From contig JBCBUK010000001.1 in the NCBI GenBank assembly GCA_039818205.1, forward strand, positions 416,001 through 480,000: a stretch of DNA of 64,000 nucleotides, written 5' to 3'. Made by a program: the position numbers and the translations under genes. This DNA is from Verrucomicrobiota bacterium (GTDB lineage: Bacteria; Verrucomicrobiota; Verrucomicrobiia; Opitutales; Cerasicoccaceae). Each line of letters opens with the position of its first letter. The stretch's first letter is position 1. Positions 1-64,000 of this stretch are shown here, in pieces. The notes beneath the pieces were generated by a model that ran no database searches, was not told the DNA's origin, and saw only the letters and a program-made list of their open reading frames with translations.

Positions 1-2
1 AA

Positions 3-3000
3 TTCAGCAGCCGTAATCAAGCTACTATCAAGCAGGGCAATGGTATTGACGTCGTCATCCGGGCCAACAAGGCCAGCAGATTCCAATTCAGCCTGAGTCA
101 GTGCTGTACCGGTAGTCAACTGCGTAACGGTGAATGACTCGACGGTGCCAAACAGTTGCTCGCGGGTGACCGCTCCTAAGTCGAGGTAATCCTGTAGCCT
201 CAATACACTGCTGTCGATTCCAGCTAGCGTGATCTGGTTAAAGGCAGATGCCGCAAGGTATCCGCCTGAAATCAGCGCATCATAGCTTGTCAAACCTTCG
301 TCGACCAAACCAGTAGTCAGCACGCGATCCGACAGCTGCCCAGCGCCGACCAAGTCAGCAAAGCTTGCGAGTGAGGCATTGATCACCGTCAGGGCGTCGA
401 TCTCATCGACCATAAGATCTTCAGCGATCAAGTCACTAAACACGAGCGCAACTTCATCGACCAAGGTCGTTGCCGCAATGGTTTCCGTCGCGAAACCGGC
501 TCCGACCAATTCCCCGTATTCGATCAGATTATTCGCCAAGATTGAGCTGATCGTAACTGGATTATTCAGATCGATTCCAGCATTGGTCAGCGCAGTGTTG
601 GTCGTCAGGCCAGCAGAGACCAAATCAGCTGCGGCAATTCCAGTGTCACCCAAAACACCCGCTGCAACCAAGTCATCGAAAGTGGTCAAACTTGTGCGGA
701 GTAATTCTTCAATCGAAACCGTCCGATCATCGACCAGATCGCTCGCACTCAAGTCGGCATCGGTCACTAGACCTGCGCTGATCAACTGTGTGATCGAAAG
801 TGTATCGGACACAATACCGGCACTAATCAAGGCATCAATCGTTGTGATGCCATCGCCAATCAGCGATTGAGCCGATTGCGTTCGGGCTTGCGCGAACAAC
901 TGATCAGGCGTCAAAGCGCCACTTGCTAGTAGCAGCATCAACTTCTCGCTCGTGAGGTCAACCGAACCAAACAGCGCTGCCGATGGATCCAGCAGACCCT
1001 CGGTCGTGAGGAAGTTCAAATCCAACAGGCCAAGCGCATCAAAGTCTTCTAAGCTGAATCGGTGTAGATCGAGGGTAAAGTCGATTGGCAGAACAATCTC
1101 TTGAGTCACCGGATTGTAGCCGACTTGCTCACCTTCCAAGAGAACACCTGAGGCGTTGATCTCGCTCGCTAATGCTTGCAAAGTGCCCGCTGCCTCAAAA
1201 TCAATCTGCGAGAGGACGAGCAACTCAAAGGCGAATCCAAAGTCGAGCACCTCGCCGAGGCTTTTTTCCAGATAAGGAACGCGCTTGTTGAATAGCTCGG
1301 TTTCGTTGACCGTGGCCAACCACTCATCCTTGATCGCGTTTAGCTGGGTCTCAAAGTCACCAACACGAAGCTGGGCAAAGTCACGCAGGTTATCGAAATT
1401 CTCGAGATTTAGCGGTCCGCTTGTCGACGGAAGCAAGTCGCCACTATAGCGGATGCGAGCATCCTGGCCGAGGGTAACATCCTGACCGGCCAACTCTGCG
1501 AAGACCGGTAGGTTGATGTCGAAGGCACCAGTTGAATTCGTATCGATTGTGTCCGAAGCCAGCACGAGGGTCGTGCTGCCATTGAGGCTCAAGCTAGCTG
1601 AGCCAAGATCGCCAGGCGTACCAATCGAAACCTCTAGATCGCCAATCAGGCTATCGAACTCGAGGCCACTCGCGAAAGCGGTTATCAAGATTTCGTTGCG
1701 GAAGCTCAGCCCCTCGGTTCCAGAGAAGCCATCGAGATCGGCAACAAACGTCAAGTGGGCGTTGACCGCTCCTGAGAGTTCCGCCAGGGCGTCGCGCACC
1801 AAGTCACTGATCAGATCAGCATCCGCACCAGTTGCACCCAGATCAAATTGGTCCAGCTCGCCTAAAGCCAGTGGAATATCAAGCTCCACCTTCAGTTGAC
1901 GGGTAGCACCGTCGTAGGAAGCGACCGTTGCTGGTACGGCTGTTTGCAGCGCCGAAACGAAATCCTGGACCGTGTCAATTGTATCGAAATCAATCAGCGA
2001 AAGGACGTTTGTTTTGAAGGCGTCATCGAAACCAAAGATGTCTCCAATCGAAGCGCCCAGCATTGGTATATGAGCGCTGAGAAAATCATCTTGCTGCAAC
2101 GTTTCACCCCACTGCCCGACCGTCTGGAAAAGCTCATTTAGGTCCGCGACCGCTAGTTCTGCAAAGTAAGCAAACTCCTGGAAGTTTTCGGCATTGAACG
2201 AAACCGCCGATCCCAGTTGGCCATCGAATACATCGCCATTCAAACGGATCCGTGGCTGGTTTGCCGTTAAGTCATGAATAGCAGTACCGGCGAGTTCAGC
2301 GTATATCGGCAGGTTGATGTCCAGCGAGCTATCTGCCGAGACACCATAAACACCCTCGGCCAAAGTCAGGCTTCCGTTAACGTCTAGATCAAAGGAGCCC
2401 AATTGAGCGCTGGATTGCCCGAGATTCACCGCCAGATCTCCAACGCGGGCAGGCAGCTCGATATCGCTGCGATCGACTTCAACGGTGAAGTCAAACTTGT
2501 CGACCGTGAGGCTTCCGATTGGCATATTGTCTGCCCATCCAACGGCGATCGTGAAATCCAGATCAGCGGTAACGTCCAGATCCAGGCTCGCGGTCTCCTC
2601 AGCAGTTAGGCCAAGCGCCAACGCTTCATCACCAAGAACGAGCGCCGCGCTGCGCGAGTAAGTGACCTCATCGTCGATGCCAAAGGTAAAGCCAGTGATC
2701 TTGCCGTCAGTCCGCTGGAAAGTCACCTTGAGCGGGGCTGCCCCCAGGAGAGCACCTCCAAAAAGCTGGCTGAACCAGTTGGCTTCGAGGTAGCTAAGCA
2801 AACCTCCGATGCTTGGCTCTTCATCCTCACTGAATGGGATTGGATCGTCCGCCGGGAACGGCTGGTTTGGATTGAGCGAGCGGAAAAGGTAATGGTCGAT
2901 GTAGTCACCCAATTGCGTGAAGACAGTCACGTCCGTCAAATCACCCAAGGTCGCATTGGTGCCTGGAATCGCCTGAGTGAGGATCTCCTGAACGGCGGCG

Positions 3001-6000
3001 GTAAAGCTCTGTTTGAATCCGATAAGGTCCGCCGATAATCCTTGCAGCGCCCGAGAAAGCTGATCGATAACCGCCTCACGCTCAAATGCACTCGTGGCAA
3101 TCGCAACGGTCATATCGAAGCTACCTAAGCGGGTGCGCACTTCAGCGAACGGTGAGGAACCCGTCGAAACGTAGCCACCATCGGTGATAAACTCCGAGCG
3201 GCTACGACCAATATCGGCAACTAAGTCGGTGGTGACCGCCGAGAAATCGAGAATACCGCCACTGTCGTCCTTCAAGCGGTCATCGCCAAAGTTGTTTCCA
3301 AAATAAAACGTATCGATACCCGTACCACCGTCGAGCGAGTCGTCTCCAGTGCCACCAAAAATCGCATCCCAGCCAGCACCTGCTTCAATGCGGTCGGCAC
3401 CCGAGCCACCGATCAATACGTCGCCACCGGAGCCGCCAAAAATATCGTCGTCACCCGCTGCGCCTTCAATGCGGATGCCACCAACCGAACGGGAACCGTC
3501 GAGTTCGTCGTCACCAACGCCACCGCGCAAGATGCTACCCGAGCGCGTTCCAGCGATCAAAACATCATCACCAACGCCGCCGTCGAACTCGACAGCCACA
3601 CCACTCAGGCCAGATGCATCAAAGGTATCATCACCTTCGCCGCCATCGGCAACCACCTTATTTACGTTGAAGTAGGTGGTGGTGTATTCGCCATACTGCA
3701 CGGTCACGGTACCGCCCGAGCCCGAAAGCGTGTATGCTTCGCCACCGTCCTCGGTATCAATGTATAGGCGCATCCCCGCGCGAGATCCTGTGTGCAGATA
3801 GAGGGTTCCATCGGCTTCACGATGAGCCAATACAGGCTCGACATCCGGCGCTTCAAAACTCCAATTAAAGAGGTCGAACTCGGCGAGAGTAAGTTCCCAA
3901 TCCTGCTCAACTACGAGCAAATCAACATAGGCGAAGAGAAAAATTCGGGCGCGTAGCTCAGCGGAAAGGTCAACCAAGTTCAACAGACCGCCGAGGTCCT
4001 CCAAGTCGAACACACCATTGTCTTCCGGCACGTTGCCGTCGATATCTGGCGGAGTGTAATTGAAAAGAGTCGCGACTTCCGAACCACGGATCTTTCCGTC
4101 GTCGTTAATGTCGTTCAGGTCGATCTCGCCTCGGAAAATAATCTCACCGGCGGCACCAGCACCGGCGATCCCGACACCTACTCCACCCTTCAGTCCAATG
4201 TTTGCATCGATGATGAACTCAGGTTGATCCTCAGTTCCATCCAAACCGAAGTCCGAGAGGAAGAAACCGTCCAACAACCACGCATAGTTGTTGTTTTCCA
4301 GTGCCTTGCGTGCACCAAAAGTATCGTAACCAAAGGCGAGGTCTGCTGTTGCTTTGAATCCGCCAAATGCGGCAATTTCAATCGGAACGGGTCCCGCCGC
4401 AAAGCGGCCAATGATCTTGTCGAAGCTGAATTCAACTTCGAGCAAGGGCATCTCATAGGTAAAGAGCGTTGCATCCTCACCCTGAAGCAGCTTTGCCCAG
4501 TTGCCGATGTCCGTAATGTATTCCAGGAACTGGAAACCCCGGCGTTCGGCAGTCGCTTCGCCACCACCGAGACTCTCTTCTTCGATCTGAACAAGCCCTT
4601 CCGACAACGTAGAGCTGCCTACGGTGCTGAACTTGCTGGTCCACTGGACATCGCCCGTGGCCAAACCAGTGATATCACCGAGTAAGATGACACCCGTTGG
4701 CTTACCGGATCCATCGAGCTGGAAGAGCTGATTGATTCGATCCGGCAGGGTCAGCATGTTCTGAGCGGCATAGACAAACGACCAATCAATCTGGTCACGT
4801 CCCTCCAGATTATTTACGAAATTGATGATCCCCAGGATGTTCGCATCATCCTCTTCAAAACCGATATCAACCAGTTCTGGAATTGGGTTGAGAAGCGCGT
4901 CAATGAAGCCGCGGAATGGCTCCAAGTTTTTCGCGATCTCAATGACGGTTGGCTGGAGGAAGTCCGTTACCAGGCTGCCCGCATCAACACCAAGGTTAGT
5001 GATGCGCAGATTCGGGGCGGACAAGCCGGTGTCGTCGTCATACGACATATCGAAGCGCAACTCACCGACGAGCTTCGGAATAAAGTTTGCCTCGGGAACG
5101 GAAAGCTGAAGACCAAGATCAACATTGGCCGCAACGTTGTAGTCGAGCTCGATGACATCCGAGACCTCACGCGCCGAAATAATGCTATCGAGAGTCAGAC
5201 GGTTGCGCTCATTTGTGCCGCTCTTCAGGTCGACGTTCAATGTTCCAAAGAGGCCGCTTTGCCCTGGATTCAAATCGCTAACGGCGAGTTCCAAGAAGCC
5301 CAGGCTACCAGAACCAGAGAATGGCGTGATGGCACTTGGATTCGTCGGAGACCCATCGAGGTAAACGGCAACATCGACACGAAGCTCAGGATCTCCGGTC
5401 GGGTCTCCGGAATTAGCCGCGTCTGTCGGGTCATTAAGCGTGAGGAAGAATCCGTCTTGGACACTGAGTCCAAATCCGAAGTCCAGTTCCCAGTCCAACT
5501 CAACACTGACGCCACCATCGATATCGAGACCGATGCCAGGCAAGTCGAAATCGATTGGGATATCAACACCGGTATTCAGAACCGTGCCACCGAGTTGGAA
5601 ATCGAACTCCAACGCCTCGGCATCTAGTGGTGGCAATTCGTCTTCGACCCACGCTTCCGTTGAGCCGTCGTCCAGGCGCCAACGCAGCGCCACATCACCT
5701 TCGTCGGCAATATTGTTTCCATTGCGATCGCGTAACACACCCAAGCGCGTTCCGAGTACGGTTACGAGAGCATCGCGAATGAACTCAGCAGGTTGCGTCT
5801 CGTCGAGTGTTTGCTTTAGCTCAGCCACGAAACCGCGGCGGATATCCAAGATAAAATCCGAAAGGCTGTAGAGGCGCTCACCCATTAGCGGGATATTTTG
5901 AGCCAGGCCACCGCGGAGAACATCCTCAACCGCGCCCAGAGCAAGATCAACGCCGTCGACAATGTAGACCGGGTCGTTAAGGAGCGCAAGGATTGAGAAA

Positions 6001-9000
6001 TCGCCTCCGAAGGCTTCAAACGTGCCCACGACATTACCGAAATCGAAGACCACTGCAGGCGGCTCGTTCTCTGGCAATGGCTCCTTGCTGGCCAGCTGCT
6101 GCAGCAGTGTCATCAGGGCTTGATCACCGTAGAACGGATTCGTCTGGATAACGATCGGGTCGAGCTCAAGCGAGGTCTCCCCAATCGTCATAAGCAATGG
6201 GAGCTCAATGTGAACGCTACCCAACAGTTCCCATATGATATTGTCCGAAATGCTCTCGCTGACGCGATACTTGCCATCGTCACCCGGGGTTCCCGCACCT
6301 GTCAGGAAGATCGACAATTCCGCAAAGTCGTCGTCAGTAATCGAGGAGCCATCGCGATCAATGATAATCTGGCCATCTGCGACTGCCAAATTCAGTGGGC
6401 CAACCTTAAAGCCCAAATCCAACCCGGTGCCGATTACGCGAGTGCCCAGAGTCAACCGAGTGCCCTCGCCTGTCGCAGCACTGTAATCGTATAAGAAAAC
6501 GTCCGGACCACCGGGTGAGGTCAACGACTTCAAGTCGATACCGAGATTCAAGATGGCCTCAATCTTTCCCCACAGTTGCAGGTCGGCCGACGCACCAACA
6601 CCAACAAGATCGGTCAGTTGCTCAATATTGTCCAGGTAATCAAGATTGTCCGCACCGGAGATATCTTTGATCGCCGAGAGATCGAGGTTGAAAGTCACCA
6701 GCGAGGAAACCATCCGTGACCAATCGACATCCACCTTTAGGACGTCATTATCGATGCTCAGCTCGAAGTCGTCATCCGCAAGACCCAGGGCGTCCTCGAT
6801 GATTGTTTCAAAGCCTTGGATCAAACCACCTTCTTGGTCAGCTGCCGCCTGAATTTGCTGGGCTAGCTCGCTCGTAAAGTCGAATACTTCTTCCAGGGTG
6901 ACATCGAGTCCCGGAAGACGAGCATCGTAAAGTGGCGTGTCGCTCAATGAATCCTCAACAAAGCTCAGCCCAACCTGAAGAGCCGCAACTACGTTGTCGA
7001 AGGTGATGTTTTTAACATCGAGCAAACTGCCGAGATCCGGGAGGACGGTGGTTGCCGTAGAAAGATCTGAAAGATCAGAAATCGAGATTCCGATCGTCTC
7101 GCTTTCGTTTACGAATAGGTCGCCGAAGTCGGAATCAACTTTGATTCCCTGCAGCTGAGCGGAAGCCGCGCCGCTATAGTCAAAGTAGAACGCATCACGG
7201 AAGGTATTACGGACCAATTCGCGAAGCCCAAAGGACTGGTCGTTGGTCGTGTTAAGATCACCGTCGAGATCTAAAGCCGCGACCACACTCGCATCCAAGT
7301 GAACCCCGGAGCCATCAACTCCTTCGCCGATAGTCAGACCCAGGCTACCGAGTCGAGCCTTGGCGACAAAGTCCTCGACGTCCAACTTCGTATCCGCACT
7401 CAGGCGGGCACCCTGAACAAGGATTTCGAAATCGCTGTTATTGTCCGCGCCATCAAGGTCAAAGACCAAGTCAACGGCGGCATTGACATCGATACCCAAG
7501 GACGCAATGGCCTCAGTAGTTAGCTCAAACAGATCTGCATCGGACAGGTCGAGTCCAAGATCCAAGGGCAGATTATCAAACGGAGTCAGCGATGCCGAGT
7601 AGCGGATCGGCAGGATAATTTGATTCTCAACGGCATCGTAGCTGACCTGTGCACCATCTGGGAGCACCAGCTTGTTCGCAACCTCGACAAAAAATTCTTG
7701 CAGATTGGTAACGTTGCTGAGATCGAGCTTCGAGAGATACCCTTCGTTAAAGGATTCTGCAAAGTCGACGACGTCACCGAGGTTAACCCCGGCAAATGGG
7801 ATCTCGACGTCAAAAATGTCGTAGCCAACAACGTCGCTCAGCCAGAGCGAGATGTCGTCCAGCGCGACAAAGAGATCGGAAACTTCGAAGCGAGAAAAGT
7901 CTGTTAGGCGGTCGAAACCGTTTGCTTGGACGTCGACACCGCTCTCACCTGCTCCCGGGAAAAGCTTGCCCGCAGCAGTTACTCGAAGGTCCGTTCCCTC
8001 GGACAAATCGACACTTCCAAGCGAAGCGGAGATCGGCAGGTTTATATCAACGTTGCCGTCAAAAATTGGTGAGAACGCGCCGCCGGTGTAAGAGAAGCCA
8101 CCGGTCAGATCAATCGCCGCCGTGCCTTTCTCGGCTCCTTGGCCGACGCCGACCGCGAGTGGTCCTACAGCCGCATCAAAGGTAAGGTCTTGGGAATCGG
8201 CGCCTGCGCCAACAGAGAATTCATTGAGGTTGAAACTCGTTGCACCCGTGTTGAAGTCCACCCCGAAGTCGAAATCGACCGTGAAATCCAAATCGAAATC
8301 AACTGTTCCATCCAGGGTCAGGCCAAGGTTCTCCGCCTCCTCACCCAAGGCGAGACGAGCAGTCCGGGTCGCGGTGTTATTAGCGCGGAAAGCAAACGCA
8401 ACGCCTGAGGTTGTGACCGACCAGGTGAGCGCAAAATCGTCCTCTGAAATGAAGCTCAGCCACTCGTTCGAGAGAAAGTCGATGATCTCGGGAAGCGTTG
8501 GGAGCGCATCGCCAGTCTGCCAGGTCGTTGGATCAAATTGTTCGAGGTAACGTTCGAGGGCATCCCCCACTTCGAGGTAGCGGTCAAGACCACTAAAAAG
8601 CTGATTGAGCGTCAGATTTGTCCCCAGGATCTCGGTGTCGAGAATGTCCTGGAAATTAAAGTCTGCGAACACCTGCTGAAGCTCATCAGCAAGATCCAAA
8701 AGGTATTGGAACGCGATGTCGGTGAGATCTGAGATCAGCGCTGGGATCAAATTCTCAAATCCGGAGGTCGAAATCTCCGCGTCAACGAAATCAAACAAGT
8801 CCGCGTCGATGATCGAAAGGCGAGCACTCTCTCCGCTCACGCTCAAGGGGAGAATCAACTCAATCGATCCATTGGCGGTTGGGTTGACGAGGTAATCAGC
8901 CGCACGCAGCTCAGTGAGCGTCAAGCGGCCATCGCCTGCGGAATCTGCAAGACCAATGTTTAGATCAAGCGCAAGATCGAGACTCGCGCTCTCCGTATCG

Positions 9001-10736
9001 CTTCCGAGCGTTGCGACAACACCGCCTACGTTGGCGGACCCTTGAAGATTGGCGACGTTTAATGCAGCGGTGGCGAAGAAGCGGAAGCCTTCGCCCTGTC
9101 CGACATCCAACCAAACGGAATCCGCATTGGCGTTGTCGATGTCGGAGGCGTCGAGAACAATGCGGAAACTGATATCGGCGGCGAGTTCGATGTCGAAATC
9201 AGAATCAAGTGTCAGCTCAGCACCACCAAGCACATCGGCAGCGGCTCCGAAATCCAATGAAGCCTGACGGTTGACGGTCGGCTTGCTCGAAAAGTCTATA
9301 TAGTACTCCTGATTTTGGAAGCTGTAGCCACCGGTGAAGGTGGTGAACTCGGCAACATCGACGCCGAGGTTGCTGGCCGCCCAGTCATTGAGCGAAGAAA
9401 CAACTCCTCCCAAAGTCGGATCAGCCGTCGTATCAAGGTAATCATTGAGGTCAGAGGCGAAGGCGAAGAAATCGCTCACGCCGTTTTCTAGACCGAGAAA
9501 ATCATTGAGTGACTTACGAATCAGCGGAATCTCGGTCTCCGCAGCTTGCAAGTCAGCAAATTGATCACCGAGTGCATCGACTTGATCAACCAGTTCGCGG
9601 AAGTCCGCAACCAAATCGGGGATCAGGGCGATGTCGAAAACCACGTTAGGTTCATCGTCAGAAAACAAGAAATCCGAGCTGATCATCAGTCTCGGTTTTC
9701 CTAAGGCGCCCAGACCGGGCAGTTCTTGATCGATGAGGAGTTGAGCTTCGAATTCGCCATTGGCGGTAATCTCAACCGTCTCTGCGAAATTCGCTGCAGT
9801 AATCGCATCGAGTTCCGCTTGGGATAGGATTCCATCGTCGTCACTATCAGCATCGCCCAAATTCAAGGAGATGTTGGCGTCACGCAATTGAGCAAAGCCA
9901 CTACTAGTGGCCGCCAAATCGCTCTGGCCCTCCGGAGCAGCCAAGGTCAAATTCTGACTATAATCCGCCTCATCGGCAGTAAGCTGGTAGTTCCATGAGC
10001 CGATCTCTAAATAGAACTCTGGATCAACTCCAGGCTGAGCCATTTGGGTGACGTTTGAGATGCCAAACGCAAAGTTCAGTTGATAGGCCGTCTCTAACTC
10101 AATCGTATCACCCGATCCTTCCGAAATGCCAAAGTCATCCAAACCGCTTCCAAAATCCGCCATTTCTTGGGACAAGCGACTCGCTGAAACACTGACGTCG
10201 AAGTGAAGCTGATCATCATCTTCGTAGTAAGCCCCTTGGCTAACGTTGACATCAAAGTCGAGTGGACCATTCGCATCCGAGAACTCATCCGCCGTATCAA
10301 GGTTCTCTAGGAATGTCGAAAAATCGGAAACGTCGAGTGTACCATCCGGATTAAACTCGCCCAAACGATCCTGAAACTGCTGACCGAAAGTGTCGCTAAA
10401 GTCCAACTGATCAGCGACGCCATCGGATCCCTCGAAACCGGCCAACTCCTGTTGGAAGAGGCTCGAGGCATCCACCAGGTTGCCGACGTTCTCCAAAGAC
10501 TGCAGGCCATCTTGCAGTTCGGTGTGGGCCTCTTGGGTAATGACGAAATCGAAATCCGGCGTCCCAGTCGGTGTCGCCGACAACAGGATACGAGGCTCGA
10601 GCTGATCGAGTTCGAACCGACGACGCCTTGGTCCCTGGGCGCGCTTCGCTTTCTTGCGAACCGATTTTGAAGGTTTAGAGAACGGCCAGCCATTCTGGCA
10701 CTTGCCAAAACAACCCTGAGAGCGGTTTTTCTTCAT
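3..10736 (-). CDS. Giant secreted LEPR-XLL leader protein with RTX Ca-binding repeats (3' end outside window, at least 3578 aa)
   Basis: Manual translation from ATG at 10736 gives MKKNRSQGCFGKCQNGWPFSKPSKSVRKKAKRAQGPRRRRFELDQLEPRILLSATP. The same frame reads as acidic protein at every point checked, down to base 3 (...DDDVNTIALLDSSLITAAE). The ORF track lists no ORF in this frame, consistent with no stop before the edge. GGxGxD repeats lie at about 3300-3645. Confidence 0.93.
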   Translation of the reverse strand, partial: MKKNRSQGCFGKCQNGWPFSKPSKSVRKKAKRAQGPRRRRFELDQLEPRILLSATPTGTPDFDFVITQEAHTELQDGLQSLENVGNLVDASSLFQQELAGFEGSDGVADQLDFSDTFGQQFQDRLGEFNPDGTLDVSDFSTFLENLDTADEFSDANGPLDFDVNVSQGAYYEDDDQLHFDVSVSASRLSQEMADFGSGLDDFGISEGSGDTIELETAYQLNFAFGISNVTQMAQPGVDPEFYLEIGSWNYQLTADEADYSQNLTLAAPEGQSDLAATSSGFAQLRDANISLNLGDADSDDDGILSQAELDAITAANFAETVEITANGEFEAQLLIDQELPGLGALGKPRLMISSDFLFSDDEPNVVFDIALIPDLVADFRELVDQVDALGDQFADLQAAETEIPLIRKSLNDFLGLENGVSDFFAFASDLNDYLDTTADPTLGGVVSSLNDWAASNLGVDVAEFTTFTGGYSFQNQEYYIDFSSKPTVNRQASLDFGAAADVLGGAELTLDSDFDIELAADISFRIVLDASDIDNANADSVWLDVGQGEGFRFFATAALNVANLQGSANVGGVVATLGSDTESASLDLALDLNIGLADSAGDGRLTLTELRAADYLVNPTANGSIELILPLSVSGESARLSIIDADLFDFVDAEISTSGFENLIPALISDLTDIAFQYLLDLADELQQVFADFNFQDILDTEILGTNLTLNQLFSGLDRYLEVGDALERYLEQFDPTTWQTGDALPTLPEIIDFLSNEWLSFISEDDFALTWSVTTSGVAFAFRANNTATRTARLALGEEAENLGLTLDGTVDFDLDFTVDFDFGVDFNTGATSFNLNEFSVGAGADSQDLTFDAAVGPLAVGVGQGAEKGTAAIDLTGGFSYTGGAFSPIFDGNVDINLPISASLGSVDLSEGTDLRVTAAGKLFPGAGESGVDVQANGFDRLTDFSRFEVSDLFVALDDISLWLSDVVGYDIFDVEIPFAGVNLGDVVDFAESFNEGYLSKLDLSNVTNLQEFFVEVANKLVLPDGAQVSYDAVENQIILPIRYSASLTPFDNLPLDLGLDLSDADLFELTTEAIASLGIDVNAAVDLVFDLDGADNNSDFEILVQGARLSADTKLDVEDFVAKARLGSLGLTIGEGVDGSGVHLDASVVAALDLDGDLNTTNDQSFGLRELVRNTFRDAFYFDYSGAASAQLQGIKVDSDFGDLFVNESETIGISISDLSDLSTATTVLPDLGSLLDVKNITFDNVVAALQVGLSFVEDSLSDTPLYDARLPGLDVTLEEVFDFTSELAQQIQAAADQEGGLIQGFETIIEDALGLADDDFELSIDNDVLKVDVDWSRMVSSLVTFNLDLSAIKDISGADNLDYLDNIEQLTDLVGVGASADLQLWGKIEAILNLGIDLKSLTSPGGPDVFLYDYSAATGEGTRLTLGTRVIGTGLDLGFKVGPLNLAVADGQIIIDRDGSSITDDDFAELSIFLTGAGTPGDDGKYRVSESISDNIIWELLGSVHIELPLLMTIGETSLELDPIVIQTNPFYGDQALMTLLQQLASKEPLPENEPPAVVFDFGNVVGTFEAFGGDFSILALLNDPVYIVDGVDLALGAVEDVLRGGLAQNIPLMGERLYSLSDFILDIRRGFVAELKQTLDETQPAEFIRDALVTVLGTRLGVLRDRNGNNIADEGDVALRWRLDDGSTEAWVEDELPPLDAEALEFDFQLGGTVLNTGVDIPIDFDLPGIGLDIDGGVSVELDWELDFGFGLSVQDGFFLTLNDPTDAANSGDPTGDPELRVDVAVYLDGSPTNPSAITPFSGSGSLGFLELAVSDLNPGQSGLFGTLNVDLKSGTNERNRLTLDSIISAREVSDVIELDYNVAANVDLGLQLSVPEANFIPKLVGELRFDMSYDDDTGLSAPNLRITNLGVDAGSLVTDFLQPTVIEIAKNLEPFRGFIDALLNPIPELVDIGFEEDDANILGIINFVNNLEGRDQIDWSFVYAAQNMLTLPDRINQLFQLDGSGKPTGVILLGDITGLATGDVQWTSKFSTVGSSTLSEGLVQIEEESLGGGEATAERRGFQFLEYITDIGNWAKLLQGEDATLFTYEMPLLEVEFSFDKIIGRFAAGPVPIEIAAFGGFKATADLAFGYDTFGARKALENNNYAWLLDGFFLSDFGLDGTEDQPEFIIDANIGLKGGVGVGIAGAGAAGEIIFRGEIDLNDINDDGKIRGSEVATLFNYTPPDIDGNVPEDNGVFDLEDLGGLLNLVDLSAELRARIFLFAYVDLLVVEQDWELTLAEFDLFNWSFEAPDVEPVLAHREADGTLYLHTGSRAGMRLYIDTEDGGEAYTLSGSGGTVTVQYGEYTTTYFNVNKVVADGGEGDDTFDASGLSGVAVEFDGGVGDDVLIAGTRSGSILRGGVGDDELDGSRSVGGIRIEGAAGDDDIFGGSGGDVLIGGSGADRIEAGAGWDAIFGGTGDDSLDGGTGIDTFYFGNNFGDDRLKDDSGGILDFSAVTTDLVADIGRSRSEFITDGGYVSTGSSPFAEVRTRLGSFDMTVAIATSAFEREAVIDQLSRALQGLSADLIGFKQSFTAAVQEILTQAIPGTNATLGDLTDVTVFTQLGDYIDHYLFRSLNPNQPFPADDPIPFSEDEEPSIGGLLSYLEANWFSQLFGGALLGAAPLKVTFQRTDGKITGFTFGIDDEVTYSRSAALVLGDEALALGLTAEETASLDLDVTADLDFTIAVGWADNMPIGSLTVDKFDFTVEVDRSDIELPARVGDLAVNLGQSSAQLGSFDLDVNGSLTLAEGVYGVSADSSLDINLPIYAELAGTAIHDLTANQPRIRLNGDVFDGQLGSAVSFNAENFQEFAYFAELAVADLNELFQTVGQWGETLQQDDFLSAHIPMLGASIGDIFGFDDAFKTNVLSLIDFDTIDTVQDFVSALQTAVPATVASYDGATRQLKVELDIPLALGELDQFDLGATGADADLISDLVRDALAELSGAVNAHLTFVADLDGFSGTEGLSFRNEILITAFASGLEFDSLIGDLEVSIGTPGDLGSASLSLNGSTTLVLASDTIDTNSTGAFDINLPVFAELAGQDVTLGQDARIRYSGDLLPSTSGPLNLENFDNLRDFAQLRVGDFETQLNAIKDEWLATVNETELFNKRVPYLEKSLGEVLDFGFAFELLVLSQIDFEAAGTLQALASEINASGVLLEGEQVGYNPVTQEIVLPIDFTLDLHRFSLEDFDALGLLDLNFLTTEGLLDPSAALFGSVDLTSEKLMLLLASGALTPDQLFAQARTQSAQSLIGDGITTIDALISAGIVSDTLSITQLISAGLVTDADLSASDLVDDRTVSIEELLRTSLTTFDDLVAAGVLGDTGIAAADLVSAGLTTNTALTNAGIDLNNPVTISSILANNLIEYGELVGAGFATETIAATTLVDEVALVFSDLIAEDLMVDEIDALTVINASLASFADLVGAGQLSDRVLTTGLVDEGLTSYDALISGGYLAASAFNQITLAGIDSSVLRLQDYLDLGAVTREQLFGTVESFTVTQLTTGTALTQAELESAGLVGPDDDVNTIALLDSSLITAAE
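3301..3644 (-). repeat. RTX (hemolysin-type Ca2+-binding) nonapeptide repeats within the giant protein
   Basis: GGEGDDTFD, GGVGDDVLI, GGVGDDELD, GAAGDDDIF, GGSGGDVLI, GGSGADRIE, AGAGWDAIF, GGTGDDSLD, GGTGIDTFY. Confidence 0.9.
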
Positions 10737-11138
10737 AGGAAAATCAAAAATATAGCAGAGAGAGGCGGAATGATTAGATGATAATCAGCCCCGAAAGAAG
10801 GGGCTATTGAGTCGCGATCATCAACCACTTTTATGTTACGAAAGTGAAAATAAAATCCTCTAATACGTCACATAAATAAACAAAAACGACACAAACGTCT
10901 CAATAGCTCAACCTGCTATCCTTCAATATTTTACGTAACTCAATTCCCCACTCACCTGCGATTTCGACCGATGAATGGTTCGAATCAAAACCAACCATGC
11001 ATCGCGGGGATTTTCAAAGCGCCGAACTCCGGGCGGTCAGCAATTTTCCATTGCTAGCGCAATGAAAAACTATTGATTCAGGGCATTTACATTAAAACCT
11101 GGGTGAAACAGGCTATTTTCAAGTACCCTTAGGTAATT

Positions 11139-11939
11139 CTATCGTTCCGCCTGTACCGTAGATATCTTAGTCGGTTCGAGGGATTTCGTTCGGTCGAGCA
11201 CAACCCGGAAGCCGTAGACGGGTAAGCGAATATAGGAGATATTCCCAACACGATTATGGTGCATCATGTCCGATGGCTCATGCATTCTCCATGAGCCTCC
11301 TTTAAGCACGCGCATATCCGGAGCGCCCTCGTAATAGTCCGAGCACCATTCCCAGACGTTGCCGCCCATATCGTAGAACCCAAGTTCATTCGGCGAGAAA
11401 CTACCGACCGGTGCGGTTTGTTCAAAACCATCAATTTGCAATTGCTGGCCATAGTTCCCCGACCCTTCAGGCGGTGGCCATTCTTTTCCCCATGGGAAGG
11501 CAATCTCGCGGTTAAAACTAGTCCGCGATTTCTTGGATTCATCGACCACAACACCGGCGGCAGCCAACCATTCGGCTTCGGTCGGGAGTCGGTAAAAATC
11601 ACCCTCACCAATGAGCTCTGCCTCCTGCTCTGAGCGCGTCAACCATCGACAGAACAGATTGGCATCTTCCCAGGAGACATAGACCGCGGGCTCATTATCA
11701 GTTTGTTCAAAATAAGGCTTCGACCAACGCAAACCAGTGGCTTCAACAAAGCCCTGGTAGTCGCTAACACGAGTTTCCCAGATGCACATAAGCACGCCCG
11801 GCTCAAGCTCGACAAAGGCCATCTGTAATGAGTTTGACCAATCAGCTACCGCTCGTTCCTCTGCGTCAGCCGCAGTCGTCGAAGCAATCGAAGCAACGAT
11901 TGCGGCTAGGCAAAAACGGTAAAGACGACGGATCATCAT
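11139..11939 (-). CDS. Secreted FGE-sulfatase/SUMF1-fold protein
   Basis: Signal peptide; motifs PAVYVSWEDA, YRLPTEAEW, FPWG, PVGSFSPNELGFYDMGGNVWEW, RVLKGGSW, YGFRVV. Confidence 0.88.
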   Translation of the reverse strand: MMIRRLYRFCLAAIVASIASTTAADAEERAVADWSNSLQMAFVELEPGVLMCIWETRVSDYQGFVEATGLRWSKPYFEQTDNEPAVYVSWEDANLFCRWLTRSEQEAELIGEGDFYRLPTEAEWLAAAGVVVDESKKSRTSFNREIAFPWGKEWPPPEGSGNYGQQLQIDGFEQTAPVGSFSPNELGFYDMGGNVWEWCSDYYEGAPDMRVLKGGSWRMHEPSDMMHHNRVGNISYIRLPVYGFRVVLDRTKSLEPTKISTVQAER

Positions 11940-12110
11940 TTACGTTATTGAGAGCTTTACCCGAGGAATTCAATCGCAAAAGGAATTCCTTGCCGACCGA
12001 AACCGGTACGTTACATTTCCAAATTCTCTGTGTCGGTCATTGACCTGCCCGGCAATGATATCAGTTTACTGTTCCGGTTTACCAATCGCCCTTTCGCCTC
12101 CTGCTGATAG

Positions 12111-13559
12111 ATGAAATTAACATCATCCAACGTGCCGCAACTAAGCGGGCAATCCGCCGACTTCTCAATCGAGGCGGTTTCTGACCAGTTGGCCAAGAAG
12201 GAATCGCGTCAGGCCTTGAACGCAGTTGATCTTTGTCTGATGCTCAACGATGAGGACCGATTCCTCAAGGCAGCGATGCTCCTCTGCAACGAAATCAATG
12301 CGAGATTTCGGTGCGTTCAAGTGGGTTTGGGTATTTTCCGCGGCGGCCATGCGAAACTGGCAGCGTTGAGCAATACACAACGCTTTGACCGCAAAAGCGA
12401 ATTGGTTCGGCGGATGCAATACGCGATGGAGGAAGCAGCCGACCAAGACGAAGAAACAATTTATCCTCGCCCCCGCGAAGACAGCTTCATCTACCGCGAA
12501 CTTGAGAAATACGTTACGGTGGCCGGGATGGAAGCGGGAGCGACCCTGCCCCTTCGCCACAATGGAGAAATTTTCGGCGTTATCCTATTAGAACGTCGCG
12601 ACGAACGCTTTACGCCCGACGAACTCTTTGCCTTGCGCTTAATCGTCGATGTAAATGCCCGGCTTGTTTATGACCTCGAGCGCCGAGATCAATGGATTGG
12701 ACGCCGCTGGGCACGCGGCGCCCGTAAGACTGCCGCGTGGGTTTTTGGATTTGAGCATACCTGGACTAAGATTGGTATTCTGTGCGGCATCGGAGTCATC
12801 GCTTTCCTTATTTTCTATCAGTGGTTTTACCGTGTTGAAGCGGACTTCAGTCTTAAGGCCCAAACCGTTCTGAATATACCAGCGCCATTCGATGGCTTCA
12901 TTGAAGGCGTCGCGGTGGACCTTGGAGACACCGTCAGCCCAAACGCGCCATTGCTTCACCTTGATCGCCAGCAACTTCTTCTCGAGGAGGCCGAAATCGA
13001 AAGCCGTATTAGCCGATACGTTGCCGAAGCCGAAGCTGCCCATAGCCAAGGCCAGTTTAGTGAAGCACAGATTGCCCGCATGCAAGTTCGAGAGGAAGAA
13101 GCGGAACTCGCGATCATACAACACCGTTTGTCTAAGGCCGACTTGATCGCGCCATTCGAAGGGTTCGTGATGGAAGGTGATCTACGCGAGCGCATCGGTG
13201 CTCCGGTTAATCGAGGCGAGCCGCTATACAAGCTAGCACGCATCGACAGCATGTCGGTGCGTATCGAGATTAAAGAAGAAGACATTCATGAGGTATCCGT
13301 TGGTTCAACCGGCGAGCTCGCGTTCGCTAGCCGACCAGAAGAGAAGTTCGCTTTTGTAATTGAAAGTATCGAACCGGCAGCGCAGACCCGACAAGAGGGC
13401 TCAATTTTCGTTGCCCGTGCCAGCTTCGAGGGTGAACCAGTTGAATGGTGGCGCCCGGGAATGCGCGGTGTGGCCAAAATTGACGTCGGAGACCGCAGTC
13501 TCATTTGGGTGCTCACGCACCGGTTGGTCGACTTCGTTCGCATGAAACTCTGGATTTAA
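12111..13559 (+). CDS. GAF-domain HlyD-family membrane fusion protein
   Basis: N-terminal GAF-like region (TLPLRHNGEIFGVILLER), one TM helix, lipoyl-like half motifs APFDGFI and APFEGFV flanking a coiled coil, C-terminal WRPGMRGVAKI. Confidence 0.85.
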   Translation: MKLTSSNVPQLSGQSADFSIEAVSDQLAKKESRQALNAVDLCLMLNDEDRFLKAAMLLCNEINARFRCVQVGLGIFRGGHAKLAALSNTQRFDRKSELVRRMQYAMEEAADQDEETIYPRPREDSFIYRELEKYVTVAGMEAGATLPLRHNGEIFGVILLERRDERFTPDELFALRLIVDVNARLVYDLERRDQWIGRRWARGARKTAAWVFGFEHTWTKIGILCGIGVIAFLIFYQWFYRVEADFSLKAQTVLNIPAPFDGFIEGVAVDLGDTVSPNAPLLHLDRQQLLLEEAEIESRISRYVAEAEAAHSQGQFSEAQIARMQVREEEAELAIIQHRLSKADLIAPFEGFVMEGDLRERIGAPVNRGEPLYKLARIDSMSVRIEIKEEDIHEVSVGSTGELAFASRPEEKFAFVIESIEPAAQTRQEGSIFVARASFEGEPVEWWRPGMRGVAKIDVGDRSLIWVLTHRLVDFVRMKLWI

Positions 13560-13565
13560 TCGAGC

Positions 13566-15722
13566 ATGCCGGAAAAGAAGACCTTCAGCGATTCGTGGTA
13601 CCGCATTGCAGACAAGCATGCGACGCTGCGGCATCAGGTCCAAACCGCAAAGCAGTATTTTCGCGGTGATCGCTGGTATGTCTTGCACGATCCGTTTCGT
13701 AACGAATTCTTCCGAGTCACCGAGCAAGCCTACCTCTTTATCGCCCGATTGACCTTAGACAAGACGATCGACGATGTCTGGCGCGAGTGCATGGAACGCC
13801 AGCCGGAACTCGCACCGGGTCAAGAAGAAGTCATCGATGTGCTGGCCCAACTCAACCAGGCCAATCTCATTCAATCAGATCTGCCGGCTAACAGCACCCA
13901 CCTGTTTGAACAGGCACGCAAGAATACCAAGAAAAAGATTCGTTCCCAGCTGATCAACTTCCTGTTCTTACGAATACCGGTATTTAACCCCGACGCCCTG
14001 CTGAATTTCCTCAAACCGTTGGGCAAACTTGCCATCAATCCTATCGGAGCCCTGGTTTGGCTCGGAGTTGTTGGTTGGGCGCTTAACCTCGTATTTTCGA
14101 ACTTTGAATCTGCAACCAATCAGGCATCTGGGTTTCTTTCCCCGCAGAACATACCCTGGATCCTAGTCGCCACGGTTTTGCTGAAAGCCATACACGAATT
14201 AGCCCATGGCATCGCCTGTAAACACTATGGTGGAAGCGTTCCGCAGTTTGGAATCATGCTGATGATCCTTATGCCGCTCCCGTATGTTGATGCGACTTCC
14301 AGTTGGTCGTTTCCCAACAAATGGAAGCGCATCGTTGTAAGTTCAGCCGGCATGATCGTCGAGATATTTGTCGCGGCAATAGCGACCATCATCTGGAGCG
14401 AAACTGGAGCCGGTATGGTCAACGCGGTCGCCTACAACGTTATGTTGATCGCATCGATCACAACGATTCTCTTCAACCTCAACCCGTTGTTGAAGTTTGA
14501 TGGGTACTACATTTTTTCTGACCTTTTCGGCCTGCCAAATTTGCAACAGCGCTCGATTGGCACCTTGCGCTTCCTGATGGAGTATTACTTGTTTGGTTAC
14601 AAAGATGCGATCTGCCCAGCGCGAGATTTCAATGAAGGCGTATGGCTCTCAATCTATGGCGTCGCCTCGGGCATTTACCGGGTCTTCCTCATGCTATCGA
14701 TTTCATTTTTGGTAGCCGAGCGTTTCTTCGAGATCGGTTTGCTATTGGGGATTTTTACCCTGCTGATGAACATCGTGCTGCCTCTGTTGAAGTTTATCCG
14801 ATATGTGTTCACGAATTCACAGCTATCCCGCAATCGGGCCCGCGCGATCATGGTTACGGGTCTAGTCTTTGGCTCGCTCGCATTTGCACTGACCCTGATT
14901 CCGGTTGAGGAACATTTTGTTGAACCCGGCATCGTTCGCAGTGAAGACCGCGCCGTTATTGGAGCGACTGATAGCGGTTATCTGACGGAAGTCATGCAAC
15001 CGACCGGGGTCTATGTCGAAGCGGGCACACCCCTCATGCAACTTCGCGACCCAGAACTTGCCCATGAGATAACGCAAGCAGAACTCGCAATTGAACGCAC
15101 CGAGACCACCCTCATGCAAGCGCAAGAGGACGAGTTCAGCTCTTTACGTCCTCTGCGTAGGCAGGTTCAGCTCGAACAGCAACGCCTCGATCGTCTACTT
15201 GAGCGCAAGGCCGAACAAACCATTCGCGCACCCATCAGCGGGCTGTGGACCTCACCGGACATCAACGCCATGGACGGTCTTTGGATTGGTCGCGGAGATG
15301 CCGTGGGGCACATTGTCAACCCGCAGGATTTGCGCTTCATCGCGGTTATCTCCCAAAGTGAAGCCGCGAATCTGTTTAACCGAAAAATCGAACGCGCAGA
15401 GATTCGCCTTTGGGGCCGTGCGGGCCAACCGCTCATGGCGACAGTGCAGCGTATCATCGAGGCCGAGCAAGCAGCATTGCCATCTCCCGCTCTCGGTTGG
15501 CAAGGAGGTGGTGAGGTTCGCGTCAAGCCCGACGACCCGGAAGGCCGTGAGGTCGTTGATCCCTTTTTCCGCCTCATTGCCGTCATTGAAAATCCCGAAG
15601 AGATAGGAATCGTTGCCAATGAGCAAACGGGCAAAATTCGACTGACAGTGGGCAAGCGCCCGCTCCTCTTTCAATGGGTGCACGACATCCGCCAACTCTT
15701 GCAGGAGCGTCTGAAGCTATGA
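13566..15722 (+). CDS. Site-2 (M50) metalloprotease fused to an N-terminal PqqD-like domain and a C-terminal HlyD/MFP domain
   Basis: HELAH zinc motif in a TM segment, NLNPLLKFDGYY (NPDG-type) motif, several TM helices, then a lipoyl/coiled-coil/IRAPISG MFP region. Confidence 0.88.
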   Translation: MPEKKTFSDSWYRIADKHATLRHQVQTAKQYFRGDRWYVLHDPFRNEFFRVTEQAYLFIARLTLDKTIDDVWRECMERQPELAPGQEEVIDVLAQLNQANLIQSDLPANSTHLFEQARKNTKKKIRSQLINFLFLRIPVFNPDALLNFLKPLGKLAINPIGALVWLGVVGWALNLVFSNFESATNQASGFLSPQNIPWILVATVLLKAIHELAHGIACKHYGGSVPQFGIMLMILMPLPYVDATSSWSFPNKWKRIVVSSAGMIVEIFVAAIATIIWSETGAGMVNAVAYNVMLIASITTILFNLNPLLKFDGYYIFSDLFGLPNLQQRSIGTLRFLMEYYLFGYKDAICPARDFNEGVWLSIYGVASGIYRVFLMLSISFLVAERFFEIGLLLGIFTLLMNIVLPLLKFIRYVFTNSQLSRNRARAIMVTGLVFGSLAFALTLIPVEEHFVEPGIVRSEDRAVIGATDSGYLTEVMQPTGVYVEAGTPLMQLRDPELAHEITQAELAIERTETTLMQAQEDEFSSLRPLRRQVQLEQQRLDRLLERKAEQTIRAPISGLWTSPDINAMDGLWIGRGDAVGHIVNPQDLRFIAVISQSEAANLFNRKIERAEIRLWGRAGQPLMATVQRIIEAEQAALPSPALGWQGGGEVRVKPDDPEGREVVDPFFRLIAVIENPEEIGIVANEQTGKIRLTVGKRPLLFQWVHDIRQLLQERLKL

Positions 15723-17704
15723 CGCCGACCCGGACATTTCATCATCGACACATCGATCTACCCGCCAAGGTTCCAAGCGGGCTGGACCGGTTGCTACACG
15801 ATAGCTACGGGCGAATCAAGCGGCGGGCTACGATCGCTGGTCAGTTGAAGCGAGAAAGCCAGTGGATTCACCGCCGGGCTGACAAGCTTCGCGAACTATC
15901 CTCAGCCCAGTTTCGTGAAGCCTTGGAGGACATGCAGATTCGCTTTCGCCGAGTTCGCCAATGCCCTTCTGCAGCAAGCGAGCGAGAAGCCCTGGCATTG
16001 GTCGCTGTCGCCACCAGCCGAACTTTGGGTTTGGACCCCTACCCCGTCCAGCTAATGGCCGCGCTTAGTCTAATTCGTGGCTACTTGGCCGAGATGTCGA
16101 CCGGTGAAGGCAAAACGCTTTCCAGTGCGTTGGCAGTAAGCGTCCTCGGTTGGCGCGGCAAACCCGTTCATTTATTCACTGCAAATGATTACCTTGCGCA
16201 ACGCGATTGTGAGGAGATGGTGCCACTCTATCAGTTTTGCGGCCTAACAGCGGGTTATGTCGTCGCGGAAATGGAGCCCGATGACAGACGCCCACATTAC
16301 GCTAGCGACATTACCTGCACGACGAGTAAGGAATTGCTCGCAGATTTCCTCCGTGATCGTTTGAAGACTGACTCAATCAACGACACCCGCCGTCTTCTTG
16401 TTCGCGAACTACTGGGCGGCGGTGGCCCGTCCGACCCGCCGGTGACCCGGGGGATTCATACAGCAGTGATCGATGAAGCCGACAGCGTCATGATTGACGA
16501 CGCAGCAACGCCGCTAATCATCAGTCAAAAGTATCGTAATGAAGCCTTCAATGAGTGCTGTGAAATCGCGCATCAGATTGCCAATAATCTCGTTGGAGAC
16601 GACCACTACAGAGTCAACTTTCAGAAGCGGGAAATTCAAATCACCCCCGCCGGCTATGACCTGATCGAAACCCAAGCCGAACAGTTTCCACGCATGTGGC
16701 AAACCTTCGAACGAAGCAACGAACTCGTAAAGCTATCGCTAACGGCCCGAGAGTTTTTTCGTCGCGACAAAGACTACATTATCCAAGACGAAAAGGTCGT
16801 CATTATTGACCCCTCTACCGGACGTCTCAAGAAAGACAGCACCTGGCGCGGTGGCGTCCACCAAGCAATTGAGATCAAAGAAAACTTGCCCATCAGCGAT
16901 CCCGCTCAAACGCTCGCAAGCCTTAGCTTTCAGAGATTCTTTCGACTATTCAAACATCTCTGCGCAACGACGGGAACCGTGGGTACCACCCGCGGAGAAT
17001 TCTGGCATTTCTACAAACTGCCGACGGTTCGAATTCCGACCCACCGACCATGCGTTCGGCGCCAAATGCCCACCCGGTATTTTGGATCGAACGAACGCAA
17101 GTTCGCCGCCATTGTTGACGAAGTAAAAGCATTTCGCTCAGCCGGTCGGCCAATCCTAATCGGAACGTTTTCCGTTGAAGCTAGTGAAGCACTTGCTGGT
17201 CGTCTAGAGGAAGAAGGCTTGCCGTTCGAGCTGATCAACGCAGCCGAACACGATCGCGAAGCCGCAATCATAAAGGACGCTGGCCACCCGGGAAGAATCA
17301 CCTTGGCCACCAACATGGCGGGACGCGGGACCGATATCAAACTCGCTAAGGGCGTCGCGGATTCTGGCGGCCTCCACGTAATTTGTGCTGAAAGAATGGA
17401 AAGCGCACGAGTAGACCGCCAACTCCACGGACGCGCTGGTCGCCAAGGCGACCCGGGGAGCACTCAAACATTTGTCTCGATGGAAGACGACTTGTTGCGC
17501 CAGCAATGCGGATCCAAGATGTGTGGAACCGTTGGGCAGGCGCTCGACAGCTCGGCTCCCGGCGCAAAACTGATTGCGGCACGCCTGACCAATCGAGCTC
17601 AACGTGAAGGCGAAAAGAAAAAACGCAAACAGCGAGAAAGCGTCATGAAGATGGACCATTGGCTCGAAGAATCACTCGCCTTCTCCGGAAGCAGCGGTCT
17701 CTAA
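15719..17704 (+). CDS. Accessory short SecA-like ATPase (SecA_DEAD family, 661 aa)
   Basis: EMSTGEGKT, TANDYLAQRD, DFLRDRL, IDEADS, HQAIEIKE, TNMAGRGTDIKL, RVDRQLHGRAGRQGDPG. Start placed at ATG 15719, which overlaps the upstream TGA (ATGA). Confidence 0.92.
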   Translation: MTPTRTFHHRHIDLPAKVPSGLDRLLHDSYGRIKRRATIAGQLKRESQWIHRRADKLRELSSAQFREALEDMQIRFRRVRQCPSAASEREALALVAVATSRTLGLDPYPVQLMAALSLIRGYLAEMSTGEGKTLSSALAVSVLGWRGKPVHLFTANDYLAQRDCEEMVPLYQFCGLTAGYVVAEMEPDDRRPHYASDITCTTSKELLADFLRDRLKTDSINDTRRLLVRELLGGGGPSDPPVTRGIHTAVIDEADSVMIDDAATPLIISQKYRNEAFNECCEIAHQIANNLVGDDHYRVNFQKREIQITPAGYDLIETQAEQFPRMWQTFERSNELVKLSLTAREFFRRDKDYIIQDEKVVIIDPSTGRLKKDSTWRGGVHQAIEIKENLPISDPAQTLASLSFQRFFRLFKHLCATTGTVGTTRGEFWHFYKLPTVRIPTHRPCVRRQMPTRYFGSNERKFAAIVDEVKAFRSAGRPILIGTFSVEASEALAGRLEEEGLPFELINAAEHDREAAIIKDAGHPGRITLATNMAGRGTDIKLAKGVADSGGLHVICAERMESARVDRQLHGRAGRQGDPGSTQTFVSMEDDLLRQQCGSKMCGTVGQALDSSAPGAKLIAARLTNRAQREGEKKKRKQRESVMKMDHWLEESLAFSGSSGL

Positions 17705-17737
17705 CGATTTCTCGCCAGAACGGACCACTTCGTTAGT

Positions 17738-19591
17738 CTACAGCGCATCCACCACCTGAACGCCGATTTCTTCGAGCAGTGTTCCCGACGCTTCAAAGAG
17801 ATCGACCCGCGACTTGGCTAGATCGTTCAAGACCGTGAGTTCACGCAGGCGCGCGTTCGACAAATCGGTATGAAAGTTCAAGGTGTCGTAGATTGATTTC
17901 TCGCCCGATTCGACCAAGATTTGCTCTTGGTCAATCTCTTGTTCAAAAAGCTCACGAAGCTCCTGCGCATTGGCGAGCCGTCGTTCCTGAAGCTCAATCT
18001 GCTCAAGCGCTGATGTGACCTCGTGCACGATCGTGTTCTCGATACTTGACCGCTCTAACATCAGCCGTCGACGGGCGCTGAGAACTTCGCGGACTCGATT
18101 GTCGGCTTCGACGTTTCCCCATGGACGGGAGAATACAACCCCCACCGAAACTTCCGGAAAGTCTGCCCGTACGGTTTCACCATAACTGCTAAAGGGATTG
18201 TCGGAGATACCGCGGAGGCCAGCCGACGCCACAATATCCAACTGAGGCAATTGCTCATCGCGCGCAGCGGTCAACTCATAGCGACTCCGCTCGATGGCCA
18301 AAGCGGCGCGATGGTAGTCCGGACGCCTCTGCAGTGCGCGGCCAATCAGGTATGACGCATTAAAATCCGGGGTCTCACCAACCACCCAACCCTCGGGCAA
18401 CGCATCCTGCATCGCCTCCCGTTCTGCGCGTCCGGTTGTGAGCAAGAACAACAACGAGCGAGCATCCTCCAAACGTTGCTCGGCTTGAAACAAGTCGTCA
18501 CGGCTCTCCGTAATTCTTGCCTGAATCGCAGCAATATCGCGAATTGATGCTTGTCCGCGTTCTACGTCCCGGCGTTTTTTCGACAGCAATGCCTGGAACA
18601 CGTCGATCTCAACTGCCTGCAATCGCATCTCCTGATAAGCCAAGAGAAAATCGTAGTATATGCGCATTGTTCGAGCGATGATGATGAGTACCTCACCGCG
18701 AAATTCCGTATCGGCAATACGCTTGTTCCGCTGAGCAATACGCAGCGGAGCCAGGTTGGCGTCCGTTCCAAATCCCCGCATCAAGGGCACCGTTAAATCG
18801 AGCCCAAAGAAGCTCTCAAACTCTGGATCAAAAACCGAGCGCTCGTCCTCGCGGGTCAAATCAGTGGTCGAGGCAACAAGCGTGCTTCTTAGGCCATAGG
18901 TCACGCCATAGGGCATGCGTTGCTCAAACTTCAACTCAACGGAACCGACGGATGCGTCAAATGGATTTGAGTTTCCGTTAAGTCCAACAAGGTCTTCAAC
19001 TTGACCGCCCGATGAGATAAACTCTTGAGTGTTCTGAGGCACGCGACTCTCGCGCAGCGTTCCGCTTGTCTCAAAGCGCGGATCAAAGGCACCGAAAGTT
19101 TGGCGCATACGGTAATCCTCAATCTCGATGACACTTCGCTGGATCTGAATATCAAAATTCTCTTCCAAAGCCATCTGAAGTGCCCATTGCAATGGCAACT
19201 TTGGGTAATGAACAGCAGGTCTTTCCGGGTTCGGTAACAGGTCTCGCAGATAAGCTGGACGCAAGTAGCGACGCTCAAACTGCTCCGCATGCAGATTGTC
19301 CAAAAACAACCAACCGCGAGATCCTTCGGACCATTCAGAAAGATATCCAGCCGGGTCCGCTTCTGGAGTAATCCGGGGCGTCATACCCGCCTGCTCTGGT
19401 TCCTCATCGAACAGCTCCGGCTCGACAAAAGGCAACGAATCAGCCGGATTCATTTCAACCGATTCCTCGGCCGGTATCCGGTCATCCCCCCGTCGAAAGT
19501 CGTAGTAACGCTTCTCCGTTGGCGTATCAACCTGCGCAGTCGCGACCGACAACCAAGTTAAAAAGAGGCATCCAATGAATTTGACCCACAT
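17738..19591 (-). CDS. TolC-family outer membrane efflux protein with long N-terminal extension
   Basis: Signal peptide; two OEP-like repeats (ALQMALEENFDIQ, LTVPLMRGFG, ALQRRPDY, LPQLDI), C-terminal LFEASGTLLE. Confidence 0.85.
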   Translation of the reverse strand: MWVKFIGCLFLTWLSVATAQVDTPTEKRYYDFRRGDDRIPAEESVEMNPADSLPFVEPELFDEEPEQAGMTPRITPEADPAGYLSEWSEGSRGWLFLDNLHAEQFERRYLRPAYLRDLLPNPERPAVHYPKLPLQWALQMALEENFDIQIQRSVIEIEDYRMRQTFGAFDPRFETSGTLRESRVPQNTQEFISSGGQVEDLVGLNGNSNPFDASVGSVELKFEQRMPYGVTYGLRSTLVASTTDLTREDERSVFDPEFESFFGLDLTVPLMRGFGTDANLAPLRIAQRNKRIADTEFRGEVLIIIARTMRIYYDFLLAYQEMRLQAVEIDVFQALLSKKRRDVERGQASIRDIAAIQARITESRDDLFQAEQRLEDARSLLFLLTTGRAEREAMQDALPEGWVVGETPDFNASYLIGRALQRRPDYHRAALAIERSRYELTAARDEQLPQLDIVASAGLRGISDNPFSSYGETVRADFPEVSVGVVFSRPWGNVEADNRVREVLSARRRLMLERSSIENTIVHEVTSALEQIELQERRLANAQELRELFEQEIDQEQILVESGEKSIYDTLNFHTDLSNARLRELTVLNDLAKSRVDLFEASGTLLEEIGVQVVDAL

Positions 19592-19620
19592 ACGCGATCG
19601 TTGTTGGGAGCAGGCACAGT

Positions 19621-19660
19621 AGAAAAGTTGAGGGAGAACTCACCGAGAACTCCCCCAACC
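19621..19660 (-). terminator. Probable intrinsic terminator after the 19687-20469 gene
   Basis: Minus strand GTTGGGGGAG...CTCCCTCAAC stem (one G-U pair) followed by TTTTCT. Confidence 0.55.
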
Positions 19661-19686
19661 GATAAAACTGAAGCGGTGTCCAGTGC

Positions 19687-20469
19687 TTACTTGGTTACAC
19701 CAAGACGCTCGGCGAACTCCTTCAATGACTGTGCTTGAGTCGTAATGAAGAACGCTACGGTCAAGATACTGGCGAGGTGCTCGTTCTTGTTGAGTCCTGC
19801 GAAGTCGCCAACTCCGAGCTCACGAACCATGTCGCCGACTTCGGAAGTTACGAACACGCCACCGCCTTGTTGACCAGGCTGGGTCTTCAACTGAACGCTG
19901 CGAAGCTTGATGGTAAGCTTACCGCCAGTAACGTCGTTCTCGCTAACAACGCTGCCCTTGTTCGCCAATGCACGGCGGAGCTGGTAGATGCTCAAGATGT
20001 GCTCTTCTGAAGGAGAAGAGATCGAGTGTTTTTCCTTCAAGTAGCCAATCTTAGAAGGCAGATCCATGCGTGCGAACTCCATGCGCTCGTCTTGCAATGT
20101 CTTTTGGATGTCACCTTGCTGGTTGCCAGCCTTCCAATTGGAAAGAGTCGAAATAGTGCGGCAATCGTCGAGAAACAAAACAAGCACACCGAGAACTTCA
20201 TTCAAAGTCTGCTTGAGCAACCAAGTGTTGTACTCACGCTTGACCGAGGTGTAGTCCATGCGGCTCTTTTGCGAAGGCATTACGCGATTGGCACGAGAGA
20301 AATTCTCATACTCCTGCTCGCTCAGCATACGCTCAGCAGCCAACGAATAATTCATTACATCGTGGACGCGCTGAAGGGCTTCCAAGTAGTTGTTTACAAC
20401 TTCGCCCAGATTGATCTGAGTCGACTTATTTTCTGCTTCAGGCGCTGCAGGGACGGATTCTGATGACAT
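19687..20469 (-). CDS. Hypothetical cytoplasmic protein (about 260 aa), possibly a degenerate HEPN-like fold
   Basis: Long ORF with a helical-looking sequence. Start placed at MSSESVP (ATG 20469); the track extends it to 20511. Confidence 0.75.
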   Translation of the reverse strand: MSSESVPAAPEAENKSTQINLGEVVNNYLEALQRVHDVMNYSLAAERMLSEQEYENFSRANRVMPSQKSRMDYTSVKREYNTWLLKQTLNEVLGVLVLFLDDCRTISTLSNWKAGNQQGDIQKTLQDERMEFARMDLPSKIGYLKEKHSISSPSEEHILSIYQLRRALANKGSVVSENDVTGGKLTIKLRSVQLKTQPGQQGGGVFVTSEVGDMVRELGVGDFAGLNKNEHLASILTVAFFITTQAQSLKEFAERLGVTK

Positions 20470-21052
20470 AGTATTTGGATGTGGTTTGGTTTTACAAGAG
20501 ATCTCTCTCAATAAGAAATCATAGAACAGGGTTACGGACCAAAACCGCTTTTGTTTTAACTAACAATGGTTTTTTTCGAAAAAATTGCGTTACAGGAAAA
20601 TCAAAACCCAAAGATTATTGTTCCTAATAGTTTTGAACAAAAACCATTAAATCCGTAAAGAAACAGCGTTGCAACAAATGAGCTTCGCGATCGCCACCTA
20701 AACGATACCAACGAATCGAAAATGGCACATTAAATAGTCAACCTTTTCACAGAACTAGGAACAATAACCTAGCAGCTTAAATCCCCATGACCGACACCTC
20801 ATAAACAAGAGGAGAGAATCAAGGACAGGTTCGATGTAGACATACGGTATCGACACCGCAGGCCATCGTCGCGAGATAAACGACCAGCCTTCGACAGCGG
20901 GTCAGTAGAAATAACCGAGAAATTTCGATCTGAGCTTATACTCCGCGACTACCGAGGAACAGGTAACGGAATTAAGAAGATCGATCTAGTCGCGAGTAGT
21001 TTGGGAATAAAACGCCAACGTTCCAAGGCACAAGGCATTCGAAATTGGGCAC

Positions 21053-21082
21053 AAAAAAGCAGGCCGGTATCTACCGGCCTGC
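21053..21082 (-). terminator. Intrinsic terminator after the fasciclin gene
   Basis: Perfect stem GCAGGCCGGTA/TACCGGCCTGC followed by T6 on the minus strand. Confidence 0.85.
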
Positions 21083-21104
21083 CAAGAAAGTCTACCAAAT
21101 CCAA

Positions 21105-21656
21105 TTAGCCCTGAGTGGACTCTGGTGGAAGGATCACGGTATCAATTACGTGAATGACGCCATTACCGGTGACGATATCCGTTGCGACAACGTTTGCTCC
21201 GTCAATGGTAACACCGGATTCAGACACCTCAACGGATGCAGACGCACCGTTGGCTGTTGCAACCTTACCGGTTTGAACGTCTGCTGCCATAACCTTACCA
21301 GGAACAACGTGGTAGGTCAGAATTGCAGCGAGCTTGTCTTTGTTCTCTGGCTTCAAGAGACTTTCGACAGTGCCAGCAGGGAGCTTAGCAAATGCTTCGT
21401 CGGTTGGAGCGAACACAGTGTATGGACCTTCGCCTTGAAGAGTCTCAACGAGATCAGCAGCAGCTACTGCAGTCACCAAGGTTTGAAACTTACCCGAAGC
21501 CATCGCGGTTGTGACGATGTCGGTATTTTGAACGCTTTGGGTGAGGTTCTTCGCTTTGCTTGGGCAAGATCCGCAGCTGCCGCAGCTGCCAGCGAATGCT
21601 TGAGTGGATCCGAGGAGCAAACCGCTAATGAGCGTAACTTTAATTATGTTTTTCAT
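21105..21656 (-). CDS. Fasciclin (FAS1) domain protein
   Basis: Signal peptide; [58 protein letters not shown]. Confidence 0.95.
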
Positions 21657-21799
21657 ATCGATACTGGGTTAAGAGTTCTGGAGTTACGACTAAGACTAAA
21701 TCTCAAAAATGCAAATTGTGGAGCTCATTTTCCTAAAAATGTGCAAAATCGATCATCGGTCATCGTATTGGAAACACTGCAAATTCAGCATTTCCCGTG

Positions 21800-22519
21800 C
21801 TAGACTGGCTGTTCCGCGTCAGGAAACAAGGCGTCTCGAATCGCTGGGCGGATTGCATCGTAGTCATGATCTGGACTCAGTGGCTTCCAACCGACGCCGT
21901 CCAGGTAGAAATCGTAGTTTCTGAATCGGACGGATTCTGGTGTCACGTCATTCATCCCCTCAAACAGCGGTAAACCTTCGCTGAGCAGGTGGGACCCCTT
22001 CGACAGGCTGATAAGGCCCATGACAATCGTTTCGTCATTTGGACCATCAGGAGCCAGGTCGCCGCAGGCGCGCGCCTGCGCCATGATCTCGTAGCAGGTG
22101 CCCATGCATTGCGCTGAGGCTTCCTGCCACCCCAGCTGCTGGGCCTCAGCGGTTTTCTCCCAGAGCGATTTCGTGCGGGCAAGCTGCATTACCTCGAACC
22201 CATTGCAGATATGATGGGCGAGGACTTCATCAGCAATCCCGATCGCACACATACGCTCACGCGGCGGGCCATCATGGGTCAGCGCGCGGGCGAAATACTC
22301 TGCCCGGCGTCTAAAATGGTCGACCGCCACGGCCAGGACGAGATCCTCCTTGTTTTTAAAGTGATTGTAGATCGTGGCTTTCGAATATTCGATCGTCGCG
22401 GCAAGCTCATCCAGGTTAAGCCCCAGATACCCGCCAGCCGCCAACAATCGGTCAGCCTCACGGATAATTAGCTGGGTTCTTTCAGCCCACTCACGTTGTT
22501 TTCGTGTCAGGATACTCAT
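21800..22519 (-). CDS. TetR/AcrR family transcriptional regulator
   Basis: N-terminal HTH: GYLGLNLDELAATIEYSKATIYNHFKNKEDL; divergent from the RND operon. Confidence 0.92.
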   Translation of the reverse strand: MSILTRKQREWAERTQLIIREADRLLAAGGYLGLNLDELAATIEYSKATIYNHFKNKEDLVLAVAVDHFRRRAEYFARALTHDGPPRERMCAIGIADEVLAHHICNGFEVMQLARTKSLWEKTAEAQQLGWQEASAQCMGTCYEIMAQARACGDLAPDGPNDETIVMGLISLSKGSHLLSEGLPLFEGMNDVTPESVRFRNYDFYLDGVGWKPLSPDHDYDAIRPAIRDALFPDAEQPV

Positions 22520-22586
22520 TTAATTTCGAATAAACATTCACGAGAATTGACTATTTTTCAAGTTGTGACTTAAAGTTAAGAAAAAG

Positions 22587-23675
22587 ATGAGAGTTAAACC
22601 ATCACTACTAATAGTCCTGCTGGCCCTATCGGGATGCGGCAAGGCTCCGGAAGCGCCAAACGCTCCCCGGGTTCTCAAGGTGGATACCGGACAAATCGTC
22701 GCTCAAGGCAGTTTGACCCGCGAATCACGCTTTTTTGGCCTCATCGAGCCCCGCCAAACCAGCGAGCTCGCCTTCGAACTTTCCGGAACCGTTGAAGAGA
22801 TATTCACCAACGAGGGCGACGACATCAGAAAAGGTGACCGTCTCGCCCGGCTTGATCACGCACGCCTAGAGGCCAGAATAACTGCGGCCGACGCGGCCGT
22901 CAACGAAGCGGATGCCACCCGCCACCTAGCTGAGATCACTTTTGAGCGACTTGATCGGCTTCTGTTGGAAGATGCGGCCTCCCAGCAAGAACTAGACGAA
23001 GCGCATCAAGCACTGCGCGTGGCACAGGCAACGGTTGACCGCTTGAAGGCAGAAGCTGACGCCCTGCGGGTGGACCTATCCAAAACGACGCTCTACGCGC
23101 CTTACGACGGATCGGTTGTTCGACGTTATGTCGATGAGGGTGCCAGTATTGGTCCCGCCCGAGCAGTCCTGCAAGTCATCGAAAACGAAACTTTGGAAGC
23201 AAGGATCGGCCTAGCTCCCGATGCCGCGCAAGGCCTTGAAGTAGGCGACGAAGTCAATTTGCGCCTACCAGGCAAGCCTCACGAAGCATTCACGGGAAGC
23301 ATTCTCCGACTGATTCCGTTGCGCGAAAGCCGCACGCGAACGGTTGATGTAATTGTCGATATACTGGCTCCCGGAATTCATTTGCATCCCGGTGATGCAG
23401 TTGAGGTTGTCCTCCCGCGGCAAGAAAAAGCACCGGGATTTTGGATTCCTCGAGAATCGCTCACCGAGAACGTTCGTGGTCTTTGGTCGGTGTTCGTTGT
23501 CGACGAAAACGAAGACGGACATCCCGTAGTTTCTCGCGAGCCCGTCGAGATCATCCACTTTGAATCCGACCGAGTCTACGTCCATGGACCATTGGATTCT
23601 GGCGATCAGATTGTTATCTCCGGGATACATCGACTGGCTCCAGGCCAACGCGTTGATCCACAAGTCGGTTCATAG
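22587..23675 (+). CDS. RND efflux periplasmic adaptor subunit (lipoprotein)
   Basis: Lipobox LSGC; LAFELSGTV...EGD, LYAPYDGSV, C-terminal GIHRLAPGQRV. Confidence 0.92.
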   Translation: MRVKPSLLIVLLALSGCGKAPEAPNAPRVLKVDTGQIVAQGSLTRESRFFGLIEPRQTSELAFELSGTVEEIFTNEGDDIRKGDRLARLDHARLEARITAADAAVNEADATRHLAEITFERLDRLLLEDAASQQELDEAHQALRVAQATVDRLKAEADALRVDLSKTTLYAPYDGSVVRRYVDEGASIGPARAVLQVIENETLEARIGLAPDAAQGLEVGDEVNLRLPGKPHEAFTGSILRLIPLRESRTRTVDVIVDILAPGIHLHPGDAVEVVLPRQEKAPGFWIPRESLTENVRGLWSVFVVDENEDGHPVVSREPVEIIHFESDRVYVHGPLDSGDQIVISGIHRLAPGQRVDPQVGS

Positions 23676-23677
23676 CA

Positions 23678-26600
23678 GTGAAAGATTCGCGGCCACCACA
23701 CCTGCTTGTCCGACTCTTCTACGAGAACCGGCACCTGCTGATATTGACCATCGTGCTAATCATGGTGGGTGGATGGACGGCGTTGCAATCGATGCCACGA
23801 CTCGAAGACCCTGTCATCGTAAACCGCAACCCACAGATCATCACCGCGTTTCCCGGGGCAACGGCTGACCGCGTCGAGGCATTGGTGAGTGAACCGATCG
23901 AACAAGCACTGCTCGAGGTTCCAGGGATCAAGTTCATCCAATCAAACTCGCGCAACGGCATCTCACTCATCGTAATCGAACTGCTTGACTCGATCAACGA
24001 GCCAGAAAACAAACGAGTCTTTTCCGAGATTAGAGATCGCTTAGGCGATGTGAATGCGCAGCTTCCCGAGGGCGTTCAAGCCCCGTTCTTTGATGACAAA
24101 CGCAACGCGGTCGCCTTCACGATGATCACCGCGCTTACCTGGCCAAACGACGAAACCAATCCACGTATACTGACACGCGTCGCAGAAGACCTAGCGCGGC
24201 GTTTACGGACGATTCCTGGCACAGAGCTCGTCCGACTCTACGGTGCCGCTGACGAGGAGATATCAGTCGAGGTAGACCCTATCCGGCTGGCCAGTCTTGG
24301 CCTGCGCATGACTGAAATCGTTACCGCCCTAGAACTGGCGGATAGCAAGACCCCGTCCGGCGCAGTCTATACGGAATCGGCCGACTTCACTCTAGAGGTC
24401 GCAGGTGAGCTCGATTCGCTCGACCGGATCGCTGAGACCCCAGTTGCCCAAGACGCTAATGGTCGAACGGTGCGCCTCTCCGATATCGCTAAAATCGGCC
24501 GCGGCGAACGGGCACCACCAAACACGATTGCCCTGATCGATGGCCAGCGCACTGTCTTGGTTGGTGCACGAGTCCGCCCAGACAGCTTGGTGAGCACATG
24601 GACGGAACGCTCACAGGAAAAGCTCCAAGAATTTAGGCAAGAGGTTGCTGGAGGAATCGAAGTCGAAGCCATCTTTCTCCAGGACGAGTACATCACCGAT
24701 CGTTTGCGCTCGTTAACGGAGAATCTTCTGCTTGGAGCTGGCGTCATCATTATAGCTATCCTTCTCACCATGGGCTACCGCTCAGCGTTGATCGTGAGTT
24801 TTGCCCTCCCCCTCACCGCGGCATTAACGCTATTCGTCATTAACATCAGCGGCGGTAAGCTACACCAAATGTCGATCTTCGGCATGATCATCGCACTCGG
24901 CCTCCTGATTGACAACGCGATCGTCGTTACCGATGAAGTAAGAAAACACAAACGCGCGGGCCATGGTCATGTCGACGCCGCGTCGCGCGCAATCAGGCAC
25001 CTTGCACTTCCACTTTTCTCGTCGACGATTACGACGGTACTATCCTTCATGCCGATCGCATTGCTCTCCGGCGGTGCCGGAGACTTCGTAGGTTCAATCG
25101 CAATTAGCGTTATTATAGCCGTGCTTGGTTCCTATGCGATTTCATTAACCGTTATCGCTTCACTCGCGGCCAGTGGCCGAACCGGGACGGCGACCAAGCC
25201 CGGTCCATTTGAATGGCTAAGGAGCGGAATCAATGGCCGCCCAATCGCTGGCCTAGCCCGCCGTATATTGCGCTTCTTCGCTAAGCATCCCTTGGTTGCG
25301 ATCGGCGCTAATCTGATAGTTCCCATCGCTGGATTCACCTTGGCTGGCACCCTTGGTAATCAATTCTTTCCACGGACGGATCGCGACATGTTCGAGATCG
25401 ACCTTTGGCTTCCGCAGGGCACATCCATTGCCCAAACACAGCGCTATACCAGGGAGGTCGAGGCATTTCTCCAGGCCGATCCCGCGGTAAACCGCGTATC
25501 GTGGACAATTGGTTCGAGTTACCCAACCGTCTACTACAACCTGATCATGAACCAAGACGGATCGCCGCACTACGCGCACGCAACCGTATGGACCGATGAT
25601 CCCGATGCCACTGACCGCATCGTGCGGAAGACTCAGGCATGGGCCGACGAACACCATCGAGCCGTTCAGCTCGTTGCTCGCAAGTTTGCTCAAGGACCGC
25701 CAGCTGACTCAGATGTTGAATTCCGCATCTATGGGCCAGATATTATGACGCTGCGTGAACTGGGCGACCAGGTCCGCGTCGTCCTTGCGGAGCATCCGGA
25801 AATCTTGCACACGCAAACGACCATTCCTCCCGGTGAACCCAAGATCTGGGCAACACTGGACGACGAACAACTAGGCCTCGCCAACCTATCACCGGTCGGT
25901 GCTGCCAACCAACTTGAGTCGCAACTGCGTGGCTTCACGGCGGGCGTCGTCATCGAAGGCGTTGAGGATATACCGATTCGGGTTCGCCGCCCAAACGCCG
26001 ACCGCAACTCCGTTGCGAATGCGTCCGACTTCGTGTTCACCCCGACTAATGCTCAACCCAACGAATGGATTCCACTCGAAGCACTTGGCAAACTCGAGTT
26101 GCTACCCAGCGTCGCAGGTATCGAACGCCGCAACCAACAACGGATGAACAAAGTCCTCGGCTTTGCCCAAACTGGAGCCCTGCCAATTGACATCACGAAT
26201 AACGTTCTCGCGGAACTCGATGAACGCGGGTTCCAGCTACCGCCTGGGTATCGAATCGAACTCGGTGGCGAATCAGAAAACCAAGGTAATGCAGTGGGCA
26301 ACCTCGCAAAGTTTCTACCTGTTTTGGTCGTCGCAATGATGGGTGTCTTGATCCTCAGTTTCCGCTCGGTCCGGCACGCGGGTATCCTCATTATCGGTGC
26401 ACCACTAGCCGTCGGCTACGGTCTCTTTGCGACTTGGCTCCTGGGCTTTCCACTGAGCTTCAACACCATCATCGGATCCATGGGGTTGATGGGACTCGCC
26501 TTCAACGACAACATCGTCGTCCTTGCTGCCATTACAGCAAAGGCCCGCAAGGATGGCATCGATATCGACTCGATCGTTCATGAAACACTGGATTGCGGAC

Positions 26601-26806
26601 GGCACTTGATATCCACAACCCTTACAACCATCGGGAGCTTTATGCCGTTGCTCTTGATTATTGGCGGCGAGTTCTGGCCCCCTCTAGCAATTGTCCTCGT
26701 TGGCGGTGTTGGTGGTGCGACGCTGATCGCTTTTACCTTAACGCCATCTCTCTACTCGCTTCTATTTGTGAGCCGGAAGAATAAAACAAACGGACAAACC
26801 GCCTAA
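23678..26806 (+). CDS. RND efflux permease (AcrB/AcrD/AcrF family)
   Basis: 1042 aa; MPRLEDP, FPGATADRVEALVSEPIE, ALGLLIDNAIVV, FFPRTDR, FWPPLAIVLVGG. Confidence 0.95.
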   Translation: MKDSRPPHLLVRLFYENRHLLILTIVLIMVGGWTALQSMPRLEDPVIVNRNPQIITAFPGATADRVEALVSEPIEQALLEVPGIKFIQSNSRNGISLIVIELLDSINEPENKRVFSEIRDRLGDVNAQLPEGVQAPFFDDKRNAVAFTMITALTWPNDETNPRILTRVAEDLARRLRTIPGTELVRLYGAADEEISVEVDPIRLASLGLRMTEIVTALELADSKTPSGAVYTESADFTLEVAGELDSLDRIAETPVAQDANGRTVRLSDIAKIGRGERAPPNTIALIDGQRTVLVGARVRPDSLVSTWTERSQEKLQEFRQEVAGGIEVEAIFLQDEYITDRLRSLTENLLLGAGVIIIAILLTMGYRSALIVSFALPLTAALTLFVINISGGKLHQMSIFGMIIALGLLIDNAIVVTDEVRKHKRAGHGHVDAASRAIRHLALPLFSSTITTVLSFMPIALLSGGAGDFVGSIAISVIIAVLGSYAISLTVIASLAASGRTGTATKPGPFEWLRSGINGRPIAGLARRILRFFAKHPLVAIGANLIVPIAGFTLAGTLGNQFFPRTDRDMFEIDLWLPQGTSIAQTQRYTREVEAFLQADPAVNRVSWTIGSSYPTVYYNLIMNQDGSPHYAHATVWTDDPDATDRIVRKTQAWADEHHRAVQLVARKFAQGPPADSDVEFRIYGPDIMTLRELGDQVRVVLAEHPEILHTQTTIPPGEPKIWATLDDEQLGLANLSPVGAANQLESQLRGFTAGVVIEGVEDIPIRVRRPNADRNSVANASDFVFTPTNAQPNEWIPLEALGKLELLPSVAGIERRNQQRMNKVLGFAQTGALPIDITNNVLAELDERGFQLPPGYRIELGGESENQGNAVGNLAKFLPVLVVAMMGVLILSFRSVRHAGILIIGAPLAVGYGLFATWLLGFPLSFNTIIGSMGLMGLAFNDNIVVLAAITAKARKDGIDIDSIVHETLDCGRHLISTTLTTIGSFMPLLLIIGGEFWPPLAIVLVGGVGGATLIAFTLTPSLYSLLFVSRKNKTNGQTA

Positions 26807-26843
26807 CGTATGAGCGGCTCATTGGACATCGTGCGTGGACCGA

Positions 26844-27506
26844 TCACTTCGCCTGCACCGCAAGTTCCTGAATATTACGGCCATTGCACGCAAATATGCG
26901 ATCATCGCGATCACGATTCAGGGTCACAAAACTAGTAGTTCCGCCAAAAGCCGGAAGAATCGCGTGTTGCTGGCGCAACCAAAATGCTTTTGATCGAAAT
27001 GCACAACCCACTCCATCCCGGTATCTGATGCCCGGATGCAAGTGACCGCAAAGCGGATAAAGACTCGGATGCTCACAAGGTTCATGTGCCATTAAGAACG
27101 GACCCACTTCAAGCGGTTCGCCATGGCGCTCAACGAAGTCTATATCCTGTTTTCGCAATGACCGCCGGTCATGGTTACCATCAACCAGAGCTAGCGTGAC
27201 TCCCTGCTGGTCGACCCAGCCCTTCAATCGCTGCAACGTTTCCGGTTCTACCGATGCTTGACCATGAAACAGATCACCCAGCACCAGCAGCTGCTTCGCG
27301 TTCGTTCGATCAAGCAATGCTGCCAGTCGATCCAAGTCTCGCTGATCATTTCCTTCCGGGAGAAACAATCCGCGATCTCGGTGCACTTGACTCCGCCCAA
27401 GATGGATATCCGCAACAATGAGCATCGCCTGGTTTGGCCAATGAATCGCGTGGTCCGCCCAAAGGACCAACTCGTCGCCCGCCACCTGAAGGCTTATACA
27501 TTCCAT
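26844..27506 (-). CDS. pdeM: Ligase-associated DNA damage response endonuclease (metallophosphoesterase)
   Basis: ADIHLG, LGDLFH, GNHD, HEP, GHLHPG, LPAFG motifs; directly follows the Lhr-like helicase. Confidence 0.9.
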   Translation of the reverse strand: MECISLQVAGDELVLWADHAIHWPNQAMLIVADIHLGRSQVHRDRGLFLPEGNDQRDLDRLAALLDRTNAKQLLVLGDLFHGQASVEPETLQRLKGWVDQQGVTLALVDGNHDRRSLRKQDIDFVERHGEPLEVGPFLMAHEPCEHPSLYPLCGHLHPGIRYRDGVGCAFRSKAFWLRQQHAILPAFGGTTSFVTLNRDRDDRIFACNGRNIQELAVQAK

Positions 27507-29957
27507 CTAGCTCGTCGCTCCTTCCCGAGCCGCAATTCGCGCAACGCGGTCCGACCAGCTTTCACTGGAAACTTGGTCGAAGAGCGACTCAGCCCAGAGT
27601 GGAAAAGCAAAGGGCGTGATCTTTTCCGTAGCCACAACATGAAAAGGCATTTCATTGATCCGCTGCAATGTCGACAACAAGCGAGTATGCTCCAGCTGTC
27701 GATCCAGCAATTCCCGTTCAGCCTGAAGAAGGAGTCTATTGTCCGTGTCGTAACGTGCAAAGGTATCGTAAAGCAGACCCGATGACATCTGGATGTTTCG
27801 AGCACTCTTAGGCTGTCCCGGATAGCCTTGAAAGACTAAACCAGCCACGCGCGCGATTTCTCGAAACTGACGACGGGCCAACTCCGCAGAGTTCATGCAA
27901 TCCAATAGATCCACCTGCAAGTTCTCCACTGAAAAGAGTTGTCGAACAAGCGACTCATCAACCTCAAACTCTTTGGCTGACTGAATGGAAAATCCATAGT
28001 CGTTGATCGTCGTTTTTAGAGTTAGTGGTGTGATCTTTGACAATCGAAATGCCACTAGCGCAGCCAATCCTTCGTTTACCAAACGCCCCGCAAAAGGATA
28101 AGCAAATAGGTTCCATGTCGATCGGTAGTGGCAACTCTCTGTGAGCAGCCAGCGACTACCTGGCAACAGCGATCGTTCCTGCTGCTGAGTCAACAAGGGC
28201 GATAGACGGCGCAACTCATCCGACTGCGCTCCCTCTGTGGACCATGACTGGATTTCTCGAGCAACGGCATCAGCCAGCTCGCTGGAAAGTGGAGAACGTC
28301 CGCCAGCCCAAGACGGGGTCACCCCGGCGGCACGCCGCGCGTTCTTAACATACGCCGTCATCTGGCGAAAGCGGATAAGCTCGAGACGTTTCCCCGCGAA
28401 ATTAAAAACATCGCCCGGATTCAAGCGAGAGATGAAGCCCTCTTCGATCATCCCGAGTGAACCACCTTTCTGATAGCGCACCACGATCTCTGAATCTCCC
28501 GTGATCGTGCCTATACTCATGCGGTGCATCCGCGCAAGCGACTGCCCGCTTCCTGCCAATGCCCCGGACTCGCTCACACAGACTTTGCGATACTCCGGAT
28601 AGGCCGTCAGCGCACCGACCTCTCCTTTCGCAAACCCGAGCACCCAGGTCCAATCCAAGGGGTTCAATTCATTGAACGCGGCCGTTGACAAGATCTCATC
28701 CCGTAACTGCGCTTCAGTAACATCGCCACTCAGGGCCACCGTAATGACATGCTGCAACAAGACGTCCAAAGAGTTTTTTAAAGAAATGCGTGGTTCAATC
28801 TCACCGCGCCCCAAGGCAGAACGAGCCGCTGCAAATTCCAAAATCTCCAGAGCGTTGGTTGGCACACCATAAATCACGCTGGGCACTCCCGGCTGGTGGC
28901 CACTGCGCCCGGCTCGCTGGGTCAAGCGAGCAATTCCCTTCGGCGAGCCGACTTGGACCACTTGCTCGACCGGCGAGTAGTCGACACCCAAGTCTAAACT
29001 GGAGGTGCAAACAACGGCTTTGACCTCGCCTTCATCGATGGCCTGCTCAATCGCTAAACGCCGATCACGATCGACCGAGCCATGATGGATCTCAATGGAT
29101 GCTGCAAGATCAGGAGCAGCCTTGCTGAGGCTTTGATACCACAACTCGGCTTGGCTACGCGTATTGGTGAAAACCAAGGTCGAGCGTGCGTGACGAATCT
29201 GCTCCACCACGGCATGGACCAACCGTATCCCCAAATGCCCGGCCCAGGGAAAGCCTTCGATGTCATCGGGCAACAACGTGACGACACGGATCTCTTTTTG
29301 GTGATCACCGCGCACGATGATTGCATCCCGATGATTCGGACCCACCAGCGTTCGGAGGGCATCATCCAAGTTGCCAATGGTGGCTGACAATCCCCAAACT
29401 CGAACATCCGGCACCAAGCCCTTCAAACGCGAGATGCCCAGCTCAGTCTGCACGCCGCGTTTCGACCCCATCAGTTCATGCCACTCATCGCAAACGATAC
29501 AGCGCAGCTGACGAAAGCTCTTCCGCACGTCCGCGTAGGACAACATCAAACTAAGCGACTCGGGTGTGGTAATGAGCACATTCGGTAGCTGCTTCCGTAA
29601 GCGAGCCTTGTCGCGACTTGAGATGTCCCCGTGCCGAACCGCGACTGTCCACGGCAAATCGATGCCAGAGAAAAAATGCTGCAGGGCATCACCGGTGTCA
29701 TTTGCCAAGGCCTTGAGCGGAGTAATCCACAACACTCGTAATCCTGTAGCGGCTTTGCCAGCTAACTGCTCCTCAAGCCCCTCTTGGGCTGGGCCGCCCA
29801 TCGCGGCAAAGGTCTTACCAAAGCCCGTAGGCGCATGCACCAGCCCGCTTTTGCCAGCGCGGTAGCCTTCCCAGGCGGTTTGCTGGAACGGGAAGACGTC
29901 CCAGCCCTGGCCTTGAAACCAGTCTTCGATCCGTCCACCTGTTACAGTCTGGCTCAT
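27507..29957 (-). CDS. Ligase-associated DNA damage response DEXH-box (Lhr-like) helicase
   Basis: APTGFGKT, WITPLKALAND, TTPESL, DEWHELMGSKRG, GLSATIGN, HHGS, TSSLDLGVD, QRAGRSGH, FREIARVAGL. Confidence 0.93.
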   Translation of the reverse strand: MSQTVTGGRIEDWFQGQGWDVFPFQQTAWEGYRAGKSGLVHAPTGFGKTFAAMGGPAQEGLEEQLAGKAATGLRVLWITPLKALANDTGDALQHFFSGIDLPWTVAVRHGDISSRDKARLRKQLPNVLITTPESLSLMLSYADVRKSFRQLRCIVCDEWHELMGSKRGVQTELGISRLKGLVPDVRVWGLSATIGNLDDALRTLVGPNHRDAIIVRGDHQKEIRVVTLLPDDIEGFPWAGHLGIRLVHAVVEQIRHARSTLVFTNTRSQAELWYQSLSKAAPDLAASIEIHHGSVDRDRRLAIEQAIDEGEVKAVVCTSSLDLGVDYSPVEQVVQVGSPKGIARLTQRAGRSGHQPGVPSVIYGVPTNALEILEFAAARSALGRGEIEPRISLKNSLDVLLQHVITVALSGDVTEAQLRDEILSTAAFNELNPLDWTWVLGFAKGEVGALTAYPEYRKVCVSESGALAGSGQSLARMHRMSIGTITGDSEIVVRYQKGGSLGMIEEGFISRLNPGDVFNFAGKRLELIRFRQMTAYVKNARRAAGVTPSWAGGRSPLSSELADAVAREIQSWSTEGAQSDELRRLSPLLTQQQERSLLPGSRWLLTESCHYRSTWNLFAYPFAGRLVNEGLAALVAFRLSKITPLTLKTTINDYGFSIQSAKEFEVDESLVRQLFSVENLQVDLLDCMNSAELARRQFREIARVAGLVFQGYPGQPKSARNIQMSSGLLYDTFARYDTDNRLLLQAERELLDRQLEHTRLLSTLQRINEMPFHVVATEKITPFAFPLWAESLFDQVSSESWSDRVARIAAREGATS

Positions 29958-29988
29958 CTAGGCTACCCTCTATGATTGTGTCTGAAAC

Positions 29989-30168
29989 TCAGGCATTACC
30001 CGATACTCCCTTGGCCGATGATCGCGCACGCCGGCAGCGATCCGAACAGTAGACGACCGCATCCCAACAACCCGCCCACTTCTTGCGCCAGCTGAAAGGG
30101 CGTTGACAAACGGGACATATCTTTTGGGGCAGATCTGCCTTTGAAACCACTTTTCCGTTTAGTCGCAT
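29989..30168 (-). CDS. DUF2256 family small Cys-rich protein
   Basis: [38 protein letters not shown]; start re-placed at ATG 30168. Confidence 0.88.
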
Positions 30169-30329
30169 GGGAGGCAGAATAGCGCATTCTCCAGTGATTT
30201 CAAACGCCGCGATCAGGAATTCCAAACAAGAAGTCATTGGCCGATAAGGAGATAAATAATTCTCAATTTTCTGAAGAAATAAACCAGTAATCACTTGATC
30301 ACCGTGTAATTTTGAGCATACTATTTTGA

Positions 30330-30977
30330 GTGATTGAGAATGCGGACAAACGTGCGGCCACATTCCGAAAATTGACCTCGAAAATTGGGGTGGTTTCGGC
30401 GGCTAGCCTGCAGCTGACGCAAGAGCTGCGGCCCAACCATAGCGGATGGATCCCTCCATCTCGCATGGTCGAATGTGTCTGTACGGGCTCAAGCGTCGGC
30501 GGACAATCGCTGGTCGAACTGCTCTTGGCGAAAAACCTGAAAAATGGCAGTTTTGCGGCCTTTGTTGACCTCGCCAATGGCTTTGACCTGGACTCCTTGA
30601 GCCTTGGATTGGAAGAACGGATGCTATGGGTTCGCTGCCAGAATGAAACGCAATCATTGAAGGCCTTAGACCTCTTGTTACGTGATGACAACTTCAGCTT
30701 GGTAGTGGCTGATCTACGCAGCTCTAGCAAGCACTTGCGACAAGCCCCCGCCCGATCCTGGTATCGCTTGCAACGTCTCAGCCATCAACGTGAAGGCTAT
30801 TGCGTGATACTGGCCCAGGAACACCTCTCACCCTGCATGGACCTGTCATTAACACTCTCGGCCAACCATCGCTTCGCCACCTTAAATCAAGGGCGCACGA
30901 ATATCCAGCAGACCATCGCGCAGCAAATAGCGGAACAGCTGGATAGCCCCGTAACAACGATCGCCGAAGCCATCTAA
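30330..30977 (+). CDS. imuA: ImuA-like RecA-fold mutagenesis protein
   Basis: RecA-like core ([35 protein letters not shown]) with degenerate Walker A; first gene before imuB-dnaE2. Confidence 0.72.
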
Positions 30978-30990
30978 CCACAGCCCATAT

Positions 30991-32457
30991 ATGTTCCTCT
31001 GCCTTTTCATAGATAATTTTCGGCTACAGGCGGTGTCGCGACGTCAAGCCCTGCCACCCGCTCTACCCACTGCCCTGACCAACAGCAGTGGCAATATCTG
31101 CGAGCTCAACCACGCCGCTTACACCCACCATATCCGAGTCGGCATGTCGATGCCCAAAGCCATGTCCCGCTGTGCTCAACTCAAGATTGTGAATCCCTGT
31201 TTGCAAGCTGAGAAAGCTACTCAGCGACTGGTTTGGAGTAACGTCTGGCAGATCTCACCCAAGATTGAACTAACACGCATTGGCTTGGTCACCGTGCAAC
31301 TCTACCGAATGGATTTTGAAACGCTATGCCGCCAAGTCGAACACTGTTTGGGGCAACTTAGGCGGCAGGATATATTTGCCCGGGCGGGCGCAGCGCCCAC
31401 CCCCGACTGGGCAGAACTAGCCGCAATAACTGCTGAGGCGCACTCATTTAAGCTCAAGCCCGATAAACAGCAGATGCAGACCCTACTCGATCACACCGCA
31501 TTAAACATGCTACCAGCCATGAATGACCGCACCATCAGCCTGCTAGACAACTGGGGCATACGGAGTCTCGGGGCCTTGGCCCGTCTCCCGCGCAATGAAC
31601 TTGGTGAGCGACTGGGCACATCAATCTTATCCATTTGGGATCTGCTCCATGGCAAAACCAAACGACTACTGCGATTCACCGAACTCGAACCCGAGTTCAA
31701 TGAGACCTTCCCGCTCGAGACGCCCATTGAAAATTTAGATGCGGTTTGCTTCTTGATCCGTCGCGCAGCTGATGCCCTGGAACAGCAGTTAATCCAAGCC
31801 GGCAAAGTGGCGCGTGCAATCGAGATCACCTTGAACATCGAACGGCGATCTCCTTATCGGAAAAGAATTCAACTCCCGGAAACCACTCAACAAGCTGACT
31901 TGATGGAGCGTCTGCTTCGAAATCACTTGGAGCAGATTCAACTAAGGGGTGCGATATGTGAGGTAACACTGAGCCTTGATGCTGTGCCACCGCTCGGCAA
32001 ACAAGCGGGCCTGTTCCAACATAGCGTCCGCAATCCATGGCGCCTAGCCGAGACCCTTGATCAACTCGCCGGCCTGGTGGGTGAAGAACGCATGGGCTCA
32101 CCGCGGCCCATCAATACTCATCGGCCAGACAGCTTTACTCTCTCGTCGTTGCCAACGGAGTTTAGCGAAGTCGATGAAGCGACATTCGTATTACCAAGAA
32201 TTGGCCCAAACCTCCGCCGCTGCCGCCCTGCCCCCAAGGCACAGGTCCAACTCCATGCCCGGGGCCCGGCGGCGATTCGATCGAGCATTGTCACCGGCGA
32301 AATCCAGGCACGCAAGGGGCCCTTCTGCATCAATGGCGACTGGTGGACAGCGATGCCCTGGCAACTCGAAGAATGGGACGTTGAAGTGGCCGATAAAGGA
32401 CTGTTTCGCATTGCAAGAAAGGGTCGAGCCTGGCTGGTCATCGGCGCGTATGATTAA
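30991..32457 (+). CDS. imuB: ImuB, inactive Y-family DNA polymerase
   Basis: IRVGMSMPKA, WGIRSLGALARLPRNELGERLG, GPFCINGDWW, EWDVE, GAYD; no catalytic Asp motifs seen. Confidence 0.85.
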   Translation: MFLCLFIDNFRLQAVSRRQALPPALPTALTNSSGNICELNHAAYTHHIRVGMSMPKAMSRCAQLKIVNPCLQAEKATQRLVWSNVWQISPKIELTRIGLVTVQLYRMDFETLCRQVEHCLGQLRRQDIFARAGAAPTPDWAELAAITAEAHSFKLKPDKQQMQTLLDHTALNMLPAMNDRTISLLDNWGIRSLGALARLPRNELGERLGTSILSIWDLLHGKTKRLLRFTELEPEFNETFPLETPIENLDAVCFLIRRAADALEQQLIQAGKVARAIEITLNIERRSPYRKRIQLPETTQQADLMERLLRNHLEQIQLRGAICEVTLSLDAVPPLGKQAGLFQHSVRNPWRLAETLDQLAGLVGEERMGSPRPINTHRPDSFTLSSLPTEFSEVDEATFVLPRIGPNLRRCRPAPKAQVQLHARGPAAIRSSIVTGEIQARKGPFCINGDWWTAMPWQLEEWDVEVADKGLFRIARKGRAWLVIGAYD

Positions 32458-32463
32458 GCAGCC

Positions 32464-35400
32464 ATGACATACGTTGAGTTACACGGGCGCAGTGCTTTTC
32501 ATTTTCTGCGCGGGGCGGTACAGCCCAAGGTTTTGGCAGCCGCCATGGCAGATGCTGACATAGCGGCTGGCGCTTGCGTAGATGCCAATGGTGTTTATGG
32601 CTCGCCCGCTTTCGAGTTCGCCTGTGCTGACTTAGGAATCGCTGGCATTGTCGGCTCAGAGTTAACAATTGCCCGAGAGGCTCACCATACCTGGATGGCA
32701 GGACCTTTTCTGGGTCGGCTCCCCCTTTTGGTTGAAAGCTGCGCTGGCTACCAAAACCTTTGTCAGCTGATCACCCAGATGCATCTGCGTTGGTCCAAGT
32801 CGAAGCGAACCAATGATCCCAATGATGAGTTTTCCGCCCCATCATTGGCGCTCCAGGAGATCGATGCGTATAAGGATGGCTTAATCGCTTTGACGGGCGA
32901 CGCCGATGGCCCGCTTGGCGTGGCATGGCGAGCGGGTGGCACTTCGGCCGTTAAACAAGCCATGTTGGAATTGCTCAAAGTCTTTCCTCGAAACCAAATC
33001 TACGTGGAAATCCAACGTCACCGTCGACGCGATGAAGATGTCTACAATCGAATGCTCTGCGAGCTTGCCGAGCAACATCGCTTGAAGGTCCTGGCCACGA
33101 ATGGCCCTGCTTATGCAACACCAACTGGGCGGCAAGCATTGGACGTCTTTACCTGTCTTCGCTATCACACCACCATTGAGCAAGCGGGTCGCTTGTTGGA
33201 GTCCAACGCAGAGCGACATGTAAAGGGCGACTCTGAGATGCGCATACTCTTTGCCGACTTACCACAAGCCATTGATGAATCAGGACGATTGGCTGAGCGT
33301 TTGCAGTTTCGTCTTCGCGACCTAGGCTACGCGTTTCCCCTATTCCCTGTCCCAGCTGGAGAATCATTGGACAGCTTTCTGAAAAAGATGGCACTTTTTG
33401 GTGCGCAAAGTCGTTACGGATGCATCACGCGCCGCATTCGCCAGCAGATGGAGCACGAACTTGCCATCATCAAGAAATTGGGCTTTGCCGGCTACTTCCT
33501 GATCGTTTGGGACATCGTTAACTACTGTCGGGAGAATGGCATCTTGGCGCAAGGTCGCGGCAGCGCCGCCAACAGTGTCATTTGCTATGCCTTAGGCATT
33601 ACCGCAGTGGACCCCATCCAAAGAGAACTACTATTCGAACGCTTCCTGAGCGAAGAACGTCAAGGCTGGCCAGATATCGACATTGATCTTCCTAGCGGTG
33701 ACCTGCGCGAATCCGTGATTCAAGAGGTGTATCGGCGCTATGGCCAGCATGGTGCCGCGATGACGGCTAACGTGATCTGCTATCGTGGGCGTTCTGCAAT
33801 GCGAGAAATTGGCAAAGTATTAAGCCTTCCTCAAGACGTTGTTGATCGCTTCAACACGCTTTTTGCGCGTGGCGACTACAAACATACCTTGGGTGCCAAA
33901 GAACAACTGCGACAAGCTGGTATCGAAATCAATCATCCCCGTCACCAATCAGCCCTACGCGTTTACAACGAAATCATTGGGCTGCCGCGCCACTTAGGGC
34001 AACACAGTGGCGGCATGATCATCTGCAACAACCGTTTAAACCAAGTCGTTCCTTTAGAAAATGCCTCGATGCCTGGGCGCGTGGTGGCACAATGGGACAA
34101 GGATGCATGCGAGGACCTTGGGATCATCAAAATTGATCTACTAGGCCTGGGTATGATGGCGGTACTACAGGACTGCATTGAGCTCACGCATCAACGTGGC
34201 CACGGCATAGACCTTGCGCAGATTCCGCAGGATGATGCACCCACCTATGACTTACTTTGCCGTGCAGAAACTATGGGTGTTTTCCAAGTTGAGAGTCGCG
34301 CTCAGATGGCAACCTTGCCTCGGATGAAGCCGCGCAAATTCTATGACCTTGCCGTTGAGGTCGCGATCATTCGCCCTGGGCCCATTGCTGGTGAACTCGC
34401 TAATCCATATCTAAACCGACGTAATGGCTTGGAGCCGATTATTTATATCGATGAGCGTTTGGAACCCGTCTTAAAACGAACGCTCGGCATTCCACTGTTT
34501 CAAGAACAGGTGTTGAAAATGGCTATGGTGATGGCCGACTATACCCCTGGCGAATCCGAAGAGCTGCGGCGGGCCCTAGGCTTCACCCGCAATCAAGAAC
34601 GCATCGACCAGGCCAAAGCAACTTTTCGCGCAAAGCTCGAAGCGCGAAACCTGGAGCCTGAGAAAGTTGATTGGCTGGTGGACACCATTAGCAGCTTCGC
34701 CTTATATGGTTTTCCAGAAAGCCATGCGATCAGTTTTGCCCTGCTGGCGTATGCTTCAGCCTGGTTGAAAGTGCATCGGCCCGAGGAGTTCTATTGCTCG
34801 TTACTCAACAACCAGCCCATGGGCTTCTATTCACCAGCTTCCTTGGTTCAAGAGGCCAGACGCTTTGGGCTACGGTTTCTCCCTCCTGATGTCATGCACT
34901 CAGGCTGGAAATGCCTAATTGATGAATCAAGCCTCAGCGAGAACGGGAAAGCATCCATTCGATTGGGCCTGAACTTGGTTAAGGGGGTCAGCGCATCGGG
35001 AGTTGACCACCTCTTGAGCGAACGCAACCAACATACCTTCTCGTCGTTGGAGTCATTCCGATTAAGAAATCGATTCAACGTTGATGAGCTTCGCGCGCTG
35101 GCGGCCGCAGGCGCACTCAATGCCTTAGCTGGCTCACGCCGCCAAGCAATGTGGCGAATTGAAAGCCCTTTGGAAGACGATCTCTTTGGTCGATTCGAGG
35201 CGGCGCAAATGGATCAACGTGCCGTCGATACCAGTCCGCTGGAAGAAATGACTCAATGGGAAAGGATCTGTTATGACTTCGAAACGGTTGGCCTAACGGT
35301 CGGAGAACATCCAATGCAGAAACTGCGACCACGCATACGCACACGCTCAAAGATTTGGCGAGCGGCCGACTTACCTGATGCCAGAAACAACCAACGCCTC

Positions 35401-35670
35401 TCGGTTGCCGGAGCCGTCATTTGCCGACAACGGCCGGGCACGGCCAAAGGGGTCGTCTTCATTTCCTTGGAGGACGAAACGGGTATATCGAACTGCATCG
35501 TATGGCCAGGCATCTTTGAAAAACTCCGCTTAATGATTTCCGCCGAGCCTTACTTAATAATCACGGGGAAAATACAAAAGAGCCAAGGCACCATCCACAT
35601 CATCACTAGCAATATTCAACCAGTACCAATCGATGATGCTCCCGCGGGGGCGAGTCACGATTTTCATTAA
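32464..35670 (+). CDS. dnaE2: Error-prone DNA polymerase DnaE2 (ImuC)
   Basis: YVELHGRSAFHFL (PHP), QGRGSAANS, PDIDID, PRHLGQHSGG, GVFQVESRAQM, YGFPESHA, RQRPGTAKG, C-terminal SHDFH. Confidence 0.96.
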   Translation: MTYVELHGRSAFHFLRGAVQPKVLAAAMADADIAAGACVDANGVYGSPAFEFACADLGIAGIVGSELTIAREAHHTWMAGPFLGRLPLLVESCAGYQNLCQLITQMHLRWSKSKRTNDPNDEFSAPSLALQEIDAYKDGLIALTGDADGPLGVAWRAGGTSAVKQAMLELLKVFPRNQIYVEIQRHRRRDEDVYNRMLCELAEQHRLKVLATNGPAYATPTGRQALDVFTCLRYHTTIEQAGRLLESNAERHVKGDSEMRILFADLPQAIDESGRLAERLQFRLRDLGYAFPLFPVPAGESLDSFLKKMALFGAQSRYGCITRRIRQQMEHELAIIKKLGFAGYFLIVWDIVNYCRENGILAQGRGSAANSVICYALGITAVDPIQRELLFERFLSEERQGWPDIDIDLPSGDLRESVIQEVYRRYGQHGAAMTANVICYRGRSAMREIGKVLSLPQDVVDRFNTLFARGDYKHTLGAKEQLRQAGIEINHPRHQSALRVYNEIIGLPRHLGQHSGGMIICNNRLNQVVPLENASMPGRVVAQWDKDACEDLGIIKIDLLGLGMMAVLQDCIELTHQRGHGIDLAQIPQDDAPTYDLLCRAETMGVFQVESRAQMATLPRMKPRKFYDLAVEVAIIRPGPIAGELANPYLNRRNGLEPIIYIDERLEPVLKRTLGIPLFQEQVLKMAMVMADYTPGESEELRRALGFTRNQERIDQAKATFRAKLEARNLEPEKVDWLVDTISSFALYGFPESHAISFALLAYASAWLKVHRPEEFYCSLLNNQPMGFYSPASLVQEARRFGLRFLPPDVMHSGWKCLIDESSLSENGKASIRLGLNLVKGVSASGVDHLLSERNQHTFSSLESFRLRNRFNVDELRALAAAGALNALAGSRRQAMWRIESPLEDDLFGRFEAAQMDQRAVDTSPLEEMTQWERICYDFETVGLTVGEHPMQKLRPRIRTRSKIWRAADLPDARNNQRLSVAGAVICRQRPGTAKGVVFISLEDETGISNCIVWPGIFEKLRLMISAEPYLIITGKIQKSQGTIHIITSNIQPVPIDDAPAGASHDFH

Positions 35671-36250
35671 TCGTACAATTAGGAATCATCCTCGCCAGGC
35701 AAACCCATCCTTAGTGCTTAGCAACTGTAGTCAGTATGTGCATCTTCAACCATAGCTGATTTCAACAAGCAGAAACCAATGGCGACGTTTCATTACACCA
35801 TACAACTAGACTTTACACGAACAATACAAGTCATCACCTGACATGCTATATCAAGCGCGGGCCACCTTTAAAAATATTACCATAAAATACATGAACCTCA
35901 GGTAAGATCTCAGCGATCCCTGTTTTTCTTTTGTTACTCTAAACTGATAATTAGACGTCTCTTTTCGATATAGAAAAGAAGATATGACAAACGCATATCA
36001 GGTTGCTCTATCGTTTATTGAGTCAACTTTATGCCTAAAATAAAGCTAACGGCCTTCACTTTTTTCTTGAGTTAACGAGCATTTGCTTTTTCCTGCGATC
36101 ACACCCCTCTCATACTGTCTCCTAGTTACACCTCTCCCAATTCAAGCACATTTGAATCAAGTGTCTTGGGTGGCGGTATGCGTACTCTATATCGTATAAA
36201 GGACATTCGCCTTGTCCTTAACGTCAACCCCCTACGCATAATCATATCCC

Positions 36251-38692
36251 ATGAGTAAAATGCTGTCTCTACGAATGCGAGCACCGGGCATCGCCTGCGC
36301 TCTTTTTGTCCTAGCTTCGGCTGGGCTGGGCTTTTCCGATGCCCAAGCTCAGGCCGATACTGTCTCCTGTAGTTCCCTCCCAACTACAATCCCCCCACTC
36401 ACATCATACACGGTAGAATTACCCTATACCGCCAGCCAATCCCGCGACGTGGTCGTCGAGCTCTGGGGAGCCACCTGGCTCAACACAGTGAAGCAAACCG
36501 TTCAAGCTGGCAGTGGAACTGCAACGATAACAATCCCCCTATCGATTGCTCCTGCAGAAGGTTCGAACTACCTCTGGAAGGCTAGCATCCGCCCCGTCGG
36601 TGCCGACTGGACTCAAAATATTGTCCTTTGCGATGTCCCCAATGTCACCGTCGCCAACTTGACTGACGCGGTCGATTGCAGCTTGCTGCCAACCAACCTG
36701 GAACCGCAAACCTCCTATACGGTATCTGTGCCATATACCGCAAGTGGGCCACGTGACGTGATCGTTGAATTCTGGGGCGACACCTGGCTCAACGCCGTAA
36801 AGCAAACCGTTCAAGCAGGCACCGGCACGGCTGCCATCACCATCCCTCTATCGGCCGCTCCTCCCGAGGGAACCAACTACCTCTGGAAGGCGAGTATTCG
36901 CCCGGTTGGCACAGATTGGACTCAAAACACCAATGCCTGCAGCACTGAGAACGTAATTATTGCATCACCAACACCTACCGAGGATCTTGTCAGTTGCTCC
37001 GAGCTTCCCGGCAATCTCGAGCCACAGACCAGCTACACTTTTTCGGTGCCCTACACCGCCAGCCAATCCCGTGACATCGTCGTCGAACTTTGGGGTAACA
37101 CCTGGTTGGCCAATGGAACGACCACCGTTCAAGCTGGCGAAGGAACGGCAAGCGTTACCGTCAACTTGTCCCAGGCACCTGCCGCAGGATCGAACTATGA
37201 ATTAAAAACTGCAATCCGCCCAGTTGGCACTAACTGGACACAGAACCTCAACGTCTGTAACCGTGCGGATATCGTGGTGGCACCAAGCACACCAACCACG
37301 GACACCGTCAGCTGCGCAAGCCTGCCCAGCAGTCTCCAGTCACAAACGTCTTACACGGTATCGGTGCCCTATACTGCCAGCCAGTCTCGCGACATTGTCA
37401 TTGAGTTTTGGAACGACAATTGGCTCGGAGCTCAAACCACCACTGTCTCGGCAGGCGAAGGAACGGCATCGGTTACCGTAAATCTCGCGGACGCTCCAGG
37501 CAACGGAACCAACTACCTGTGGAAAGCCAGCATCCGCCCTCTCGGCACGGACTGGACCCAAAACCTAAACGCTTGCAGCCTGCCTAACGTAGCCGTCAGC
37601 GGAGCCAGTAACCTGCCTCTAGGTGCCTATATTGAGCAAGGCGGAATCGTGATCATCGATCCCGAGAACGGCGATCTGGGATCAAGCTGGGTCGCACGCC
37701 CCACGAACTTCCCGGGCGACCCCAGTATGGCTGGCAGCCTTGGAAATGGCTGGCTCGAGTGGACCGGCGCCCAGTTCTTCGGCAACACCAAAACCGAAAG
37801 TGAAGTCACCGGTATCTTGACTTACACGTTCGTCATCGAAACCGAAGGCGAGTATCATTTCCGCTGGCGGACCAAGCAGTATAATGTTGGAACCTTTGAC
37901 GCAGGAAATGATAGCTATGTCAGCTTCAATTCGGGAACACCAGTTGCCGGCTTCCAGGACTTTAGCCTATTCACTAAAGCTTGGGTGCAAAGCAAAGCTA
38001 GCTGGTCCTGGCGGACAACATTTGAGCCGCACCATGGCGAGCACTATGCGGACAACCTGATTCGCCGTTACTATACTCCAGGCGTCCACACAATTCAGAT
38101 CGCCGCGCGCTCACCAGGCCACTCGATTGACCGCATCGCGATCTTCCGCACATCGATTCCGTTCAACGCAAGCAACTTCGAGAATGCTCCTGAATCCGAC
38201 CGCGTCGGCTCTAGCGTGGCTCTGGCAAGTTTCGGCGCACCACAAACGGTTGCTATCAATCCAAGCGATGACGCCTACCTACAAGGCAGCTCGGCATTCA
38301 ACAACAACCAACTACGAGTCGCAGCAAGCAGCCCAACCGCTTACCTCAAATTCAATGTCACTGGCGTGAGTGGTAACGTAACCGGATCGAAACTAGTCTT
38401 GAACGTGTCGGACGACGCCGGCAGCGGAACGATTCGGGTTCACGAAGGAACGAGCAACAACTGGAGCGAGTCCAATCTGACAAGCGTTAACGCGCCAGCA
38501 AACGGAGCCGAACTCGGAAGCGTTACTGGATCCTTCAGCGTCGGCAGCACGATCGAAATTGACCTAGGCAATGCCCTTTCAAACGGCGTTACCTCGCTGA
38601 TCGTATCCATGGATGGCGGCGGCAACAACGTTTGGCTTTCGTCAAAGGAAGGAACGGTCGATCCAGTATTGGAAGTGACTTACCAGCCCTAG
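36251..38692 (+). CDS. Secreted multidomain protein: four ~105-aa Ig-like repeats, a beta-sandwich domain and a C-terminal DNRLRE/CBM96-like domain
   Basis: Signal peptide; repeat DxVxC...YTVxVPYTAS.SRD.VVE.W..TWL...V.AG.GTA...NY.WKASIRP.G.DWTQN...C; C-terminal DDAYLQG...AYLKFNV...NWSESNLT...NAP. Confidence 0.85.
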   Translation: MSKMLSLRMRAPGIACALFVLASAGLGFSDAQAQADTVSCSSLPTTIPPLTSYTVELPYTASQSRDVVVELWGATWLNTVKQTVQAGSGTATITIPLSIAPAEGSNYLWKASIRPVGADWTQNIVLCDVPNVTVANLTDAVDCSLLPTNLEPQTSYTVSVPYTASGPRDVIVEFWGDTWLNAVKQTVQAGTGTAAITIPLSAAPPEGTNYLWKASIRPVGTDWTQNTNACSTENVIIASPTPTEDLVSCSELPGNLEPQTSYTFSVPYTASQSRDIVVELWGNTWLANGTTTVQAGEGTASVTVNLSQAPAAGSNYELKTAIRPVGTNWTQNLNVCNRADIVVAPSTPTTDTVSCASLPSSLQSQTSYTVSVPYTASQSRDIVIEFWNDNWLGAQTTTVSAGEGTASVTVNLADAPGNGTNYLWKASIRPLGTDWTQNLNACSLPNVAVSGASNLPLGAYIEQGGIVIIDPENGDLGSSWVARPTNFPGDPSMAGSLGNGWLEWTGAQFFGNTKTESEVTGILTYTFVIETEGEYHFRWRTKQYNVGTFDAGNDSYVSFNSGTPVAGFQDFSLFTKAWVQSKASWSWRTTFEPHHGEHYADNLIRRYYTPGVHTIQIAARSPGHSIDRIAIFRTSIPFNASNFENAPESDRVGSSVALASFGAPQTVAINPSDDAYLQGSSAFNNNQLRVAASSPTAYLKFNVTGVSGNVTGSKLVLNVSDDAGSGTIRVHEGTSNNWSESNLTSVNAPANGAELGSVTGSFSVGSTIEIDLGNALSNGVTSLIVSMDGGGNNVWLSSKEGTVDPVLEVTYQP
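36353..37600 (+). repeat. Four tandem ~310-320 bp coding repeats
   Basis: Units start near 36353, 36663, 36980 and 37298; shared DNA such as taccgccagccaatcccg, aactacctctggaaggc, actggactcaaaa. Confidence 0.9.
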
Positions 38693-38718
38693 ACAACTAC
38701 ACCCAACGAAAATCAATG

Positions 38719-38751
38719 CAGGCGCTCCGGAAATCCCGGGCGCCTGTTTTT
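38719..38751 (+). terminator. Intrinsic terminator
   Basis: CAGGCGC...GCGCCTG stem followed by TTTTT, about 25 bp after the stop at 38692. Confidence 0.8.
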
Positions 38752-38861
38752 GTTGCCTAATGATCACCTGAAGTTCGGGGCGTTCGGCCTGCCAGTTCGC
38801 ATTTTCGCGTAAAACAGTCACCAAGTTTTGCTTCCGCTCTAACATTGACTATATCTGCCCT

Positions 38862-39125
38862 ATGGGTCGAAAACGACAACCATCAAACGATAACCAGCAG
38901 CGAGATATCATCGGAATGGCCTGGTCGGACCGCATTTCCTTTGAAGAAATTGAAAAGGACACCGGGTTAACTGAAGCTGAAGTAATCAGGCTAATGCGCC
39001 GCTCACTCAAACGGCGCAGTTTTCAAGTATGGCGCGCTCGTGTATCGGGTCGCTTGACCAAACACCGTCGGCTGCTCAAGCAGTTTCTCCGAACTCGGAG
39101 CAATCCAGACTACCCTGAGAGGTAG
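38862..39125 (+). CDS. TIGR03643/DUF2805 family protein
   Basis: IIGMAWSDRISFEEI...GLTEAEVIRLMRRSLKRRSFQVWRARVSGRLTKH. Confidence 0.88.
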   Translation: MGRKRQPSNDNQQRDIIGMAWSDRISFEEIEKDTGLTEAEVIRLMRRSLKRRSFQVWRARVSGRLTKHRRLLKQFLRTRSNPDYPER

Positions 39126-39153
39126 CACTGCAAGTGCCCCAATAAGCGATTAA

Positions 39154-39206
39154 TTGAAAAGCGCAGTCAGGCCGAAGGCTTACTCCGGGACCCGACTGCG
39201 CTTCAA
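39154..39206. terminator. Probable terminator between convergent genes
   Basis: AAGCGCAGTC...GACTGCGCTT inverted repeat between the stops at 39125 and 39234. Confidence 0.65.
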
Positions 39207-39233
39207 TGTTGGGTTGGGTGAAAACTGATTGAG

Positions 39234-41156
39234 CTAGGAGTCGCCTAAGGCCCAACTGACAACGGCATCGAACAGTGTGATTCCATCCTCAGTGATCTTA
39301 GTTGTACCTTCATTGCCAAAGACACCAAAGAATGCCCTTCTCGCCGTCGCGACACCTCCGGCCTCGGAAACAACCAGAACGTCGAGCCCGCCAGGTAACT
39401 CAACGAGAAGCGTCGCATCTGCGGGCGTTGACGCGTAGTGGTGCTGTTCGTTCGCAGTGAGAACCGTTACATCACCGAACAAACCGCCGACAGCTGGATG
39501 CGCCTCGACGACACTAACCGTCAATGATTGCTGAAAACTATTCGCATTCCCTGCGACACCGTCCTCGAGGCCGAACTCGTCGGAAAGCGCTTGCTCGACC
39601 ACGATCACGGGAACATCGGTAGCCGCGAGGCTACTGCCAACGGCGCTCATATTTCCGCCAAAGACCGTCGACGAAATAAAGATGAGATCCGTATCAGCAA
39701 GTTCGGGCTGGATTGTCGCCAGCGGCGTATCGTGGTGGAAGAGAACCACGTCCATACCAAACTGACTCGCTAGTCTCGTGCGGATCCACTTATCACCATC
39801 ACCGATCTGATCCTCACTGGTAAAGACATTGGTAAACAGGAGCGCTTTACGGGCATTGGCCGCCTCGGTGAAGAACGACCAACTGGCAACCGCCGTTCCA
39901 TATTCAAACTCAACGGTCACATTACTTCCGGGCGCAAATGATTGCGAATCAGATGAGATCACGGTCTCGTCGCCATCAACCGTCTCGGTGGTGGAAACAA
40001 CTACATCGTTTATCCGCATAACATAGCTACCCGATGGATTCCTCAACCGGACTGAAACGGTTGAACTCGTCGCCACGCCCGTATCACCAGAACCCGGAGT
40101 AACCTTCGTAATATAAGGGCGAGTTGCGACGGTAAGCTCCTGATACACTGGGTTCTCCACGGCTCCCGTCGCTGCCTCGACGATGAAAAACCGACGAGCC
40201 CCCGTGGAAATCGTGCGGGTTTGGGGATTAGATTGATCGAGCGAATCCGTGAAGATCTCATTCAGATCATCATTCTCTTTCAACGTGCCGCCGCCCTGCC
40301 ACGATAGCGTATACTGGTTGCCCGTCGTCCCGATTGAGAGGTCAGGAATCGAAACAATGGGTGCATTGATCAATTGAGGTTGGCCATCCTTGACTTGATA
40401 CAATTCCAAGACCGTATCGCCGTCCCACTTCGAAATCAGGACTCTCATAGAATAGAGCCCGCCAACCGCAGCGTCGACTGTTACGGTTCTTTCAGCAACA
40501 GGACCATTCGTTCCAAACGTAATCGCAGGTGAACGGAAGATATCGCGAGCATCGTTTGGGTGGAACGCGATTTCCATACCATCTTCATGACGAATGCCTA
40601 TGATGTTCTCGCCAGCGTCTAGTTCAATGAAGCCAAGAAACTCAGCCGATACATTCTTACCGTTGGTGTAGAGATTACCACCAGCCACGCTTGCGCCCGG
40701 AAGTCCCGGAAATGCCTTATCGGGATTTCCATTGCTCGAATCGAAGTTTCCTTCGCTTCCTCGCGAACCATCGGCGAGCGAATGGAAATTGAGCGGGCCA
40801 TCGACTACGAAGGACCCATCTGGGTTCAAGGGGATATCTCCCAGCCAGATACTGCCAACATCGGGATTGTCCGTATTGACCGCCGTATTTTCATATGGCA
40901 GGTCGGTTAGCGGATCGTTAATCAGATCTAAAAGGTGTGCATTAGCAGTTGAGATGGTAGGCAGGATATTCGTATCTTGCCGGGCTTGTCGGAGGCTTCC
41001 GAGAAAACCAGGGGTTGAAACGTCAGCAGAATCAAGCGGGTAACTCCAATCGGCAGGTAAATCAAATGTTTCCTGTGCGTATGAGGTGATGGCCAGTGAT
41101 GGCAGAATAACCAGAGCGGTTAGTCGGGATAGTAAGGGGGTGTGTAGATTTTTCAT
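39234..41156 (-). CDS. Secreted hypothetical protein (PA14-like, Ig-like and C-terminal alpha/beta regions)
   Basis: Signal peptide; GNF...PDKAFPGLPG...SAEFLGFIELDAGENIIGIRHEDG...GLYSMRVL resembles PA14-like domains of verrucomicrobial exoproteins. Confidence 0.7.
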   Translation of the reverse strand: MKNLHTPLLSRLTALVILPSLAITSYAQETFDLPADWSYPLDSADVSTPGFLGSLRQARQDTNILPTISTANAHLLDLINDPLTDLPYENTAVNTDNPDVGSIWLGDIPLNPDGSFVVDGPLNFHSLADGSRGSEGNFDSSNGNPDKAFPGLPGASVAGGNLYTNGKNVSAEFLGFIELDAGENIIGIRHEDGMEIAFHPNDARDIFRSPAITFGTNGPVAERTVTVDAAVGGLYSMRVLISKWDGDTVLELYQVKDGQPQLINAPIVSIPDLSIGTTGNQYTLSWQGGGTLKENDDLNEIFTDSLDQSNPQTRTISTGARRFFIVEAATGAVENPVYQELTVATRPYITKVTPGSGDTGVATSSTVSVRLRNPSGSYVMRINDVVVSTTETVDGDETVISSDSQSFAPGSNVTVEFEYGTAVASWSFFTEAANARKALLFTNVFTSEDQIGDGDKWIRTRLASQFGMDVVLFHHDTPLATIQPELADTDLIFISSTVFGGNMSAVGSSLAATDVPVIVVEQALSDEFGLEDGVAGNANSFQQSLTVSVVEAHPAVGGLFGDVTVLTANEQHHYASTPADATLLVELPGGLDVLVVSEAGGVATARRAFFGVFGNEGTTKITEDGITLFDAVVSWALGDS

Positions 41157-41792
41157 CTATGGTAACTATTTCCTTGGTCGTAGATAGATTAGGCGAAAAT
41201 AAATCAAATCAACTGATTAATGCCGTATTTATAATATTACCAATCAACCAAGCAGTTCACGGGAGTACCCGCCCAGCGAAAGTATTCGCAGGAAAACGAG
41301 AAACCCCGAAAGGACGGAAACAGAGTTCCCGCACAATTGTGACAACTACAGACAAGCGCCGGGGCAGGCGCTCAATTTACAAGGCATTCGATTAATTAGG
41401 GATTCAAAAACAACGGGCGTTAGACACCTTCAGGTTGTAGGCTGCACCAGTGGAGGTCAAGCCGGATTCCCTACCTTGTTGTTAGAGTGGCGCCCCAAGA
41501 TGCCACGACCCGTTTCGGATCAATCTCGCACATTTCCAAGGCCAGAAAAACGGAGATCGCTGCTACAGATACCGCTATATCCAAAAGATAGCCAAAGAGA
41601 CCGCTCTTTTCGATTTCCAGAGCGTTGAAATCTGTAATGCTCCTCCTTACTCGAAATACTTACTCTGTTGAGCCAAAATTGACTGAACCCCGATGATCAA
41701 ACAATTCTTTCCGTACTCGTCCCGTTGATCGAATTCAGAGTTTTCAATGGTCAAACGTCTTTGCCGGGAGACAGATATTAGGAATAAGCCAA

Positions 41793-43109
41793 ATGCTCAG
41801 AACGCTTCCCATCACCCTATTTGCCTGTTTGCTTTGGAGTTTTTCTATCGCAAGTGGGCAATCGCCCGCACAAGAAATCCGCAGTGAACAACCTGCCACA
41901 GATCACCCCGACTTGCCCAATGTCCTGTTTCTCGGCGATGAGGTGATGTTTGCCTATATGGATGACTTGCAGGGTCTGATCAACGGCACGATCAATGCGA
42001 CCTTCATCAGCATGCCACAGGGACAAAAACCCGATTGGACCTCATTCTTTCGTGACCAAGTAAACCACCAAAAGTGGGACGTGATCCACTTCAACTACGG
42101 GCGAGAAGCCATGCTCCATGTCGATCCAGACGGTGAACCAGTAGCGAATCCCGCGAATGGAACCCCGGTCGTCTCAAAGACGGAGATCTGGACCGTCTAC
42201 GACGACCTTCACAAGCACCTGGCCAAAACGGATGCGTTTTTAGTTGGAAGCACGACCACGCCCATTCGCGGCAGGATGCCTGGCTATGATCGCGGGGTTG
42301 ATTGGATTTATCGCAGCCGCTTCCAGCAAATGCTGGGGCCCAACGGAGTAAAAATCAACGACCTGGCCGACTACACGACCACTCGCCTTGACGAAATGGT
42401 GCGCGAAAATAGCTACCTACCAACAACCATTGGGGCACAACTGATGGCCGAGCAAGTCGCCAATAGTGTTCTCGAGGCACTCAACGAGGGCAGCGACCCC
42501 AACCGTCCTCGAGTTCTGATTGTTGGCGATTCGATTGTGGGAGGCTACTATGGAGCGACACGAGATTTGTTTGCCGGAGAAGCGTCTGTCTACGCGGGCG
42601 GAACCACCTACAACAATCCGTCTCCGAACTGGAAGAGGATTGTCGACGAATACATTGAGAAAGGTGGTAAACGCGGCTGGGATGTCATCCAGTTCAACTG
42701 GGGTCTGCATGCAATCAAGTACGTCGACGAGAACAACAAAAACAGCGACCCGAGTGAACCGGGTGCTCGAATTCAATTCACGGTCGATGACTACCTCGAG
42801 AACCTTGAAGAGTTTGTCGACGAGCTTGAGCGAACAGACGCAGAACTCATATTTGCGACCACGACTCCCGTCCCGGAAACGGCACCCGGCTCGATCCGCT
42901 ATCTCGACCTCAGCAAATACAATGATCCAGCGACCAAGCTGATGGCCAGCCGAGGCATCAAGGTTAACGATCTCTATTCATTTGCTGCGCCAAGACTCAA
43001 AGAAATCCAGCACCCAAATAATGTGCATTTCAGTGCGTATGGTTCAGCCGAGCTTGCGAAGCAAAACTACCGAATCATCAACGAGGCAATCGCGAAAAAC
43101 GCAGAATAG
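41793..43109 (+). CDS. Secreted tandem SGNH/GDSL hydrolase
   Basis: Two homologous halves: PNVLFLGDE...WDVIHFNYG...TTTP and PRVLIVGDSI...WDVIQFNWGLH...ATTTP...NVHF. Confidence 0.87.
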   Translation: MLRTLPITLFACLLWSFSIASGQSPAQEIRSEQPATDHPDLPNVLFLGDEVMFAYMDDLQGLINGTINATFISMPQGQKPDWTSFFRDQVNHQKWDVIHFNYGREAMLHVDPDGEPVANPANGTPVVSKTEIWTVYDDLHKHLAKTDAFLVGSTTTPIRGRMPGYDRGVDWIYRSRFQQMLGPNGVKINDLADYTTTRLDEMVRENSYLPTTIGAQLMAEQVANSVLEALNEGSDPNRPRVLIVGDSIVGGYYGATRDLFAGEASVYAGGTTYNNPSPNWKRIVDEYIEKGGKRGWDVIQFNWGLHAIKYVDENNKNSDPSEPGARIQFTVDDYLENLEEFVDELERTDAELIFATTTPVPETAPGSIRYLDLSKYNDPATKLMASRGIKVNDLYSFAAPRLKEIQHPNNVHFSAYGSAELAKQNYRIINEAIAKNAE

Positions 43110-43162
43110 GCCGCAAACGGGAGCCGAACTGATTCCGAAAAACGGCACTGGTGACAAACAAA

Positions 43163-44857
43163 CTAGAATGCGCTTGAGGTGACTAATGGCATTGGCCGCC
43201 CCATTTCGTATAGCTCGGCGATCTCAGCTTCGTCCAACACTCGGCTGTAGAAGATCATCTCGTCCATTGCTCCATCAAAATTGCGAACCGCTTTACTTTT
43301 GTTCTCACGCGGCAGGCCCCAATTTCCAAGTTCTCCGGAACCAATGATCAGCTTCGTATTGGAAGGTCCCGCCTGCTTACTCTCTGCCACCAACTCGCCG
43401 TTGATATAGTGACGGATTTGGGTCGTCTTTCCATCGAAGGTGCTCGCGAGGTGGATCCATTGGCCATAAACCGATGGCTGAATCACCGGCGGGGTCAAAA
43501 ACACATACTGGCCCCATTTCGCGTTTTCGTCGGGCTTACGGCAGATGCCCATTTGCAAACGCCCTTGATTCGTAATCTGCCAGTGTGGATTCCCCGGTTC
43601 GAACGAATCGGTCATGAACAAGCCGTTATAGACGTTCTTCAGGCTTTCGATTTTGACCCAAGTCGCAAAGGTCAGACTCTCATACTCGCCAGGAATATTG
43701 AAGCGAACCCGATCGCTTGGATTGTTAAATCGCAAAGCCGACTTTTCGGGCCATCGTCCGTATTCCCATTGGCTTCCGACAATGGCGCCATGGCTATTCT
43801 CATCCGTAATCTCAACGGCGTTCTCTAGGCGGCGAACCCATGGCTCGGTTTGGTAGAATGGAAAATAGCTTACTAAACCCGGACTTTCAGCGACGTGCTT
43901 GGAGTAATCTTTCCAAGCATAAAAACGCTCAGACTCAAGGCGATGCGTTTGCTCAACCAAACGTTTAAGGTCCCAGTAGCCATCAACGTTCAAATCGATA
44001 TCATTCGCATCAGAGTCAGCGGACAGGCTTGCGGCGTCACCCGTAATCAAGGTTTTTAGCGGCTTTCCAGCATCCTCGCCCGGTCCGTAGACTTCGACTT
44101 CCCCCGAAAAGACGTGTAGCTCCGACGGTGTTCCCGGCTCAATCGTCAGACCAAATTCGGTTCCAAGATCCACGAAGCGGTGGTCGGGTGTCGAGATCAC
44201 GAATCCACGAGCATGCGGCGAAACTTGAACGGACATTTTTCCGAAGTGGCAGAAGACTTCGTCGGGCGAGTTAATTTCAAGATCCGCCTTCCCTTCCAGA
44301 ATCATGCTCGCGCCACTGTAGAATTCCAGTTGGGCGACACCCGCTTCCATCCGAAAGTTGCCAACCGGGATGGAATCTCCTGGCTCGTAGACGGTATTTC
44401 CATTCCCCCAATCCACCTGATAGGCTTGGATGAGTACAGCGATTCCCTCGTCAGTTGACTCAATGACCTCGGGTTCTCCGGAGCCCGATTGCGCAACGGT
44501 CGACCCGGATGGATTGACGTTCCATAGAAAGATCGAACCCAGTAAGAATCCGATAACCAGAGCCGCTGCCCATTTTACCGCCGACTTCGCGTAGTGGTGC
44601 CAAGCCCTTGGTGGCTCAGTAGCGGCATCGTCCACGCCAAAAACCGGCCAAATGTGCTTGGGTTCCACGACGTTCTCGGACTCCGACGCATAGTGCATCA
44701 AACTCGAGTGGAGCTCCGAGCGCTCCAAATAGATAAGGCGCGCCTCTTCACTCTCCAAGAGACGCTCTTCGAGTGCCTGCTTATCCTCGAACCCAATCGT
44801 TCCATCGATAAAGGCGTCGCAGAACAGACAGAACTCTTTTTTCTCTTTCTCGTTCAT
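43163..44857 (-). CDS. FecR-type anti-sigma factor with C-terminal LamG/ConA-like domain (copy 1)
   Basis: Short N-terminal domain, TM helix, FecR region (FVDLGTEFG, HVFSGEVE), LamG region (TFATWVK, WIHLASTFDG, NFDGAMDEM). Confidence 0.85.
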   Translation of the reverse strand: MNEKEKKEFCLFCDAFIDGTIGFEDKQALEERLLESEEARLIYLERSELHSSLMHYASESENVVEPKHIWPVFGVDDAATEPPRAWHHYAKSAVKWAAALVIGFLLGSIFLWNVNPSGSTVAQSGSGEPEVIESTDEGIAVLIQAYQVDWGNGNTVYEPGDSIPVGNFRMEAGVAQLEFYSGASMILEGKADLEINSPDEVFCHFGKMSVQVSPHARGFVISTPDHRFVDLGTEFGLTIEPGTPSELHVFSGEVEVYGPGEDAGKPLKTLITGDAASLSADSDANDIDLNVDGYWDLKRLVEQTHRLESERFYAWKDYSKHVAESPGLVSYFPFYQTEPWVRRLENAVEITDENSHGAIVGSQWEYGRWPEKSALRFNNPSDRVRFNIPGEYESLTFATWVKIESLKNVYNGLFMTDSFEPGNPHWQITNQGRLQMGICRKPDENAKWGQYVFLTPPVIQPSVYGQWIHLASTFDGKTTQIRHYINGELVAESKQAGPSNTKLIIGSGELGNWGLPRENKSKAVRNFDGAMDEMIFYSRVLDEAEIAELYEMGRPMPLVTSSAF

Positions 44858-45423
44858 ATCAAATTATTCTTCTTATTGCGGAAAATTTCCTGGTTAACGC
44901 ATTCGTGCAACGACTGCCGAATACGGGTTAATGCCTTGTACGTCGCGACGATTGATCGATTGGAAACCCGGGCAGCTTCTTCGCTGCTGCCACCATTCTC
45001 ATAACGGGTCAGGATCGTTTTTCGGTCGCGCTCATTTAACTTTTTTAAACACGATGCCAAGGCCTCATGGCGGACATCAGAACCCTGACGGGCGATCAAC
45101 GCGGTCTGCGAAACAACCTCCATAACCTTCTCGTCAAAAACGACTTTGGAGCGGGCAAACTTTAGCCGAGCCTTTCGCACCTTCCAGTAGGCAATTCGGT
45201 TTGCCCAGGGTAGAAAATCCGTCCCGATCTCAAACTCATCGAACTTTTCGTAAATGGTCAGGCAGGTATCCTGAAGAATATCATCCGCATCGAAGCGATT
45301 TGGAACGAGACTGAAAATATACGCGTACATCGCCCGTTGGTGCTTCAATAGCAAACTGATGAGCACCTTCTGACGAGAATCCGTCTCACTGTGATCAAAC
45401 TGCTTCAACGGCTCTGGCGGCAT
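44854..45423 (-). CDS. ECF sigma-70 factor, Rhodopirellula/Verrucomicrobium family (copy 1)
   Basis: HQRAMYAYIFSLVPNRFDADDILQDT...KFDEFEIGTDFLPWA; region 4 TYKALTRIRQSLHECV; ATGA overlap with the FecR gene. Confidence 0.92.
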   Translation of the reverse strand: MPPEPLKQFDHSETDSRQKVLISLLLKHQRAMYAYIFSLVPNRFDADDILQDTCLTIYEKFDEFEIGTDFLPWANRIAYWKVRKARLKFARSKVVFDEKVMEVVSQTALIARQGSDVRHEALASCLKKLNERDRKTILTRYENGGSSEEAARVSNRSIVATYKALTRIRQSLHECVNQEIFRNKKNNLI

Positions 45424-45455
45424 ATCGAAAGATAAATTCCCATTATACCAATATT

Positions 45456-45482
45456 ATACCAGAAAAGAGCTCGATTGAGACA
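45456..45482 (-). promoter_or_regulatory. Candidate ECF promoter for sigma copy 1
   Basis: Minus strand TGTCT-N16-TGGTAT; one of four matches to the same bipartite motif. Confidence 0.5.
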
Positions 45483-45506
45483 ATTTTTCGAAACCTGAGA
45501 TTTATT

Positions 45507-45533
45507 TGTCCTAATAGACATCAGCAGCGTTAT
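45507..45533 (+). promoter_or_regulatory. Candidate ECF promoter for the DUF1592 operon
   Basis: TGTCC-taatagacatcagcag(16)-CGTTAT. Confidence 0.55.
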
Positions 45534-45792
45534 TGATAGGTATGTCGTCAATGCCCCCGCAAGTTCGAGTACGGAACGATCGCCGATGCGCGAATCGAGG
45601 GTTGGCTTTGGGTCGAATTTCGCTTCGAGCCAACGCTCATGCGGATCGTTTGCTAAGCAGCGGCACTACAAACCCTAAACCTCATTCATCAGGAAGTTTC
45701 TGGCTTCCTGCGAACGCGGAGGCTCGATGCAACAACACCTGCATTGTCCGTTGCTCGAAAAAGACCCGCATGACCGAATTGGCTAAATCTAG

Positions 45793-48700
45793 ATGAAATT
45801 TGTCCTCACACTTTCTCTGATTCTTACTGGCTTACTAATCGCCCTGCTCGTTGCTCCGATCAATAGCGATGGCAGCAATACCTTCCTATTGTTTCTCGGG
45901 CGCTTTCATCCGTTGATTCTTCACCTACCGATCGGTGCGCTAATTGCGCTTTTTGTGATTGAGCTCATCAATTGGATTCGCCCGAATCACGGATTGGATC
46001 GAGCCTGTGAAATTCTCTTATGGATTTGCACGTTGACCGCGGTTCCATCCGTTATCGCGGGCTACATGCTGGCTTCAAGTGGCGGTTACAGCGAAAGCCT
46101 CCTCAGCCGACATATGTGGCTTGGGTGGGGCACGACCCTGCTATGTGCTTGGTTGTTGGTTGTTCGCTACTGGAAGCGATCCAAGCCCGCTGCGATCTGG
46201 CTTTATCGTCCCCTACTCTTTTTAAACGTCATCTTGCTCTCCCTGGCTGGCCACTACGGCGGATCACTCACGCATGGCTCCGATTACCTGACAAAGTATA
46301 TGCCAGTCGACATGAAACAGGCACTCGGCATCGAACCCACTGCTTCGGAAAAGCTGATGGCGGAAATCCAGAATGCCGAACCTGAATCCGTCGATGAAGA
46401 TGCCCTCTTCTTTGTTAACCATGTGCAGCCAGTAATGTCCCAGTATTGCTACAGCTGCCACGGGCCCGATAAGCAAAAGGGAAATATACGGTTAGACGAA
46501 TTGGATTTTGACATGGTCAACGGGCCCGACGCGGAAAGCTGGCATACCGCACTTGATCAAATCAATGCAGGAGAAATGCCGCCCAAGGGCAAAGCTCAGC
46601 CCACCGATGAGGAGCGCCGTTTAGTTGTCGATTGGATGACCGATTCGCTCGAAGATGCGGCGAAAGCACGCCGCCGTGTTGCGCAACACACCATGCGCCG
46701 GCTTACGCGGCACCAGTATGCTAACTCTCTTAACGAGCTGCTCGGACTCTCTATCGATTTCCACGATGTATTGCCCGAAGACGGGAAGTCAGAAATGGGT
46801 TTCTCCAACGATGCTGAAACCCTTCAAACGTCGGCTCTACATATCGAGTATTTTCAAAAGATTGCTCGCGAGGCCTTGGACAAAGCGATCGTTGAGGGCG
46901 ACAAGCCCGAGGTAAAGCGCTATAAGGCTACCATTGGCTTGGAATCCGGCGTCGGAAAACCTGGGGGAAGCTTTGGCGGATTCCAAGCCGTTACGGTGAA
47001 CCCTGATCATTTCGAGGTTCATGTCCTCGATGAGGACAGCCAAGTTAAACAAGGGAAAGCGGCAAAGGATATTCAAAATAGCATCGGCTTCTGTATGCGT
47101 GGGTCGGCAACGGATCGATTCACGATCACACCAGAAGGTATGAATCTTTACTCGGCGCTCCCACACAAAGAATTCGCGCCTCGTTCCTGGCAGGGGCCTT
47201 CGCCAAACCTAAAGATGCTTATAAAGCATGTCTACCCAGGTGATGGGCCGTTCATGCTCCGTGTTGAGGCTTCACAAGGAGCGTTCACGCCGGCAGCCAA
47301 AGAAGGGTTTGTGAGTCTCCGCGATAAGGCGCCCGCCAAGACTACCGATGATAGTATCGTGATCCAGGCTGCCGACCACGAAGAGACCAAGAATATGGAG
47401 CTCCGGGATGATGGTTTCCTGGTCCCCGTCGATATCACTTCTGATTCCGAAGCTATCTACAACGTCGAGATTCCAGAGAGCGGGTTCTATCAAATTGATT
47501 TGGAACATCCATATGTCGAACAAGCGGCGATGCCGTCTTTTGACATTCGCTTGGCTTGGCGATACCGCAAACAAGAGCGGCTGCAAATCGATGAGTCATT
47601 GGCCAATGACGAAGCGATCGTACACCCCGTCTCATTGGCATATCTCGACAAGAAAAAGTATCATCTAAAAGTCGGTGGTTCGTTCTTTGTGGGCTTTCGG
47701 AAAATCACCTTCACGCCGCTACCTAAAGAAGATCCAGCCTACCAAGACCTGAAAAAAGAAGCCGAGGTAAATGCAAAAAAATACGAAGGTTTACGCCCGG
47801 CATTGAAAGTCTTCGCCGGAACCCGGACAGACGATGGCATGGACTACAAAACCTTCGGAGGGGTCCGAACCGTAGAGGCTCCAACTGGTGAGCCTCAAAT
47901 CTACGAATTTCAAGGAAACTTTGAAAATCTGCCGGTTCCTGCGCCGGGATCAAATTCGAGTGGCCACCTTGCAGATACGATGATCATTGGCCTGTGGAAC
48001 GATTACCTGGTAAAAAAGAGCAGCGAGTCAGGGCCTCCCCTCATGATTCACTCGCTCGAACTCGAGGCTCCGTACTATGAACAGTGGCCTCCGAAAACAC
48101 ACACGCAGATCTTCTTTGAATCCGCGAATCAAAAGAACGAGGAGGCCTACACCAAAGAAGTCATCCAGCGTTTTATGGAGCGAGCGTTTCGCCGGGACGT
48201 TACCGAAAAAGAAGTCGGGTTCTACGTCGACTTCTGGCGTCAAACTCGAAACGAATTCGACCACTACCAGGACAGCGTGAAAGAAGTACTCGTTGCGGTG
48301 CTTTGCTCACCGAACTTCCTCTACATTGTTGATCCAGAAGCAGACGAAGCGGCACCTGCTGAAGAGTCCAGTGAAGACTTTCTTGCTTCTCGGCTGTCCT
48401 ATTTCCTATGGAACTCGCCACCAGACGATGAGCTAAGAGAACTTGCTGCAACCGGCAATTTGCAAACATCTTTGAATAACCAGGTCGATCGTATGCTGAG
48501 AGACCCTCGAGTCCTCGAAATGATTCGGGCCTTCTCCTACGAATGGCTCCGGATCGATCGCCTCAAGCAGATGGACACCAACGTTGGCAAGTATCCTGAC
48601 TTTACCCGCTTCGTGAAACAGGACATGGCGGAGGAAACCTACCAGCTGATTCATCAAGTGCTGCAGGACGACATGAGCATCATGCAGCTAATCGATTCCG

Positions 48701-49368
48701 ACTTTGCGATGCTCAATCAAAACCTGGCAGAGTTCTATGGGGTCCCCGGAGTCAAAGGAAGCCACTTCCAGAAAGTCACGTTGCCCGAAGGTTCCAACCG
48801 CGGAGGCCTACTAACCCAAGGAGCCTTTCTCAATGGACACTCCGACGGCATGAGCAGCCACCCGATCAAGCGGGCTGTATGGCTGAAAGAGAAAATTTTG
48901 GGAGAGAAACCACCGCCGCCTCCACCGAACGTTCCAGAACTGGATCCCGATACACCAGGCTTCGAGAAACTAACACTAAAGGAGCAACTGGAACTACATC
49001 GTGACAAAGCATCCTGCGTCGACTGCCACCTCAAGATCGACCCCTACGGCGTTGTCTTCGAGAACTTTGATGCGACTGGCCGCTTCATTTCTAAAATTAA
49101 AGACCGACCGGTCGACGCCGCCTCAGTCTTGCCCGATGGAACTGAGGTCGAGGGCATCGAAGGGATCAAACAATACATCCTAGAACACCGCCGAGACTCG
49201 TTCACCAAAGCGCTTGTTGAGCACCTCTACGCCTATGCATTAGGGCGCAATGTTAGTTTTGCCGACGAAGAAGAAATTGATACAATCGTCTCAGCGGTTC
49301 GCAGCGACGACTATAAATTCAAATCGGTGATCAAGCACATTGTCACCAGCGATTCATTTACCCAATAA
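45793..49368 (+). CDS. DUF2231-like membrane domain + planctomycete cytochrome c + DUF1587/1595/1592/1588/1585 protein
   Basis: GRFHPLILHLPIG...GHYGGSLTHG; CYSCH...EMPP; RRLTRHQYANSL; LASRLSYFLWNSPPD; SHPIKRAVW...PPPPPNVP; CVDCH...IDPYG; YALGR. Confidence 0.9.
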   Translation: MKFVLTLSLILTGLLIALLVAPINSDGSNTFLLFLGRFHPLILHLPIGALIALFVIELINWIRPNHGLDRACEILLWICTLTAVPSVIAGYMLASSGGYSESLLSRHMWLGWGTTLLCAWLLVVRYWKRSKPAAIWLYRPLLFLNVILLSLAGHYGGSLTHGSDYLTKYMPVDMKQALGIEPTASEKLMAEIQNAEPESVDEDALFFVNHVQPVMSQYCYSCHGPDKQKGNIRLDELDFDMVNGPDAESWHTALDQINAGEMPPKGKAQPTDEERRLVVDWMTDSLEDAAKARRRVAQHTMRRLTRHQYANSLNELLGLSIDFHDVLPEDGKSEMGFSNDAETLQTSALHIEYFQKIAREALDKAIVEGDKPEVKRYKATIGLESGVGKPGGSFGGFQAVTVNPDHFEVHVLDEDSQVKQGKAAKDIQNSIGFCMRGSATDRFTITPEGMNLYSALPHKEFAPRSWQGPSPNLKMLIKHVYPGDGPFMLRVEASQGAFTPAAKEGFVSLRDKAPAKTTDDSIVIQAADHEETKNMELRDDGFLVPVDITSDSEAIYNVEIPESGFYQIDLEHPYVEQAAMPSFDIRLAWRYRKQERLQIDESLANDEAIVHPVSLAYLDKKKYHLKVGGSFFVGFRKITFTPLPKEDPAYQDLKKEAEVNAKKYEGLRPALKVFAGTRTDDGMDYKTFGGVRTVEAPTGEPQIYEFQGNFENLPVPAPGSNSSGHLADTMIIGLWNDYLVKKSSESGPPLMIHSLELEAPYYEQWPPKTHTQIFFESANQKNEEAYTKEVIQRFMERAFRRDVTEKEVGFYVDFWRQTRNEFDHYQDSVKEVLVAVLCSPNFLYIVDPEADEAAPAEESSEDFLASRLSYFLWNSPPDDELRELAATGNLQTSLNNQVDRMLRDPRVLEMIRAFSYEWLRIDRLKQMDTNVGKYPDFTRFVKQDMAEETYQLIHQVLQDDMSIMQLIDSDFAMLNQNLAEFYGVPGVKGSHFQKVTLPEGSNRGGLLTQGAFLNGHSDGMSSHPIKRAVWLKEKILGEKPPPPPPNVPELDPDTPGFEKLTLKEQLELHRDKASCVDCHLKIDPYGVVFENFDATGRFISKIKDRPVDAASVLPDGTEVEGIEGIKQYILEHRRDSFTKALVEHLYAYALGRNVSFADEEEIDTIVSAVRSDDYKFKSVIKHIVTSDSFTQ

Positions 49369-49389
49369 ACCAGGAAGGACCACCCGCAT

Positions 49390-50739
49390 ATGAGCAACAA
49401 ACCATGGCATCTGGACCGACGTACTTTTCTCAAGGGGCTAGGCGTTAGCTGCTTACTCCCTTACATGGAGTGCATGGGTTTTAAGAAGGAACCCAACATC
49501 AGTACACCGGGCGCTCCGAAACGGCTGTGCTTCGTCTATCTTCCCAACGGCGTTTCAATGCCACCCCCGGATAGCGCTGATCACGAAAAGTGGCACTGGT
49601 TCCCATTGGGCCAGGGAGCGGACTACACGTTCACCAACTCGCTGGCACCGCTGGAACCTCACCGAGACAAGATTGCCATCCTCGGCGGGCTCAGTCACCC
49701 ACGAAGTCGGAAGGTGCTTGGGCACATTGCGGGTGACACCTGGCTCACTGGCGGTGACCTCCGTGGTGCCTACAACAACAGCGTTTCGGTCGACCAGATT
49801 GCTGCCGATAGCCTCAGCCGCTACACCCGTTATCCATCATTGACCCTTTCGACCGACGGCGGCGTTGGCTATAAATCCCGCTCAACCACTCTCTCCTACG
49901 ACCGCACTGGCCGGGCAATTCCCGCAGAGCACCGCCAACGAGAGATTTTTGAACGCTACTTCTCACCCGGCGGTGGCGCAACCACCGAGGAGCGCCGCCG
50001 TAGTCTCCAACAGGGCAAGAAAATCGTCGACCTCGTCCTGGAGGACAGCAAACGACTCCAACGTCGTCTTGGCTACAACGACAAAGAAAAGCTGGATGAG
50101 TATCTGACCTCGCTTCATAGCGTTGAGGCCCAGGTTAGCCGAAACGAACGCTGGCTCGACATCCCGCTAAAGCCTTTTGATTCCGACGAAGTGGATCTAA
50201 CTCCTGTGGCCGACGTCGACCCGCAATCCTACCTGCGCTCGATGATGGATCTCATGATCCTCGGGTTCCAAATAGACCTGACACGCGTGATGACCTTTAT
50301 GATGGCACGTGAAGATGGCATGGGTTTCGGCGACAACTTCCCGAAGCTGGCCCTCGGCATCAACAATGGTCACCACAAGATCTCCCACGATAAGACCGAG
50401 AAACGTTGGGAACAATGGGGCCGCTACGACCGCTGGTTAACCGAACAGTTTGCGTATTTTGTGGACCGCATGCAGAACACCAGCGACGAGTTTGGTCCGC
50501 TGATCGACAATACGGTGATTCTTTACGGCAGTGCCTGCAGCAGTACGCACAACGCACGCAATTACCCACTCGTACTTGCTGGCGGTGGCAACCTTGGCGT
50601 CAAACATGGTGAGTATACGGTTTTTGATGAAAGCCATATCCCAATGTCCAACCTGTTCGTTAGCATGCTAAATGCCGTTGGGATCGAGACCGAGCGGTTC
50701 TCCGACAGCACGGGACGCTTGCCCTCGGTTTTCGCCTAA
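49390..50739 (+). CDS. DUF1552 (HXXSHH) family Tat-exported protein
   Basis: DRRTFLKG twin-arginine motif; RLCFVYLPNG, SVDQIAA, DKEKLDEYLTS, GHHKISH, HNARNYP, PMSNLFVSML. Confidence 0.92.
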   Translation: MSNKPWHLDRRTFLKGLGVSCLLPYMECMGFKKEPNISTPGAPKRLCFVYLPNGVSMPPPDSADHEKWHWFPLGQGADYTFTNSLAPLEPHRDKIAILGGLSHPRSRKVLGHIAGDTWLTGGDLRGAYNNSVSVDQIAADSLSRYTRYPSLTLSTDGGVGYKSRSTTLSYDRTGRAIPAEHRQREIFERYFSPGGGATTEERRRSLQQGKKIVDLVLEDSKRLQRRLGYNDKEKLDEYLTSLHSVEAQVSRNERWLDIPLKPFDSDEVDLTPVADVDPQSYLRSMMDLMILGFQIDLTRVMTFMMAREDGMGFGDNFPKLALGINNGHHKISHDKTEKRWEQWGRYDRWLTEQFAYFVDRMQNTSDEFGPLIDNTVILYGSACSSTHNARNYPLVLAGGGNLGVKHGEYTVFDESHIPMSNLFVSMLNAVGIETERFSDSTGRLPSVFA

Positions 50740-50876
50740 AGCGAATGCGTTTAACAGGACTCCGAACAACGAAGCAAATCCGCAAATATTAACCATTATT
50801 CCGCAAATTGCTATAATTAGATAGGAGGCAAAAACACTTCTCGCATTCTATAAAAAAAGTGGCACAAGTATCCCTT

Positions 50877-51875
50877 ATGAAAACCTCTCTCGTACTTTCT
50901 ATCCTTGGTTTTAGCCTACTAGCATTATCGGGCTGCGGAGACAAATCCGGCAGTGCTGAGACCCCAAAACAACCCCGTATCGCCGTTGTGCCGAAAGCCG
51001 GTGATGTCGAGTTCTGGAAAATGGTCCAGGGCGGCGTAATGAAAGCAGCAAGCGAGGAGCCAGAGTATGAGATCATTTGGCAACCGCCAGCAATCGCCAA
51101 TGACCGTTCTGAGCAGATCAAAACAATTCAAAACCTGACGATTAAAGACGTTGACGCACTTGCGGTCGCACCAATCGATGCAATCGATATGGTGAAATCA
51201 GTTTCCAACGCAAAGAAGAAAGGTATCAAAACAATTGTTTGGGACTCCGGCTTGGAAGATGACACCGTTTATGAATCGTTCGTGGCTACCGATAATTATA
51301 ATGGCGGTGCGGAGTGCGCGAAAGCGTTAGCCAAATTCCTTGATGGCAAAGGCAATGTCGGATTGCTGCGCTATGTGGAAGGCTCAGCCAGCACCGAAAA
51401 CCGCGAGCAAGGTTTTCTCGATACCATTAAAACCTTTCCTGACATCGTCATCATATCCGACTCACAACGTGGCGGCGACGAAGCAAAATCACAGGAGGTT
51501 GGTTCACGCCTCTTGCAAAAAGATGGCGATGAACTCCATGCGATTTTCTGCAGCAACCAAACAACGACAGAAGGTATGCTGCGGGCTATGGAGAAGTCTC
51601 CGCTTCAGGGCCAGATCGTGATCGTGGGATTCGACTTCAACCCCTACATCGCCGAATCTCTGCGTAACGGCAACCTGTCTGCGACCGCAGCGCAGGATCC
51701 ATTCAATATGGGTTACCTTTCCGTTAAGACTTCTATCGATCTACTTGAAGGTAAAACGCCCGACAAGCTTGTCGACACCGGCGTTTACATCGTCACCAAG
51801 GAAAACATCGACGACACCGATATGCAGAACGTCCTTTTCCCAGACTATCAGTCTTGGCTGAAGGACGAAGGCTAA
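50877..51875 (+). CDS. Monosaccharide ABC transporter substrate-binding lipoprotein (RbsB-like)
   Basis: Lipobox LSGC; IAVVPK...FWKMVQGG, FVATDNYNGG, STENREQGF, VGFD, QDPFNMGY. ATG 50877 chosen over GTG 50859. Confidence 0.9.
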   Translation: MKTSLVLSILGFSLLALSGCGDKSGSAETPKQPRIAVVPKAGDVEFWKMVQGGVMKAASEEPEYEIIWQPPAIANDRSEQIKTIQNLTIKDVDALAVAPIDAIDMVKSVSNAKKKGIKTIVWDSGLEDDTVYESFVATDNYNGGAECAKALAKFLDGKGNVGLLRYVEGSASTENREQGFLDTIKTFPDIVIISDSQRGGDEAKSQEVGSRLLQKDGDELHAIFCSNQTTTEGMLRAMEKSPLQGQIVIVGFDFNPYIAESLRNGNLSATAAQDPFNMGYLSVKTSIDLLEGKTPDKLVDTGVYIVTKENIDDTDMQNVLFPDYQSWLKDEG

Positions 51876-51879
51876 GGAG

Positions 51880-53391
51880 ATGAGTGAAGCGATTCTCCAT
51901 CTCAAGGGCGTCCACAAACGATTCGGTCCGGTTCACGCTTTAAAAGGCGTTGAACTCGAAATTTTCAGTGGCGAAGTCCATGCGCTGATTGGCGAAAATG
52001 GCGCTGGTAAAAGCACCATGATGAAAATTCTCAGTGGCGCTCAGTTGGCCAGCGAGGGAAACATCACCCTCAATGGAAGTGCTTACCGGCCAACCTGCCC
52101 GAGTGACGGGCGTAAGGCAGGCGTAGCCATGATTTACCAAGAGCTGACGCTCGCGCCGCACCTAAGTATCGAAGACAATATCATGCTGGGCGTTGAAGAA
52201 AGCCGGTTTGGCTGGAATCAGAAGAAGACGCAGAAGATCAGCGAGGCACTGACCCTCCTCGGCCACGCGGAACTTGATCCAGCCACGCCAGTCGGCTCGT
52301 TGAAGATTGGCACCCAGCAGCTCATTGAAATAGCCCGCGCCATCGTTAGCGAAGCACAGATCATTATCATGGATGAGCCGACCAGTTCGCTCTCAGCGGA
52401 AGACACGCGAATATTGTTCGAGGTCATCGCCAAGTTGCGCGCCAAAGGAATCGCCATCATATACATCAGCCATTTTCTGGAAGAGGTTCAGGAGATTTCG
52501 GATCGATACACCATCCTTCGCGATGGGGAAACCTGTGGAACTGGATTAATGGGCAGCGTTACGGTCCCAGAGATCATCAAGATGATGGTCGGCCGGGATC
52601 TCGACGAAATGTATCCGACCACTGAACACGAGATTGGCGAGGTGGTGCTCGAGTGTCAGAACCTGCGCGGTATCCCGTTCCCTATTGATGCGTCCCTCAA
52701 GCTTCGACGAGGGGAGATCCTGGGCATATTCGGATTGGTTGGTGCGGGCCGCTCCGAGATGCTGCGTTGCATCTTCGGTTTGGATCCTATGCAAGTCGGT
52801 AAGGTTATCATCCAACAATCGAAAACTTATGGTCGTCACCAGCTTCGCCCACGCGTCGCGTTGAACGCCGGAATCGATTTGCTGAGCGAAGACCGAAAAC
52901 AGGAGGGGCTAGCGCAAAAAATGAGCATTGCGGTAAACACCACTCTATCATCGCTCAGCAAAGAGTCTCGGTTTGGCTTCATCGATCTGAAACAAGAAAA
53001 GGATACAGCAGATACCTGGGCAAAGCAGCTTGCGGTGAAGTGCCACTCAACAACGGATGCGATCAGCAACCTTTCGGGTGGCAACCAGCAAAAAGTCGCA
53101 ATCGCGCGCTTGATGCAGCACGACTCGCAAATCCTTTTCTTTGATGAACCAACCCGTGGGATAGACGTCGGGAGCAAAGCCGAAATTTATAAGCTAATCC
53201 AAAAACTAGCCGCTGATGGAAAATCGATTATCATCGTCAGCTCTTACCTTCCCGAACTACAAGGAGTCTGCGACACTCTAACGGTGATGTATCGCGGCGT
53301 GCTGAGCGAAAGTCGAATGGTCAACGAGTGGTCGAAACACGATATAATGGCCTACGCGACAACTGGTTCGACGACGCCTACTGAAAACTAA
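51880..53391 (+). CDS. Monosaccharide ABC transporter ATP-binding protein (RbsA-like)
   Basis: GENGAGKST, MDEPTSSL, YISH, EDRKQEGL, LSGGNQQKV, DEPTRGIDVGSK. Confidence 0.95.
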   Translation: MSEAILHLKGVHKRFGPVHALKGVELEIFSGEVHALIGENGAGKSTMMKILSGAQLASEGNITLNGSAYRPTCPSDGRKAGVAMIYQELTLAPHLSIEDNIMLGVEESRFGWNQKKTQKISEALTLLGHAELDPATPVGSLKIGTQQLIEIARAIVSEAQIIIMDEPTSSLSAEDTRILFEVIAKLRAKGIAIIYISHFLEEVQEISDRYTILRDGETCGTGLMGSVTVPEIIKMMVGRDLDEMYPTTEHEIGEVVLECQNLRGIPFPIDASLKLRRGEILGIFGLVGAGRSEMLRCIFGLDPMQVGKVIIQQSKTYGRHQLRPRVALNAGIDLLSEDRKQEGLAQKMSIAVNTTLSSLSKESRFGFIDLKQEKDTADTWAKQLAVKCHSTTDAISNLSGGNQQKVAIARLMQHDSQILFFDEPTRGIDVGSKAEIYKLIQKLAADGKSIIIVSSYLPELQGVCDTLTVMYRGVLSESRMVNEWSKHDIMAYATTGSTTPTEN

Positions 53392-53400
53392 TTGCAACTC

Positions 53401-54411
53401 ATGCAACTGAAAGCGAAACAACTACTCTCAAATTTTCTGCCATTTCTTGGGCTTATATTCGTCCTGATCGTGAGCATCATCGCGATCTTGATCAAAGACC
53501 CAAGCGGTGAAGACCTCGGCAACTTTTTGAGTTTTGATAACGTCAAGACCGTCTTAATCCAAGCGGTCGTTGTGGGCATTGCTGCTCTCGGGATGACACT
53601 CGTCATCATCAGTGGTGGTATTGACCTCAGCGTTGGTTCCCAGGTTGCATTAGCCACAGTCGTCTTCGCCTTTGTCATCAATGGGTTTGATGTCAGCCCG
53701 CCCGCAGGAGCCGAGATTTCCGTGATGGGCATCCTGCTCGCCATTATAGGAACAGTACTCGTATGCGCGGCCTGCGGATGGTTCAACGGGTTTTTATCGT
53801 CGGTGTTCAAAATTGTGCCCTTCATCGTCACACTTGGGACTATGCAGATCTTTCGCGGTGTTGCCAAATGGATCGCTGGTGGTGAAGCCGTTCGGACGCC
53901 TCGCAATGACGCGCAAAATTTCATGGACTACGATGGCGCATTGGGCATCGGCATCGGTTTCTATCTGCTGATTGCGTCGGTGATCGTGGTTTCATTACTG
54001 CTCAAGCGAACCGTCCTGGGGCGCCATATTTACGCGATAGGATCAAGCGAGAACACCGCTCGCCTATGCGGTATCAACGTCGAGAATCGGAAGGTATTGA
54101 TCTACGTCCTCTGTGGCGTCTTCACCGGCCTTGCCGGAGTCATGCAATACGCCTTCCTCGGCAGTGGAAATCCAACGATCGCGATCGGCCTAGAATTGAA
54201 CATCATCGCAGCGGTCGTCATTGGCGGCGGATCACTCAGTGGCGGTGAAGGCTCCGCGATTGGAACTTTTACTGGCGCATTGATCATGTCTGTTCTCGGA
54301 AGTACTTGCACCATGTTGGGTGCAGAGACTTACGTGCAGGAAATCATCATTGGCTCGATTGTTATCATCGCTGTGGGCATCGACCGCCTCAAACACCTGC
54401 GCACCAGCTAG
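53401..54411 (+). CDS. Monosaccharide ABC transporter permease (RbsC-like)
   Basis: GMTLVIISGGIDLSVG, PFIVTLG, GRHIYAIGS, ELNIIAAVVIGGGSLSGGEG. Confidence 0.94.
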   Translation: MQLKAKQLLSNFLPFLGLIFVLIVSIIAILIKDPSGEDLGNFLSFDNVKTVLIQAVVVGIAALGMTLVIISGGIDLSVGSQVALATVVFAFVINGFDVSPPAGAEISVMGILLAIIGTVLVCAACGWFNGFLSSVFKIVPFIVTLGTMQIFRGVAKWIAGGEAVRTPRNDAQNFMDYDGALGIGIGFYLLIASVIVVSLLLKRTVLGRHIYAIGSSENTARLCGINVENRKVLIYVLCGVFTGLAGVMQYAFLGSGNPTIAIGLELNIIAAVVIGGGSLSGGEGSAIGTFTGALIMSVLGSTCTMLGAETYVQEIIIGSIVIIAVGIDRLKHLRTS

Positions 54412-54435
54412 CGCTCGCGAGAGCCATCCATATCC

Positions 54436-55857
54436 CTACTCGGCATCTTTGCTCGGACTCGATTCGGACTCACCAGCGACACCGTGGTCGGAGGAAAGAT
54501 CTAGGTTCAGATGCGGACTCGCCCGAACCAATAAATCCGCAGCATCGGGCGATACTTTCGTTTGCCACAGATACAGTTGCTTCAAATCAGGTAAGGTCGC
54601 AAGCAGGCCCACACTGGCATCGGAAATGTCCGGGTTCCCGTAGAGATTTAGATATTCAAGTGTCGGTAATCTGAGAGCCCACAAAACGACTTCATCGTTC
54701 GAACCCGTTCCGGAAAGGTTCAAACGACGAAGCCGGCTAAGCCGACTCAACGGCTCCAATGGTAAATCTGAAAGGTCCGTTCGACTAAGATCCAGGTCAA
54801 TGACATGATCACCCAATTCGCCAATGAGCTCGATATCTCTGGCATCGATTGTTGGGCGCGCTAAGCCGACTTCGATACGTACATCCATTGATTCCTGGGA
54901 GATGAATCGGGCGACGAATCCAGCGCTCTCTAATTCCCGCAAGAGACCGTCAATCACTTCGTGGCTTAACCCTGGCTCTGTCCCAAGTATCTCGATCGCC
55001 TCCGTCTCGGCAACCGCTTCTACGACGGCGACGGGCGACGATTCCATGGCGCTCGACGGCAAGTCAAACCGCGCCCCCAACGCCAGCCACTCCTCAATGG
55101 CGGCAACTTCCGCTGGCGACAACCGTTTCTTACCTTCGGGTGGCATCACGTCTTCGTCTGTCTCGTCCAACAAGATTCGCCCAAGCAATGGGCTTTCCAA
55201 TGGCAAATCGACCACTAACGCTGGCCCTTCGCTGCCTCCGGCCAACATAAACTCTGGCGTATCGAGGCGTAGTTTACCTTTCGATTTATCCGGACCGTGG
55301 CAAGTCACACAATGTTGCTCGAGAATCGGCACAATGTGGGCCTCAAACGCGTTCTCGGTGGGCTTTACCTCCACAATTTCGGGTTCCGGTTCCGTCGTCT
55401 CGAAGAGGTCGGTCCACCCTTCCGTCAAAAAGCCTTTACCATGGGTCATCGAACCTCCGTCGTGGCTGGCAACCGTCAAGAGAACCACAGTTATGATAAC
55501 CAAAGAATAATAGCCCAGCGTCAGCGATCGGCTTTCCCGCTTCGTTGAAAGCCACTTCAGGCTCCAGCAAACAACCGCGAGGCCAGCGACAATTGTCCCG
55601 AGCCACCGATGTCGCTCAAGGAGATCCCCCGAATATTCGCCGCCACTAGCCAGGAACCAACCAAATATCGCGGCGAATACGGCACTCAAAGCCGCAAGAA
55701 ACCAAATAATTGAAGTCGCTGGCTGCAGGGACTTTCCAAATCGAAATGGACGACAGAGCTCGAATAAGGCCGCCAGAAGGATCAAGGCGATTGGAAAGTG
55801 AAGAACGATGGGGTGGAAGCGTCCTAAAAGAGACATCCAGAGGGAGGGGTCATTCAT
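54436..55857 (-). CDS. DUF2231-like membrane domain + planctomycete cytochrome c + leucine-rich repeat protein
   Basis: GRFHPIVLHFPIA...SHDGGSMTHG; CVTCHGPDKSKGKLRLD...MPP; LRRs LDLSRT, LRRLNLSGT, LEYLNLYGN, LKQLYLWQT. Confidence 0.88.
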   Translation of the reverse strand: MNDPSLWMSLLGRFHPIVLHFPIALILLAALFELCRPFRFGKSLQPATSIIWFLAALSAVFAAIFGWFLASGGEYSGDLLERHRWLGTIVAGLAVVCWSLKWLSTKRESRSLTLGYYSLVIITVVLLTVASHDGGSMTHGKGFLTEGWTDLFETTEPEPEIVEVKPTENAFEAHIVPILEQHCVTCHGPDKSKGKLRLDTPEFMLAGGSEGPALVVDLPLESPLLGRILLDETDEDVMPPEGKKRLSPAEVAAIEEWLALGARFDLPSSAMESSPVAVVEAVAETEAIEILGTEPGLSHEVIDGLLRELESAGFVARFISQESMDVRIEVGLARPTIDARDIELIGELGDHVIDLDLSRTDLSDLPLEPLSRLSRLRRLNLSGTGSNDEVVLWALRLPTLEYLNLYGNPDISDASVGLLATLPDLKQLYLWQTKVSPDAADLLVRASPHLNLDLSSDHGVAGESESSPSKDAE

Positions 55858-55867
55858 TGCATCATAT

Positions 55868-55894
55868 ATAGCGCAAATCCGAAATTTTTAGACA
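55868..55894 (-). promoter_or_regulatory. Candidate ECF promoter for the cytochrome-LRR gene
   Basis: Minus strand TGTCT-aaaaatttcggatttg(16)-CGCTAT. Confidence 0.55.
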
Positions 55895-55900
55895 AATTAA

Positions 55901-55927
55901 TGTCCAAAAAAGTCCGGCTAACGCTAT
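55901..55927 (+). promoter_or_regulatory. Candidate ECF promoter for the sigma copy 2 operon
   Basis: TGTCC-aaaaaagtccggctaa(16)-CGCTAT. Confidence 0.55.
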
Positions 55928-55978
55928 AATAGCTATAACACGCCGTAATCCCAACCCCAAGAAAGCCTAATTCACCGC

Positions 55979-56536
55979 ATGCGGACTCCCGATCAATCGG
56001 CAAGAGAGCCATCCAGCAACAAGGAATTGCTGCGTCTACTGTTGAAACATCAACGGGCAATCTACTCCTATATCTACACTCTGGTTCCAAATGCGAGCAA
56101 TGCGGATGATCTCCTTCAGGAGACCTGCTTGACGATTTACGAGAAATTTGACGACTTCGAACCGGGCACTGATTTCCTCTTGTGGGCAAATCGCATCGCC
56201 TATTGGAAGATCCGCCAGGCACGGCAAAAGTTTTCACGCTCCAAGGTCGTTTTCGATGAAACCTTGATGGAAGCGGTATCCAATACCGCTATCGAGATGC
56301 AACGGGAGACCGGCGATCGCCATGAGATGCTTTCTCGGTGCCTCTCTAAGCTGAATGACCGGGACCGACGCATGGTACTGACCCGCTACGAACCCGAGGG
56401 CACCATAGAGGAAGCTGCTCAGGTCTCCGGGCGAAGCGTGACGGCGACCTACAAAGCGCTGAGCCGCATCCGCCAGCTTTTGTATGACTGCATTACCTAT
56501 AATCTGGAAAACAACGCAACCAAGGCCATCTCATGA
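55979..56536 (+). CDS. ECF sigma-70 factor, Rhodopirellula/Verrucomicrobium family (copy 2)
   Basis: HQRAIYSYIYTLVPNASNADDLLQET...KFDDFEPGTDFLLWA; TYKALSRIRQLLYDCI. Confidence 0.92.
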   Translation: MRTPDQSAREPSSNKELLRLLLKHQRAIYSYIYTLVPNASNADDLLQETCLTIYEKFDDFEPGTDFLLWANRIAYWKIRQARQKFSRSKVVFDETLMEAVSNTAIEMQRETGDRHEMLSRCLSKLNDRDRRMVLTRYEPEGTIEEAAQVSGRSVTATYKALSRIRQLLYDCITYNLENNATKAIS

Positions 56537-58200
56537 GCCCATCGGAAGAGCTTGAAGTCAGTCAACTGTGCGAGGCACTGCTCGATGATTCGATATCGGC
56601 CGGCGATCGCTCACGGCTCGAATCCATACTTCAGCGGGACAAAGAAGCCCGCAAAGTTTACGTTCGCTATAGCTCCCTCCGCTCCAGCCTGCGGCACTAC
56701 GCCTCCGAGACACTTTCGGCCACCGACGAGCCAGAAGCCAACCACTCGCAAAAGCTTATTCGGGTCACAACAACACAACTCAAATGGGCCGCTTCAATAG
56801 CAATAGCTTTCTTGCTCGGCTTTATCGCTCACCACCAGTTTTCGCGACCACCCGAACCAGCCATCGTCGCGGAATCGACGGAGGAGTCCACCTACGAGGG
56901 CATGGCGGTACTAATCAATAAGCACGATGTCGTGTGGTCAGACGGCCAGCCAAACTATAAGAGTGGTGACCCGATTCCAGCCGGGCATTTCAAAATTGAT
57001 TCGGGAGTTGCGCAACTCGAGTTTTATAGCGGAGCGACGGTCGTTCTCGAAGGAGATGCTGATCTGGAGATCATTGCGGACGACAAAGCGTATTGTCACG
57101 TCGGCCGTGCCTCGGTTTCGGTTTCGCCCAACGCAAAAGGGTTCTCCATCGAGACCAAAGACGCCGTATTTATCGATCGAGGCGCCGAATTTGGCATTGC
57201 GGCGATTCCTGGAAAACCATCAGAGATCCACGTATTCGCGGGCGAGATCGAAGTGCTCAATACAGAGCAGTCCTCAGGAGATGTTCCGCTTTACACCCTT
57301 GTCGAAGGCGATGCTGCTCAGTTCGAATCGTTCGCCATGATCGGCGAGACAATGCTGGCCCCAAATCAATTTTGGACTGTTCAGATGCTCGTTAACCAAA
57401 GTATGCGAAACGACACGGATCGCTTCATCGATTGGTTCCGGATGAGCGATCAAATCGCGCAAAGCGACGATGTCGTCAGCTATTTTCCGTTTTACCAAAC
57501 CACGCCATGGATGCGCCAACTCGAGAACTTTGCTTTGCTTAATCCTGAGGTAGACAATGGTGGAATCGTCGGTGGGCAGTGGGTAAAGGGACGGTGGCCC
57601 GAAAAGGCAGCGCTTGAATTCCGGAACGCAAGCGACCGGGTTCGCGTTTCGATTCCCGGTGAGTTCGATGAGATCACCTTTGCTGCCTGGATCAAAGTCA
57701 AGAGCCTGAAGAATCAATTTAACGGACTATTGATGACTGATAGTTTCAAGACTGGCAACCCGCACTGGCAACTCAATCAAGAGGGCCAGTTGATCCTGGG
57801 ACTTCGCTCCGCCGACACCAAAGAAGAGTTTTTCCAAGCCCTACTCTTTTCCGATCCCATTTTTACGCCGGACCTCTATGGCGAGTGGCTACACGTGGTT
57901 TCCTCGTTCGATACGGAGACTTCACGAATTAAACATTATCTCAATGGTCAGCTGATTAAAGACTCCGGACCATCCAAACCATTCGACACTAAAATAGTTT
58001 TCGGGTCAGGCGAGATTGGGAACTGGGGCCTGCCCTACGGCCAGTCCATTCACCAGGTTCGCAATTTCGATGGCGCCATTGATGAGATGCTAGTGGTTTC
58101 ACGCGTAATGTCAGATGGTGAGATCTCGGAGCTCTACGAACGCGGACGCCCCAATCCCAACTCAACCTCCTATCGTGTGGTTGCGAACAAAGACCAATAA
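56533..58200 (+). CDS. FecR-type anti-sigma factor with C-terminal LamG/ConA-like domain (copy 2)
   Basis: Colinear with 43163-44857: GVAQLEFYSGA, HVFAGEIE, GRWPEK, GNPHWQ, RNFDGAIDEM. Confidence 0.85.
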   Translation: MSPSEELEVSQLCEALLDDSISAGDRSRLESILQRDKEARKVYVRYSSLRSSLRHYASETLSATDEPEANHSQKLIRVTTTQLKWAASIAIAFLLGFIAHHQFSRPPEPAIVAESTEESTYEGMAVLINKHDVVWSDGQPNYKSGDPIPAGHFKIDSGVAQLEFYSGATVVLEGDADLEIIADDKAYCHVGRASVSVSPNAKGFSIETKDAVFIDRGAEFGIAAIPGKPSEIHVFAGEIEVLNTEQSSGDVPLYTLVEGDAAQFESFAMIGETMLAPNQFWTVQMLVNQSMRNDTDRFIDWFRMSDQIAQSDDVVSYFPFYQTTPWMRQLENFALLNPEVDNGGIVGGQWVKGRWPEKAALEFRNASDRVRVSIPGEFDEITFAAWIKVKSLKNQFNGLLMTDSFKTGNPHWQLNQEGQLILGLRSADTKEEFFQALLFSDPIFTPDLYGEWLHVVSSFDTETSRIKHYLNGQLIKDSGPSKPFDTKIVFGSGEIGNWGLPYGQSIHQVRNFDGAIDEMLVVSRVMSDGEISELYERGRPNPNSTSYRVVANKDQ

Positions 58201-58203
58201 TCC

Positions 58204-61200
58204 GTGAAGACCTTGCTTCTATCTTGGTTCATTGGCGCTTCCGCCGTTGCAGCCTCTGAGATCAAATTCAATCGGGACATCCTGCCGGTTCTTTCGGAGA
58301 ATTGTTTCTTCTGTCACGGCCCCGACAAAGCGAATCAAGCCGCCGACCTCCGACTCGACCTACGGGACGCTGCAATTGAATCAAGAGCGATAGTTCCAGG
58401 AAATTCAGCCGATAGCCTGGCGATTCAGCGCATACTATCGACGGATCCTGATGACATCATGCCCCCCGCAGACAGCCACCGTACGCTGTCCGAACGTGAA
58501 AAGGAGTTATTGGTTCAATGGATCGACGAAGGTGCACCCTATCAGAAGCACTGGTCGTTCATTCCCGTTGACCACGAAGCAGAAGTCCCAACTGCCGAAT
58601 CGTCTGCGATCGACAACCCGATTGACCGAATCGTCTTTACCGGACTGGAAAGCCTTGATCTCAAGCCGCAACCAGAAGCCCAAAAGACCTTTCTTCTACG
58701 ACGAGTGTATTTCGACTTGATCGGCCTTCCGCCAACTCCAGCGGAAGTTACGGCGTTTCTCAATGATGACTCGGAGAACGCCTATGAACGCGTGGTCGAC
58801 GAGTTGCTCTCTCGACGCGAGTACGGTGAGCGCATGGCGGTCCATTGGTTGGACCTTGCCCGCTACGCAGACAGCTATGGCTACCAGGTGGACCGCGACC
58901 GTCCGGTTTGGGCTTGGCGCGATTGGGTCATTGAATCGTTCAATAACAATCTACCCTATGATGACTTTGTAACCTACCAACTCGCAGGAGATCTGCTCCC
59001 AAATCCGACGCAGGAACAACGCCTTGCCACGGCGTTCAATCGCCTCCACCAACAGAAGGCCGAGGGTGGTTCCGTCGAAGAGGAGTTTCGGGTCGAGTAC
59101 ATCTGCGACCGAGTAAACACATTTGGAACCGCATTCCTCGGACTAACCCTTGAGTGCTCTCGCTGCCACGACCACAAATACGACCCAATTAGTCAGAAAG
59201 AGTATTTTCAGCTGTTTGCGTTCTTTGACGATATCGACGAATCTGGCCTCTATCCATATTTTGGTAAATCGGTTCCGACGCCCGCGCTCAAGCTATCGTC
59301 GCCCGACCAAAAAGCAAAGATTCAGGCACTCGAAGATCAGACTGACCAGCTGATCCGCCAACTCATCGTTGAACGAAAGAGTTCGAGCGAAGATGAACTC
59401 CAAACTTGGTTCGAATCAAATCCAGATCTAGCAGTTCGCCTGGCAAAAGCCGAGGCCATGGACCTAAAACCGGAGACAGAGGAACGCGGGCGGCTATTCG
59501 ATGGCGATGCAGAAACAGCTACGGCGATCGGCGCTGTCAGCCGGCATGATCCATTCTCAGTATCGTTTTCAGCTTGGACGCCCAAACACCATGAACGCGC
59601 AGTCATCTGTCACTATTCGGGAGCCTGGACCGATGGCGGGAGCCGGGGCTGGGAATTACTATCGCTAAATGGTCAGCTTCGCTTTTCGCTCATACACTTC
59701 TGGCCGGGAAATGCTATCAGCATCGAAACCAATAAGCCATTTCCGTTGGATCAGTGGACTCAGATTTCCCTCACCTATGATGGTAGCAGTCAGGCAAAAG
59801 GACTGAAGATCTATGTGGATGGAAAACTGGCTGAGTCGACAATAGTCCGAGACAAGCTAGACCGTTTCATACAGTTTCCCGACTTCCCGGAGAATAAACG
59901 CCCGGCGGGGATTCGATGGGGTGCACGAGAGCGGGACCGTGGGTTCAAAGGTGGCCGTGTTGATCAGGCAGTCTATTACCCGCAAGAGCTTCACTCAATC
60001 GAAGTCACCGCAATTAACGATGACTCATTCCTTGCGCGGTTACAGGACAAAGCCTTCGGCAGTCTAGACTCCCATGAGCGAGCGTTCATCCGCGAAGCTC
60101 ATTTGGCGCAGCAACACTCTGCGGATCAGTCGACAATGGAGACCCTCACCGCGGCCCGCCAAGCCCACGCTAAGGCCATAGAATCCATTCCTGAGATCAT
60201 GACCATGGTCGAGTTGCCCGAGCCCAAGCAGGCATACCTGCTAGAGCGCGGAGCCTACGATGCCCGAGGAGAGGCGGTAATTCCGCAAACCCCCAAGGCA
60301 CTTTCACTGCTACCCGATGACTTCCCAACAAATCGCCTCGGCCTGGCAATGTGGCTCACGGATCCGGACCACCCGTTGTTTGCGCGAGTCGCAGTAAATC
60401 GCTTTTGGATGCTGTGCTTTGGACGCGGGTTGGTCGGCACAGCGGAAGACTTTGGCCTTCAAGGCGAGCAACCGCAATACCAGGAGCTCCTCGATCACCT
60501 TGCGAGCGATTTCATCGCTAACGAATGGGACGTGAAAGCACTGATGCGGAAGATAGTCACTTCACAAACTTATCGCCAACAAAGTATTGCCGACCAAAGC
60601 ATCATGCGCGACGACCCATCCAATCGCTTGCTCGCGCGCGGCCCCAGCCACAGACTACCAGCTGAGATGATCCGCGATGGTATTCTCGCGGCTAGCGGGT
60701 TGCTTGTCGAGAAAAACGGTGGCTCATCCGTAAGGCCTTACGACCTGTCAGAAGCATTTATCAATATTAATGTTCCAAAGAACAATGGTGTCTACCAGCG
60801 TAGTTTATACACCTATTGGAAGCTACGCGCTCCATCGCCAGTCATGATGGCTTTTGACGCCGTAAAGCGGGATGTTTGCAGCGCCAAACGGCAAACATCA
60901 AACACACCGTTACAGTCCCTTGTTTTATTAAACGGACCCCAGTTTGTTGAGGCAGCCCGAGTCGCTGGATCCAATGCCTGGCAGGAAGAGAATGGGAAAC
61001 TCGCCGACATCATCCGCAACCTCAGCTTACGGTTCATCGGACGGGAGCCTGATTCGGTTGAAATCGAAATCTTGTCCGAACTGTTTCAAGAGCAAAAAGA
61101 GCTCTTCGAAGCAAATCCCGAGTCGGCAGATGCGCTATTGGCGGTCGGCCATCAGGCGAAACAAGATAACATAGAACCGGCTGATCACGCAGCTGTGACT

Positions 61201-61251
61201 GTGCTCGCCCAAACCCTCATCAATTTTGACGAATACGTCATGAAACGTTGA
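58204..61251 (+). CDS. Planctomycete cytochrome c + DUF1549 + LamG insert + DUF1553 (PSD1) protein
   Basis: FNRDILPVLSENCFFCHGPD; LLRRVYFDLIGLPPT, YGERMAVHWLDLARYADS, CSRCHDHKYDPI; ARVAVNRFW, RLPAEMIRD, NTPLQSLVLLN. Confidence 0.93.
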   Translation: MKTLLLSWFIGASAVAASEIKFNRDILPVLSENCFFCHGPDKANQAADLRLDLRDAAIESRAIVPGNSADSLAIQRILSTDPDDIMPPADSHRTLSEREKELLVQWIDEGAPYQKHWSFIPVDHEAEVPTAESSAIDNPIDRIVFTGLESLDLKPQPEAQKTFLLRRVYFDLIGLPPTPAEVTAFLNDDSENAYERVVDELLSRREYGERMAVHWLDLARYADSYGYQVDRDRPVWAWRDWVIESFNNNLPYDDFVTYQLAGDLLPNPTQEQRLATAFNRLHQQKAEGGSVEEEFRVEYICDRVNTFGTAFLGLTLECSRCHDHKYDPISQKEYFQLFAFFDDIDESGLYPYFGKSVPTPALKLSSPDQKAKIQALEDQTDQLIRQLIVERKSSSEDELQTWFESNPDLAVRLAKAEAMDLKPETEERGRLFDGDAETATAIGAVSRHDPFSVSFSAWTPKHHERAVICHYSGAWTDGGSRGWELLSLNGQLRFSLIHFWPGNAISIETNKPFPLDQWTQISLTYDGSSQAKGLKIYVDGKLAESTIVRDKLDRFIQFPDFPENKRPAGIRWGARERDRGFKGGRVDQAVYYPQELHSIEVTAINDDSFLARLQDKAFGSLDSHERAFIREAHLAQQHSADQSTMETLTAARQAHAKAIESIPEIMTMVELPEPKQAYLLERGAYDARGEAVIPQTPKALSLLPDDFPTNRLGLAMWLTDPDHPLFARVAVNRFWMLCFGRGLVGTAEDFGLQGEQPQYQELLDHLASDFIANEWDVKALMRKIVTSQTYRQQSIADQSIMRDDPSNRLLARGPSHRLPAEMIRDGILAASGLLVEKNGGSSVRPYDLSEAFININVPKNNGVYQRSLYTYWKLRAPSPVMMAFDAVKRDVCSAKRQTSNTPLQSLVLLNGPQFVEAARVAGSNAWQEENGKLADIIRNLSLRFIGREPDSVEIEILSELFQEQKELFEANPESADALLAVGHQAKQDNIEPADHAAVTVLAQTLINFDEYVMKR

Positions 61252-61266
61252 ACCCCTTTTTGGACA

Positions 61267-62727
61267 ATGAACAACGAATACTCCAAGTTATGCACGGGTC
61301 ACGCGAACCCTTTCCAGGTCAGCCGCCGACAGTTCCTCAACAACTTTGGCCTCGGGCTCGGCGGAATCGCCCTTTCACAGCTTCTATCCGCAAGTCCCCT
61401 CTCGGCGGCCCGCACTCCGGCATTTCTGTCATCACCTCACTATGCGCCCAAAGCAAAGCGCATCATCTTTCTGTTTCAAGCAGGAGGGCCATCGCAACTC
61501 GACCTATTTGATCACAAGCCACTACTTAACGAGCAACACGGCGAGCAACTACCCGACAGCGTGCGTCAGGGGCAGCGTCTAACGGGAATGTCCGGCAATC
61601 AGTCTTCTATCCCACTGGCAGGTAGCCCATACGAATTCAAGAAATCTGGTGAATCGGGCCAGGAAATCAGCGAACTCCTCCCCTACACTGCCCGAATTGC
61701 CGATGAACTTTGTATTGTAAAGTCTCTCTATACCGATGCCATCAATCACGGCCCAGCAACGGTGTTCATGCAAACTGGCAGCCAACTCGATGGCCGTCCC
61801 AGCATTGGCTCCTGGATCGACTATGGCCTAGGACGAGACAATGAAAACCTTCCCTCTTTCGTCGTCCTCACAACCAAAAACAAAGGCGGACAACCGTTGA
61901 AAACTGGGTTGTGGGGCAGCGGATTTTTGCCGAGCAAGCACCAAGGTATTCGATTTCGCTCTGGAAAGGACCCTGTGCTGTATTTGAATAACCCGAACGG
62001 CGTCTCCAATAAGTCACGCCGGATGATGTTGGATCGATTGAAAGAGCTCCACGAACATCAATTTGTTGGCACACCAGATGAGGAGATCCAAAGCCGCATT
62101 AGCCAATACGAAATGGCCTTCCGCATGCAGGCATCGGTTCCCGACGCAACCAATATTTCTGACGAACCCGACTTCATATTTGACGAGTATGGTCCGGACT
62201 CCCGTGAACCGGGAACCTATGCAGCCAACTGTATTCTCGCTCGCCGCCTAGCCGAGCGCGGGGTGAAGTTCATCCAGCTCTACCATAAGGGCTGGGACCA
62301 ACATAGCGGCCTACCTGGAGCGCTGCCGGTTCAATGCCGCGAAACCGACCAAGCATCAGCCGCGCTTGTCGTCGACCTGAAACGTCGCGGCCTTCTGGAC
62401 GATACTTTAGTTGTCTGGGGCGGCGAGTTTGGCCGCACGAACTATTGCCAAGGGAAACTAACGCCAAAGAGCTTTGGCCGGGACCACCACCCTCGCTGCT
62501 TCAGCTTCTGGATGGCCGGCGGGGGAGTTAAACCGGGAACCTCCTACGGAGAAACCTGCCCATTCGGCTACAATATCGTCAAAGACCCGATGCACATTCA
62601 CGACCTCCACGCGACCATGCTACATCTCATGGGGATCGACCATGAACAACTCACCTACCGTTTCCAGGGCCGCCGTTTCCGCTTAACCGACGTTCACGGC
62701 CACATTTTCAAGGACCTACTCGCTTAA
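61267..62727 (+). CDS. DUF1501 family Tat-exported protein (sulfatase-like)
   Basis: SRRQFL; AKRIIFLFQAGGPSQLDLFDHKP, ARRLAERGVKFIQL, GWDQH, WGGEFGRT, GRDHHP, HDLHATMLH. Confidence 0.94.
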   Translation: MNNEYSKLCTGHANPFQVSRRQFLNNFGLGLGGIALSQLLSASPLSAARTPAFLSSPHYAPKAKRIIFLFQAGGPSQLDLFDHKPLLNEQHGEQLPDSVRQGQRLTGMSGNQSSIPLAGSPYEFKKSGESGQEISELLPYTARIADELCIVKSLYTDAINHGPATVFMQTGSQLDGRPSIGSWIDYGLGRDNENLPSFVVLTTKNKGGQPLKTGLWGSGFLPSKHQGIRFRSGKDPVLYLNNPNGVSNKSRRMMLDRLKELHEHQFVGTPDEEIQSRISQYEMAFRMQASVPDATNISDEPDFIFDEYGPDSREPGTYAANCILARRLAERGVKFIQLYHKGWDQHSGLPGALPVQCRETDQASAALVVDLKRRGLLDDTLVVWGGEFGRTNYCQGKLTPKSFGRDHHPRCFSFWMAGGGVKPGTSYGETCPFGYNIVKDPMHIHDLHATMLHLMGIDHEQLTYRFQGRRFRLTDVHGHIFKDLLA

Positions 62728-62742
62728 CCAAAAACGCCTTCT

Positions 62743-63858
62743 ATGTTAACCAATCGCAGAAACTTCCTTAAAACGTCATCCGGCGCTATCGCGACAACCG
62801 CACTCCTCAGCATGGGATCCAGCCGACTCCTCGGTCACAATGGTGACCACCCGAGTGGGTCGATTATCGGACACGGCGATCGCAAGTACCGCGTCAATAA
62901 TGCATGGGGAAACCTGAACCCGAATCAGTTCCCAATCATCAACTGTCATGCAATGGTCGAGAGTGAATCCGGGCGCCTCTATACGCTTACGGACGTTAAA
63001 GCCAACAACATCATCGTTTACGAGCCCGATGGCACGTTCGTCGAATCCATGGACCTGGAGTATTCCGGCGGCCATGGAATCGATATCGCCAAAGAGGGCG
63101 ACGAAGAGTTCCTCTACATCGCCGACGGCGGATGGGCGAATCGCTATGGTCGCAAGGTTAGCAACGAAACCGGCCGGATCGCAAAGACTGATCTTAAAGG
63201 GCGACTCGTATTCACCATCGGCCACCCGCAAACAATCGGCGTCTACAAGCCCGGGCAATCGTTCAAGCCATGCGATATCGCCGTGGCCCCGAATGGCGAT
63301 ATCTACGTGGCCGACGGCTATGGCTCACAATGCGTCCTGCACTACGATAAACACGGCCAATACATCAACCACTGGGGTGGAAAAGATGATCCAGTTGAAG
63401 CGCGTCGACTGAATGGCTCGCACGGTGTGTCGGTCGACCTCCGCAAGCCCGATTCACCGATTCTATTGGTTGCATCGCGCGAGGCCAATCGTATCAAGCG
63501 ATTTACGATGGACGGTGATTACATCGATGAATTTTATCTGCCGGGTGCCTTTGCTGGTCAGCTTCTAGTCCAAGGCGATCACGCCTACACCGGTGTCTGT
63601 TGGTCAAAGAAAGACAACGAAGGTGGCCGATTACCGAAATCCGGATTTGTCATCGTCCTCGACAAAGACAATCAAGTCGTTTCCTGCCCGGGTGGTGAAG
63701 CTCCAGTTTACAAAGACGGTGTTCTTCAACCGCTCAATCAAGCGCCGAATGCACCATTCAAACACGTCCATGATCTTTGCGTCGACCGAGAGGAGAACAT
63801 CTACGTGTGCCAGTGGAACGCAGGTGGTGCGTATCCCATCAAGCTGGAGCTTGTATAG
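62743..63858 (+). CDS. Tat-exported NHL-repeat beta-propeller (peptidylglycine amidating lyase-like)
   Basis: NRRNFLK; PCDIAVAPNGDIYVADGYG, HGVSVD, HVHDLCVD, YVCQWN. Confidence 0.85.
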   Translation: MLTNRRNFLKTSSGAIATTALLSMGSSRLLGHNGDHPSGSIIGHGDRKYRVNNAWGNLNPNQFPIINCHAMVESESGRLYTLTDVKANNIIVYEPDGTFVESMDLEYSGGHGIDIAKEGDEEFLYIADGGWANRYGRKVSNETGRIAKTDLKGRLVFTIGHPQTIGVYKPGQSFKPCDIAVAPNGDIYVADGYGSQCVLHYDKHGQYINHWGGKDDPVEARRLNGSHGVSVDLRKPDSPILLVASREANRIKRFTMDGDYIDEFYLPGAFAGQLLVQGDHAYTGVCWSKKDNEGGRLPKSGFVIVLDKDNQVVSCPGGEAPVYKDGVLQPLNQAPNAPFKHVHDLCVDREENIYVCQWNAGGAYPIKLELV

Positions 63859-64000
63859 CCAAGCGGTGTTTAGAAATGCCAATGTGCGGGTTTCAAGCCC
63901 GTCGCTTGGCTTTGGATCTGATACACTTGGTTGTCGAGCAGGCAGCCGAGTGTGATCATACTCAGATCCGTTCCACTAAACGCCAGGGAAGAAATGTTCT

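What the first reader, a model, noticed from the sequence alone, without database searches (positions are those of the whole stretch)
1..20469. ABC-less, SecA-associated type I-like export system beside its likely giant LEPR-XLL substrate
Seen: a giant RTX-bearing ORF lies next to two HlyD-type adaptors (one GAF-fused, one M50-fused), a SecA paralog translationally coupled to the M50 gene, TolC, an FGE-fold protein and a hypothetical protein. No HlyB-type ABC transporter is in the locus. Established: canonical type I secretion needs ABC + MFP + TolC and uses a C-terminal signal. From memory, Kamneva, Poudel and Ward (2015) noted bioinformatically that secondary SecA_DEAD genes co-occur with T1SS-related genes; I know of no mechanistic characterisation. 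Inference: this is a distinct pathway in which SecA supplies the motor, the M50-MFP is the inner-membrane component and leader peptidase, and the substrate is targeted by its N-terminal LEPRxLL leader.
Basis: partly seen in the sequence, partly recalled or inferred. Interest (0 to 1): 0.92.

Follow-up and report, generated by a model that had tools for sequence, protein, structure and literature searches.

The report
Leader-guided exporter for giant surface proteins
A 16,254-residue surface-type protein with a short tag at its start lies beside an untested export gene set (outer-membrane channel, adaptors, a tag-reading membrane protease and a cut-down SecA motor) that probably exports it without the usual ABC pump.

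Summary
The locus is real. The giant ORF is 16,254 aa and carries the genome's only LEPR-XLL leader. No type I ABC transporter lies beyond it or reaches the family cut-off in this 99.97%-complete genome. The gene set, the missing ABC, SecA as ATPase and M50 as pore were already proposed by Kamneva et al. 2015; this scan has noted the system on other genomes (17 findings).

Added here:
- The M50-adaptor starts with a PqqD/RRE leader-binding fold.
- Among 301 genomes of the phylum, 25 have this M50 subtype: all 25 have a second SecA match and 24 have leader proteins, against 2 of 231 genomes without the M50-adaptor.
- In a second class, 21 of 23 leader-positive genomes carry it.

Correction: SecA is not universal. 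Two sister clades keep the adaptors, RRE-M50 and their own leader variants without a short SecA. The conserved core is leader + RRE-M50-adaptor + adaptors + TolC; SecA is a one-clade add-on, mostly with very large cargo.

Best reading (0.6): leader-directed, ABC-less export; no step is shown experimentally. This copy lacks the usual third small adaptor. The hypothetical gene is probably unrelated.

The parts
1..10736 (-). 5' part (3,578 of 16,254 aa) of a giant acidic, Gly/Asp-rich surface-type protein with no hydrophobic signal peptide and no transmembrane segment; continues to G000:C1:377972
10554..10616 (-). LEPR-XLL leader motif (residues 41-61) after a basic N-terminus; the only one found in the genome
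   Evidence: NF012209 31.4 bits, over cut-off; own leader profile, 1 match
3309..3644 (-). First small internal RTX (GGxGxD) cluster, residues about 2365-2476
11139..11939 (-). FGE-sulfatase-fold protein; possible lineage-specific accessory, role not shown
   Evidence: PF03781 E 8e-36; close relatives in the same divergent position in 3 of 80 loci, L021, L043, L057
12111..13559 (+). GAF + one transmembrane helix + HlyD-type adaptor; lacks the first about 160 positions of the 618-position family profile
   Evidence: relatives in 76 of 80 loci
13566..15722 (+). RRE(PqqD)-M50 peptidase-HlyD adaptor fusion, 718 aa; the conserved core of the system
13614..13877 (+). PqqD/RRE-fold domain (residues about 17-104), the candidate leader reader
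   Evidence: Pfam PqqD in 65 of 83 aligned members at E<=1, best 1.6e-9; best structural matches include TfuB1 Z 9.2 (rmsd 2.9, 82 aligned), TbiB1 Z 8.7, PqqD Z 8.4; Foldseek top six rows TfuB1/TbiB1, E>=0.008
14193..14207 (+). HExxH zinc motif (HELAH, 210-214); N304 and D312 of the NxxPxxxxDG motif lie downstream
   Evidence: H210, E211, H214, N304, D312 invariant in 120 of 120 homologues
15719..17704 (+). Short SecA paralogue, 661 aa: both ATPase domains and the preprotein-binding domain; ends inside the scaffold helix, so no wing domain and no two-helix finger
   Evidence: (81 residues after RQGDPG against 349 in the housekeeping SecA)
17738..19591 (-). TolC-family outer-membrane channel, convergent with the operon; assignment to the system is likely, not certain
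   Evidence: PF02321; 271 bits to the locus TolC profile, below the members' 406-710, and a paralogue on C5 scores 276
19687..20469 (-). Hypothetical protein, probably a bystander; weak HEPN-like lead only
   Evidence: no Pfam or NCBIfam hit; 0 of 80 loci; atlas score 0.86 to a HEPN cluster

Best explanation
An ABC-less, N-terminal-leader-directed export machine whose cargo is the 16,254-aa protein. Shown (by sequence, models and co-occurrence): the parts, the RRE fold, intact protease and ATPase motifs, and the genomic coupling of leader, RRE-M50-adaptor and short SecA. Inferred: (1) the cytoplasmic RRE binds the FxLExLEPRxLLS leader as it leaves the ribosome, as RiPP RREs bind leader peptides; (2) the membrane helices of the M50 domain, with the adaptor anchors, form the inner-membrane gate and the M50 site cuts the leader; (3) the adaptors bridge to TolC, so the chain crosses both membranes unfolded, N-terminus first, probably during translation; (4) in this clade the short SecA, which cannot work on SecY in the usual way, docks on the gate and feeds the chain using ATP; (5) the GAF domain regulates the gate. 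SecA is a booster acquired in one clade. SecA-less clades would rely on ribosome push, folding outside the cell, or the housekeeping SecA.
For: Leader ORFs begin within 10 kb of the M50 gene in 20 of 80 related loci, many of which are cut short by contig ends. The motif gave 22 matches in the first 200 residues of ORFs (21 true, 1 chance match in a TolC) and 0 in 332,889 residues further in. Phylum sample, 301 genomes: leader profile matched 24 of 25 with this subtype, 4 of 45 with distant subtypes and 2 of 231 without (both weak, E about 0.003). Second class, 300 genomes scored, independent model NF012209: 21 of 46 M50-positive against 2 of 254 negative. Leader genes also lie 150-700 kb from the operon, e.g. 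G116, as expected of a targeting signal. A type I HlyD was found in only 1 of the 25 genomes. RRE fold, also detected in the SecA-less DUF4347 clade (profile match 97.9% against 0.2% for a control region). Leader variant follows the M50 clade in the tree. A second SecA_DEAD match in 25 of 25, with three matches in the three genomes that have two operons; short SecA in 67 of 80 loci.
Against: No step is shown experimentally. The SecA-less clades show that the dedicated motor is dispensable for the architecture, and one of them holds a leader protein of more than 8,031 aa (G088). Within the SecA clade 6 of 21 high-scoring genomes of the second class had no short SecA (draft assemblies). Many M50-positive genomes had no leader match (41 of 45 distant-subtype genomes; 25 of 46), at least partly because the profiles miss other leader variants. 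Two M50-positive planctomycete genomes gave no match to my leader profile. This copy lacks the small third adaptor found in 55 of 80 loci (best in-genome score 116 against 148-375 for members). Related genomes are not independent, and the leader profile was trained partly on this genome. M50 proteases are not known to form protein-conducting pores (own knowledge).
Confidence: 0.6

Rival explanations
1. Retention and release: the machine exports the giant C-terminus first, as type I systems do. The leader stays bound to the RRE at the inner membrane as an anchor, and M50 cleavage under GAF control releases the adhesin, as LapD/LapG do for LapA (recalled).
For: GAF sensor in 76 of 80 loci; TolC and adaptors are type I hardware; some neighbouring giants share an acidic, Trp-containing C-terminal pattern.
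Against: No ABC to read a C-terminal signal; the RTX clusters are far from the C-terminus; SecA-type motors work from an N-terminal signal (own knowledge); 420-460-aa proteins also carry the leader.
Confidence: 0.15
2. Two-step route: the short or the housekeeping SecA passes the chain through SecYEG, M50 acts as a special signal peptidase, and the adaptors with TolC move the chain from the periplasm.
For: The preprotein-binding domain is kept; the SecA-less clades need some motor and always have the housekeeping SecA.
Against: The paralogue ends before the wing domain and two-helix finger (their role on SecY is own knowledge); the giant has no hydrophobic signal segment.
Confidence: 0.12
3. 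A conventional ABC transporter encoded elsewhere powers the export.
For: Four ABC exporters score 307-391 bits to the HlyB model; a MacAB-like operon with a similar TolC lies on C5.
Against: All are far below the 725.55 cut-off and, by my reading of their neighbours, have no adaptor gene beside them; no HlyD over cut-off in this genome and in only 1 of 25 genomes; membrane-type ABC exporters lay in 2 of 80 loci.
Confidence: 0.05
4. The RRE-M50-adaptor matures and exports a small RiPP-like peptide, and the giant is only a neighbour.
For: The best NCBIfam match of the N-terminal half is the daptide intramembrane metalloprotease, 167 bits against a cut-off of 300; an M50 (EpeP) is thought to cleave and export a peptide (PMC10885120).
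Against: No modifying enzyme or other small-peptide gene family recurred among ORFs of 120 aa or more in 80 loci (shorter ORFs were not clustered); genome-wide coupling is with long leader proteins.
Confidence: 0.05

Closest known systems
Secondary SecA_DEAD / type-I-related locus (Kamneva, Poudel, Ward 2015, PMC4452313)
   Same: Short SecA without the wing/scaffold part, M50-HlyD, GAF-HlyD, optional TolC, no ABC. The paper already suggests SecA as ATPase and M50 as pore.
   Different: The main text names no substrate, leader, RRE/PqqD, RTX or adhesin and defines the locus by SecA. Here the third small HlyD protein is absent, and SecA-less sister clades exist. Its supplements were not opened.
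Type I secretion (HlyB-HlyD-TolC; LapEBC)
   Same: HlyD-type adaptors, TolC, a large acidic cargo with some RTX motifs and no Sec signal.
   Different: No ABC transporter; two or three different adaptors; conserved N-terminal motif; RTX motifs far from the C-terminus.
RiPP leader recognition and removal (TfuB1, TbiB1, PqqD; daptide-type RRE-M50, NF041824; EpeP)
   Same: RRE fold joined to an HExxH membrane protease.
   Different: Fused to a periplasmic adaptor; the partner is a 0.4-20 k-residue protein, not a short precursor; no modifying enzymes seen.
Planctomycete cell-surface motif RRLxxExLExRxLLA (PF07595; Studholme 2004, seen only as cited in PMC8567305) and NCBIfam LEPR-XLL (NF012209)
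   Same: Same LExLExRxLL core near the N-terminus of very long proteins; proposed as a novel export signal.
   Different: No export machine is assigned in the passages read. My test in planctomycetes was uninformative.
Accessory SecA2 systems
   Same: A second SecA linked to large surface proteins (own knowledge); the window protein scores 422-483 bits to three of the four SecA2 models, 374 to the fourth, all under cut-off.
   Different: SecA2 proteins are about 760-780 aa by the model lengths and work with SecY or SecY2; this one is 661 aa and sits with adaptors and TolC.

Membership tests
Kamneva 2015 locus | Secondary SecA_DEAD protein lacking most of the wing/scaffold part | tested here: met
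Kamneva 2015 locus | Peptidase_M50 + HlyD protein | tested here: met
Kamneva 2015 locus | GAF + HlyD protein | tested here: met
   N-terminally shortened
Kamneva 2015 locus | Third, stand-alone HlyD/biotin-lipoyl adaptor | tested here: not met
   None in the locus; best genome score 116 bits, from RND/Mac-type adaptors, against 148-375 for members
Kamneva 2015 locus | No ABC transporter in the locus; TolC sometimes adjacent | tested here: met
Type I secretion system | HlyB/PrtD-type ABC transporter | tested here: not met
   Best 391 bits against cut-off 725.55 for the HlyB model; no adaptor beside the four best hits. PrtD and LssB models were not run.
Type I secretion system | Canonical HlyD adaptor (TIGR01843) | tested here: not met
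   Best 57 bits against 208.65
Type I secretion system | TolC channel | tested here: met
Type I secretion system | Uncleaved C-terminal signal, RTX repeats just upstream of it | tested here: inconclusive
   RTX motifs end about 9,400 residues before the C-terminus; a C-terminal signal cannot be excluded from sequence
RRE (PqqD superfamily) | Three-stranded sheet plus three-helix winged fold of about 90 residues | tested here: met
   Model pLDDT 88.9; Z 9.2, 8.7 and 8.4 to TfuB1, TbiB1 and PqqD, with two non-RRE winged-helix proteins tied at Z 9.0 and 8.5; Pfam PqqD 65 of 83
RRE (PqqD superfamily) | Binds a cognate leader peptide | not testable with these tools
   Needs a binding assay
M50 / site-2 protease | HExxH and NxxPxxxxDG in membrane helices | tested here: met
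M50 / site-2 protease | Proteolytic activity on the leader | not testable with these tools
   Needs N-terminal sequencing or an in vitro assay
Accessory SecA2 (SecA2-only or SecA2-SecY2) | C-terminal scaffold, wing and two-helix finger for work on SecY | tested here: not met
   Alignment ends at about residue 603 of the 841-residue solved SecA; SecA2 models all under cut-off

The most novel reading that the evidence does not exclude
A separate, widespread class of protein secretion: a RiPP-type leader reader and membrane protease fused to a periplasmic adaptor replace the ABC transporter, read an N-terminal LExR-LL/FD leader with clade-specific variants, and thread proteins of up to about 20,000 residues through TolC during translation. 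A truncated SecA was added once as a motor for the largest cargo. This would be the missing route for LEPR-XLL, DUF4347-type and probably planctomycete RRLxxExLExRxLLA proteins.
Probability: 0.5. Interest if true: 0.9.

Novelty: new variant of a known kind. Interest (0 to 1): 0.72.

Why it matters
How bacteria export proteins of 1-2 MDa that have no Sec signal and no type I ABC partner is open, and a leader of this kind has been a proposed signal without a machine since 2004. The link found here names the signal, its likely reader, the protease and the motor, so four point mutants and one reporter fusion can test the route. If right, it is a secretion class built from RiPP and efflux parts, present in 70 of 301, 46 of 300 and 38 of 141 genomes in three sampled groups (M50-adaptor matches), and a possible tool for exporting very large proteins.

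Tried and rejected
- Complex prediction of the RRE with the leader peptide: no verdict (scores 0.27, 0.34, 0.12; mark 0.32; controls not folded). It is used neither for nor against.
- RNA runs: no RNA holder was listed.
- Planctomycete test: 38 of 141 genomes had the M50-adaptor, but PF07595 matched 0 of 141 at E<=0.001 and rang in no control, so it is uninformative. My leader profile matched 0 of 5, two of them M50-positive.
- First scan for related loci with the single protein found none; the alignment found 579 relatives in the first 600 stretches, of which 80 were kept.
- DUF3467, a lead from earlier scan notes: not found in this genome.
- 'SecA is needed for giant cargo' as a strict rule: rejected. 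G088 has a leader protein of more than 8,031 aa with no short SecA. A trend remains.
- 'All SecA-less systems lie outside the SecA clade': revised after adding 20 loci; some SecA-less copies nest inside that clade.
- Promoter and terminator scan: below shuffled expectation.
- Whole-protein Foldseek listed only adaptor structures.
- The clade II profile comparison used a faulty alignment (639 columns) and is not relied on.
- Literature searches that showed no paper linking leader, RRE and this machine. The library lacks most subscription papers.
Full report
OBSERVATION. With the whole genome laid, the giant ORF runs from window 10736 on the minus strand to G000:C1:377972 and is 16,254 aa. It is rich in Gly, Leu, Asp and Ala, has two Cys, and has no 19-residue hydrophobic window above 1.9, so no Sec signal or anchor helix is seen. 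A 1,500-residue block recurs at 35% identity. RTX motifs are few and internal: 11 GGxGxD matches, the last at 6841. The LEPR-XLL model matches residues 41-61 over its cut-off and nowhere else in the genome; none of 14 control genomes passes the cut-off. The genome is 99.97% complete and has two SecA_DEAD genes, one housekeeping and this one.

THE ABC QUESTION. The 20 kb beyond the giant's 3' end hold no ABC gene among 16 ORFs of 150 aa or more, by my reading of their translations. Genome-wide, 57 matches to the HlyB model include four full exporters at 307-391 bits against a cut-off of 725.55; I read their neighbours and saw no adaptor gene. The best score to the type I HlyD model is 57 against 208.65. 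Among 25 genomes with this subtype, 1 has a type I HlyD. PrtD and LssB models were not run.

ANATOMY OF THE MACHINE. The 718-aa protein has 2,113 relatives among 8,000 scored candidates. In 120 aligned, H210, E211, H214, N304 and D312 are invariant. Its model (pLDDT 85) shows a small N-terminal domain, a helical membrane domain and an adaptor. The N-terminal domain is a PqqD/RRE fold: Pfam PqqD matched 65 of 83 members at E<=1, best 1.6e-9, though the window's own copy scores only E 0.055. A profile search of solved structures ranked TfuB1 and PqqD first, at weak E-values of 0.065 and 0.24. The domain model matched TfuB1 at Z 9.2 (rmsd 2.9, 82 aligned), TbiB1 at 8.7 and PqqD at 8.4 among 48,161 chains; two non-RRE winged-helix proteins tie at 9.0 and 8.5. 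Foldseek's first six rows are TfuB1 and TbiB1, none below E 0.001. Four weak-to-moderate lines agree. The SecA starts at an ATGA overlap with the M50 stop, keeps GEGKT and DEAD invariant in 118 aligned, and ends 81 residues after RQGDPG; the range was 69-87 in 45 locus copies and 349 in the housekeeping SecA. It aligns to about residue 603 of an 841-residue solved SecA, so the wing domain and two-helix finger are absent (domain borders recalled).

RELATED LOCI. Of 579 confirmed relatives, the best 80 loci were kept. They held the GAF adaptor in 76, short SecA in 67, a small third adaptor in 55, TolC in 49 and a leader ORF start in 20 of 80; many are cut by contig ends. Membrane-type ABC exporters lay in 2 of 80. 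The leader consensus is FxLExLExRxLLS. The window lacks the small adaptor and DUF3467, and its GAF adaptor lacks about 160 N-terminal positions. An FGE-fold gene sits in the same divergent position in L021, L043 and L057; L043 groups with the window in the tree. The hypothetical gene recurs in 0 of 80. None of 15 genomes of the same family has the M50-adaptor, so the locus is patchy.

GENOME-WIDE COUPLING. In 301 genomes of the phylum (at least 90% complete), 70 matched the M50-adaptor profile: 25 at 600 bits or more (this subtype) and 45 only below 400. All 25 had two or more SecA_DEAD matches, and the three with two operons had three; 10 of the other 276 had two (the lengths of most second matches were not listed). 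The leader profile matched 24 of 25, 4 of 45 and 2 of 231. It was built from 26 neighbours of such operons, including this genome's, so it favours this subtype. As an independent check, in 300 scored genomes of the class of G352, NF012209 matched 23, of which 21 were among the 46 M50-positive (G554 not scored; completeness not reported; G464, one M50-positive and leader-negative genome in these tallies, is unpublished). Fisher tests give P from 1e-17 to 1e-28 but overstate, since kin are not independent.

SECA IS AN ADD-ON. Of the 45 distant-subtype genomes, 42 have one SecA match; in the other three the second is full-length or a contig-edge fragment. In the second class, 45 of the 46 positives were tested: 15 of 21 scoring 450 bits or more had a short SecA, and 0 of 24 below. 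The 25 distant-subtype loci of the phylum and 20 of the second class that I fetched showed no short SecA, and most kept the GAF adaptor and small adaptor, often a TolC-like gene, with HExxH intact and leader ORFs beside them. A tree of 102 RRE-M50 regions (about half of the 80 loci, fragments left out; rooted on two distant M50-HlyD proteins) puts all 50 SecA-associated tips in one clade of 64 (support 0.89). That clade pairs with a SecA-less clade at 1.00, and a second SecA-less clade lies outside. The simplest reading is one gain of SecA with some later losses or relocations; it depends on the root. Leader type follows clade: FxLExLEPRxLLS with the SecA clade, LExLExRxLLA with one SecA-less clade, and xLExRxxF[DE][GA]A, ahead of DUF4347 in the two scanned, with the other; L147 is an exception. 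The RRE region is detectable in the DUF4347 clade (97.9% against 0.2% for a control region). Cargo size shows a trend: 20 of the 24 leader-positive genomes of this subtype have a leader frame of 4,500 aa or more, up to 20,466. Leader ORFs measured beside SecA-less operons were about 420-1,160 aa in one clade and about 1,190-4,550 aa in the other, with one above 8,031. These sets were chosen differently, so this is a lead.

MECHANISM. I favour leader-first export (0.6). The RRE reads the leader, the M50 domain gates and cuts, the adaptors join TolC, and the short SecA feeds the chain in this clade. A 1.7-MDa chain would be hard to hold unfolded until a C-terminal signal appears (inference). Rivals are retention and release (0.15), a SecY two-step route (0.12), a remote ABC (0.05) and small-peptide export (0.05). 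Binding, cleavage, direction and the pore are all inferred.

LITERATURE. PMC4452313: read parts 1-5 of 7 (main text and supplement legends), supplements not opened. It describes the locus, notes the missing ABC and proposes SecA as ATPase and M50 as pore; the words PqqD, RTX, adhesin and Studholme do not occur in its main text. Its S2 Table may list giant neighbours. PMC8567305 (passages) reports the RRLxxExLExRxLLA motif as a proposed export signal from Studholme 2004 (not read) and finds a related motif in 8 of the 10 longest proteins of a planctomycete. bioRxiv 10.1101/2023.11.21.568195 (passages) describes wing-less SecA domains inside Omnitrophota giant proteins. PMC10885120 (passages) says the M50 EpeP is thought to cleave and export its peptide. 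PMC10868602, PMC13723633, PMC10952558 and PMC2754498 (passages) do not link leader and machine. Nine searches showed no paper making that link; most subscription papers are not held. This scan's notes hold 17 findings on at least 16 other genomes with the same reading; I had reached the RRE reading before looking, and these notes are not evidence.

VERDICT. A real, variant copy of a gene set described by computer in 2015 and never tested. Interest 0.72.

Noticed in passing
L044, L078, L083, L092 (3' ends of large ORFs upstream of the operon): Four giants end in a similar acidic pattern with F/Y-x-x-W and a hydrophobic last residue. It could be a C-terminal signal or anchor; the window's giant ends differently, in a short amphipathic-looking tail.
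   Followed up: no
G000:C5:2489-7390: A second TolC scoring like the window's (276 bits) heads a MacAB-like operon (adaptor, ABC ATPase, permease), so the two TolCs may be paralogues or interchangeable.
   Followed up: partly
L106, L107, L116, L118 (and L135, L137 flanks not examined): SecA-less clade loci often carry a 420-480-aa leader protein right after the small adaptor plus 1,000-1,160-aa leader proteins nearby; two have a LuxR-like regulator next to the M50 gene.
   Followed up: partly
L141:3752-7564: A leader ORF of 1,270 aa sits inside the operon between the small adaptor and the GAF adaptor.
   Followed up: no
G088 (C29:49923-51428) and G255 (C4:14626-16110): Second full-length SecA genes in genomes with the SecA-less subtype; G088 also has the largest cargo of that subtype (over 8,031 aa). 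Real duplication or binning contamination is not resolved.
   Followed up: partly
window 19687-20469: Hypothetical protein belongs to an unnamed family (atlas scores 0.95-0.96) with a weak HEPN-like lead (0.86).
   Followed up: partly
G000:C7:1888-28878: A second very large ORF (8,996 aa) without a LEPR-XLL match; 38 ORFs of 1,500 aa or more in the genome.
   Followed up: no
window 21800-29957: TetR-like regulator with an RND adaptor and pump, then a ligase-associated metallophosphoesterase and DEXH helicase pair, by my reading of the translations; not part of the system.
   Followed up: no
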